From Elusimicrobiota bacterium (GTDB lineage: Bacteria > Elusimicrobiota > Elusimicrobia > Elusimicrobiales > UBA9959), in assembly GCA_018829985.1 (NCBI GenBank), contig JAHJSU010000251.1:1-43247 (forward strand): a stretch of DNA of 43,247 nt, given 5' to 3'. Below, one piece after another: positions 1 to 43,247 of this stretch. Position 1 is the stretch's first letter; every line of letters starts with the position of its first letter. A program made the position numbers and the translations under genes. Under the pieces are notes generated by a model. The model made no database searches, was not told the DNA's origin, and worked only from the letters and a program-made list of their open reading frames with translations.

Positions 1-48
1 TATTCATCTGCGTCATCTGCGTTCCATGTATTACTGCTGAGCAGTTAC
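1..48. mobile_element. Right end of a GTAAC-TIR MITE (cargo type F), truncated by window edge
   Basis: Ends in GCTGAGCAGTTAC (TIR). Internal ATTCATCTGCGTCATCTGCGTTC matches the right arm of the element at 28441-28678. Confidence 0.75.
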
Positions 49-69
49 CAATTTCCGGCAATTTTTTAT

Positions 70-192
70 GTAAGGTTTCGGTGAACCCGTTGAACTATGC
101 AGGAGGGTTTGAGATAACATCTGGAAGTCGTAGTCTTTGGTAGTCGCAGGCTAAAGCCTGCGACTACCGGGATGGGTTCACCGAATGTTTAC
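70..192. mobile_element. IS66-like MITE containing a GTAG-type REP hairpin
   Basis: Ends GTAAGGTTTCGGTGAACCC / GGGTTCACCGAATGTTTAC are inverted repeats. Internal hairpin GTAGTCGCAGGCTAAAGCCTGCGACTAC at 140-167. No clear TSD. Confidence 0.6.
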
Positions 193-200
193 GGTCCGCT

Positions 201-824
201 TTAGGCGGACGGGATTTGTTTTGCCGGGAATCGGCCGTGTTGTTCGCTTTTTAAGGCGTATTTTATTTCGCGGTAGTCCCATGCGGTGGAGCAGGTGTCG
301 GGCGTCGTGCCGTAAAAGGATTTTGTCCAGGGATCGGAAACGATCTTACCGCGCTCATCTATAAGTATGCTGAATTCTATGTAAGCGGCCTCCGCGGGGG
401 CGCAGACCTGGATCAGGGGCTTGCGCTCAAAAATGACCGCCGTGGCCTTGAAGAGTCCGTCGCACGGCGGGCCGAGTTTGATATCAAAGGTGCCGCTCAG
501 CACGGAGCCCTGCAGTTTAAGCTTTGGATTTTCGTGAATACCGCCGGTCATCGCCATTGAATTTATGCAGAACGTGGCGGGCATGCCCATGCGGTCGGCG
601 TTGAGCTCTTTTCCCCTGGTCCAGCAGAAGTCGCGCCTCCAGACAAAATCGTCGTTTTGCCGGACGGCGGCGGGCTCCGGGACCGCCAGGTTCAGCTCTC
701 CCGCCGGGGCGTTAATATCGACGGCGAAATTCTCAAAAGAGGCGGACCGCCTCATTTGCTCAAAATCGGAAGCCCCTATGGACTGGGCGCACGCTAACAA
801 TAAAAGTATACTTACTGCTCTCAT
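201..824 (-). CDS. Secreted hypothetical protein with several cysteines
   Basis: 207-aa ORF with signal peptide (MRAVSILLLLACAQS), GGAGGGG SD upstream and extended -10 TGGTATAAT at 859-867 (minus strand). Confidence 0.75.
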   Translation of the reverse strand: MRAVSILLLLACAQSIGASDFEQMRRSASFENFAVDINAPAGELNLAVPEPAAVRQNDDFVWRRDFCWTRGKELNADRMGMPATFCINSMAMTGGIHENPKLKLQGSVLSGTFDIKLGPPCDGLFKATAVIFERKPLIQVCAPAEAAYIEFSILIDERGKIVSDPWTKSFYGTTPDTCSTAWDYREIKYALKSEQHGRFPAKQIPSA

Positions 825-920
825 CTATTCCCCTCCGGATCTCTAAAGTGCTAATTGTATTATACCATATGCCTGAATTTCCCGCTTTGACGTAAGTCAA
901 GGGGAAGGGAGAAGGGCTTT

Positions 921-1030
921 AGGGTTTAAGGGTCTTAGGTTTTTAGGGTAAGGCGGGCACTTTGTGCAGGGCTTCACTCTATCTCATCGTTGGGGTTCTC
1001 CACCCTAAAACCCTTAACACCTCAAACCCT
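921..1030. repeat. Periodic palindrome (8-nt AGGGTTTA-like units)
   Basis: Left arm agggtttaagggtcttaggtttttagggt, right arm accctaaaacccttaacacctcaaaccct. Sister copy at 26144-26238. Confidence 0.75.
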
Positions 1031-2297
1031 TTTGTTTTGCCGCGGCGGTTCCGGCAAGGAGGCCGGAGATCCAGGCGAAATGCAGGTTGTAACCGCCGCA
1101 GTCGCCGTCAATGTCAAGAAGTTCGCCTGTGATGAAAAGCTTTCCGGCCAGTTTGGATTCAAAAGTTTCCGGGCGGATTTCGGCCGTGTCAACTCCCCCG
1201 GCGGCGGCCATGGCGTCCTCAAAACCCAATGAGCCGGCGACCTCAAGGCGCCAGTCCTTTAAAAGCCCGGCAAACCCGGCAAGGAGCGGATCTTTGACCG
1301 AGCCCGCCGGGGCGGCGGGTTCTATCTTAAGCGCGGATGACAATAAATTAACCGTCCGTTCCTCGGCCAGGCCGCAGAGAAAATTCCTCCATGGACGCTT
1401 CGGGCCTGCGTCCCGCCTTTTCGCCAGCAGGGAAAAAAGCGTCTCCCGGGAATGATCGGGGAACAGATCTATCCGGCAGGTCACCGTGGAGGTTTCAAGC
1501 GCGGCGACGGCAGCCCTGCATAAGGAAAGGGCCGGCGGGCCGGAAACGCCGTAATCGGTAAAGAGCAGTTCCCCCCGCTCGCTGCCCATCAGCCTGCCGC
1601 CGGCATAAACGGAAAGAACGGCTTCCAGCCTTATTCCGTCGAGTTCCCGGACGGTTTTCTCCTTTATTTTAAGCGGCGTCATCACGGGCCTCGGATTTTT
1701 TACGGCGTGCCCCAGAGCGCGGGCCAGGTCCAGGCCGAGAGCCGAACCGCCTATCTGCGGATAAGCAGGGCCGCCGGCCGCCAGTATGACCGCGTCCGCC
1801 GTAAGGGTCCTGAGAGGCCCCGGCGCGGCTTTTTTGTCCCATTTGGGCGGAACCTGGCGGACCGTTATCTCAAAGCCGGAAAGTTTTTTTTTAACGCTTT
1901 GCGCGCAAGTGAGCAGCCTCATCTCCGCGCCTTTTTCCTTCAGCCGGTTGACCAGCACGTTTACCACGTCGGACGCTTTCATTGAGCGCGGGAAGATCCT
2001 GCCGTTCGGTTCCGCGCTCAAAAGAAGCCCCAGTTCCCCGAAAAAATCAAGGACCTTTCCCGGCGGCAGGGCCTTTAAAACGCGCGCCGCGAAGCTGGGC
2101 GTTCCCCCGTGATAATGCCCGGCGGTTATATTCGTGTTGGAAAGATTGCATTTGCCCGCGCCGGTGGAAAGTATTTTTCTGCCCGGCACATGGTTCTTCT
2201 CCACCAGGGTAACGCAGGCCCCCGCCCCGGCCGCGGCGCACGCGGCCGCCAGACCCGAGGCCCCGGCGCCGATGATTGTTATGTTTTTAACGTTGAT
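1014..2297 (-). CDS. HI0933/YhiN/BaiN-family NAD(P)/FAD-dependent oxidoreductase
   Basis: Motifs GRKILSTGAGKCNLSN, ILAAGG..YPQIG, GELLFTDYGVSGP, GELLDIDGDCGGYNLHFAW. The frame extends upstream of GTG 2204 through IIGAGASG, so the start is uncertain (ATC at 2297 assumed). Confidence 0.88.
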   Translation of the reverse strand: MNVKNITIIGAGASGLAAACAAAGAGACVTLVEKNHVPGRKILSTGAGKCNLSNTNITAGHYHGGTPSFAARVLKALPPGKVLDFFGELGLLLSAEPNGRIFPRSMKASDVVNVLVNRLKEKGAEMRLLTCAQSVKKKLSGFEITVRQVPPKWDKKAAPGPLRTLTADAVILAAGGPAYPQIGGSALGLDLARALGHAVKNPRPVMTPLKIKEKTVRELDGIRLEAVLSVYAGGRLMGSERGELLFTDYGVSGPPALSLCRAAVAALETSTVTCRIDLFPDHSRETLFSLLAKRRDAGPKRPWRNFLCGLAEERTVNLLSSALKIEPAAPAGSVKDPLLAGFAGLLKDWRLEVAGSLGFEDAMAAAGGVDTAEIRPETFESKLAGKLFITGELLDIDGDCGGYNLHFAWISGLLAGTAAAKQKGLRC

Positions 2298-2319
2298 AAA
2301 ATTGATAACCTCAAAGTTA

Positions 2320-2391
2320 AGGGTATAGGGGTTAGGGGTTAGGGTATAGGGTAAGGAGTTCCTTATAACTCTACCCTAACCCCTATACCCT
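2320..2391. repeat. Periodic palindrome (7-nt AGGGTAT/AGGGGTT units)
   Basis: gggtataggggttaggggttagggtatagggt ... ctctaccctaacccctataccctg. Sister copy at 24815-24892. Confidence 0.8.
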
Positions 2392-2395
2392 GCTT

Positions 2396-3388
2396 TTACA
2401 CCCTGTTCGCCGAGCCGAGCACGGTCTGGTTTTTGTCCATATACATCTTGATTAACTCTTCCCGGGCGGGGCCCAGGTATTTGCGCGGGTCGAACTCACC
2501 CGGTTTCTCGGAGAACACTTTCCGGATAACGGCGGTCATCACAAGTCTGCCGTCGGAGTCTATGTTTATCTTGCAGACGGCCGATTTGGCGGCTTTCCGC
2601 AGTTGCTCGGCCGGGACGCCCACCGCGCCTTCCATCTTGCCGCCGTACTTGTTGATCATGGCGATATAGCCGTCAAGCACCGAGGAGGCCCCGTGCAGGA
2701 CTATCGGGAAGCCGGGAATCCTTTTCTCCACTTCTTCAAGGATGTCGAACCGCAGCGGAGGCACGCTCTCGCCGGGCTTGACCTTGAACTTGAAGGCGCC
2801 GTGGCTGGTGCCGATGGAGATGGCCAGGGAGTCCACCTGGGTGCGCTTCACAAAATCCTCGACGACGTTCGGGTCGGTGTAGTGGGATTTTTCGGAAGAA
2901 ACCTCATCCTCTATTCCGGCCAGCCGTCCCAATTCGCCTTCCACCGTCACCCCGGACTGATGGGCGTATTCCACGACCTGTTTCGTGATCCGGAGATTTT
3001 CTTCGTAGGGCAGGCCGGAACCGTCATACATGACGGAGGAAAAGCCGTTTTCTATGCAGGATTTGCACAATTCAAAAGAATCGCCGTGGTCCAGGTGCAG
3101 GGCGACCGGGATGGGTTTATCCGCCATCTCTTTCATCATTTCAATGCCGCCGCGGCCCATCCACCTCAGCAAAGTAGGGTTGGCATATTCCCTGGCGCCT
3201 TTGGAGATCTGCAGGATCACCGGCGAGCGGCTCCTGACGCAGGCGGTCAAAATGGCCTGCAGTTGTTCCATATTGTTGAAATTATAGGCCGGCACCGCGT
3301 AGCCTTCCTTGTTAGCCCCGGCGAACATTTCTTTGGTGTTCACGAAGCCCAGTTCCTTATAGGACACGGTCGTGACTGCGTTAGCCAT
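2396..3388 (-). CDS. fba: Class II fructose-1,6-bisphosphate aldolase
   Basis: Motifs AVPAYNFNNMEQ, LHLDHG, VEGELG, SIGTSHGAFK, VLHGAS, KINIDSD, FDPRKYLGPAR. Confidence 0.96.
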   Translation of the reverse strand: MANAVTTVSYKELGFVNTKEMFAGANKEGYAVPAYNFNNMEQLQAILTACVRSRSPVILQISKGAREYANPTLLRWMGRGGIEMMKEMADKPIPVALHLDHGDSFELCKSCIENGFSSVMYDGSGLPYEENLRITKQVVEYAHQSGVTVEGELGRLAGIEDEVSSEKSHYTDPNVVEDFVKRTQVDSLAISIGTSHGAFKFKVKPGESVPPLRFDILEEVEKRIPGFPIVLHGASSVLDGYIAMINKYGGKMEGAVGVPAEQLRKAAKSAVCKINIDSDGRLVMTAVIRKVFSEKPGEFDPRKYLGPAREELIKMYMDKNQTVLGSANRV

Positions 3389-3615
3389 ATTTTCCTCCGT
3401 TGCAAAGCATAAAATCCCGTTAAGGCCTATTATAATAATTTTACTTCAGGAAAACCACAAAACCGCAAATGCAACGCGTAACGCACAACCAGGGAATGAG
3501 TTCCAAATATGCCCGTTACTTGTCACTCGTCACTTTTTTACGGCCTTTTCCTTTATAATACGCTCATTAATTTGCTAAAATTATTATTATAATCTTGATT
3601 ATCGGCGCATTTTTT

Positions 3616-6009
3616 ATGGGAAATCAAATCCTTTTTAACTGCGTAAAGCCCTCCAGATTCGCTTTAAACCCGCGCCGGGCCGATTATTACGATGTTTCGG
3701 ATATCATAATGAGCGGCCGGTACAAGGCGCCCGATGAGGATATAAAGGCGCTTGAAGATATAGACCTGATCTACAGAACGCTCGTCGCCGTGCTCTATAA
3801 TTTCGTTCCCGCCTCCGGCCATCCCGGCGGCAGCATCTCCTCGGGCAGGATAGTTCAGGCGCTGCTTTTCAGTTCGATGGATTATGATTTTTTCGAAGCC
3901 CAACGGGACGATAACGATATGATCGTCTACGCGGCCGGCCACAAGGCCCTGGGACTTTACGCGCTCTGGGCCCTGCGGAACGAACTCATCCGCGCGTCCG
4001 GCTCAAAGAACCTGCCGGAGCAGAAACTGCAGCTCAGGCTTGAAGATCTGCTGGGCTTCCGAAGAAACTCCGTAAACAATACCCCGCTTTTCAAAAAATT
4101 CAACGCCAAGGCGCTGGACGGACATCCGACGCCGCGGACCCCTTTTGTGAAGATCGCCACCGGAGCTTCAGGCGCGGGCGTGGGCGCCGGCGTCGGGCTG
4201 GCGTTCGCGGCCATGGACGCCTACGGCGGCCTCGCGCCGAAAGTAAATATCATCGAGGGCGAAGGCGGCCTGACCTCCGGCCGCGCGGCCGAGGCTATGG
4301 CATGCGCGGCGACCGCCCAGCTTTCAAACGCCGTTATGCACCTGGACTGGAACCAGGCGTCCATCGACTCCGACAGTGTCTGCCCTGAAAACTCCAGACC
4401 GGGAGATTATGTGCAGTGGTCGCCGGCCGAGCTGGCCTACCTCAACGACTGGAACGTCGTAAATGTTTCGAACGGTCATGATTTTTGTCAGATACTTACC
4501 GCCCAGAAATTCGCCGCCGACAGCGCCGCCAACAGACAGCCCACGGCCGTGGTGTACCGGACCGTCAAAGGCTGGAAATACGGCCTTGAAGGCAGGGCCG
4601 CCCACGGCGCCGGACACAAGTTCGCCTCCGACGGCTACTACTCCGCGACGGCCGAGTTTGAGCATGAATTTGGAGTTGCGATGCCCCGTGCGCGCCTTGA
4701 GGCGGACGCGCTCCTCCCCGACCCCGCTGCCGTCGAGAAATGTTTTTATGACACCTTGATGGCTGTAAGAAAAGCCGTTGAAAAAGCCCCGGCGCTGTCA
4801 AAATTCGCGCTGGGCAGGCTTGTTGCGGCCGCAGAAAGGCTTAACGCGCTGCGCAGGGCGCCCGGAGCCGGCGCCCCCAGGCCTGAAAAAGCCTATGCGC
4901 TGAAACCCGGCGAACCTCCGGCTGAGCTTAAATTCCCGCCCGGCGGAAAAATATCCCTGAGAGAAGCGCTCTCGCTGGGCCTTAATCATATCAATCGCGC
5001 CACCGGCGGCGCGGTCATAGCGCTGGCCGCGGATCTCTACGATTCCACCAGCGTGCGCCTTATCGGAAAAGGTTTCGGCGAGGGCTTCTACAATGCGGTT
5101 TCCAACCCGAAATCGCGGCTTCTCCCGGCGGGCGGCATCTGCGAGGACGCCATGGGCGCCGTCGCGTCCGGCATGGCGGGCTTCGGTCATCATATAGGCG
5201 TCACCTCTTCCTATGCCGCCTTTATAGCGCCGCTGGAGCATATTTCCGCCCGGCTTCACGTTATCGCTCAGCAGAACCGCGCGTTGCTGGATGGCCGGCC
5301 CTATAACCCGTTCATAATGATAAACGCCCACGCCGGCGCAAAGACAGGCGAGGACGGTCCGACGCACGCCGACTACCAGTCCCTGCAGCTTCTGGAAGGC
5401 AATTTTCCCGCGGGGTCGGTCATCACACTGACGCCCTGGGAACCGGCGGAACTATGGCCGCTGTTGGCCCGGGCCCTGGCTTTGAGGCCCGCTGTTATAG
5501 CGCCCTTTGTCACCAGGCCGCCCGAAAAGACCGTCGATCGCCGGGCCATGGGACTGCCCCCGGCCGAGGAAGCGGCCAAAGGCGTTTATTATATGCTCAA
5601 AGCCGGTCCAGGCAAACCCCGCCACGGCACCGTGGTGCTTCAGGGCAACGGAGCAGCAGCGGTCTTCGCGCACGAAATCCTGCCCAGGATACGGAAAGCG
5701 GGATTTAATCTGAACGTCCTGTACGTCGCCTCAAAGGAACTTTTTGAACTTTTAAGCGGCGGCGAGAGGGAAAAGATCTTTCCGGAAGAACTGGCCATGG
5801 AAGCCATGGGAATAACCGATTTTACCCTGCCCACCATGTATTACTGGGTCAGGTCCGGAGAAGGGATCGCCCGGACGCTTCACCCGTTTAAAAAGGGCCG
5901 TTACCCGGGCAGCGGCAGGGCTTCGGATGTGCTTAAAGACGCCGGCCTTGACGCCCGCGCCCAGTTTGACGCCGTAAAAGATTATGCGGAGTATATGGAG
6001 AAAAGGTAA
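3616..6009 (+). CDS. Transketolase-like ThDP-dependent enzyme (atypical, ~797 aa)
   Basis: Motifs SGHPGGSIS, AAGHK, LDGHP, ATGASG, GEGG...EA..LDWN, GICEDAMG, GEDGPTH. ATG at 3616 preferred over TTG 3595. Stop codon lies in a MITE TIR. Confidence 0.88.
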   Translation: MGNQILFNCVKPSRFALNPRRADYYDVSDIIMSGRYKAPDEDIKALEDIDLIYRTLVAVLYNFVPASGHPGGSISSGRIVQALLFSSMDYDFFEAQRDDNDMIVYAAGHKALGLYALWALRNELIRASGSKNLPEQKLQLRLEDLLGFRRNSVNNTPLFKKFNAKALDGHPTPRTPFVKIATGASGAGVGAGVGLAFAAMDAYGGLAPKVNIIEGEGGLTSGRAAEAMACAATAQLSNAVMHLDWNQASIDSDSVCPENSRPGDYVQWSPAELAYLNDWNVVNVSNGHDFCQILTAQKFAADSAANRQPTAVVYRTVKGWKYGLEGRAAHGAGHKFASDGYYSATAEFEHEFGVAMPRARLEADALLPDPAAVEKCFYDTLMAVRKAVEKAPALSKFALGRLVAAAERLNALRRAPGAGAPRPEKAYALKPGEPPAELKFPPGGKISLREALSLGLNHINRATGGAVIALAADLYDSTSVRLIGKGFGEGFYNAVSNPKSRLLPAGGICEDAMGAVASGMAGFGHHIGVTSSYAAFIAPLEHISARLHVIAQQNRALLDGRPYNPFIMINAHAGAKTGEDGPTHADYQSLQLLEGNFPAGSVITLTPWEPAELWPLLARALALRPAVIAPFVTRPPEKTVDRRAMGLPPAEEAAKGVYYMLKAGPGKPRHGTVVLQGNGAAAVFAHEILPRIRKAGFNLNVLYVASKELFELLSGGEREKIFPEELAMEAMGITDFTLPTMYYWVRSGEGIARTLHPFKKGRYPGSGRASDVLKDAGLDARAQFDAVKDYAEYMEKR

Positions 6010-6118
6010 CTACTCAGGTCTGTCGTCGTAGTGGCAGAGTTTACTCTGCCCAAAAAGGCAAAGCAAGCTTTGCCACTACAAAAAATACGTGAAAAATACG
6101 GAGAACCTGAGTAGTTAC
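6006..6118. mobile_element. GTAAC-TIR MITE, cargo type B (REP doublet), 113 bp
   Basis: GTAACTACTCAGG...CCTGAGTAGTTAC with perfect 8-bp TSD GAGAAAAG (5998-6005 / 6119-6126). Matches copy at 15209-15321. Confidence 0.93.
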
Positions 6119-6126
6119 GAGAAAAG

Positions 6127-6205
6127 ACTAAAGGATAAAGGCTGAAGGATGAAGGAAAAAACACAGGGAAACAAAGAGATTGTTCCGTCCTTTAGCCTTT
6201 ATCCT
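6127..6205. repeat. Periodic palindrome (7-nt AAGGATA/AAGGCTG units)
   Basis: taaaggataaaggctgaaggatgaagg ... cctttagcctttatcctt. Confidence 0.75.
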
Positions 6206-6232
6206 TAACGCTACCATGGAGGTCACACTATA

Positions 6233-6682
6233 ATGCAGATTCAGGAAAAGCCCTATCTAACCGGCCGGACTTTCATGTTCAGCATTCAAAAAGGCGAAGA
6301 TCTGCTGCAGGCCGTGCAGTATTTCTGCCATCATCATCAGCTCCGCTGCGGTCTGATAACCGCCATAGGGTCGGTTGAGAGAGCTACTTTCGGAGTTTAT
6401 GACCAGAAGGCGAAAAAATACGTGAAGATAAATATTGAAAAGGAACTTGAGGTGCTGTCGCTTTCCGGCAACGTCAGCCTGTTCGACGACAAACCCATGG
6501 TCCACGCCCATCTCATGCTCGGCGATATCGAAGGGAAGGCCTACGGCGGGCATCTGATGGCCGGCACCAGGGTCTTCAGCCTGGAGGTGTTCATCCAGGA
6601 GCTTACCGGCGAACTGAAGGTCCGCAAAATCGAAAAGGCCACGCAGCTCCCGCTCTGGACCAACCCGCTCGGCTCGAAATAA
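6233..6682 (+). CDS. PPC-domain / DUF296 (AF0104-like) protein
   Basis: Motifs GEDLL, TAIGSV, EVLSLSGNVS, HAHL, GGHL. GGAGG SD. Confidence 0.9.
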   Translation: MQIQEKPYLTGRTFMFSIQKGEDLLQAVQYFCHHHQLRCGLITAIGSVERATFGVYDQKAKKYVKINIEKELEVLSLSGNVSLFDDKPMVHAHLMLGDIEGKAYGGHLMAGTRVFSLEVFIQELTGELKVRKIEKATQLPLWTNPLGSK

Positions 6683-6686
6683 CAGC

Positions 6687-6807
6687 AGGTAAAGGTACAC
6701 GTACGGGAACCGCAGATAAAGGTAAAGGCACAGGCAGGGTAAATTGAAGCTTCCTCACTCTACCTAAACCTCTACCTTTACCTACACCTTCACTTTCACC
6801 TTTACCT
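6687..6807. repeat. Periodic palindrome (6-nt AAGGTA-like units)
   Basis: aggtaaaggta/aaggtaaaggca on the left, tacctaaacctctacctttacctacacctt...acctttacct on the right. Confidence 0.6.
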
Positions 6808-6820
6808 TCTCCTGCATCTT

Positions 6821-7738
6821 ATGGATAACGCACAAGCGTCGGAAACCTTCAGGGCGGGCTTCGCGGCTATCACGGGCCTGCCCAACACGGGCAAATCCAC
6901 TCTTTTGAACGCCTTTTGCGGAACCCGGCTTTCCATCATTTCCCCGAAACCCCAGACCACGCGGAACAATATCCTGGGCATCTTGAACACCCCCGGCTGC
7001 CAGGCGGTTTTCGTGGACACGCCGGGACTCCTGAACCCGCGCACTCTTTTTGAAAAAAGCATGTCCAACGCCATAAAAATGGCCGCCGCGGAAGAAGGCG
7101 ACCTGGTGATGCTGCTGGTCGAACCGCGTCTCCCCCCGCCGGAAAAAATGGAGTTTTTTGAGCGTTTCAGGAACGTCCGTGTCCCGCTCTACCTTGTAAT
7201 AAACAAGCTGGACCTGGCCGCGAAAGGTTCGTCCGAGGCCGCGAAGACGGCCGGGGTTTTCAGCTCGCTTCTGACGATCAAAAAGACTTTTTTCATCTCG
7301 GCGTTGGCGGGAACCGGCGTCAGGGAACTGAAAAAAGAGTTGCTCGCGGCTTTGCCGCTCCATCCGCCTTATTATCCCCAGGACCAGCTTACCGACCGCT
7401 GGGAGCGCTTCTACGCCGCCGAGATAATACGCGAGCAGATCTTCAACCTTTACTCGGAAGAGATACCTTACGCTTCAGCCGTGGAGATAGAGGTTTTCCG
7501 GGAAACGCCCGGCCTGCCGGATTATATTATGGCCGGCGTGCATGTGGCGAAAAAAAGCCAAAAGCCGATAATTATCGGCAAAGGCGGCCGGCAGATAAGG
7601 ATCTTGCGCGAGCATGCCCAGGCCGCGATAGGTAAATTCCTGGGCCGGCCGGTCAAGCTGGAACTGACGGTCAAAGTGACCGGGGACTGGCAGAACAACG
7701 CCGCATTCCTCAGGGAAATCTATGACAAAAAACAATAA
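6821..7738 (+). CDS. era: GTPase Era
   Basis: GLPNTGKSTLLN, SPKPQTTR, DTPG, NKLD, EIIREQI..EEIPY and KH-domain IIIGKGG. Confidence 0.96.
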   Translation: MDNAQASETFRAGFAAITGLPNTGKSTLLNAFCGTRLSIISPKPQTTRNNILGILNTPGCQAVFVDTPGLLNPRTLFEKSMSNAIKMAAAEEGDLVMLLVEPRLPPPEKMEFFERFRNVRVPLYLVINKLDLAAKGSSEAAKTAGVFSSLLTIKKTFFISALAGTGVRELKKELLAALPLHPPYYPQDQLTDRWERFYAAEIIREQIFNLYSEEIPYASAVEIEVFRETPGLPDYIMAGVHVAKKSQKPIIIGKGGRQIRILREHAQAAIGKFLGRPVKLELTVKVTGDWQNNAAFLREIYDKKQ

Positions 7739-8255
7739 CCCGCCCCCTGCTCCAAAGGCGTGGGTTAACTTCGCGTACGCGCTTGTGCTTTATGCGGGTT
7801 TCTCGGCTTTTCTGATGTCCCTGCAGTTCTTTCTCTCGGGGACGCTCGTTTACGCGTTTTTCAGGACGCTGAACTTCGCGTTCGGGCCCGAGAGGCTGTA
7901 CTGGGTGAAGACGACGGGGTATGACGCGCTTGGTTTTGCCTTTCTTGCGGTCACGAACACGGTATTTCAGTATTATATGGCAAGCATGCTCTCGCGCGAT
8001 CTGAAGAACGGGCCGCGTCTTCTCCGTTCGCCCGGAGCGAACTTAGCGGGGCTTTTCGGCATTTTATTTCTTTCGTGCGGGATCTCGGCCCTGTTTTTTC
8101 TCAAACTGGCCGCGAAATCAAGTTTCAGTTCTTATGTGCTGGCCGCCTTTCCGCTGATAATATCTTATCTGCTGGGCGGGGTGCTGGGCCTTATACAGAA
8201 AGAGGAAGAAAACCCTTTCCGCAATTCCAAAGTGAAAATATTCAGGCTGGGCTGA
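7722..8255 (+). CDS. Hypothetical integral membrane protein (~4 TM)
   Basis: 177 aa with several hydrophobic segments, overlaps the era stop. Confidence 0.75.
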   Translation: MTKNNNPPPAPKAWVNFAYALVLYAGFSAFLMSLQFFLSGTLVYAFFRTLNFAFGPERLYWVKTTGYDALGFAFLAVTNTVFQYYMASMLSRDLKNGPRLLRSPGANLAGLFGILFLSCGISALFFLKLAAKSSFSSYVLAAFPLIISYLLGGVLGLIQKEEENPFRNSKVKIFRLG

Positions 8256-8268
8256 CCAAAAAAGATCA

Positions 8269-8296
8269 GGCCGCTTTTTATTTTTAAAAAGCGGCC
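8269..8296. terminator. Hairpin between convergent genes, possible bidirectional terminator
   Basis: GGCCGCTTTTTA-TTTT-TAAAAAGCGGCC inverted repeat. Confidence 0.5.
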
Positions 8297-8308
8297 CGGC
8301 CCCTTTCT

Positions 8309-9598
8309 TTAAAACTCCGTTTTGCTGACAAAGTTAAAATCCCGGACCGTTATCGGGGGGATCGAGGTGTAGATCATTTCCTTTTCCTTCCCTATCTCGG
8401 CCGTATTATGGAACAGGTCGAAAACGCTCTGGTTGAAGCGGAAGTTATTGACGCTCCCGGCCAGCTTCCCGTCCTTTATCCTGAAAACCCCGTCTCTCGT
8501 CATGCCGGTAAAAATGCCGTCCATCAGGTCGACCAGCCGGATATACCAGAAGCTGTTGACGTACAGTCCGTTTTCCACGTTTGAAACAAGCTTGCCGGCG
8601 GGTTTATCCGTGCCCTTGAAAATGACGTTCGCAGGGAATTTTCCCGTCGCCTGAACCCCCTTCTTCGCAGCGTAGAACCTTGAGTGCCAGGGGCGCGCGA
8701 GTTTTCCGTTCCTGATCATATCAAAACCGATATAAGGCATGGCGTCTTCCGGCGAGAAAGGCGACAGGCTGACCTTCTCGTGGTCCGGCTTTGAATAAAT
8801 ATGTATCGCTTCATCCGCGATGCGCTCGCCCGGCCTTTTTGAGAAAGCGGTCCGTCCCTCGTCTATCGCCTTCGCGTCCATGTTGTGCCAGAGGAACATC
8901 ATAAGAAGCTCTTCAACGGCCGGAGGCCCCAGCACGACGGTGTATTTGCCGGCTTCCAGGGAAGCGGGATCAGCGGAAAGCCGCGCGTTGCCGATAATAT
9001 TCGCGAGGAACGCTTCCCCGTCATAGTCGGAGAAGTCTTTTGAGACGTGAAAATCCTTGAACGAGGAGTTTCCCGTCATGGCCGTAAGGGCGAATGTGGA
9101 ATAGCAATTGTTGTGTGAAACGCGCACGCCTTTGTTATTGTATACCTCGACAGTATACGGGTTCGTGGAGAGGCTGCCGGCGGAGTTCAGACCGGCTTTT
9201 TTAAGCTCCCTGAACGCGTCCCGGAGGATGCCGTATTTTTTGCCGTCGGACAGTTCCCCGAAGGCGGGCTTGAAATGTTTTATGGCCTGCGCCTCCTCGT
9301 TCGTCACGGGAGGCATATATTCCGGGTCTTTCGGCAGGAGTTTCGCCGCCTCATACGCTTTTTTTACCGCGTGCGTTACGCCGTCTTCCGAAAGATCGTT
9401 CGTCCTGTATGACCCGATCCTGCCGTCATAACCTACTTCGACCTTCACTTCCTCCTCCAGTTTGAACAGGTTTTCCCTGTTCACGGAATTATTGGAGAAC
9501 CTTATGTGATGCGTCTCGCTTTTTCCGTAACAGACTACGACATGGTCCGTCACGGGCTTCTTCAATATTTTTTCTATGATCAAATCCGGTCTTTTCAT
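8309..9598 (-). CDS. tldE: TldE/PmbA-family protein
   Basis: HIRFSNN, GKYTVVLGPPAV, GLYVNSFWYIR, TGMTRDG, NFRFNQS. Translationally coupled to tldD. Confidence 0.88.
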   Translation of the reverse strand: MKRPDLIIEKILKKPVTDHVVVCYGKSETHHIRFSNNSVNRENLFKLEEEVKVEVGYDGRIGSYRTNDLSEDGVTHAVKKAYEAAKLLPKDPEYMPPVTNEEAQAIKHFKPAFGELSDGKKYGILRDAFRELKKAGLNSAGSLSTNPYTVEVYNNKGVRVSHNNCYSTFALTAMTGNSSFKDFHVSKDFSDYDGEAFLANIIGNARLSADPASLEAGKYTVVLGPPAVEELLMMFLWHNMDAKAIDEGRTAFSKRPGERIADEAIHIYSKPDHEKVSLSPFSPEDAMPYIGFDMIRNGKLARPWHSRFYAAKKGVQATGKFPANVIFKGTDKPAGKLVSNVENGLYVNSFWYIRLVDLMDGIFTGMTRDGVFRIKDGKLAGSVNNFRFNQSVFDLFHNTAEIGKEKEMIYTSIPPITVRDFNFVSKTEF

Positions 9599-11034
9599 TA
9601 TTTCGCCCTCCGTACCATGATCTTCCTGAACCTGGCCGGGCTTGCCCCGTGGGTCATCTGGGCCAGCTGCATGGGATCGCCTTTCCCGCAGGTTATGAAC
9701 CCCGCCCGTTTAAAAGACCTTTCATCGGCTATGGCGTCGCAGCTGCGCCAGAACTCGTAGGAGATCGCGTTATATACGACGTTTTTCAGCATGCCCGTGA
9801 GCTTCCCTTTTTTTATTTCCCAGAAAGCGTCCCCGCCGAACTGCATATTGAGCCGCATCTGGTCTATGCTGAACGAACCCATGCCTTCGATGTAGATCCC
9901 GTCATCGGTGTCCGCGATCAGTTCTTCAACCGAGAGAGGCTTCGCGCCGGGCGCCAGATAGAGGTTCGGTATCCTGGTAATAGGGACATCGCAGTACTTG
10001 GCGGCCCTTGTGGTGCCGTTCGCGCGCTCCATTTTCATCCTGTGGGCGAGTTCCCGGTTCACCCCGTATCCCGTAAGTATCCCGTTTTTTATCATGTGCC
10101 ACTTCCGGCATTCAACGCCCTCGTCGTCGTATCCGCAGCTCGCGAGCCCCCCCTCAAGGGTGTTGTCCGCGATAAAGTTGACGATCTCGGAACCGTATTT
10201 AAAATTATTAAGCTTCTCCATGGTCGCGAAACTCCTGCCGGCGCAGGACTCTTCATAGCCGAGAACGCGGTCAAGCTCCGTCGGATGCCCTACGGACTCG
10301 TGCATGGTAAGGGAAAGGTGCTCCGGATCAAGTATAAGCGTGGCAGTCCCGGTTTCGCAGGACCTGGCAAAACAGTGCTCGCGGGCCTGCGCGGCTATCC
10401 TTTCCGCGTTGGTCTTGAAATCTATCCCCCTGAAATATTCATAGCCGGCATTCATGGGAGCGGGCCAGTAATGCCGCGTTTTCACCTCGCCGCCGGCCCT
10501 GGCCGTGGCTTCGATCTGGGGGAGCACGGTGAAGACGTCGGTTTCTATTACAGAGCCTTCCGTATTGGCGTATTTCTTCTTCATGTTCCGGAACACAAGA
10601 TAGGAGCCCGCTTTGATAACATCCTTTCCTTTCAGTATCGTTTCGCCGGCCTGGAGGAGCACGCCGACGGCGTCGCTCACTTTCACGTCGAACGGGTCTT
10701 CCTTTATCGTCGTCGAGAATTTCGCGGTATGCCTGGGCTCTCCGGCCAGTTCAACGGCGCCTGCCGCGGATTTGTCCGCGCTTTTGGCGAGAGCCAGCGC
10801 CTTGTCGGCGGTTTTCCTGAGGGCGGCCGGGTCCGTCCTGCTTGTGGAGGCGTAACCCCAGCCGTTTTCCCAGAGCGCTTTTATACCGACGCCGGAAACG
10901 TTCTGTTCGGTTATCTGTTCCACGCGGGTGTCTTCCGTTGTAATTTCCCGCTCGCGGAAAAGATGTTCCCGCGCGTCCGCGAAACGGACCTTTTTTCCCG
11001 CCAGATAGCTTATGATCTCCCTGAGGTTGTCCAT
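9598..11034 (-). CDS. tldD: TldD-family metalloprotease
   Basis: HESVGHPTELDR, YDDEGV, SFSIDQMRLNMQFGG, CGKGDPMQ...HGASPARF. Confidence 0.93.
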   Translation of the reverse strand: MDNLREIISYLAGKKVRFADAREHLFREREITTEDTRVEQITEQNVSGVGIKALWENGWGYASTSRTDPAALRKTADKALALAKSADKSAAGAVELAGEPRHTAKFSTTIKEDPFDVKVSDAVGVLLQAGETILKGKDVIKAGSYLVFRNMKKKYANTEGSVIETDVFTVLPQIEATARAGGEVKTRHYWPAPMNAGYEYFRGIDFKTNAERIAAQAREHCFARSCETGTATLILDPEHLSLTMHESVGHPTELDRVLGYEESCAGRSFATMEKLNNFKYGSEIVNFIADNTLEGGLASCGYDDEGVECRKWHMIKNGILTGYGVNRELAHRMKMERANGTTRAAKYCDVPITRIPNLYLAPGAKPLSVEELIADTDDGIYIEGMGSFSIDQMRLNMQFGGDAFWEIKKGKLTGMLKNVVYNAISYEFWRSCDAIADERSFKRAGFITCGKGDPMQLAQMTHGASPARFRKIMVRRAK

Positions 11035-11078
11035 ATATTCCTTATTTTCTTATTTGAGCTGGTTTGCATCCTTAAATT

Positions 11079-11186
11079 GTTACTACTCAGCCACAAAGTC
11101 ACAAAGACACGAAGGAAATCAGACAATAAACCGTTTGATCCATAAACTTTCTTTGTGCCTTGGTGTCTTAGTGGCTGAGTAGTTAC
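11079..11186 (-). mobile_element. GTAAC-TIR MITE, cargo type A, 108 bp
   Basis: GTTACTACTCAGCC...GGCTGAGTAGTTAC with perfect 8-bp TSD CTTAAATT (11071-78 / 11187-94). Confidence 0.95.
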
Positions 11187-11224
11187 CTTAAATTATAATA
11201 CAAAAATAGGCGAAATCAGACTCT

Positions 11225-12283
11225 TTAAGACCAGACGCCCGCTATGTCCGCGGAACAGCCGGGGCATGCCCCCGTGCCGCGTCCGGAGCTCCTGACCGCG
11301 TTTTCCAGCACCTTGAAACCGCGCCGCCGCACCAGCGCCCTGCCGCAGGCCGGACAGCAAGTGTCCTCGAACCCGCGCCCCGGGATATTTCCGGTATAGA
11401 CGTATTTCAGGCCTTTCCTCAAGCCTATCTCCCTGGCTTTTACCAGCGTCGCGGGGGACGTGGCGTCCCGGTCCGTCATCTTGTAGGCGGGATAAAAAGC
11501 CGTGACATGCCAGGGAATGTCGCCGGAGAGGCCGGCGATGAAGCCCGCCAGAGCCTCAAGTTCGGCGGTTCCGTCGTTAAAGCCGGGTATAAGCAGCGTT
11601 ACTATCTCAAGCCAGAAGCCCTTGGCGTGTATCATCTCCAGCGCCTTCAGGACCTTACCCAGTTTTCCTCCGGCCGTTTTCCGGTACTTCTCGTCATCGA
11701 AAGTCTTGAGGTCCGCCTTATAGAGATCGACGTGCGGCCTTATATAATCCAGGACTTCGGCCGAGGCGTAGCCGTTCGAAACATAAGCGGCCCTGATGCC
11801 GTATTTCCGGGCTTCCCTGAAAACGGCCGCGCTCCACTCTGCGGTTATCAGCGGCTCGTTATAGGTGGAGACTATCAGGCCTGCCTCCGCTGTGCGGGCG
11901 GCGGAAGCGAGTTCTTCCGGCGTTACCGGCTCAAGGCTCCCGGCAAGGCAGGCGGGGTCTCTGAGAACCTGTGAAGTGCGGTGGTTCTGGCAGAAAGCGC
12001 ATTTAAAATTACAGCCGAGCATTCCGAACGAGAGGGTAACGGCTCCGGGCAGGACGTGAAAAAAAGGTTTTTTTTCCACGGGGTCCGGCGCGGAACCCGA
12101 GATGTAGCCCCAGGGGGCCTTCAGGGTTCCGCCTTCATTAAAGCGCACTTTGCATACGCCCGCGCCGCCGGCGGCTATGACGCATTTGTGGGCGCAGGCA
12201 AGGCACCGGCAGGCGTTGCCGGGCATTTTTTCGGCCAGCGCGGCCGGGGCGGAATATTTACGCAGCTGTTCAAAAAGAGTCAT
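11225..12283 (-). CDS. amrS: AmmeMemoRadiSam system radical SAM enzyme (PFL-activating-enzyme-like)
   Basis: N-terminal CxxCxxxC....GxC, DPVEKKPFFH, CNFKCAFCQN, TYNEP, WHVTAFYPAYKM and C-terminal CPAC/CPGC. Confidence 0.92.
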   Translation of the reverse strand: MTLFEQLRKYSAPAALAEKMPGNACRCLACAHKCVIAAGGAGVCKVRFNEGGTLKAPWGYISGSAPDPVEKKPFFHVLPGAVTLSFGMLGCNFKCAFCQNHRTSQVLRDPACLAGSLEPVTPEELASAARTAEAGLIVSTYNEPLITAEWSAAVFREARKYGIRAAYVSNGYASAEVLDYIRPHVDLYKADLKTFDDEKYRKTAGGKLGKVLKALEMIHAKGFWLEIVTLLIPGFNDGTAELEALAGFIAGLSGDIPWHVTAFYPAYKMTDRDATSPATLVKAREIGLRKGLKYVYTGNIPGRGFEDTCCPACGRALVRRRGFKVLENAVRSSGRGTGACPGCSADIAGVWS

Positions 12284-12290
12284 AAAATAG

Positions 12291-12412
12291 GGAAGGCTTA
12301 AGGCTAAAGGATAAAGGCTAAGGGAAGATTTTTTTTGTTTTCCAGTGTCTTTACCCTAATCCTTTAGCCTTCATCCTTTATCCTTCCAGAAATTGCCATG
12401 GCAATTTTCGGG
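12291..12412. repeat. 7-nt periodic palindrome capped by P1 palindrome
   Basis: aaggcttaaggctaaaggataaaggct ... cctttagccttcatcctttatcctt, then CCAGAAATTGCCATGGCAATTTTCGG. Confidence 0.8.
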
Positions 12413-13285
12413 CTAGGGCGCAATGACGTTAAGAACCTGATGCAGGACTGAAAATCTCAAGTTCCCGTCGCTTTCAAAATCCTCACCGTCCAGATGATAC
12501 GGGGATCCGGCCGGGCAGCTGAGCTCGACCGTGCGGGCGGTGAAAGTCGTGACCAGGTCCGTATGCCTGGGCAGGGTGCCGTTAAAAAGGTCCGGGACGG
12601 CGCGCAAGGTCCGCAAAATGCCGGCTTTTTTCACCACCACGACGTTCAGTATGCCGTCGTCGATATAGGCGTCAGGCGCGATCACGGCCCCCCCGCCGTA
12701 TTGGCGGCCGTTCAGGATAGCGGTGACCATTGGCGAAAACTCATAGCGCCGGCCGTTCATTACGATTACGACGGGCCCGGGCCTGTACCGTAAAAATGTG
12801 ACAGCGGAATGATAGACATAAGGCAATATGCCTCTGCGGCAGCCGCTATTGAAGATCCGGGCCACCTCGGCGTCAAGGCCCACGCCCGCCGCGCAGAAAA
12901 ACGGTTTACCGTTCGCCAGCCCCGCGTCTATTTTCCGCGGACGCCATTGGAGCAGCCCGTTAAGGGCTTCCTCTATTTTCAGCGGGATATAGAGGTTCCT
13001 GGCCAAGCCGTTGCCTGAACCGCCGGGCAGTATCCCCAGCGCCTGGGTCCTGCCTATCAAAGGTTCGGCGGCCTCGCGGATGGTCCCGTCTCCGCCGGCT
13101 GCGACCACATGGAAAAACCCGTTTATGACGGCTTTTCTTGAAAGCTCGGCGGCATGGCCGCGCCGTTCGGTAAAGGCCAGCTCATAATGCAGGCGCCGCC
13201 CCTTAAAAAAATCATGTATAAGTTCCGGCAGTCGCGCGGCGCCGGCTTTACCGGCGGCGGGGTTTATAATGAAGAAATAAGACAT
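12413..13285 (-). CDS. Diacylglycerol/lipid kinase, YegS/Rv2252/BmrU family
   Basis: Motifs INPAAG, AGGDGT, LPGGSGNGLAR, GVGLDA, YGGG, DDG, LDGE. Confidence 0.93.
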   Translation of the reverse strand: MSYFFIINPAAGKAGAARLPELIHDFFKGRRLHYELAFTERRGHAAELSRKAVINGFFHVVAAGGDGTIREAAEPLIGRTQALGILPGGSGNGLARNLYIPLKIEEALNGLLQWRPRKIDAGLANGKPFFCAAGVGLDAEVARIFNSGCRRGILPYVYHSAVTFLRYRPGPVVIVMNGRRYEFSPMVTAILNGRQYGGGAVIAPDAYIDDGILNVVVVKKAGILRTLRAVPDLFNGTLPRHTDLVTTFTARTVELSCPAGSPYHLDGEDFESDGNLRFSVLHQVLNVIAP

Positions 13286-13300
13286 AAGAGTAAAGGAAGG

Positions 13301-13413
13301 CTAAAGTGTAGAGTCTAGAGTGTAAAGTAAACAATACAAGTCGCGAGTGGAGAGGTTAAAGTAATAACGGAATGTTTTAATACTCTACACTTTAGACTGT
13401 AGACTTTCGACTT
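13301..13413. repeat. Periodic palindrome (7-nt AGTGTAG/AGTCTAG units)
   Basis: taaagtgtagagtctagagtgtaaagt ... actctacactttagactgtagactttcgactt. Confidence 0.75.
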
Positions 13414-13416
13414 TTA

Positions 13417-14157
13417 TTATTCTACCGCGCTTACTCCGGTGGCCCAGGAGGCTTTTTTGCCGCTTGGATTTATCCCAAGCAGTTTATTGCCGGAGCTTAA
13501 GTCTCCTTTTACGCATTTGAAAATGATATTGTAAAAATAGCCGATTTTAAGCTCCGGTTTTTCACCCAGCAGGAAATCGTCTTCTATATAGACATAATCC
13601 ACGTTTTTGCCGCCGCGGGCGTATACAAAATTAAGCGTCCAGCCGTTCTGCGTTTTCTTGGCCAGGATCATCTGGAGCTCCATCCCAAGGTCCTGCCCGG
13701 CGTAGCGCGCCGGATTTTTAAAGAAACCATCTTCAGCGCCTCTGACTACGGAGTCTTTATTCTCCGCTTTATCAGCCCTGGCCGGCTGCCCGTCTGCGGG
13801 CCCGGGGCCGGTCTGAGACTCGTCTCCGCCATAGGTTATCTCATAATCCGCTTCGGGCGCGGGCTTGACCGGCAGGGCGAAATCCTCCCCGGTCCCATCG
13901 GTTTTCGCCCGGGGTGAAACAGCCAGGCTCCTGGTTGAGGCGGCCCCCTCCCCGCCGGCGGCCGCCGGGCCTTTTGCGGCCGGGGTCTCAGGATTATCGT
14001 CCGGAGCCGGTTTAGCGGCAGTATAGCCGCGGGGATATCTGGCGACATAACGGTCCGCTTCTTTCCCGCCCAGGCGTTCTTTTATGATATAGCCAAGGAT
14101 GACGCCTATAAGCAGGACCAGCAGCGTGTTTATTATTCGCAATCTGAAAAAGTTCAC
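13417..14157 (-). CDS. Membrane-anchored hypothetical protein with low-complexity linker
   Basis: GTG start with AGG SD-like sequence, N-terminal TM helix, Pro/Ala/Gly linker, globular C-terminus. Confidence 0.75.
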   Translation of the reverse strand: MNFFRLRIINTLLVLLIGVILGYIIKERLGGKEADRYVARYPRGYTAAKPAPDDNPETPAAKGPAAAGGEGAASTRSLAVSPRAKTDGTGEDFALPVKPAPEADYEITYGGDESQTGPGPADGQPARADKAENKDSVVRGAEDGFFKNPARYAGQDLGMELQMILAKKTQNGWTLNFVYARGGKNVDYVYIEDDFLLGEKPELKIGYFYNIIFKCVKGDLSSGNKLLGINPSGKKASWATGVSAVE

Positions 14158-14250
14158 TTAGGAGCCTCCGCAGAATAACTTGAACATTTGGCTGACCGAT
14201 TTTGCGGCGAAACGAGGAACGAGGAGCGCGTCGTTATTTCATTAACGTTC

Positions 14251-14397
14251 GTAACTGCTTAGGTAGCTAGGCTGCTGGACAGCTAAACTGCTAGACAGCT
14301 AGACAGCTAGGCTGCCAGAAAAATATTTTTTGTTTCTTCCTCTGCGAAGCTGCCTCGCCGTCTAGCCGCCTAGCCGCCTCGCTACCTGAGTAGTAAC
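14251..14397. mobile_element. GTAAC-TIR MITE, cargo type C (GCTAGACA octamer palindrome), 147 bp
   Basis: GTAACTGCTTAGGTAGC...GCTACCTGAGTAGTAAC with degenerate TSD TAACGTTC / CAACGCTC. Confidence 0.82.
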
Positions 14398-14461
14398 CAA
14401 CGCTCCATATATTGTATATTTTAGTGGTATGAAGAAAACATTGATTTTTTTAGGAGGTACG

Positions 14462-15199
14462 ATGAAAAGAGTATTAACCGCTCTTATCCTGACGGGGTTT
14501 TTGACGGGTTTGTCATGGGGTGAAACAGCGTGCGTCTATGAATACAGCGGCGAAGTGTTCCTGCTTGAGCCGGGTTCCGCCGTGTGGCAGACACTGGTCA
14601 AACCGACGCCGCTTAAAGAAGGCTCGCGCGTAAAGACCGGTCCGAAAGGTTTCTGCAAAATCCTCGCCGGAGACGGCACTTTGATAGATATTGACGAAAA
14701 CTCCGAAACCGTGGTGGAAACGCTGAAACTTGAAAAAGCCAGTCGGGATTACAGCTTCAATCTGATAAAAGGCAAAATAATGTGGCTGTTCGCCAAGGCA
14801 AAAGCAAGACTCTCCAAACTTGTGGTAAAGACCCCCCGCGCCGTGTGCGCCGTCCGCGGGACAAGCTTTACCATTTTGGTCTCGTCGGATACTTCCGAGA
14901 TAGGCCTTTTTGAGGGCGCGCTGGACATAAAGGCGGGCGGCAAAGAAACGGCGCTCACTCCCGGGAAGGAGGCGCTGGTGGGCTCCGACACCGAAGTAAA
15001 AGTGAACGAGCAGCTGTCGAGATTCATGCGGGCGGAACAGCGGCGCTATCTCAAGCTTCAGAAATACGCCGACACACTCCGTAAAAAATTGGCGGCCCGG
15101 GAAGGATATATAGACGATTTTCTTAAGGTCCAGGATAAAAAGCTAAAGGCCCGTGAAGAACGGCTGAAGAACAGGCTTGAAAAGCGCGGAAAGAAGTAA
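14462..15199 (+). CDS. FecR-domain exported protein with C-terminal coiled coil
   Basis: AGGAGG SD before ATG 14462, signal peptide, L..G..VKTG, DGT.I.IDENS, VKTPRAVCAVRGTSF, LFEG. Confidence 0.85.
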   Translation: MKRVLTALILTGFLTGLSWGETACVYEYSGEVFLLEPGSAVWQTLVKPTPLKEGSRVKTGPKGFCKILAGDGTLIDIDENSETVVETLKLEKASRDYSFNLIKGKIMWLFAKAKARLSKLVVKTPRAVCAVRGTSFTILVSSDTSEIGLFEGALDIKAGGKETALTPGKEALVGSDTEVKVNEQLSRFMRAEQRRYLKLQKYADTLRKKLAAREGYIDDFLKVQDKKLKAREERLKNRLEKRGKK

Positions 15200-15208
15200 C
15201 GAAAATTG

Positions 15209-15321
15209 GTAACTACTCAGGTCTGTCGTCGTAGTGGCAGAGTTTACTCTGCCCAAAAAGGCAAAGCAAGCTTTGCCACTACAAAAAATACGTGAAAAAT
15301 ACGGAGAACCTGAGTAGTTAC
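15209..15321. mobile_element. GTAAC-TIR MITE, cargo type B, 113 bp
   Basis: Same sequence as 6006-6118. TSD GAAAATTG / GGAAATTG (7/8). Confidence 0.92.
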
Positions 15322-15330
15322 GGAAATTGT

Positions 15331-15402
15331 AAGTTGACAAGTTGACTGGTTGATAAGTGTCGCAGCTTTCTTGCTTATCAACTGCCGTTCCCACTTATCA
15401 AC
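15331..15402. repeat. Periodic palindrome (8-nt AGTTGACA/GTTGATAA units)
   Basis: aagttgacaagttgactggttgataag ... cttatcaactgccgttcccacttatcaac. Inverted sister copy at 35529-35728. Confidence 0.75.
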
Positions 15403-15420
15403 GGGGTTTTTTAACCAGCC

Positions 15421-16494
15421 TTACTTCCCCGGAGCCATTTGAAGTTCGGCCTCAAGGTCGTATGACGAGGTTCTGTTTATCTTAACCGGGAACCGCGCAT
15501 TCTTCATCAGCAGCTGGGAGAGATCCGAGGCGTTGCCTTTGCGCAGCCCCACGTCGATGGAGGCCGTATCCCCCGTCAAAGACCTCAGCCAGCACCCCCG
15601 CACCATGGGAATGTTCCTGAGGGATTTTAAAAAATCGCTCAGTTGGTTCATGCCTTCAACTTTTAAGAGAGAAAGCCGTACCATTGATTTTTCCCGCAGG
15701 CCCTTAAGAACTTTCTCTTTCAGTTCCTCGCCGGTTCTTTTGGCCGCGTTGATAATGGCGGCCTTGGCGGCGGCCGATTTGTTCAGATCTATGCCGCCGG
15801 CTGTTTCCTGGAGCGCGGCAAGCGTTTCTCCCGAGCCCTGCTTGACGGCAGCTACCGACAACGCCGCCCTGTATGAAATAAAGCCGCCCAGGCCATCCCC
15901 GGTGTTAAACTGGGATTTGACGGAGCCTTTTATAAGGATGTCGGCCTTCTCTTTTTCGCCCGTCATAAACCCGGCGTCCGCGAAAGTGTTCTTGAGTTCC
16001 AGTTCCGCGTAATTGGTTTTCTGGGCTTTTCCGTCCATGTCCTCCGCTATGTCAAAGCCGATGACGGGATTACCCAGTTTCTGGGGCTCGCTTTCAAGGT
16101 TTTTAAGCTTGGCGGATAAATCCTCTTTGCGCACATGGGCCCTTATTCTGGTCTTATAGAACTCGCCGGCAGTCTCTTCCTTGAGTATTTCGTATTTCTC
16201 GATGTAGCCCTCGGTCTGCGAAGTGATGGTATCGTTTATCAGGATGGCTTTCGCGACCATGGCCTCCTGCGAAACATAGATGCCGACCACCAGGCCCAGG
16301 GCGTTCTTCATCGCCTCGTGCAGCGCCGTCTTCTTCGCCCCCACGACGTCGCCGTTGACTATCGGAGCCTGGCCTTCCGCCTCCACAACCTCGGTTTCGT
16401 ACGCGCTGTTAAGGGCGGACCTGCGGGCGCCCGAGCAACCGCCGCTAAGGAGGGCAAAAAAAACAATACACAAGATATTCAGATATCTTTTCAT
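15421..16494 (-). CDS. Lipoprotein with FlgT-N/LPP20-like N-terminal domain
   Basis: Lipobox LSGGC; VEAEGQA...AKKTALHEA..NALG.VVG.YVS...EGYIEKYEIL pattern. Confidence 0.75.
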   Translation of the reverse strand: MKRYLNILCIVFFALLSGGCSGARRSALNSAYETEVVEAEGQAPIVNGDVVGAKKTALHEAMKNALGLVVGIYVSQEAMVAKAILINDTITSQTEGYIEKYEILKEETAGEFYKTRIRAHVRKEDLSAKLKNLESEPQKLGNPVIGFDIAEDMDGKAQKTNYAELELKNTFADAGFMTGEKEKADILIKGSVKSQFNTGDGLGGFISYRAALSVAAVKQGSGETLAALQETAGGIDLNKSAAAKAAIINAAKRTGEELKEKVLKGLREKSMVRLSLLKVEGMNQLSDFLKSLRNIPMVRGCWLRSLTGDTASIDVGLRKGNASDLSQLLMKNARFPVKINRTSSYDLEAELQMAPGK

Positions 16495-16517
16495 TTTGGA
16501 AACCTTTAACGCCGGCG

Positions 16518-16967
16518 CTAGTCCTGGATCTTTATGCCGGCGTCTTTAAGAACTTTTTTGGGAAGCTTTAAGATCACCACGCAGCCGTCGTCCGAAGTCC
16601 ATTCGCTCCGGACCACCTGCGCGCCTTTGATGACGGAGTCTATTTTGGTGGCGAGCACGGAATCGGTTTCTATGGCTTTTTCGACCGTTATGCCGCCCTC
16701 AAGGCCGACGCCTTTGACAAAAGACAGCATACTGTGCTGGGCGCCGACTATGGCGGCGTTTCTGGAGGTGGCCATGCGCTGGGTCTTGTTTTCCAGCGTC
16801 TGATCGGCGGCGCCTATGCCGCGGGCGAAGATCGCGGTTTTGGTGATGCCTTCCTCTATCCATTCCCTTTCTATTTCGCCGCCCTTTGAGACCGTGCCTT
16901 TTTCGGACGAAGAAGCGCAGCCCCACGCCAGTACCGCGAAAACCAATATCGCCGTCGTTTTTTTCAT
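16518..16967 (-). CDS. LPP20-like lipoprotein
   Basis: Lipobox AWGC; ARGIGA...SRNAA...VKGV.L...VIKGA pattern; GGAGG SD. Confidence 0.75.
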   Translation of the reverse strand: MKKTTAILVFAVLAWGCASSSEKGTVSKGGEIEREWIEEGITKTAIFARGIGAADQTLENKTQRMATSRNAAIVGAQHSMLSFVKGVGLEGGITVEKAIETDSVLATKIDSVIKGAQVVRSEWTSDDGCVVILKLPKKVLKDAGIKIQD

Positions 16968-17052
16968 AATCGTTCCCTCCCTGGATGGTCCGCCCAGTGC
17001 GGATACCTGCTCTTATTCTATAAATAAGGCGTTTACCTGTCAAATGAATAAA

Positions 17053-17203
17053 CCGGCAATCGCTATAGCGATTAGCCGGAAGGCTAAAGGATAAAGGCTA
17101 AAGGATGAAGGAAAAGATAAGGGAAATATAAGTTTTTTTCTGCCCTTTAGCCTTTATCCCTCATCCTTTATCCTTCCTGGAAAATTTACCTAAATTTTCC
17201 AGG
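17053..17203. repeat. 7-nt periodic palindrome capped by P1 and P2 palindromes
   Basis: CCGGCAATCGCTATAGCGATTAGCCGG, then AAGGCTA/AAGGATA arms, then CCTGGAAAATTTACCTAAATTTTCCAGG. Confidence 0.82.
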
Positions 17204-18403
17204 TTAGTACAGCATGAAGAAATCGGAATCTTTCTTCTGACCGGGTTCCTGCGCCTTTTTCGGCCGGGCAGGCTCTTTTTTGGCGGGTTTTTTAGCTTTT
17301 TTCTGCGGCGGCGCTTTTTCGTCCTGGTTACGGTAGTGTACGGCCTTTTTATAGTCCCTGATGCGCCAGCCCGCGAATTTATAGCTGAAGGACACCTGCG
17401 AGGAATTGAAGACTTCATTGGCCAGGGACATGGCGAAATCCAGGGCGAAGCCCTCGTGATGCACGCCGACGCCCATGGTCAGGCCTTTATTGTCATCCAC
17501 GGCCTTGTAACCGAGACGCGCGTTGAGAATCTTCTGGAAATGGTATTCAAGTCCGCCCTTGAAATTTTTAAGACCCTCATTGGTATAGATGTCGTATTCC
17601 AGGGCCAGCAGGACGGACTGGTCCATTATGGTGGGCCGCTGCCAGGACAGGCCCAGCCGCATTACGGACGGCAGGGGATAGGTTTCCTTCAGATAGGTCA
17701 TGCCGCCGCCGTAATTTGAAAGAGAAGCGCCGCAGGCGAGCCCGAGCTTAGGTTCCACAAGGAGCCAGCCCGCGTCGAAAGCTATGGCCGAAGCGGAGTA
17801 TGTTTCCAGCAGTTCGGATTTTACGTACTTGGCCGAAAGGCCCAGGTATTGATCTATCCTGGCTTCATAACCTTCGATTTTCATTTCCTGGGAATATACC
17901 CTTTCGCCGTAGCTCAAAGAAAATACTTTTGTGCCTTCGGCGTCCATGCTCCTGGAAAAAATGGTGCCGTCGTCATTTATGCGGCGGTACGTGAAATCAC
18001 CGCTCTGCGAGAATATGGCCGAAACCGCGATGCCGGGTTTGTCAAGGCCGATAAGGCCGTTGATCGGCAGAGGCATGCCAAAACCCAGGAATTGGAGCTT
18101 TGCGTCGGCAAAGCCGGAAAGATACGTCGCCGAAATCTCGGGGAGATAAAGCCGGCCCAGGCCGGCCGGATTATAAGTCACGGAATAAATATCGTCCGCC
18201 ACCGACACGAAACCGCCGCCCATGCCCATGGCCCTGGGGCTGATATCGGTCTTTAAGACCTGGACGGCGGTGGAACCGGGCCCGCCCGCAAAGACAGGGG
18301 CCAGGGGATAGAGGATAGAGGCGAGGGCGAAGACAATAGAAAGCGCTGCGCGAACGCTTTCCCCTCTTCTGTGTTGACTGTTGTTCATATAGCTGCCATG
18401 CAT
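17204..18403 (-). CDS. PorV/PorQ-family (UPF0164-like) outer-membrane beta-barrel protein
   Basis: LKTDISPRAMGMGG.F...ADD....YNPAGL, FDAG, YPLP..MRLG, GGLEY, RLGY, GLTMGVG. Exact start uncertain. Confidence 0.8.
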   Translation of the reverse strand: MHGSYMNNSQHRRGESVRAALSIVFALASILYPLAPVFAGGPGSTAVQVLKTDISPRAMGMGGGFVSVADDIYSVTYNPAGLGRLYLPEISATYLSGFADAKLQFLGFGMPLPINGLIGLDKPGIAVSAIFSQSGDFTYRRINDDGTIFSRSMDAEGTKVFSLSYGERVYSQEMKIEGYEARIDQYLGLSAKYVKSELLETYSASAIAFDAGWLLVEPKLGLACGASLSNYGGGMTYLKETYPLPSVMRLGLSWQRPTIMDQSVLLALEYDIYTNEGLKNFKGGLEYHFQKILNARLGYKAVDDNKGLTMGVGVHHEGFALDFAMSLANEVFNSSQVSFSYKFAGWRIRDYKKAVHYRNQDEKAPPQKKAKKPAKKEPARPKKAQEPGQKKDSDFFMLY

Positions 18404-18414
18404 TTCTGACGCTG

Positions 18415-18451
18415 CCCTAACCCCTATCCCCTAGCCCCTAGCCCCTAGCCT
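18415..18451. repeat. 7-nt tandem repeat (CCCCTAG), single arm
   Basis: ccctaacccctatcccctagcccctagcccctagcc. Confidence 0.7.
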
Positions 18452-21400
18452 CTATCTCACCACCGCTATCTTCTCCACCGTGTTCAGGCCCGCGCCGGAT
18501 ACTTTCAGGAAATAGATGCCGCTGGCCGCTTTGGCGCCGTTATTATTGGTCCCGTCCCAGTCGACGGTGCCTTTGCCCGCCGGCACGGGGCCGTCGTAGA
18601 CCGTTTTTACCAGCGTGCCGGCTACGGTATATATTTTTATGGACAAAGACCCGGCCGATTGTACGTCATATTTTATTATGGACCTTGAGTTGGCCCCCGT
18701 TATGATGTTATTGTAAGCCGTCGCGGCGGATTTATTGGTGGAAAGATTTATGGCGTTTGAAACGCCCATTGACATGATCTTACCCAGATGATTGCGGCCG
18801 AATATTTCAAGATAGACCGTTCCGACGCCCGGATAGCGGCTGGCGAAACCCGGTTTAAGTTTTACCTTGCCGGTGAGGACATCGCGCAAATTCTCCGTTG
18901 TGTAGAGCAGGGTGCCGACGAGCAGTTCAAGATAACTGCCGGCCAGGTTGGTCCTGGCCAGGGCCAGCGGAACGTAGTTGTGATCGCGCAACTGGGCGTA
19001 TTCAAACGCCGTTTCCGCCCCCGGCGGGATGTCCACGGTCGGGGAAGACGGGTGAAGCGCCATCGGGGCCTTAAGATACGGCACGGTAAAACTTATCGTG
19101 TCATTATCGTAAACGGGTGTGGCTACTACCGCGGTCGCGGAACCCCTGGGCGTATAGGAAAGGTTCAGCCTGTACGGAACCTGGGAACTGGCCTGGGAAT
19201 TGCCGCCGTATTGATTAAGCGCGCCCGCGACCACCAGGTAATAGCGGCCCGCCGCGGTAATATTATAGTCAAGCGTAACGCCGGACTTTTCCGTATAGCA
19301 GTCGCCGTAATCGGGGCAGGCGTAGTCCACGGGCGCGCAATCCGTGACATGATTCCTTAAAGCATCAAAAAGGAACAGGGAGTAGGCGTGGTAGCGGTAA
19401 GGATCGCTCGCGGGCAGGTCCAGGCGCGCGGAGAAGTTGCCGGCCGCCAGCGGTATCGAATAATAATCCGTATCGCCCATCGGCGAAATGGTGGCCGAAA
19501 GAGAAGACATGGTGCTTATATCGGTGGCCGATTCCGGGCCGTTATTTCCCTCAAAGGCGTCGCCGCCGGCCTGTATGCCCGCTATGCCGTGCACGGTAAA
19601 GGCGGTGGTTATCTTATTCTTCATGGCCGCGTCGCAGCCGGGCAGCTGTTTGCAGGCCTCGAGCATGGCGTCATAGAAATTGGCGAAATTATCCGGAAAA
19701 TAAAACAGCGAGACATAAGCGTACACGTCTGACCGGGGCAGATCCGCAAAAGTGCCTGAAGTGAACTTGCCGAGGTCCGTGCTGGTCGTCGGTGTGGTGC
19801 TGTTTTTTAACGCCCATAAGGCCTGGGATAAGATCAGGCTGTCGTCGTGCACTTCCCCGGTCCAGTTCGCAGGCATGACCCTTACGCCGGACGGCGCGCC
19901 GCCCGACAGATTGCGGGCGGAGGAATCCCCGCCGGCGACGAAATTACCGGAAATGTCCGGCAGGTTGTTTATGCCTATACTAAGCCCGTCGCGCCGGAAA
20001 GACGCCAGGGAAAAATAATCCGCCATCGCCTCGGAAACAGCCCCGAATTCGCCGAAATTGATGACAGGATAGATCCGGTTGACTACCAGATGCGTGTATT
20101 CATGACGGACAATGGTGCCGTCCAGCGCGAAAGAGTGGTAATTGCCGGATGTGTTCATCTGGCCGTCGCCGAAGACGATATTGTCGCTTTCCGAGTCGTA
20201 CCAGGCGTTAAGCATTCCGCCGACGCAATCCCCGCCGCTGATGTCGAGCGGCGGGCAGACATCGTCCGCGTCGCCGTGCGCGTGCACCATTACCGATACC
20301 TGTTTTGAAAGGTCGGCCGCCGCTGCGCCGCCGTTGTTCGGGTCTTTATTCACCATGCCGAAATAATCGCGCATTTTGGTCAAATGGTAGAAAGCGTTTA
20401 CTTCGTCCAGAGCGTTTTCCACGCCCATGCTCGTGTCCAGCATTCCCGCGGTTGCGGTGGACCAGACGACGGAGCCGGTGAGATTATCGCTGGCGCCCGG
20501 CAGGTCTTTCAGCACCAGGTATCTTGAGCTGTTAACGGAAAAGCCGTTATAGACGCCGCTTTCATCGGTCTTGAGATTAATGCTGTATGCAGGGCCTTCA
20601 ACCGCCGCGCCATAGAACGGTTTGGTCCTTAGGCCTATATAATTACCCACTGCTTCACCCGCCGCGTTTTTGATGGTAAGCTGATCCCCGTCGGTTATCG
20701 TGCCCCAGATATCGAGCCCCCCCACCTGGAATGGATTGAGGGCGGAAGCGGCGAAGTACGGCATCACCTTGGCAAAAGTATATCCGGGGTCTGTCCAGGT
20801 ATCGGGAATAGTCACTTCATAGGCAGGATACGTATACGAATTTTCATACGGGTGCGGGCTTTGTTTCGAGGTGGGGTCATCAGACCAGACCCCGCCGCCG
20901 TTGTCGAAATGGGCGCTTTGGCCCCTGAAATTGGTAACGGCGAAATACGGGCCTTTAAGCGAGGCGAACACCTTGCCTTCTACAGCGCCGCTATATGAGC
21001 CATCGTTCGCGGTGGTGACCCTGGTGGCGGGGTCATAGCTTCTTATCCAGACATACTGGTCCTTTATGGATTTTGAAACCGGTTTGGTCCAATAAGGGGC
21101 GTCCTCTGTTACTCCGGCCGGCCAGGGCGAGATCTCATAGACCGTGCCGGTGACCGTGCCGGCAGCGTTTGCATAGCGCAAATCGTTGTATTTAAAAAGA
21201 ATGCCGCCGTTTGAGGCGTTCACATAATAGATCCAGACGCCGCTGGCCGTATCCGCCGCCCTGACCTTAAGCTTCCAGGCCAGTTTCAAGGCGCCGTCCG
21301 CGTCAGCATCCGGAAATATTACCAGCTCCGGTTTCTCAGCCCTGGCCTTAAAGCCGGAGTCGGCTGACGCGGCTCCGGCGGCGGCCGCGGCCGCAATGGC

Positions 21401-21952
21401 AGGCAGTACGGCGATATTTATATCCGGCTCAAATTTGGACTGGCAGCCCGTCACCTCGCCGGAGGCGTTGACGTGCACCCTGACATAGGCGAATTCAACC
21501 GGCAGGGAATTGTAGAGCTGGGCATACTGCAGGTGGGTTACGCCCATAAAGGTCCTGGAGAGCGCGAGCTTAAGCTGGGAGACGTCCACTTTGAACAGGT
21601 TTTTATTATCGTTTAAAAAAGCCAGAGCGGCGGCCTCGGGGCCGCCCGGATATTTACGCGTTTTCCCGCCCACCACGGCTTCGGGGAGGGCGGTTTTCGG
21701 ATTATAACGCACGCGCCAGGCGGAATTGCCGGTTTTTGAAACGAATTTCCGGAAAGCTTCCCGGGCGGAGCGATCAGGCGTTTTGTTCACTTTCCGGAGC
21801 GAATCGGACAACGGCGAGATTCTGCGCGCGCTTTTATTGCGCGGCCCGGCCGCAAAGACAGGGTAGAGGGTAGAGGGTATAGGGGAGAGGGTAAAGGCAA
21901 ACAGACATGTTAAGATAAAAGCGCGTTTTCTGTTACACTTTACGGTATTCAT
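18452..21952 (-). CDS. Secreted M4/M36-type zinc metalloprotease with propeptide, PPC-like domain and C-terminal FlgD-Ig/T9SS-like sorting domain
   Basis: Signal peptide; FTP/PepSY-like HLQYAQLYNSLPV...LAW...YYVNASNG; NAWY, HEYTH, GAVSEAMADYF, EVH; DAFEGNN...GDTDYY; tail IKIYTVAGTLVKT...WDGTN..G..AASGIYF....EKIAVVR. Confidence 0.88.
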   Translation of the reverse strand: MNTVKCNRKRAFILTCLFAFTLSPIPSTLYPVFAAGPRNKSARRISPLSDSLRKVNKTPDRSAREAFRKFVSKTGNSAWRVRYNPKTALPEAVVGGKTRKYPGGPEAAALAFLNDNKNLFKVDVSQLKLALSRTFMGVTHLQYAQLYNSLPVEFAYVRVHVNASGEVTGCQSKFEPDINIAVLPAIAAAAAAGAASADSGFKARAEKPELVIFPDADADGALKLAWKLKVRAADTASGVWIYYVNASNGGILFKYNDLRYANAAGTVTGTVYEISPWPAGVTEDAPYWTKPVSKSIKDQYVWIRSYDPATRVTTANDGSYSGAVEGKVFASLKGPYFAVTNFRGQSAHFDNGGGVWSDDPTSKQSPHPYENSYTYPAYEVTIPDTWTDPGYTFAKVMPYFAASALNPFQVGGLDIWGTITDGDQLTIKNAAGEAVGNYIGLRTKPFYGAAVEGPAYSINLKTDESGVYNGFSVNSSRYLVLKDLPGASDNLTGSVVWSTATAGMLDTSMGVENALDEVNAFYHLTKMRDYFGMVNKDPNNGGAAAADLSKQVSVMVHAHGDADDVCPPLDISGGDCVGGMLNAWYDSESDNIVFGDGQMNTSGNYHSFALDGTIVRHEYTHLVVNRIYPVINFGEFGAVSEAMADYFSLASFRRDGLSIGINNLPDISGNFVAGGDSSARNLSGGAPSGVRVMPANWTGEVHDDSLILSQALWALKNSTTPTTSTDLGKFTSGTFADLPRSDVYAYVSLFYFPDNFANFYDAMLEACKQLPGCDAAMKNKITTAFTVHGIAGIQAGGDAFEGNNGPESATDISTMSSLSATISPMGDTDYYSIPLAAGNFSARLDLPASDPYRYHAYSLFLFDALRNHVTDCAPVDYACPDYGDCYTEKSGVTLDYNITAAGRYYLVVAGALNQYGGNSQASSQVPYRLNLSYTPRGSATAVVATPVYDNDTISFTVPYLKAPMALHPSSPTVDIPPGAETAFEYAQLRDHNYVPLALARTNLAGSYLELLVGTLLYTTENLRDVLTGKVKLKPGFASRYPGVGTVYLEIFGRNHLGKIMSMGVSNAINLSTNKSAATAYNNIITGANSRSIIKYDVQSAGSLSIKIYTVAGTLVKTVYDGPVPAGKGTVDWDGTNNNGAKAASGIYFLKVSGAGLNTVEKIAVVR

Positions 21953-21969
21953 AGAATCAACCCTGTTCC

Positions 21970-22077
21970 GTAACTACTCAGCCACTAAGACACCAAGGCA
22001 CAAAGAAAGTTTATGGATCAAACGGTTTGTTGTCTGATTTCCTTCGTGTCTTTGTGACTTTGTGGCCGAGTAGTAAC
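21970..22077 (+). mobile_element. GTAAC-TIR MITE, cargo type A, 108 bp
   Basis: GTAACTACTCAGCC...GGCCGAGTAGTAAC with perfect TSD CCTGTTCC (21962-69 / 22078-85). Confidence 0.95.
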
Positions 22078-22091
22078 CCTGTTCCGCATGT

Positions 22092-22130
22092 CTATTCTCA
22101 CTATTCACTAACCACTATTCACTAATCACT
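22092..22130. repeat. 7-nt tandem repeat (CACTATT/CACTAAC), single arm
   Basis: ctcactattcactaaccactattcactaatcact. Confidence 0.6.
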
Positions 22131-23409
22131 GCCCTTTGCCGCTCTGTGTCTGTTGTCTGGCGAATCTTTTTAATATCTGCAGGGCCGCGGCCAGTCTCAC
22201 ATTTACGCTGGAATCGCTTAAAGCATCCCGCAGGTATGGCTTGACTTCAGCTTCAGCCATGCTTTCAAGCACTTTCAAGGCTTCGGTTTTCACGTCCGGG
22301 TTGGCGGAGGCGAAAGCCCGGTCAAGCAGGTCCTTGTCCGGCGCCTGGCCCCCGCTCATAAGTCCTTTGAGCATCGCGATTTTCAGATTTAAATCGGTTG
22401 TCTCGCCGTATATTTCCTTCAGTTTTTCAAAAGCTTTTTTATTCCGTATGGCGCTTAAAACCCCTACCGCTTTGAATCGGATGGAGGGGTTCGCGTCATC
22501 CGCGAGCTTCAGCAGTTCCGCTATCGCATCCTTCCTGGCGTCCATGCATTTCAGGGCGTCAAGCGCCGCTATTTTAACGCGGCTGGACGTCTCTTTCATA
22601 AGCAGGGCGCCAAGCGGTTTCACGGCGCGGGAATTGCAGATCCTGGCGAACACTTTTACGCTCGCATACCTTATTGCTTCGTCCTCGCTTTCCAGCGCGT
22701 ACAGGAACTGCGCCATCTCGCCGGAGTAACCAAGCCTGGAAAGCTCCCTGGCCGCCACATCCCGGATGGAACCGTAAGCATCGTTCTTAAGCTTGAAAAG
22801 GAACTCCGACGCTTTTTCCCCTTTTATCCGCGCGTACGCCTCTATAGCGTGCTCGCGTATTTTGTTCTGGGAAATTATTTTAAGCTCGACCAGCGCGGTA
22901 TTTCCCACGGGGCCCTGCGCCGGCACATCGTTGATAATGGAGTAAATGATACGCAGTCCGCCCGTCTCTCCCAGTTTCCACAGCGACTCGGCCGCCGCGA
23001 TGCGCGTATGCTTGTCCGGGTCCGCGAGCAGTTTTTTCAAGAGGCCCGCGGCGGCCTTATTGCCCGTCCGGCCCAGAACCCCGGCCGCCAGCGCCCTGAT
23101 ATCGGAATCCGGACTTTTGACATATGTCACCGCGGTTTCAAGCGCCTTGCGCCCCAGGTCCCGATTGGATATCTCCTGGGCGCCGAGGCCTGCCTGCGCC
23201 GCAAGCGTCGCGGCGGGCAGGGGCCCCGCCATAAAAAAGGCTATGACCAGAACCGGCCACAAACTGTGGGTAAATTCCCCGGGAAGGGGTCCCGCCAAAA
23301 GCCGCAATTGCCCGCCTGCCAAATGTCCGAACCAGCGCAAGTTGACCATTTGGCGGGCAGGCAGCCCAAAAGTAGTTTTTGCGGCCAGTTCTAAAGCTTT
23401 CCCCTGCAT
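22126..23409 (-). CDS. HEAT-repeat (PBS-lyase-like) protein, probably exported; true start likely downstream of 23409
   Basis: Repeated L.D.D..VR.AAA.AL..LG motifs. A hydrophobic signal-like segment at residues ~50-70 follows a hairpin repeat at 23311-23361. Confidence 0.82.
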   Translation of the reverse strand: MQGKALELAAKTTFGLPARQMVNLRWFGHLAGGQLRLLAGPLPGEFTHSLWPVLVIAFFMAGPLPAATLAAQAGLGAQEISNRDLGRKALETAVTYVKSPDSDIRALAAGVLGRTGNKAAAGLLKKLLADPDKHTRIAAAESLWKLGETGGLRIIYSIINDVPAQGPVGNTALVELKIISQNKIREHAIEAYARIKGEKASEFLFKLKNDAYGSIRDVAARELSRLGYSGEMAQFLYALESEDEAIRYASVKVFARICNSRAVKPLGALLMKETSSRVKIAALDALKCMDARKDAIAELLKLADDANPSIRFKAVGVLSAIRNKKAFEKLKEIYGETTDLNLKIAMLKGLMSGGQAPDKDLLDRAFASANPDVKTEALKVLESMAEAEVKPYLRDALSDSSVNVRLAAALQILKRFARQQTQSGKGQ

Positions 23410-23470
23410 ATGTATAGCATCTACTATATGTTTGTCAATAACATTAAGGATTAATTACGAAAATGTTGCG

Positions 23471-23544
23471 CGCCCCCTGCAGGACTCGAACCTGCAACCT
23501 ACTGCTCCGAAGGCAGCCGCTCTATCCAGTTGAGCTAAGGGGGC
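23471..23544 (-). tRNA. tRNA-Arg (anticodon UCG), CCA not encoded
   Basis: Reverse complement GCCCCCTTAGCTCAACTGGATAGAGCGGCTGCCTTCGGAGCAGTAGGTTGCAGGTTCGAGTCCTGCAGGGGGCG folds into a full cloverleaf with loop CT-TCG-GA. Confidence 0.96.
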
Positions 23545-23549
23545 AAAAA

Positions 23550-23733
23550 CCGAAAATTGCGGTTAACGTCTCCCCCCCAAGTTTTGAGGGTAGCCATAGC
23601 AATTTTCGGAAGGCTAAAGGATAAAGGCTTAAGGATAAAGGAAAAACACTGGAAGCCAAAGAGATTATTCCGCCCTTTAGCCTTTATCCCTCATCCTTTA
23701 GCCTTCCCGAAAAATTCAACTAAATTTTTCGGG
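23550..23733. repeat. P1 (38-nt insert) + 7-nt periodic palindrome + P2
   Basis: CCGAAAATTGC-N38-GCAATTTTCGG, AAGGCTA/AAGGATA arms, CCCGAAAAATTCAACTAAATTTTTCGGG. Confidence 0.8.
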
Positions 23734-23816
23734 TTAGCTGCCGCTTGTGAAAGAGCTTGTATTATTATAGAATTTATTTTATCAGCCGGGTAATTTAAGT
23801 TCAGGACGCCGTTACC

Positions 23817-24041
23817 CCGAAAATTGCAGTTGGAGTCGTTTTTACAGAGAAACCAATGGATTGAAATATCTATGGCAATTTTCGGAAGGCTGAAGGATGA
23901 GGGATGAAGGATGAGGTAAAAAGCGATTCGGAAACAAGGATTGTTTTCTCCTCCCTTCCGCCAAACAACCGGCGGACCCGCCAGCTTGTTAGGCGGGCAG
24001 CCCTCATACCTCATCCCTCCGAATTCCAACTAAGGAATTCG
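23817..24041. repeat. P1 (47-nt insert) + 7-nt periodic palindrome + P2 variant, with internal GGCGGA-type hairpin
   Basis: CCGAAAATTGC-N47-GCAATTTTCGG; gaaggatgagggatgaaggatgagg ... ccctcatacctcatccctc; CGAATTCCAACTAAGGAATTCG; tccgccaaacaaccggcgga at 23957. Confidence 0.72.
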
Positions 24042-24057
24042 ACTTAAGGAGCCGACT

Positions 24058-24810
24058 ATGGGTGGACATTCTCACTGGGCGGGAATAAAGCATAAAAAGG
24101 CCATCACCGACGCGAAGAAAGGTAAAATCTTCACCAAGATCATCAAAGAAATAGCCATAGCCGCCAAAATAAGCGGGGGCAAACCGGAGGAAAATCCGCG
24201 CCTGCGCAAGGCCATGGAAGACGCCAGGAACGCCAATATGCCCATCGACAACGTGAAGCGCGCCATCATGCGCGGCACGGGCCAGCTGCCGGGCGTGAGC
24301 TATGAAGAGATAATGTACGAGGGTTACGGCCCCGGCGGCATCGCGGTCCTGGTGGAAGTCACCACCGACAACCGGAACAGGGTATTCAGCGAAATACGCA
24401 AGATCTTTGAAGTCTCCGGCGGAAACCTGGGCAGCACCGGCTGCGTGGCCTGGATGTTCAAGCCGAAAGGCTGTATTACCGTTAAAAAAGCCGCCGCCAG
24501 GGAAGAGGAGCTGATGACGCTCGCCCTTGATGCCGGCGCCGAGGATTTTAAGTCGCCGGACGGCTCCGATGAGTACGAAATCATCACCGCGCCCGCGGAC
24601 TTTGACACCGTCAGGAAAAAGCTGGAGGAGCGCAAGATCCCGATAGTCCAGGCGGAACTCGCGATGCTGGCCGAGAACGAGGTCAATGTGGGAGTAGACA
24701 AGGCCCAGCAGGTCGTGAACCTGATGAACGCCCTGGAAGACCACGACGATGTGCAGAAAGTGCACTCTAACTTCAACATTCCGGATTCTATTCTGGCCAA
24801 GCTGGAATAA
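24058..24810 (+). CDS. yebC: YebC/PmpR-family DNA-binding regulator / translation factor
   Basis: MGGHSHWAGIKHKK..D.KKGKIFTK, NPRLR, YEGYGPGG, TDNRNR, LEDHDDVQKVHSN. Confidence 0.97.
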   Translation: MGGHSHWAGIKHKKAITDAKKGKIFTKIIKEIAIAAKISGGKPEENPRLRKAMEDARNANMPIDNVKRAIMRGTGQLPGVSYEEIMYEGYGPGGIAVLVEVTTDNRNRVFSEIRKIFEVSGGNLGSTGCVAWMFKPKGCITVKKAAAREEELMTLALDAGAEDFKSPDGSDEYEIITAPADFDTVRKKLEERKIPIVQAELAMLAENEVNVGVDKAQQVVNLMNALEDHDDVQKVHSNFNIPDSILAKLE

Positions 24811-24814
24811 AAAC

Positions 24815-24892
24815 AGGGTATAGGGTAGAGGGGATAGGGTATAGTGAAGAGGGTAGGAACTCCTTAACCCTTTACCCTAACCCCTATACCCT
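24815..24892. repeat. Periodic palindrome (7-nt AGGGTAT units)
   Basis: agggtatagggtagaggggatagggtatag ... accctttaccctaacccctataccctg. Confidence 0.8.
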
Positions 24893-24903
24893 GCGTTAAA
24901 CTT

Positions 24904-25437
24904 ATGAAAATATTCGGCATTGACCCCGGGCTCGACAGGACCGGCTGGGCTGTCGTTGAAAAAACCGGAAGCGGTCCCCTGAAACTTGCCGCCTCGGGTC
25001 TGATCCATACTGAAAAAGGGAAAAACCTGGGAAAAAGGCTTCTTGAAATATTCGACGCTATAACGGCGGAAATGCGGCGTTCGGCGCCGGATGAGATTTC
25101 CATAGAGGAAGCGTTCTTTTCCAAGCGCGCGGACACCCAGGCCAATACCACCCACGCCAGGGGAGTGATACTGCTCGCCTGCGAGAAAATGGGCCTGAGG
25201 ATAAACGCTTACAATCCGAAGACCATAAAAGCGAACTTGAGCGGCAACGGCAACGCGGACAAAAGGCAGATGCAGCGGATAGTGCAGCTCCTCCTGAATC
25301 TGAAAGAAATCCCGAAGCCCGACGACGTGGCTGACGCCATGGCCGCCGCCGTCTGCCACATAAGGCTGGGCCCTTTCCGGGCGGCTATGGCAAAAGCCGG
25401 CAGCAAAATGCGAGTAAGGATGAAAGATGAGGGATGA
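24904..25437 (+). CDS. ruvC: Crossover junction endodeoxyribonuclease RuvC
   Basis: GIDPG..RTGW, SIEEAFF, HARGV, GNGNADKRQM, PDDVADAMAAAVCH. Confidence 0.96.
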   Translation: MKIFGIDPGLDRTGWAVVEKTGSGPLKLAASGLIHTEKGKNLGKRLLEIFDAITAEMRRSAPDEISIEEAFFSKRADTQANTTHARGVILLACEKMGLRINAYNPKTIKANLSGNGNADKRQMQRIVQLLLNLKEIPKPDDVADAMAAAVCHIRLGPFRAAMAKAGSKMRVRMKDEG

Positions 25438-25512
25438 AGGATGAGGCAAAAGACGATGAAAAACAAAAATTATTTTTTCATCCCTCATCCCTCCGTCCGC
25501 CTGAGGCGGACG
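25417..25512. repeat. 7-nt periodic palindrome followed by GTCCGCC-type hairpin
   Basis: aggatgaaagatgagggatgaaggatgagg ... tcatccctcatccctc + CGTCCGCCTGAGGCGGACG. Confidence 0.72.
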
Positions 25513-25520
25513 AGTTATTT

Positions 25521-26138
25521 ATGATCGCTTATCTCAAAGGGAAACTGATCGTTAAATCGGAAGACCGCGCGGTCATAGAGACCGGCGGCATAGGGTATGA
25601 AGTGTTTTTCTGCGCCGAGTCCCTTAAGTCCATGGGGGCTCAGGGAACCGAGACGACGGCGTTCATAGCGGAATCCGTCAGCATGTACGGCGGCACCTCT
25701 CTTTACGGTTTTTTGAGCGCCGAGGAAAAAAACCTGTTCGAGCTTTTCCGGGAAGCCGTGCCCAATACCGGCGCGAAAAAGGCTCTCGACTACCTGGGAA
25801 AGGCCCTCAAATCCCTGCCCGATTTTAAACAGTCCGTCATAAAGAACGATCTCAAGCTTCTGGTCACCATATTCGGCTTTACGGCAAAAACGGCGGAGAA
25901 GCTCATTGCGGCGCTGAAGTACAAAATGCCTGATTTTGAAACTTCCGGCGAGGAAAAGATCCGCCGCGCGTGGAAATCCGGCGCTTACGCCCAGGTGCTG
26001 AGCGCGCTTGCCACGCTCGGTTTTAAGGCGGGAGAGGCCAAAGCGGCGCTTGACGCGGCCGAGGCTGAAGACCCGGCAGGCCCGGAGAACGCGGAACAAC
26101 TGTTAAAAAGGACGCTGAAGCGGCTCTCGCCGAAATAA
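25521..26138 (+). CDS. ruvA: Holliday junction branch migration protein RuvA
   Basis: MIAYLKGKL, GGIGYEV, LYGF...EEK.LF, HhH GAKKAL / GFTAKTAEKL, ALATLGF. Start placed at ATG 25521 (upstream extension is repeat-derived). Confidence 0.94.
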   Translation: MIAYLKGKLIVKSEDRAVIETGGIGYEVFFCAESLKSMGAQGTETTAFIAESVSMYGGTSLYGFLSAEEKNLFELFREAVPNTGAKKALDYLGKALKSLPDFKQSVIKNDLKLLVTIFGFTAKTAEKLIAALKYKMPDFETSGEEKIRRAWKSGAYAQVLSALATLGFKAGEAKAALDAAEAEDPAGPENAEQLLKRTLKRLSPK

Positions 26139-26143
26139 CGGAG

Positions 26144-26238
26144 AGGGTTTAAGGGGTTTAGGGTCTTAGGGTTTTAGGGTAAAAAAATTCACCTTTACCC
26201 TTAGCCCCTCAAACCCTTAACACCTTAAACCCTAAACT
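26144..26238. repeat. Periodic palindrome (8-nt AGGGTTTA-like units)
   Basis: agggtttaaggggtttagggtcttagggttttagggt ... acccttagcccctcaaacccttaacaccttaaaccct. Confidence 0.8.
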
Positions 26239-26275
26239 CCAGACGAATATTAATGGCTCTGAACTCTGCTTCCTT

Positions 26276-27301
26276 ATGACCAGTAAAGACGACATATTAT
26301 CCGCGAAGCCCACGGGCGAAGAGCTTAAATATATGGACGCGAGCCTGAGACCCCGGAATCTCGGAGAATTCGTGGGACAGGATAAGCTCAAAGACAATCT
26401 GCGTGTTTTTATAGACGCCGCTAAAGGCAGGAAAGAGCCGCTTGACCATTGTCTTTTCTATTCCCCCCCGGGCCTGGGAAAAACCACGCTCGCGCATATC
26501 CTGGCCGTGGAAATGGGAGTGAACATTAAGATCACTTCGGGGCCGGTCCTGACCAAGCCCGGCGATCTGGCCGCCATGCTCACCACGGAACTGGCCGAAG
26601 GCGACATCCTTTTTATAGACGAGATACACCGCCTAAACGCCGCGGTGGAAGAGGCCTTATACCCGGTAATGGAGGACTTTTTATTTTTTATAAGCACCGG
26701 AACCGGTCCCGGCTCCACTACGCTTAAACTGGCGGTGCCGCGGTTCACCCTGGCGGGCGCCACCACGAGAAGCGGGCTGCTGACCGGGCCGTTAAGGGAC
26801 CGCTTCGGCATAGTGTTCAACCTCGGCTTTTACTCGCAGTCCGACATAGAAAAAATACTGGCGCGGTCCGCCGGGATACTTAAAGCCGAGGCCAGGCCGG
26901 AGGGCTTAAGCCATATAGCCAGGCGCTCCCGCGGCACGCCCAGGATAGCCAACCGGCTCCTTAAGCGGGTCCGCGACTTCGCGCAGGTAAAGGCCGACGG
27001 CGTCATTACGCGGGAGGTTACGGTCGACGCCATGGATTCCCTTGAAATAGACCCGGAAGGCCTTGACCAGCTTGACCGCAGGCTTTTACTGACCATAGCC
27101 GAGAAATTCGGCGGCGGGCCCGTGGGCCTGGAAACGCTCGCCGTAAGCGTCAGCGAAGAAATAGACACTTTGACCGACGTAATAGAGCCTTACCTCATGC
27201 AGATCGGCTTTCTTCAGCGCACCGCCCGGGGCAGGACGCTGACCCCAAAAGCCTACAAGCACCTCGGGCTGAAGCCGCATCCGCAGGAAAAACTCTTTTA
27301 A
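26276..27301 (+). CDS. ruvB: Holliday junction branch migration DNA helicase RuvB
   Basis: SLRP...[58 protein letters not shown]. Confidence 0.97.
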
Positions 27302-28437
27302 TGCTACGGTTTCTGGTCTCCGTCCTTCTCTCACTTTCCTTCCCCGCCTCGGCCGCGGATTCCGGCGACGGGAACGGCGCCGTCATAAGAGTGGCAATCG
27401 CCAGGAATACGCCGCGGTTCACGCTCAAGACCTCGAACAGGGTGTACGCGATCGAAATCAGAACCGGGCAGAAATACATGCTGCTTGAAAACTCCTCTTA
27501 CGAGATACGGTATATCGATCCTTCCCGGCTGGCGCTGGCGGGGACTACGCTTGAGTCCCCGGTAAAGCTCCTTTCCTCCGACGGCGGCGAGAAAGTGAAG
27601 CTTAACGGCCGCTTCTATAAAGGCGACATTTTCATTAAGACCGCGCCGGTCGAAAAGCTGGAGGTCATAGAACAGCTTTCCATTGAGGATTATCTTTGCG
27701 GAGTGCTGGGGGTGGAGATGAGCCCGGACTGGCCTCTTGAAGCGCTTAAGGCGCAGGCGGTGGCCTCGCGCACCTACGCCCTTAAGAACATAAATCCGAA
27801 AAAGGATTATGACCTCACGGACGGCGCGGAGATGCAGGTTTATAGCGGCGCCGCCGCCGTAAATTCAAGGATTATCAAAGCCGTAAATTCCACCAGGGGC
27901 GAAGTGCTCACCTATAAAAGGAAACTGATAACCGCTTTTTTTCACGCCTGCTGCGGCGGGCACACGACAAGCGCCGGCGCCGCGTGGAGCGGAGCCAGCA
28001 TTAAACCCCTGGCCGGCGTTAGGGACCCTTTTTGCTCGAATTCACGGCATTTCCGCTGGGATTTCTATATCACGGCCAGAGACCTGCTGGCTTTTATACA
28101 GAAACGCGGCTCCACGGCGCTGAAGATAAAAGGCGTGCGGATATATAAAAAGGACCGCTCCGGCCGCGCGCGGACTTTGCGGTTCACGACAGATGCCGGC
28201 TCCGTTACCGTTCCGGCTTCCGACCTGCGCAAACGCTTCGGCGCCTCCGACATAAGGAGCACGTTCATTACCCGCGTAACTCGGGCCGGCGGCGGCTATA
28301 AATTCAAAGGCAAAGGCTGGGGGCACGGCGTGGGCATGTGCCAGGACGGCGCCAGACAAATGGCGCTGAACGGCAAAAACTATAAAAGGATACTCAAACA
28401 CTATTATCCGGGCGCCGCAATAGACGATGTAAAATAA
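27301..28437 (+). CDS. SpoIID/LytB-domain lytic transglycosylase
   Basis: EDYLCGV..EM...WPLEALKAQAVASRTY, QVYSG, FHACCGG.T, G.GWGHGVGMCQ.GA...ILKHYYPG. Confidence 0.93.
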   Translation: MLRFLVSVLLSLSFPASAADSGDGNGAVIRVAIARNTPRFTLKTSNRVYAIEIRTGQKYMLLENSSYEIRYIDPSRLALAGTTLESPVKLLSSDGGEKVKLNGRFYKGDIFIKTAPVEKLEVIEQLSIEDYLCGVLGVEMSPDWPLEALKAQAVASRTYALKNINPKKDYDLTDGAEMQVYSGAAAVNSRIIKAVNSTRGEVLTYKRKLITAFFHACCGGHTTSAGAAWSGASIKPLAGVRDPFCSNSRHFRWDFYITARDLLAFIQKRGSTALKIKGVRIYKKDRSGRARTLRFTTDAGSVTVPASDLRKRFGASDIRSTFITRVTRAGGGYKFKGKGWGHGVGMCQDGARQMALNGKNYKRILKHYYPGAAIDDVK

Positions 28438-28440
28438 AAA

Positions 28441-28678
28441 ACAGCTGCTCAGCTATTAAACCATAGAACGCTGATAACGCTGATTTTTAGTAATTACTCA
28501 GCCACTAAGACACCAAGGCACAAAGAAAGTTTATGGATCAAACGGTTTATTGTCTGATTCCCTTCGTGTCTTTGTGACTTTGTGGCTGAGTAGTAACGAT
28601 TTTTATGATTAAACATGATCTGCGTCCATCACATTCATCTGCGTCATCTGCGTTCTGGTATTGCTGTTGAGTAGTTAC
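28441..28678. mobile_element. Older GTAAC-TIR MITE (cargo type F, AACGCAGAT-like units) interrupted by a nested type-A copy
   Basis: Degenerate left TIR ACAGCTGCTCAGC, right GTTGAGTAGTTAC, TSD AATAAAAA / AGTAAAAA. Arms gaacgctgataacgctgat ... atctgcgtcatctgcgttc. Confidence 0.75.
28490..28597 (+). mobile_element. GTAAC-TIR MITE, cargo type A, 108 bp (nested)
   Basis: GTAATTACTCAGCC...GGCTGAGTAGTAAC with perfect TSD GATTTTTA (28482-89 / 28598-605). Confidence 0.95.
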
Positions 28679-28692
28679 AGTAAAAACAAGAA

Positions 28693-29745
28693 ATGCCTAA
28701 TCGGAACTTATCGGAATTCTCAAAACTCGATATCGAACCGCTTATAGCCGCAAAACCGGCCGAGCCGCGAGACTCCTCGCGGCTTCTGGTCGTGGACCGG
28801 AAAAGCGGGACAATAACGCATAAAGCCTTCAGAGACCTGCCGGACCTCCTGGCGCCTTCCGACATCCTGGTTCTTAACCGAAGCAGGGTCTGGAAAGCCG
28901 GGCTCCCGGCCGCGCGGCCGGCCGGCGGGAAAACGGAACTGCTGCTTATGAAGCCCGCTGATCCGGGGCTGAAGGCCTGGAAAGCCCTGGCCCGCAAGAT
29001 CCGGCCGGGACAAAAACTTGTCTGCCGGGGAGGCGCCGAGGCCCAATGCCTGCGCCGGGAGCCGGACGGCAGTTTTCTTTTTGAATTTTCGGCGGCGCTC
29101 GACTCCGCCTACCTTGAAAAAAACGCCGAGGTCCCGCTTCCGGGATATATTTTGAAGGCCAGAAAAAAAGCCGGCTTCAAACCGGCTTCGGGCGAGGATG
29201 AGCGGCGCTATCAGACGGTGTTCGCGAGCGAGCCGGGTTCCATAGCGGCGCCCACCGCGGGTTTTCATTTCACCCCCGGTTTGATGGAAAGGCTGAAAGC
29301 CAGGGGCGTCAAGGCGGTTTATGTGACCCTTCATATAGGCTGGGGCACATTCAAACCCGTCAGAAGCGGCGATCCCGAACGCCATGTAATGCTGGGCGAG
29401 GATTGCTCCCTCTCCGGGGAAACGGCGGACGCAATTAACGCGGCAAAAAGAAGCGGTTCAAGGATAGTCGCCGTCGGCACTTCCTCTATGCGCGCGCTTG
29501 AGACCTTTGCCGGCGAAAACGGCCTGCTCGTTCCCGGCGCCGCGCTTGCGGAGCTTTTCATCCGCCCCGGACACCGGTTCAGGGCGGCGGACGCTTTCTG
29601 CACCAATCTGCACGTGCCCTCTTCCGCCCCCCTTTACATGACGGCCGCTTTCGCCGGCAGGGAACTGCTTTTCAGCGCCTACAGCCGCGCCGTGGAGAAT
29701 AAATACCGGTTTTACTCGTATGGCGACGCGATGCTGATTCTGTAG
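28693..29745 (+). CDS. queA: S-adenosylmethionine:tRNA ribosyltransferase-isomerase
   Basis: RDSSRLLV, LVLN.SRV, VPLPGYI, RYQTVFA, GSIAAPTAGFHFT, TLHIGWGTF, VAVGT, TNLH.P, YRFYSYGDAMLI. Confidence 0.96.
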   Translation: MPNRNLSEFSKLDIEPLIAAKPAEPRDSSRLLVVDRKSGTITHKAFRDLPDLLAPSDILVLNRSRVWKAGLPAARPAGGKTELLLMKPADPGLKAWKALARKIRPGQKLVCRGGAEAQCLRREPDGSFLFEFSAALDSAYLEKNAEVPLPGYILKARKKAGFKPASGEDERRYQTVFASEPGSIAAPTAGFHFTPGLMERLKARGVKAVYVTLHIGWGTFKPVRSGDPERHVMLGEDCSLSGETADAINAAKRSGSRIVAVGTSSMRALETFAGENGLLVPGAALAELFIRPGHRFRAADAFCTNLHVPSSAPLYMTAAFAGRELLFSAYSRAVENKYRFYSYGDAMLIL

Positions 29746-29769
29746 AGGATATTATTGCTGGTATGCCGG

Positions 29770-31022
<1,253 letters not shown>

Positions 31023-31112
31023 CCCGATACCATAGGAATTTCCTTTTTTGGTTGTTGCAGCGGCGGGATTACTATCCCGCAATCGGGGTTAAGGCATTTG
31101 CCGTAAAAAATT

Positions 31113-31121
31113 TGTTAGAAT
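31113..31121 (+). promoter_or_regulatory. Putative extended -10 promoter for yajC-secDF
   Basis: TGTTAGAAT immediately upstream of the MITE TSD. Confidence 0.45.
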
Positions 31122-31128
31122 ATTAAAC

Positions 31129-31236
31129 GTAACTATTCAGCCACTAAGACACCAAGGCACAAAGAAAGTTTATGGATCAAACGGTTTGTTGTCTGATTTC
31201 CTTCGTGTCTTTGTGACTTTGTGGCTGAGTAGTTAC
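31129..31236 (+). mobile_element. GTAAC-TIR MITE, cargo type A, 108 bp
   Basis: GTAACTATTCAGCC...GGCTGAGTAGTTAC with perfect TSD TATTAAAC (31121-28 / 31237-44). Confidence 0.95.
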
Positions 31237-31293
31237 TATTAAACAGTAAAATCCGGCAAGAGGTGATTTTGCCGGTTACATAAAGGAGCCGCG

Positions 31294-31566
31294 ATGAATC
31301 AGAACGCTTTAATGCAGTTCGTGCCGTTAATTATAATAATGTTCATATTTTATTTCCTGCTGATAAGGCCGCAGCAGAAACAGATGAAAGAAAGGAACGC
31401 CATGCTTGCGAACCTTAAAACCGGCGACAAGGTGCTTACCAACGGCGGGATTATCGGGCTGATCATCGGCATCAGGGAAGACGAACTGGAAGTGGAAATC
31501 GCCAAAAGCGTCAAAGTCACCATGGTAAGGTCCTCGGTGGCCGGCCTTGCAAATCAGAAAAAATAG
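31294..31566 (+). CDS. yajC: Preprotein translocase subunit YajC
   Basis: IFYFLLIRPQQKQ, LKTGDKVLTNGGIIG. AGGAG SD. Confidence 0.96.
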   Translation: MNQNALMQFVPLIIIMFIFYFLLIRPQQKQMKERNAMLANLKTGDKVLTNGGIIGLIIGIREDELEVEIAKSVKVTMVRSSVAGLANQKK

Positions 31567-31596
31567 TCACCGGCGGAGCCGCCTCTAAGGAGATTT

Positions 31597-33030
31597 ATGA
31601 ACACCTTGCACTGGAAATTAGGCCTTGCGCTGGGCCTCCTGATACTTTCGGTCTGGCTCCTGTACCCTACCGTGGAATGGTACACAAAGCCGGCGGATGA
31701 AAGGAGCAAGCTTGAAGCCATCAAAATGCGCCCCAAGAAACTGCTCAATCTGGGCCTGGATCTGCGGGGCGGCACCCACATGCTGCTGGAACTGGACGTC
31801 GAGAAACTTGATAAGAAAACGGATTTAGCCGACGCCCTTGCCCGCGCCATCGAGATCATCCGCAACAGAATAGACCAGTACGGCGTGGGGGAAACCCCCA
31901 TCTCCAGGCAGGGCGAACGCTGGATCTCCGTGGACCTGCCCGGCATCTCCAACACCGAAGAAGCTGAAGATCTTATAGGCAGGACCGCGCTGCTTGAATT
32001 CAGGCTGGTGAATACCAGTCCCGAAGCGGAGAATGCCCTGACCAGGGTCGCCGAACTTAACGAATCCCCTTTCGCCAAAGACGGCGCGCTTAACCCGGAA
32101 ATAGCCAAACTGATGCCGAAAGGCGCCCGGCTGTTCAGGGCCTCCAGCGACGAAGACGGCGCCCGGACGAAATATTATGTTCTGGAATCTACCGTCTCCA
32201 TCACCGGCGCCTATCTTGAAAACGCCAGGGTTCAGACCGACAATCAGTTCGGCACTCCCAATATCGCGTTCACCTTTAATAAGGAGGGCGGCAAGATTTT
32301 TGAGAGTTTTACCGGAAATAATGTCGGCAAATACCTCGCCATCGTGCTTGACGATGTGGTGCATTCCGCCCCGGTCATAAAATCCAGAATAGGCGGCGGC
32401 TCCGGGGTCATAGAAGGCTCTTTCACCATAGAGGAAGCCAGAAACCTTGCGATCGTGCTGCGCGCGGGCGCCCTGCCGGCCCCGGTGAGGATAATAGAAA
32501 AAAGAGTCGTCGGCCCCGATTTGGGAGAAGACTCCATCAAAAAAGGCCTGACCGCTTCCGTGGTCGGCTTTCTGGCGGTCGTCCTGTTCATGATGGTCTA
32601 TTACAAGGCCGGCGGCCTTGTCGCAAATATCGCCCTCGGCATGAACTTCGTGCTGCTGATAGCGGCAATGAGCTATTTCTCGGCCACGCTTACGCTGCCC
32701 GGCATAGCCGGCATGATCCTAAGCCTGGCGATGGCCATAGACGCGAACGTTCTTATCCTTGAGAGAATGCGCGAGGAACTGGCGTTGTCGAAGCCTATTC
32801 AGCTGATCATCCCTACCGCCTACGACAAAGCCTGGAGCGCGATCCTGGATTCCAACGTCACCACCTGGATAGCGGCCATTTTCCTGTTCCAGTTCGGTTC
32901 GGGTCCCGTCAAGGGCTTCGCCGTCACGCTTACCATCGGCCTGTTGTGCGGTATGTTCACTTCGGTATTTATCACCAGGGCCATTTATGAATTCTGGCTT
33001 ACTTCCAACCCCAAGGAGCTTAGCGTATGA
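31597..33030 (+). CDS. secD: Protein translocase subunit SecD
   Basis: LGLDLRGG, LAIVLD, LRAGALPAP, VGPDLG, TLTLPGIAG, DANVLILER, ILDSNVTT, GPVKGFA. Confidence 0.97.
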   Translation: MNTLHWKLGLALGLLILSVWLLYPTVEWYTKPADERSKLEAIKMRPKKLLNLGLDLRGGTHMLLELDVEKLDKKTDLADALARAIEIIRNRIDQYGVGETPISRQGERWISVDLPGISNTEEAEDLIGRTALLEFRLVNTSPEAENALTRVAELNESPFAKDGALNPEIAKLMPKGARLFRASSDEDGARTKYYVLESTVSITGAYLENARVQTDNQFGTPNIAFTFNKEGGKIFESFTGNNVGKYLAIVLDDVVHSAPVIKSRIGGGSGVIEGSFTIEEARNLAIVLRAGALPAPVRIIEKRVVGPDLGEDSIKKGLTASVVGFLAVVLFMMVYYKAGGLVANIALGMNFVLLIAAMSYFSATLTLPGIAGMILSLAMAIDANVLILERMREELALSKPIQLIIPTAYDKAWSAILDSNVTTWIAAIFLFQFGSGPVKGFAVTLTIGLLCGMFTSVFITRAIYEFWLTSNPKELSV

Positions 33031-33917
33031 TGATCCTCATCGGAAAGACAAATATCAATTTCATAGCTAAGCGGCACATATTTTTTGCCGTTTCAGGCCT
33101 CGCCCTGGCCGTGGGCATCGTTTCCGTGGCGGTCAAAGGCGCGAACCTGGGCCTTGATTTCACCGGCGGAACGCTTCTTCAGGTGAAGTTTGACAAGCCG
33201 ATAACCATTTCGGAGGTCAGGCGGGCCGTAAAAGCCGCCGGCATAGAAGCCGGCATTCAGACCTTTATCGGCCGGAACGCCTTCGCCTTAAAAGTCAAAG
33301 GCAGGCAGGAAAACGTTAATGAGATAGCCGATAAGCTCCTTCAGAGCCTTAAGTCCAATATCCAGGGCAATACTTTTTCGGAAGAAAGAAGGGATTATGT
33401 CGGGCCGGTGGTCGGCAGGGACCTTAGCAAGAAAGCCCTGTTCGCCATAATACTTTCCCTGTTCGGCATCATCATTTACGTGGCGTTCAGGTTCTCGAAC
33501 CCCGTCTGGGGCGCGGCGGGCGTTATCGCGCTGCTGCATGACGTGTTTGTGACCTTCGGCGCCATGTCCATAACCAACCGGGAAGTGGACCTGGTGGTCG
33601 TGGCGGCGCTTTTGACCATAGCCGGCTATTCCATCAACGACACGATAGTTATCTTCGACCGGATGCGCGAGAATATAAGAAAGTTTCCCAAAATGCTGCT
33701 CGGCGAGCTGATCAACGTCAGCGTCAACGAAACGCTCTCAAGGACCCTTATCACGAACATGTCGGTTCTGGGCATAGTGCTGATACTTTTCATATTCGGC
33801 GGCGACGTCATAAACAACTTCGCGTTCGCCATGCTGGTGGGCAGTATTGCCGGCACTTATTCCACCATAGCCATCTCCACCCCGCTGGTCTATCAGTGGG
33901 AGCGCCGGAGGAAGTAA
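33027..33917 (+). CDS. secF: Protein translocase subunit SecF
   Basis: LGLDFTGG, VGPVVG, ALLHD, GYSINDTIVIFDRMRE, TLSRT, GTYST. Confidence 0.97.
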   Translation: MMILIGKTNINFIAKRHIFFAVSGLALAVGIVSVAVKGANLGLDFTGGTLLQVKFDKPITISEVRRAVKAAGIEAGIQTFIGRNAFALKVKGRQENVNEIADKLLQSLKSNIQGNTFSEERRDYVGPVVGRDLSKKALFAIILSLFGIIIYVAFRFSNPVWGAAGVIALLHDVFVTFGAMSITNREVDLVVVAALLTIAGYSINDTIVIFDRMRENIRKFPKMLLGELINVSVNETLSRTLITNMSVLGIVLILFIFGGDVINNFAFAMLVGSIAGTYSTIAISTPLVYQWERRRK

Positions 33918-33924
33918 GCAGCCC

Positions 33925-34018
33925 GCTGGACAGCTAGACAGCGTGACAGCTGGACAGCTTTTTAAAGGAATTATAGACCTTATAGCTGCCCAGCCGTCTA
34001 GCTGCCTAGCCGTCTAGC
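33925..34018. repeat. Periodic palindrome (8-nt GCTGGACA/GCTAGACA units), no TIRs
   Basis: gctggacagctagacagcgtgacagctggacagc ... agctgcccagccgtctagctgcctagccgtctagc. Confidence 0.78.
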
Positions 34019-34039
34019 TTACCCACATATGGAGCGACA

Positions 34040-34750
34040 GTGCGCAAGATAAAAAAGTTCAAGATTCCCATCTACAGCTACGACATCTTGCGCAAGGCCA
34101 AAAAGCGTAAAATAGATCTGTTCGCTTTAGGGCTGTCCGCGCAGGAAAGCGCCAAAGAATATATAGCCTCGATTGCCGCCGCCATAGAGCCCGCCGTTGT
34201 TTTTGATTTCCTGGGACCGGAAGACCCGCTTGCCAAAGGTCCGGGGCCTCTTGAAGGCGGGGCGCTCACCCTGGGCGTCATCACTTTAGGCGCCGCTTTC
34301 GCGGACAAGCTAGGGGGCATTAAGGAACCCGGCCTTTTCAGGCTGGCGGAAACGGCCGCGCTGGTATTCGGCGACACGGGCCTTAAAGTCATAACCGAAC
34401 TTATAGCGCAGGAAACCGGAATGGAAGGCTTTGAACCCGGCGGCGCCGAGTACCTGTACGCCTGCCCGGAGCCTGAAGCGGAAAACCGGCCGGCGGCCTG
34501 CCCGCCTCCGCCAAACAGTCCGGCGGATCCGCCTCCGGCGGAAAGCGACCAACCGGCGCCGGTTTGCACACCCGGCAGACGGGCCGGCACGAACCCCGGG
34601 ATCATAGCGTCGGCATTAGCAAGGCTCCAGGCCGATAAAATAGGGGTCAGATTTGAGAACGGAGCGCTCAGCCCGAAATATTCCTTCCTTTTCGCCATCC
34701 CCTGGCTGTCCAGGAAAAAGAAGAAAATATCCGCCGCTCCCCGGAATTGA
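34040..34750 (+). CDS. Hypothetical protein, weakly resembling a stand-alone B12-dependent methionine synthase activation domain
   Basis: GTG start with GGAG SD; IEPAVVF, GVITLG, IGV....L.PKYS..FAI pattern; central Pro-rich insert. Confidence 0.6.
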   Translation: MRKIKKFKIPIYSYDILRKAKKRKIDLFALGLSAQESAKEYIASIAAAIEPAVVFDFLGPEDPLAKGPGPLEGGALTLGVITLGAAFADKLGGIKEPGLFRLAETAALVFGDTGLKVITELIAQETGMEGFEPGGAEYLYACPEPEAENRPAACPPPPNSPADPPPAESDQPAPVCTPGRRAGTNPGIIASALARLQADKIGVRFENGALSPKYSFLFAIPWLSRKKKKISAAPRN

Positions 34751-34865
34751 AAGGCTAAAGGATAAAGGCTGAAGGATGAAGGAAAAGATACAACGGTTTT
34801 TTCGCCCCTTAGCCTTTATCCCTAATCCTTTATCCTTCCCGAAAAATTCAATTGAATTTTTCGGG
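34751..34865. repeat. 7-nt periodic palindrome + perfect 28-bp P2 palindrome
   Basis: aaggctaaaggataaaggctgaaggatgaagg ... ccttagcctttatccctaatcctttatcctt; CCCGAAAAATTCAATTGAATTTTTCGGG at 34838-34865. Confidence 0.85.
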
Positions 34866-35534
34866 TTTATCCACCGCCTGGCGGCTCTGGCCGTGTGTCT
34901 TTACCTGAGGCTGGTGGGGTTTACTACTTCCATTAAGTTCCACGGCGCGTCCGTTCCTCCGCCTCAGGCTGACGCTGAAGCCGCGGAGGCCGCGCCCTCG
35001 GGAGTTGGGCAGGTCATATACGTCATCTGGCACTGCCAGCAGGCCTTCCTGATTTACGCCCATCGCGGCCGGGGCATAACCGCGCTGGCAAGCAGAAGCA
35101 GGGACGGGGAATATGCGGCGGAGCTGCTGAAGCGTTTCAATTATGTCCTGGTGCGCGGCTCCACCAGTTCCGGCGGCCTGCGGTCCCTGATCCAGCTTAT
35201 CCAATGCGCCCGGGACGGCCGCACGCTGGCCATCACGCCGGACGGCCCGAAGGGCCCGGCCCGCAAAGTGCAGAAAGGCGCGGTTTACCTGGCCCGGAAA
35301 ACGGGCCTGCCTGTAATAGCCATAGCCGGCGCTCTGACTAATAAGATTTCGGCCCGCTCCTGGGACCGGTTCCAGATACCCCTCCCGTTCGGCAAAGCCG
35401 TTATCGCCTATTCGGCGCCGTTTTACGTCGCGCAAGCGTCCAGCCTTGAAGAAAAGGCGGCGGAGCTTGAAAAGATCCTGAATGAAACCGAACTTAAGGC
35501 CGAAGAACTGCTTAAGGCCGGGAACAACAGTTGA
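34776..35534 (+). CDS. DUF374 / lysophospholipid acyltransferase-family protein
   Basis: IWH, ASRSRDGE, VRGSTS.GG, AITPDGPKGP, SWDRF.IPLPFGK. Start and stop both lie in repeat elements. Confidence 0.88.
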   Translation: MKEKIQRFFRPLAFIPNPLSFPKNSIEFFGFIHRLAALAVCLYLRLVGFTTSIKFHGASVPPPQADAEAAEAAPSGVGQVIYVIWHCQQAFLIYAHRGRGITALASRSRDGEYAAELLKRFNYVLVRGSTSSGGLRSLIQLIQCARDGRTLAITPDGPKGPARKVQKGAVYLARKTGLPVIAIAGALTNKISARSWDRFQIPLPFGKAVIAYSAPFYVAQASSLEEKAAELEKILNETELKAEELLKAGNNS

Positions 35535-35728
35535 TAAGTGGGGAACGGCAGGAGATAAAGTTGTTAGAGTAAATACTCTCTTACTTAGTTACTACTCAGC
35601 CACAAAGTCACAAAGACACGAAGGAAATCAGACAACAAACCGTTTGATCCATAAACTTTCTTTGTGCCTTGGTGTCTTAGTGGCTAGTTACCTTACTTAT
35701 CAACTTGTCAACCAGTCAAATTATCAAC
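35529..35728. repeat. 8-nt periodic palindrome interrupted by nested type-A MITE
   Basis: agttgataagtggggaacggcagg ... [MITE] ... cttatcaacttgtcaaccagtcaaattatcaact. Inverted sister of 15331-15402. Confidence 0.78.
35588..35691 (-). mobile_element. GTAAC-TIR MITE, cargo type A, 104 bp (4-bp deletion in one TIR)
   Basis: GTTACTACTCAGCC...GTGGCTAGTTAC with perfect TSD CTTACTTA (35580-87 / 35692-99). Confidence 0.93.
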
Positions 35729-35740
35729 TCCTGCGCTACT

Positions 35741-37123
35741 ATGGGAACGATCCTCTTTTTTTTCTACAACCTCCTTACCCCATTCATAGCATTGCTATAT
35801 CTCGTCTTTTTTATTTTTTCGCCGCGCCGGAGATTGTTGAGAAGTTTTCTTTCCGAACTGGGCGAAAGATTCGGGGTTTCCGGGGCGGCTCTGCCGGAGA
35901 AGCCGATCTGGCTTCACGCGGCGTCCGTGGGCGAAGCTAAAGCCGTTAAAAACCTGGCGGCAATCCTTAAGGAGAAATTCCCGGCGGCCGCCGTTATGAT
36001 AACCACCTCCACCTGGGCCGGACGGACGGAGGCGCTGAAACTCACCCCTCACGCGAGACTCTTGCCGCTTGATTTTTATCCGTTCATGAAAAAGTTCATA
36101 ACCAGGGCCAGGCCCGGGATACTGCTGATAGCCGAAACGGAGATCTGGCCCAATATGCTCGTCTGCGCGGCCGCGGCCGGGGTTAAAATCTGCATAATAA
36201 ACGGGCGCATGTCGCAAAAAACGCTCATCCTTTACCGGATCTTCTTTCCGCTGACGGCCAAAATCTTCTCGGGCGTGGAAAAGATACTCGCGGCTAGCGT
36301 CCCGGACGCCGCCAACTACGCCAAACTCCTGAAAGACGACTCAAAAGTCGCCGTCACCGGGAACATGAAATATGACGCACTGGATACCGGGCCGGATAAA
36401 CTTGAAGGGATAAACGTCTTTCTGAAAAAAATATCCTGGACGGGAAAAACCGTCTGGACCGCGGCCAGCACCCACCGGGGCGAAGAAGAAGCGATATTGG
36501 ACTCCTACCTGGCTCTCAAAAAAACCAGCCCCGGTTTAAAACTGGTCATTGTCCCCCGCCACCCGGAGCGGGCCGGGGAGACACGGGCGCTGCTGGCCCT
36601 TAAAAACATCCCCTTTATCGTCTGGAGCGATAGAGCTAGAGGGATGTTTCCATACTCCTCCCCCTTTATGGGGAAGGGCGAGGGTGGGGGCAGTCCCGAC
36701 TGCCTGCTGGTAGATGAAATTGGCTGGCTTATAAATTTCTATTCTCTTTCCGCCGCCGCGTTTGTGGGCGGGACGCTGGTGAACGTGGGCGGCCATAACC
36801 TGCTTGAACCGGCTTCTTTTTCAAAGCCGGTCCTGTTCGGACCTTATGTGCAGAACACCAGGGAAGCCGCTGAAATGCTTTTAAAAACGCGCGGCGGATT
36901 CATGGTTGAGGACGGAGAGGAATTGCGCGCGAGGCTCGCCGTCCTGCTGAAAGACCCCAAGCTCTTAAAAACCGCCGGCGGCAACGCCAAAAAAGCCCTT
37001 GAAAACCTCCAGGGCGCCACAGCCAAAACGATCGCGATAATAGAAAAATATGTAGCTGCTCAGCAGCAAGAAAACCACGGAGACACAGAGAACACAGAGA
37101 AACACGGAGGAAAAACTCCGTGA
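35741..37123 (+). CDS. waaA: 3-deoxy-D-manno-octulosonic-acid (Kdo) transferase
   Basis: IWLHAASVGE, PLD, ETEIWPN, INGRMS, TGNMKYD, ASTH.GEE, VPRHPER, FVGGTL..GGHN.LEPA, PVLFGP. ATG at 35741. Confidence 0.95.
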   Translation: MGTILFFFYNLLTPFIALLYLVFFIFSPRRRLLRSFLSELGERFGVSGAALPEKPIWLHAASVGEAKAVKNLAAILKEKFPAAAVMITTSTWAGRTEALKLTPHARLLPLDFYPFMKKFITRARPGILLIAETEIWPNMLVCAAAAGVKICIINGRMSQKTLILYRIFFPLTAKIFSGVEKILAASVPDAANYAKLLKDDSKVAVTGNMKYDALDTGPDKLEGINVFLKKISWTGKTVWTAASTHRGEEEAILDSYLALKKTSPGLKLVIVPRHPERAGETRALLALKNIPFIVWSDRARGMFPYSSPFMGKGEGGGSPDCLLVDEIGWLINFYSLSAAAFVGGTLVNVGGHNLLEPASFSKPVLFGPYVQNTREAAEMLLKTRGGFMVEDGEELRARLAVLLKDPKLLKTAGGNAKKALENLQGATAKTIAIIEKYVAAQQQENHGDTENTEKHGGKTP

Positions 37124-37161
37124 AACTCCGTGCTTTCTGTGCCTCTGTGGTGAGCAGTTAC
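37052..37161. mobile_element. GTAAC-TIR MITE, cargo type E (CACAGAG-type units), 110 bp, old
   Basis: GTAGCTGCTCAGC...GTGAGCAGTTAC; arms ccacggagacacagagaacacagag / ctccgtgctttctgtgcctctgtgg; TSD not recognisable. Confidence 0.72.
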
Positions 37162-37947
37162 AAGGAATTCAGGATTATACGCATATTACTATTATTATTC
37201 ATCCCCGTTCTGCTGTTCGCGGGGGAAAGCGGCTGGAACACCCGGTGGACGTCCCATTTCCTGATCCACCAGGAAAACAGCCGGTCCGCTAAGGGGGTCG
37301 GCGCGGAGATGGAGAAGATCTTCCGCGGCCTGCGGAAAGAACTGTGGTCATTAAGTTCGTGGATGGACACGGAAAAGGTGGAGGTATATCTTTATAAGGA
37401 CCGCAAAAGCTATCTTGAGGGCCGGTTCAAGCCGCCTGAATGGTCCGGCGGAATGGTTTATAAATCCGGGCGTCGCGGCGCGCAATGGTCGCTGGCCGTA
37501 TATGAGCCCTTCAGCCCGAAAACCGTCGCCCATGAACTGACGCATTTATATTTTGCGAGTTTCTTTAAACGGGTTCCCGGGCGCCTCCCTCTTTGGCTTA
37601 ACGAGGGCCTGGCTGTAATGATGGTGGAGGAGACGGCCGGCCGGGTGAAGCCCTCGTACCGCGGGCCTCCCGTGGACAAGGCGATCCCGGCGGAGGTTTT
37701 CTTAAAGCTGAAGAAGATCCCAAATTCCGATTCCGGTTCCGTGCAGGATTTTTATTCGCAGGCGCACAGCGTCGTCCGCTTTCTTAAAAAGGGGAATTCC
37801 CCGTTCAAATTTGAGAAATTCTGCCGGCAGCTGCGGGACGGGGAACAGGTTGAGCGCGCTTTATTCAGCGCTTACGGCTTCGGCAGCATGGAAAAGTTCG
37901 AGAAGGCCTGGAAAAAATGGGCCGCCCCGCCCGGCCCCGGCAAGTAA
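37120..37947 (+). CDS. Exported gluzincin-type (peptidase MA-like) metallopeptidase
   Basis: Signal-like RILLLLFIPVLLFA; HELTH...PLWLNEGLA; FY.QA.S.V.FL. The first start codon (GTG 37120) lies in a MITE. Confidence 0.8.
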   Translation: MKLRAFCASVVSSYKEFRIIRILLLLFIPVLLFAGESGWNTRWTSHFLIHQENSRSAKGVGAEMEKIFRGLRKELWSLSSWMDTEKVEVYLYKDRKSYLEGRFKPPEWSGGMVYKSGRRGAQWSLAVYEPFSPKTVAHELTHLYFASFFKRVPGRLPLWLNEGLAVMMVEETAGRVKPSYRGPPVDKAIPAEVFLKLKKIPNSDSGSVQDFYSQAHSVVRFLKKGNSPFKFEKFCRQLRDGEQVERALFSAYGFGSMEKFEKAWKKWAAPPGPGK

Positions 37948-37957
37948 TCCTTATTTC

Positions 37958-38009
37958 GTAACCACTCAGGTAGCCGCAGGCTTTAGCCTGCGTCCGCCTA
38001 AGGCGGACG
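37958..38009 (+). mobile_element. Orphan GTAAC TIR fused to GTAG-type REP and GTCCGCC hairpin
   Basis: GTAACCACTCAG-GTAGCCGCAGGCTTTAGCCTGCG-TCCGCCTAAGGCGGAC. No matching right end with TSD CTTATTTC seen in the window. Confidence 0.65.
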
Positions 38010-38024
38010 ACTATTTTCCCTTTT

Positions 38025-38566
38025 TCAATACAACATTAAAGGTGTTTCTTCAATCTTGCCGATTACCGGATTCACTTTAATGCCCAACATCTCTAATGTA
38101 ACGCAGCCTATTAAAACTTTGTCTATGATATCGGATATCCAGATTGTCTGAATATCCTCTTTCTTGCCGATAGTGATAATAATTCTGCCCTTGTCTATTT
38201 CAATATTCCCCGCGCCGGTTTCAACCTGTTCCCTCATAAATGTTTGAATGCCTAATTCATCAGCAAGAACTCTTGGTATGGTGGTTAAAGTAGCGCCGGC
38301 ATCTATCAATCCTTTCACATCTTTAGCCCTGGTTTTATCGGTGTTTGCTATATGCACATCAATCGTAACTACTCAGGCCTGTCTCGCGCAAAGCCGCAAA
38401 GCTCGCAAAGAAAAGTCCAAACCCCGAATTATAAGCCATTTACAAATTGTATTATGCATCCTTTCTTTGCGCCTTTGCGCCTTTGCGCGAGTATCAGTTT
38501 TGATTAAATTCCTGATAACTTTATCCCGCTACCTGAGCAGTTACCATTAATCCATGTATGACCCAT
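38025..38566 (-). pseudogene. Clan AA aspartyl protease (AF_0612-like) interrupted by a MITE
   Basis: GAGGAG SD + ATG 38566 gives MGHTWIN, then the MITE, then VHIANTDK...LIDAGATLTTIP...LIGCVTLEMLGIKVNPV. AT-rich. Catalytic DTG appears as DAG. Confidence 0.85.
38365..38544. mobile_element. GTAAC-TIR MITE, cargo type D (CGCAAAG units), 180 bp
   Basis: GTAACTACTCAGG...CCTGAGCAGTTAC; TSD CATCAATC / CATTAATC; arms cgcgcaaagccgcaaag / ctttgcgcctttgcgcctttgcgcg. Confidence 0.9.
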
Positions 38567-38593
38567 ATTTTTGTCTCCTCTGGTTTTACTCTG

Positions 38594-38838
38594 TTTAAAT
38601 AAATGGTGTCTGTCCCTGATTTTTTTATAAACTTTGAATCTTTAAACAACGTCCCCTATCCCCTGTCCGCCGAAGCTGTAGTGGCGGAAGGGGGGAGGAG
38701 GTTTGCTTCCAGGGCTTAAGTGACCGGCATTACCCTCAAGCCTGCGCGTTTTGCGCCTTTTTGCGGCACTCATCAAACTGCCTCTCTGCGACCTCTGTGG
38801 TGAAATTCTTTAAATAAATGGTGTCAATAAATGGTGTC
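38594..38838. repeat. Direct repeats TTTAAATAAATGGTGTC bracketing degenerate repeat fragments
   Basis: 17-mer at 38594-38610 and 38809-38825, plus tandem AATAAATGGTGTC at 38826-38838. Confidence 0.7.
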
Positions 38839-38849
38839 TATCAGTTTTG

Positions 38850-41800
38850 TCAGTTGCAGGTGCAATTTCCGGTTGTTGTGTCAATAGCCACGCAGTAACC
38901 GAGGTCGGCGGCTGTTTTTAAACAAACAACCTGGCCTACCGATGCAGTGCCAAGAGCAGCTTTTGTGGTATCGTATACCGTTATGTTTCCGGTGCCATCA
39001 AATGACACACCGTTTATGGTCCTGGCAGTAGTAAGCTTGGTCGCGGAAAAAACCGCTTTAACACTATCAGCAGTATTATCCGCGCTGCCCAACCCGACAT
39101 CCGACTTGGTTACGGTTACATTGCCTGAAAGGGCTTGACCATTGACAGTCCTTGTGGTCGGAACTTTTGAGGAATCGTATATCGTTATATTTGCGGTGCC
39201 GTCAAATGCCACCGTGTTTATGGTCCTGGCGGTAGCAAGCGCGGTCGCGGTAGCCGCGAGGCCGGTGTCATTGCCGGTACCGCCGTTGGCGACGGCGACG
39301 GTGCCGGTAACATTGGCGGCGGTGCCGGAGACATTGATGCCCCAGGTGCCGCCGATGATGCCGGCCTGGGTCTTGATCTGGGTCGTAAAATTAGCCAGCG
39401 TGTAATACCTTAGAAAAGCATCACTTGATGCGTATACTCTGGTAATCGGGGTTGTGCCGTTGTTGCCGGAAACAGTATTTATCCAGCCAAGATAGGTATA
39501 GGTGTCGGCGCTGGTCCTCACCACCTGGTTGGCGCTAGGAGCGACTCCTGCGGCAGCGGCGTACAGCCCGTCCACCTTATCGGCATTGCCGACGGTGACA
39601 TTGGCGGGCGATACATAGCGCAGGAATTTATCCCCGCCCCATTCCCCCGCAAGGTACTCCGGATTGTCGGTCCTGACATTTGCGTCCATATTGAAGTAAT
39701 TGGCGTAGACATAGCCCGGAAAAGTTGTGTTGCCACTCGCATCCAGTAATGTGGCTGTCCGGACAAGGGTTCCCCACGGGTTGCCGCTCAAATCCTGGTA
39801 TTGCCGGACATAGATCGGCTCCGTCCCGTCATCGGCAGTGGCTATCTCCAGGTAACCATTGTTATAACCCGTATCTCCACCCCTGGCTCTGATATAATCA
39901 TTAGTTCCGACGGTAGCCTGAATATAACTTGAGCCGCCTGTAGTAGTGCCGTTAAATTGGTTGGCCGTAATGGTGCTGGCGGAAAAATCGCCGTTGGCGT
40001 CGCGCCGGACTATGGTGTTGCCGACATTGGCGTCGGTGGACCGCACCCAACTGGGCGCGGCGGCCCCGTTGGCCTGCAACAGGTAATTGGCCGCGCCGGC
40101 CCCCAGCATGGCCGTGGTGTTGGCCGCCGACTGATACGGGACCGAACCCAAAGCCCCGCCTGCAAGATGCGTGGCGGTGGACGCCGTGCCGCCGAAAGTG
40201 ACGGCCGTGATGTTGCGGGCGGCAAAATCGCCGCCGGCGTCGCGCCGCACTATCGTATCCCCCACATTGGACCTGGTGGACTGAATCCAACTGGGCGCGG
40301 CGGTGCCGTTGGCCTGCAGCAGATAATCGGCCGCGCCGGCCGCAAGCGCGCTCGTGACTCCGAGGCCGGAGAAATACGGCACCGCGCCGGTCGTGGCCGC
40401 GCTCAGGTCAGACCCGGTGCCGCCGTTGGCGGCGGGCAGTATCCCGCTGACCTCGCTGGTCAATGCCACGTTCCCCGCCGTAAAAGCGGAGCCCCCGCTG
40501 GCATGCACTACGCCCGTCAGGGTGGCGGCGCCCGTGCCGCCGTTGGCGACAGGCAGTATCCCGCTGACCTCGCTGGTCAAGACCACATTGCCCGCGGTAA
40601 AAGCGGAGGTCCCGCTTGCGTGCACCACGCCCGTCAGGCTGGTCGCGCCCGTGCCGCCGTAAGGAACCGTTATCGTGTCGCCGTTCCAGGTCGTGTTGGA
40701 CAGCACGCCTCCGGCCGACATCCTCTGCGTGCCGCCGGTCCGTAACACACCGGACAGGTTGATGTCCCCGGCCGCGTCCAGTTTATATTGCGGGCTATTC
40801 GTGCCTATGCCGGTCATCCCGCCCGGCGCCGTGGAAAGATAGACATCGTTGGTAACGATCAGCGCGTTAAAAATGGCCGCCGAGGCCGAGCGCTGCTCGA
40901 TGTTGCCGTCCACCACTATATTGCCGCCCACTATCAGGTCTTCCTTATTGTCGGAAGCATAAGGGTTGTAGGGCGTGCCCAGCACCAGATCCCCGCCCCT
41001 GATATTGAGCTTTGCTACGGGGTATTGCGTGCCTATGCCCACGTTGCCGCCCGTGTTCAGCACCAGCCCGTCCAGCGCGCCCGCGCGCAGTATGACTTTG
41101 CCGGTATTGTTCAGATCGGCGTCGGACTGCACCACGGCGTCCTCATTATGCGAGATGGCGCCCGCCGAAAGGCCGCCGAGATCGGCGCTGGTCAGGGTGG
41201 TGCCGTCGGCAAATATAATGCCGTTGGAAACGGAACCCGTTATCCTTATGTTCCCGTTGACGGTAAGCTTCCAGTTCGGGTCGAGCACAGCCGTTCCCAT
41301 GCCCACATTACCCATCCAGGAACTGACGAAAATGGCCGGCGTGGTGTTGTTGGTGCCGGTGGAAACCCAGAACACACTGTTGTAGATCCGGTAATAGTCG
41401 CCGTCCACCAGCGATTTGGTGTTGCCGACGACGAGGGCCAGGTTATTGCCGGTCTGGGTTTCAAAGCGCGCCGCCTCCGTTGGCCCGCGGTAGAAATAAA
41501 GCTTTGAATTGCCGGTTCCGGCGCCGGACAGCAGATACGCCGAGGCGTCGTCGTTGGCGACCAGGCCGCCGCCTATCTGCAGATACTGCGACGGCGCGAA
41601 GCTGAAGTTTGCCGCGCCGATGCCCAGGCGGTTGGAAACGAGAATATCGCTTAAAGCCGCAACCGGGTTGGTAAAGGTGTTCAGCCCCGTGAACGTCTGG
41701 GTGGACGCCAGGTAGCCGGGAAAACCCTGGTCGGACCCCACGCGGCCGATCACCGTCAGGTCGCCGTATATGGTCGTCGAGGAAAGATGCACCCAGCTGC

Positions 41801-43247
41801 CCAGGCCGGAGTTGGCGGTGAAATTTCCGTCTACGGTCACCGCGCCGGAGAATGCGCCGGTGGCGGCGATTACGCCGTCGGACCTCACGCTGCCGCGCAC
41901 ATGAAGCTTCTCTTTGGGGCTGTCCGTGCCGATGCCCACATTGTAGCTGTTCGTCTGCTGGAGAAGAAGATGATAGTTGTCTTCGGAGCGGACCTCGTTC
42001 AAGAGATTGGCCCAGGGCGATTTAGAATAACCGCCTATCGCCACCCGGGCGCCGCGCACGCCCGTGTTGGCCGCGATGTCGCCCGCAGCCTGGAAATTAT
42101 CGACGGGATCGGCAAGCCCGCCCACGCTCACGTTGCCGCCGGTGCTGATCCTCATCGCCTCGACGCCGGCGCCGCTGGGCCCGCCGGTCAGGAAAATCAT
42201 CGGCTGGTACTGGCCCGTACCACCTTTTTCCTGATAAAATTCCAGGCCGTTGGAGGTCATGGCTATGACGCCGCGCGTATAATTGACCGGGGTCCCCGTG
42301 GATGTGTCAACCTGCGTGTAAAGTTCCAGCGCGGAGGAATTGGGGGAATCATTATCCCTCGGCATCAGCCTGAAAACCGCGTTGGCCGAGGTCTTCGGCC
42401 TGGACACCAGATAGCCGCGGGGATAGATGGCGAAATTGCCGGCCGTGTTGGCGATGTTCCCGCTGACCTCCAGCCTCTCCGACGGCGCGGCCACGCCCAC
42501 GCCCAGGTTGCCGTTTGAGGCCAGCACGCGCGCCCGCTCGGTGTTGTAGATCTGCAGGATGATATCCCCGGCCCCCGAATTGTCCGAGTCGGAGATGACG
42601 ACGGCGTCCGAAGGATTTGTAAGGTTGCCCGCACCCGCCACGCCGGCCGTGTTCTGAACCGTCCCGTCCGGAAAATAATACCCGTCGCTTAAAATCCTTA
42701 TGCCGCCGTTGACCGTAAGCTTCTTGTCCGGGTACAGCGGATTGGACGACATGTCGCCTATGCCTACATTGCCGGAAGCCGTGGCCAGCAGGACCTGGCA
42801 GGCGGCGGTCAGCGTTGACACTGAAATGGAAGCGCCGTCTTCAATTTTCTTCGCCACTATGGCGTAAACAGCGCTGCTCAACGGCTCCCTCGGAGACAGC
42901 ACTTCGCTTTCCACTCCGATGCGCACCTGCACTTCCAGATACAGCTGTTCCGCGCGGGAAAAAACGTCCCAGCACGGGGCTATCGAAGCGCTGAAGATGC
43001 CCTGAGTGGCGGTCACCTTTATTTCAGAACCCGGACAGCCCGGCGTCGGCCAGCGCAGCGTCCCGCCTTCGGCGGCGTTGTATAGGCTGAATGTCAGGTG
43101 CACGTCGCCGGTGACGGGCGTGTTATCCCGTTCAAGGCGGCCCTGGTAATTCAGCGAACCGGGAACCGCGCCGGGCGTTATTTCCCCGGCCAGGGCGGGA
43201 AAAACAAAAACGCACAGTAAGCTGGACGCTAACGCAAGCTTTTTAAA
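38850..43247 (-). CDS. Giant secreted phage-tail-fibre-like / trimeric fibre adhesin (>1465 aa, start beyond window)
   Basis: Frame open to the window edge with signal peptide FKKLALASSLLCVFVFPALA and VPGSLNYQGRL; repeated GNVGIG..P..KL.V.G modules, LPVANGGTG repeats, IVRRDA.GDF repeats, TARTIN.V.FDGT.NIT repeats and a Cys-rich C-terminus. Confidence 0.85.
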   Translation of the reverse strand, partial: FKKLALASSLLCVFVFPALAGEITPGAVPGSLNYQGRLERDNTPVTGDVHLTFSLYNAAEGGTLRWPTPGCPGSEIKVTATQGIFSASIAPCWDVFSRAEQLYLEVQVRIGVESEVLSPREPLSSAVYAIVAKKIEDGASISVSTLTAACQVLLATASGNVGIGDMSSNPLYPDKKLTVNGGIRILSDGYYFPDGTVQNTAGVAGAGNLTNPSDAVVISDSDNSGAGDIILQIYNTERARVLASNGNLGVGVAAPSERLEVSGNIANTAGNFAIYPRGYLVSRPKTSANAVFRLMPRDNDSPNSSALELYTQVDTSTGTPVNYTRGVIAMTSNGLEFYQEKGGTGQYQPMIFLTGGPSGAGVEAMRISTGGNVSVGGLADPVDNFQAAGDIAANTGVRGARVAIGGYSKSPWANLLNEVRSEDNYHLLLQQTNSYNVGIGTDSPKEKLHVRGSVRSDGVIAATGAFSGAVTVDGNFTANSGLGSWVHLSSTTIYGDLTVIGRVGSDQGFPGYLASTQTFTGLNTFTNPVAALSDILVSNRLGIGAANFSFAPSQYLQIGGGLVANDDASAYLLSGAGTGNSKLYFYRGPTEAARFETQTGNNLALVVGNTKSLVDGDYYRIYNSVFWVSTGTNNTTPAIFVSSWMGNVGMGTAVLDPNWKLTVNGNIRITGSVSNGIIFADGTTLTSADLGGLSAGAISHNEDAVVQSDADLNNTGKVILRAGALDGLVLNTGGNVGIGTQYPVAKLNIRGGDLVLGTPYNPYASDNKEDLIVGGNIVVDGNIEQRSASAAIFNALIVTNDVYLSTAPGGMTGIGTNSPQYKLDAAGDINLSGVLRTGGTQRMSAGGVLSNTTWNGDTITVPYGGTGATSLTGVVHASGTSAFTAGNVVLTSEVSGILPVANGGTGAATLTGVVHASGGSAFTAGNVALTSEVSGILPAANGGTGSDLSAATTGAVPYFSGLGVTSALAAGAADYLLQANGTAAPSWIQSTRSNVGDTIVRRDAGGDFAARNITAVTFGGTASTATHLAGGALGSVPYQSAANTTAMLGAGAANYLLQANGAAAPSWVRSTDANVGNTIVRRDANGDFSASTITANQFNGTTTGGSSYIQATVGTNDYIRARGGDTGYNNGYLEIATADDGTEPIYVRQYQDLSGNPWGTLVRTATLLDASGNTTFPGYVYANYFNMDANVRTDNPEYLAGEWGGDKFLRYVSPANVTVGNADKVDGLYAAAAGVAPSANQVVRTSADTYTYLGWINTVSGNNGTTPITRVYASSDAFLRYYTLANFTTQIKTQAGIIGGTWGINVSGTAANVTGTVAVANGGTGNDTGLAATATALATARTINTVAFDGTANITIYDSSKVPTTRTVNGQALSGNVTVTKSDVGLGSADNTADSVKAVFSATKLTTARTINGVSFDGTGNITVYDTTKAALGTASVGQVVCLKTAADLGYCVAIDTTTGNCTCN

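Follow-up and report, generated by a model that had tools for sequence, protein, structure and literature searches.

Distribution of the elements in the window

Repeats bounded by one short terminal sequence are scattered over the window, by which we mean the whole 43,247-bp stretch of DNA analyzed. The 12-mer GTAACYRYTCAG has 21 matches in the window with at most one mismatch, against 0.74 expected from shuffles; the highest count in any shuffled window was 3, and none of 100 shuffles reached 21. Our re-derived element list confirms the preliminary description, which had counted 11 complete elements with shared ends and two single ends, the former comprising five copies of type A, two of type B and one each of types C, D, E and F.

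The type A copies lie at 11079-11186 (target-site duplication, TSD, CTTAAATT), 21970-22077 (CCTGTTCC) and 31129-31236 (TATTAAAC; used as the A reference), all 108 bp long, at 35588-35691 (CTTACTTA), where the right end is 4 bases short, and at 28490-28597 (GATTTTTA), nested in an F-type element; each of these duplications matches at 8/8 positions. The outer F-type element (28441-28678, variant F2) has a degenerate left end, ACAGCTGCTCAG, and flanks that agree at 7/8 positions. Both type B copies are 113 bp long, one at 6006-6118 (TSD GAGAAAAG, 8/8) and the other at 15209-15321 (7/8). The remaining complete elements are of type C (14251-14397, 147 bp, with arms of GCTAGACA-like units and flanks agreeing at 6/8), type D (38365-38544, 180 bp, CGCAAAG arrays, TSD 7/8) and type E (37052-37161, 110 bp, CACRGAG arrays). 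All six perfect TSDs are as originally listed, and the near-perfect ones at 15209, 38365, 28441 and 14251 stand as well, but the flanks of the type E element at 37052 agree at only 4/8 positions. The single ends are an F-type right arm truncated by the contig start (1-48, minus strand, terminal repeat at 37-48) and a solo left end (37958-37969, plus strand) for which no partner was found. Two C-like inverted arrays without terminal repeats, also noticed before, are present at 29770-29860 (heptamer/octamer units) and 33925-34020.

Two elements touch reading frames. A TAA within the end of the type B element at 6006-6118 now terminates the upstream transketolase-like ORF, and the type D element at 38365-38544 has inserted close to the 5' end of a short ORF resembling aspartyl proteases.

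Target-site duplications and minimal ends

The window belongs to the assembly of a groundwater bacterium (G000; 3.5 Mb, 96% complete, binned from short reads, shortest contig 2,051 bp). The GTAACYRYTCAG end occurs 701 times in this assembly, and 125 of its 724 contig ends fall inside such elements; the F-type right arm, CGCAGAT units followed by CTGAGCAGTTAC, is found at many contig starts. Perfect 8-bp TSDs flank 102 of 186 testable end pairs of at most 300 bp, compared to 1 of 189 when the flanks are shifted by 10 bp. The genome-wide frequency, which had been proposed as a test, is therefore about 100-fold above the control. Only a length of 8 fits, with 1, 1, 0 and 0 perfect duplications at the alternative lengths 6, 7, 9 and 10; the G000 elements share this length with the IS66/ISBst12 elements, while IS4/Tn5-type enzymes generate 9-bp duplications. 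The 104 perfect TSDs are 74% A+T (genome, 45.5%), with W at positions 2-7. Altogether 111 units have a perfect TSD, and they represent 22 distinct pairs of arm types.

As is characteristic of IS66/ISBst12 elements, the terminal inverted repeats start with GTAA; for IS66, inverted repeats "starting with GTAAGCG" have been reported (PMC11946415). Across 33 arm clusters, conservation is limited to positions 1-12, together with a G or C at position 13 in all 33, and the shortest end pair in G000 spans 49 bp. These data are consistent with the earlier suggestion that almost no subterminal sequence is needed, as only positions 1-13 are common to the 33 arm types.

Empty sites and composite elements

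At the sites orthologous to the window's B copies at 6006 and 15209, a genome of the same genus (G001, contig C1) is empty and has the 8-mer once. F without the A insert is found in several G026 copies (e.g. C9, C37, C2), with an 8-bp overlap between its arms, and the uninterrupted F target of the nested A element occurs there and once in G000. The empty-site alleles that had been asked for thus exist. Contigs of four runs yielded no clean empty-site joint, which is weak evidence as contigs cannot show absence. Short, non-coding, multi-copy, bounded by terminal inverted repeats and TSDs, and absent from orthologous sites of relatives, the elements have the properties of MITEs. Type A was not found in G001, G002, G021, G026 or G028, and its spread therefore postdates the split from G001.

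The nested composite of A in F has itself been amplified at least 36-fold: G000 contains 63 F-left/A junctions and 36 A/F-right junctions, but only one uninterrupted F. Perfect TSDs surround 6 of 70 candidate pairs with one internal end and 4 of 18 with two (shifted controls, 0 and 0). Type B has 62 full-length copies, of which 36 are identical and 52 have a perfect TSD. With a mean divergence of 1.05%, compared to 3.6% for A, B is the younger burst, so that the view of type A as the recent one has to be revised; much of the spread of A occurred as the F::A composite.

GxxExxY cassettes as cargo

Two longer elements of G000 carry a gene. The element at C15:902-1376 (475 bp, TSD 7/8) holds an intact GxxExxY gene (TIGR04256, 128 bits), and the element at C92:1311-1854 (544 bp, TSD 8/8) a frameshifted one; with IS-type ends and a TSD around a non-transposase gene, both are mobile insertion cassettes (MICs). 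Types A and D are deletion derivatives of these two: A lacks 368 bp of the C15 element and is identical to it at 102 of 107 common positions, and D lacks about 362 bp of the C92 element (169 of 180 positions identical). GxxExxY cassettes consist of a small PD-(D/E)XK gene (PF13366/TIGR04256) between inverted arrays of 7-9-nt units, and the A and D families, with gene and inverted arrays in one member and gene-less miniatures as the others, have this organization. By their architecture, types C, E and GGTTCA belong to the same class. The cargoes, which had been considered unrelated, are hence related in the case of A and D and, judging by architecture, of C and E; B is a doublet of hairpins.

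Arrays also accompany such genes elsewhere. In nine other genomes of the order, all 11 GxxExxY loci examined have inverted arrays and lack the ends described here, and across many phyla at least two CRCRRAG units lie within 200 bp in 75 of 80 GxxExxY loci, as opposed to 5 of 151 control stretches.

An IS66-family element with the same ends in a related genome

In G001, a 2,436-bp element (L005:32-2467) has the same ends, GTAACTACTCAG and GTAACTGCCCAG. Its ORF2 encodes a transposase with zf-IS66 and DDE_Tnp_IS66 domains (PF03050, 1e-47; NF033517, 283 bits against a cut-off of 180), and its ORF1 is DruA-like (PF14236, 2e-34). This full-length copy has no TSD (AGAAATTG versus GAAACCTA). In a 1,202-bp deletion derivative (L001:2017-3218), the ends are perfect and a C-terminal remnant of IS66 is left. 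Beyond the terminal positions, the two ends of the IS have nothing in common. When the arms were compared with the subterminal sequences of 25 IS elements (24 full-length ones and the L001 derivative), no match extended beyond the repeat at E<=0.05, except for chance-level 11-mers.

Among metagenomic relatives, 35 of 38 examined have both of these ends; of 27 testable for TSDs, only 5 have a perfect one and one matches at 7/8. The transposase clade that keeps the ends spans 43-78% amino-acid identity. All 10 ORF1s tested, including that of L005 and those of seven metagenomic two-gene elements, are DruA, and no tnpA/tnpB-like ORF was found. The closest autonomous elements are two-gene elements (DruA-like plus transposase), not one-gene elements. 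Single-ORF relatives (L138, L157) also exist; in metagenomes, such single-gene relatives with these ends are 1.52-1.57 kb long.

The genomes rich in ends are G001, G026, G028, G012 and G021. Above-cut-off IS66 DDE matches occur only in G001, G026 and G028, and the DruA+IS66 element of G028 has different ends; G012 (15 ends) and G021 (25 ends) have no IS66 match. In the window's own assembly, PF03050 gave 0 matches, and tblastn and blastn searches with the G001 element found nothing. The expected IS66 transposase with the same ends is present in G001 and in metagenomes, and with nearly the same ends in ISDge4, but not in the G000 assembly.

Discussion

The elements are very probably non-autonomous members of an ISBst12-like branch of the IS66 family, namely MITEs and two gene-carrying MICs. 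The proposal that an ISBst12-group IS66 transposase acts in trans is supported, as empty sites, a transposase with these ends in a related genome and TSDs far above chance were all found. Because the assembly contains no such transposase, we only infer that an ISBst12-like enzyme did the moving in this organism.

Together, the sequence data suggest a model in which a DDE transposase, provided in trans, would read little beyond the terminal 12-14 bp, GTAACT(A/G)CTCAG(G/C). It would join any two inverted ends and insert the segment between them into an AT-rich N-W6-N target, of which 8 bp are duplicated. Since so little end sequence appears to be required, any DNA that happens to be enclosed by two ends would become mobile. 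We infer that cargoes were captured in this way. They would include the F left arm, possibly a remnant of the IS itself, GxxExxY nuclease cassettes, which have inverted heptamer arrays, as well as miniatures of them without the gene (A, D and, judged by their layout, the C, E and GGTTCA types), the pair of GTAG...CTAC hairpins of B, and nested composites. As no arm matches IS subterminal sequence beyond the repeat, the support for F being descended from the IS comes down to 21 bases that both have.

It is possible, although rather unlikely, that the elements are fossils, the transposase having been lost from the lineage and movement having ceased. A 96% complete assembly without the transposase would fit, as would, weakly, the lack of a clean empty-site joint in contigs of the four runs. 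However, the near-identity of the B copies and their many perfect TSDs, as well as the spread of A after the split from G001, speak for recent movement, and a multi-copy IS of 1.5-2.5 kb would likely be lost from a binned short-read assembly with a shortest contig of 2,051 bp.

It is improbable that the GxxExxY heptamer-array cassettes are themselves the active partner, inserting into pre-existing minimal end pairs or turning half an element into a palindrome, so that the variety of cargoes would reflect cassette mobility and not capture by transposon ends. The type A arrays adjoin both ends without a spacer in near-perfect palindromes, and the association of GxxExxY genes with arrays in other genomes of the order, where these ends are lacking, and across phyla also points in this direction. 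Against this model, no empty end pair was found in G000, where the shortest pair has 49 bp, and the distance from end to array varies from family to family (in E, 11 bases on one side). Moreover, B and the F left arm, which have no arrays, are equally mobile, and the composites show that the ends alone determine what moves. Another transposase of G000, such as the DruA-Tn5-like fusion at C303:4357-6744, is a highly improbable mover, even though it is the sole DruA-linked transposase of an assembly without an IS66 enzyme, since its Pfam matches (Tnp_DNA_bind, DDE_Tnp_1, Dimer_Tnp_Tn5) predict a 9-bp duplication instead of the 8 bp seen, no GTAAC end lies nearby at up to 2 mismatches, and the ends instead match IS66/ISBst12 elements of G001, of metagenomes and ISDge4 (PMC12898284).

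Returning to the ISBst12-like model, the sequences suggest that an IS66/ISBst12-type transposase may require only about 12-14 bp per end and be indifferent to the interior. If such ends suffice, IS66/ISBst12 enzymes could serve as very compact transposon tools, and minimal substrates would allow the IS66 mechanism, which has been little studied, to be tested. For genome evolution and assembly, it matters that one end sequence can give rise to dozens of repeat families and fragment a metagenome assembly, as illustrated by the affected contig ends. For at least one genome, the widespread GxxExxY cassettes are connected with a defined route of transposition. A more speculative idea, which we regard as doubtful, is a coupling between two layers of selfish DNA: GxxExxY cassettes would ride ISBst12-type 12-14-bp ends, and any cassette, hairpin or gene that gains an end pair would be amplified by whichever transposase of the widespread clade is present. 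If true, the GTAACTACTCAG end pair would be a shared cross-phylum "address label" for moving arbitrary DNA, and a main route of cassette multiplication within genomes.

Comparison with known systems

MITEs and MICs are moved in trans by IS transposases. The closest characterized counterpart of the ends is ISDge4 of Deinococcus geothermalis, a member of the ISBst12 group that was caught transposing; its terminal inverted repeats are GTGACTACTCAGCA and GTAACTGCTCAGCA, nearly identical to those of our elements, its direct repeats are likewise 8 bp long, and the transposase of the group has about 450 residues and comes without the IS66 tnpA/tnpB genes (PMC12898284). Unlike that group, the window has only non-coding or passenger-carrying derivatives, and the nearest autonomous elements (in G001, and many metagenomic ones) add a DruA/DUF4338 gene upstream of the transposase.

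The interior of B resembles REP sequences, as it is a doublet of GTAG...CTAC hairpins, which are not confined to B; the genome has 134 occurrences of the word GTAGTGGCAAAG and 68 of GTAGCCGCAGGC. To our knowledge, however, REPINs have neither inverted terminal repeats nor 8-bp TSDs. B has both, the latter perfect in 52 of 62 copies, and we rejected it as a REPIN/RAYT element. The genome has 8 Y1_Tnp matches; among four RAYT-like genes looked at, no link to the B hairpins was found, and two are flanked by a different, GGGGACGT-type repeat.

The GxxExxY cassettes of G000 lie within IS66-type ends with 8-bp TSDs, whereas those of other genomes lack both. Like MITEs and MICs, the elements are short and multi-copy, with IS inverted repeats at their borders and the TSD length of the IS, and some hold a passenger gene in place of the transposase, as with the intact GxxExxY gene of C15. 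They differ from MITEs and MICs in that one 12-14-bp end is shared by at least 33 arm types in a single 3.5-Mb genome, and in that nested composites and all four F::A end-pair combinations have moved.

Ends and target-site duplications

The window is contig C220 of an assembly (G000; 3.53 Mb in 362 contigs, 96% complete) that carries 701 copies of the end shared by the short elements of types A-F, counted with at most one mismatch. Nearest plus/minus ends form 219 pairs, with lengths of 100-119 bp in 126 cases, and 102 of the 186 testable pairs of up to 300 bp are flanked by a perfect 8-bp duplication, with a further 17 matching at 7 of 8 positions. Shifting the flanks by 10 bp leaves 1 perfect duplication in 189, and duplications of 6, 7, 9 and 10 bp number 1, 1, 0 and 0, so that target-site duplication is, as the preliminary description had predicted, far above chance genome-wide. 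At 74%, the A+T content of the perfect duplications (n = 104) exceeds the genome's 45.5%, and their positions 2-7 are A or T. Among end pairs up to 15 kb in G000, no duplication of at least 7/8 was found around any that exceeds 544 bp, and six 1.5-kb pairs, considered as large elements, proved to be ordinary, mutually unrelated genes between two miniature elements (MITEs). An element end is found no more than 250 bp from 73 of 362 contig starts and 52 of 362 contig ends, indicating that the repeats break the assembly. In none of 300 further genomes of the phylum does the 13-mer end exceed 34 copies (the count in G186), against 333 in G000.

In the window itself, the 12-mer GTAACYRYTCAG occurs 21 times with at most one mismatch, where 0.74 are expected and 21 was reached in none of 100 shuffles. 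Reading site by site confirmed the 11 complete elements and two single ends noticed originally, as well as all six perfect duplications, exactly as first listed. Those called near-perfect fared unevenly: 7 of 8 positions agree at 15209, 38365 and 28441 (the outer F-type element) and 6 of 8 at 14251, but only 4 of 8 at 37052.

Several further features were seen along the window. A TAA inside the GTAAC end (6006-6009) of the first B element now stops an upstream transketolase-like ORF (3595-6009), whose ortholog in G001, a genome of the same genus, is six codons longer. A type D element lies within a small ORF for a retropepsin-like aspartyl protease (38025-38560; PF13975, 1.7e-06), close to the 5' end, and splits its first codons from the remainder. 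Directly upstream of a type C element, a 77-bp stretch (14158-14234) recurs at several places in G001 (C16, C4, C35, C42) with 91-97% identity and represents a further repeat family. Almost all intergenic regions contain palindromes that have no IS66-type ends and are built from 7-9-nt units in inverted arrays (TTAGGGT, AAGGMTR, GTAGAGT and others), for example at 900-1010, 2320-2400, 6120-6210, 12285-12400, 13285-13410, 17085-17200, 23690-23990 and 26140-26250; two such palindromes are kept at orthologous sites in G001. The cargo-C-like arrays reported to lack ends are indeed present at about 29770 and 33925. Rfam, run on the window and 11 loci, matched one tRNA and no other family.

Remarkably little of each element is held in common. 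The 691 ends with 40 inner bases fall into 33 arm clusters of at least two members plus 97 singletons, and the 33 consensus arms are conserved at positions 1-12 and nowhere beyond position 14; all 33 have G or C at position 13, and 21 have T at position 14. This fits the earlier expectation that hardly any subterminal sequence is needed. The insertion sequence (IS) elements' own two ends likewise have nothing more in common than the conserved end positions. Perfect duplications flank at least one unit in 22 arm-type pairs, 111 units in all: 52 of type B, 15 of type A, 9 and 5 of two GGTTCA types, 6 of a GTAGGC type, 4+2 of type F, 2 each of types E and D, and others.

Empty sites and nested composites

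Empty-site alleles, which the preliminary description expected in relatives, were found for two types. G001 is syntenic with window positions 5000-24000 at 75-92% identity, and its sequence runs uninterrupted through the sites of the B elements at 6006 and 15209, with a single target 8-mer at each. The A element nested in F at 28490 is flanked by GATTTTTA; in G026, a member of a different family of the order, dozens of F copies have abutting arms with GATTTTTA present once (e.g. on C9, C37 and C2). Contigs from four groundwater runs that cover window positions 21500-41400 break at the elements and gave no clean empty-site joint; their summed depth is 1,100-1,660 in bins with elements against about 30-60 elsewhere, a sum over all organisms from which no copy number is drawn.

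The nested copies reveal how freely the ends are used. In G000, junctions between the F left arm and A number 63 and those between A and the F right arm 36, compared with a single uninterrupted F junction, so the insertion of A into F preceded the spread of the composite. Many copies of A adjoin an F arm on just one of their sides. Perfect duplications flank 6 of 70 candidate pairs that enclose one internal end and 4 of 18 that enclose two, the shifted control being 0 in both cases; all four possible end pairs of the composite have thus been used.

Types A and B also differ in divergence. The 62 full-length B copies diverge by 1.05% on average, 36 of them being identical and 52 having a perfect duplication, and B occurs in G001 as well (87-97% identity). 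The 46 A copies diverge by 3.6% (mean; median 1.9%); G001, G002, G021, G026 and G028 yielded no A.

Origin of the cargoes

The interiors had been thought unrelated throughout, which does not hold. G000 has only two genes of the small nuclease family GxxExxY (PF13366, TIGR04256), both inside end-bounded elements. In the first (475 bp, C15:902-1376) the gene is intact, the arms are of type A and the duplication is 7/8; in the second (544 bp, C92:1311-1854) the gene is frameshifted, the arms are of type D and the duplication is 8/8. Type A equals the former minus 368 internal bases (102 of 107 shared positions identical), and type D the latter minus about 362 bases (169 of 180 identical). Units of the C15 arrays read CACNAAG and those of the type D arrays CGCAAAG. 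In nine other genomes of the order, the ends are missing from all 11 GxxExxY loci examined, whose genes lie between inverted arrays with a 7-9-nt unit that varies from locus to locus. At least two CRCRRAG units lie within 200 bp of the gene at 75 of 80 GxxExxY loci from many phyla, compared with 5 among 151 distal control stretches, in inverted orientation on its two sides. As deletion derivatives of elements whose gene is surrounded by such arrays elsewhere, A and D form one class, to which C, E and the GGTTCA types belong by architecture. Our literature searches found nothing on mobility of GxxExxY, and for PDDEXK_3 the function is given as unknown.

Type F may have another source. Its left arm and the right end of the IS locus L129 have 21 bases in common, made up of the 12-bp end together with GTCGCTATG. 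The arm is similar to L005, an IS locus from G001, as well, at the right end, where the transposase stop codon is situated; these likenesses are no more than suggestive of a descent of F from the IS. When the arm consensus was compared with subterminal stretches (148 bp) of 25 IS elements (24 full-length plus the deletion derivative L001), only chance 11-mers resulted.

The B interior consists of two GTAG...CTAC hairpins of a kind that is present outside B too, and their designation as REP remains a resemblance. G000 has eight Y1_Tnp matches; the RAYT-like Y1 transposase genes that were read (C135:15922-16914 and others on C194, C21 and C208; about 300-330 aa) are flanked in two of four cases (C135, C194) by another repeat, of inverted GGGGACGT type. 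A copy of this repeat lies at about 38700 in the window.

The transposase and its companion genes

G000 yielded no IS66 DDE match, and tblastn and blastn with the G001 element gave no hit there. A cognate IS66-family element with the same ends, as foreseen in the preliminary description, occurs in the same genus, in G001. The G001 element (L005:32-2467, 2,436 bp) starts with GTAACTACTCAG and terminates with the complement of GTAACTGCCCAG. Its first product is DruA/DUF4338-like (PF14236, 2e-34) and its second an IS66-family transposase (zf-IS66 and DDE_Tnp_IS66, 1e-47; NF033517, 283 bits at a cut-off of 180); this copy has no target duplication. A derivative of 1,202 bp in G001 (L001:2017-3218) combines perfect ends with a C-terminal remnant of such a transposase. 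Among 40 relatives, the ends number 28 in G001, 25 in G021, 24 in G028, 15 in G012, 13 in G026 and 0-3 in the others, and IS66 matches above cut-off occur only in G001, G026 and G028. The G028 element with DruA and IS66 genes was rejected as a partner, having other ends.

A metagenome scan returned 80 loci related to the G001 transposase (43-78% identity), of which the 38 with most flank were examined and 42 dropped. Both ends are present in 35 of the 38, one end lies at the contig limit in two, and one is doubtful; among the 27 with flanks on both sides, five have a perfect duplication and one a 7/8 match. The elements fall into size classes of 1.52-1.57 kb with one gene (DUF6444, zf-IS66 and DDE in L157), 2.4-2.7 kb with ORF1 and transposase, and about 3.0 kb with an additional 196-aa ORF. 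In some same-ended elements, the transposase gene is followed by another ORF, encoding 196-212 aa (L124:2549-3136, L126:2807-3394, L127:3236-3823, L001:2594-3211, L132:1671-2306), which may be a passenger or accessory gene; a Pfam scan of those from L124, L132 and L001 gave no match.

DruA/DUF4338 is a family of Druantia defence proteins. ORF1 is DruA-like in all ten loci tested (L005:77-1006, L007:51-1055, L010:2592-3467, L124, L145, L148, L153, L181, L185 and L192), making it the conserved first gene of two-gene IS66-type elements, and in G000 a DruA-like gene is fused to a Tn5-like transposase (C303:4357-6744, 791 aa). Judging by this gene arrangement, DruA-like proteins look like transposase accessory or DNA-targeting modules. 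A literature search for DUF4338 with IS66 or DruA found no paper linking DUF4338 to transposases.

Discussion

Together, our data identify the G000 swarm as real, recently active elements that are mobilized in trans and belong to an ISBst12-like branch of IS66. The mechanism originally proposed, an IS66-type transposase acting in trans on short ends, is supported, and none of the outcomes named beforehand as speaking against it occurred. As to kind, such elements (MITEs and passenger cassettes on IS ends) are already known, and in the partial texts returned by a search for IS66 with miniature inverted-repeat transposable elements we found no description of an IS66-derived MITE. IS66 itself is described, in the available excerpt, with inverted repeats starting GTAAGCG and 8-bp direct repeats (PMC11946415). 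The end sequence, too, is already in print, for ISDge4 of Deinococcus geothermalis: according to the excerpted account, this member of the ISBst12 group of the IS66 family encodes a transposase of 449 aa between terminal repeats GTGACTACTCAGCA and GTAACTGCTCAGCA, has an 8-bp direct repeat and was caught transposing (PMC12898284). What the G000 elements add to these known systems is the wide range of cargo borne by a single 12-14-bp end, the nested composites as natural proof, and the coupling to GxxExxY cassettes.
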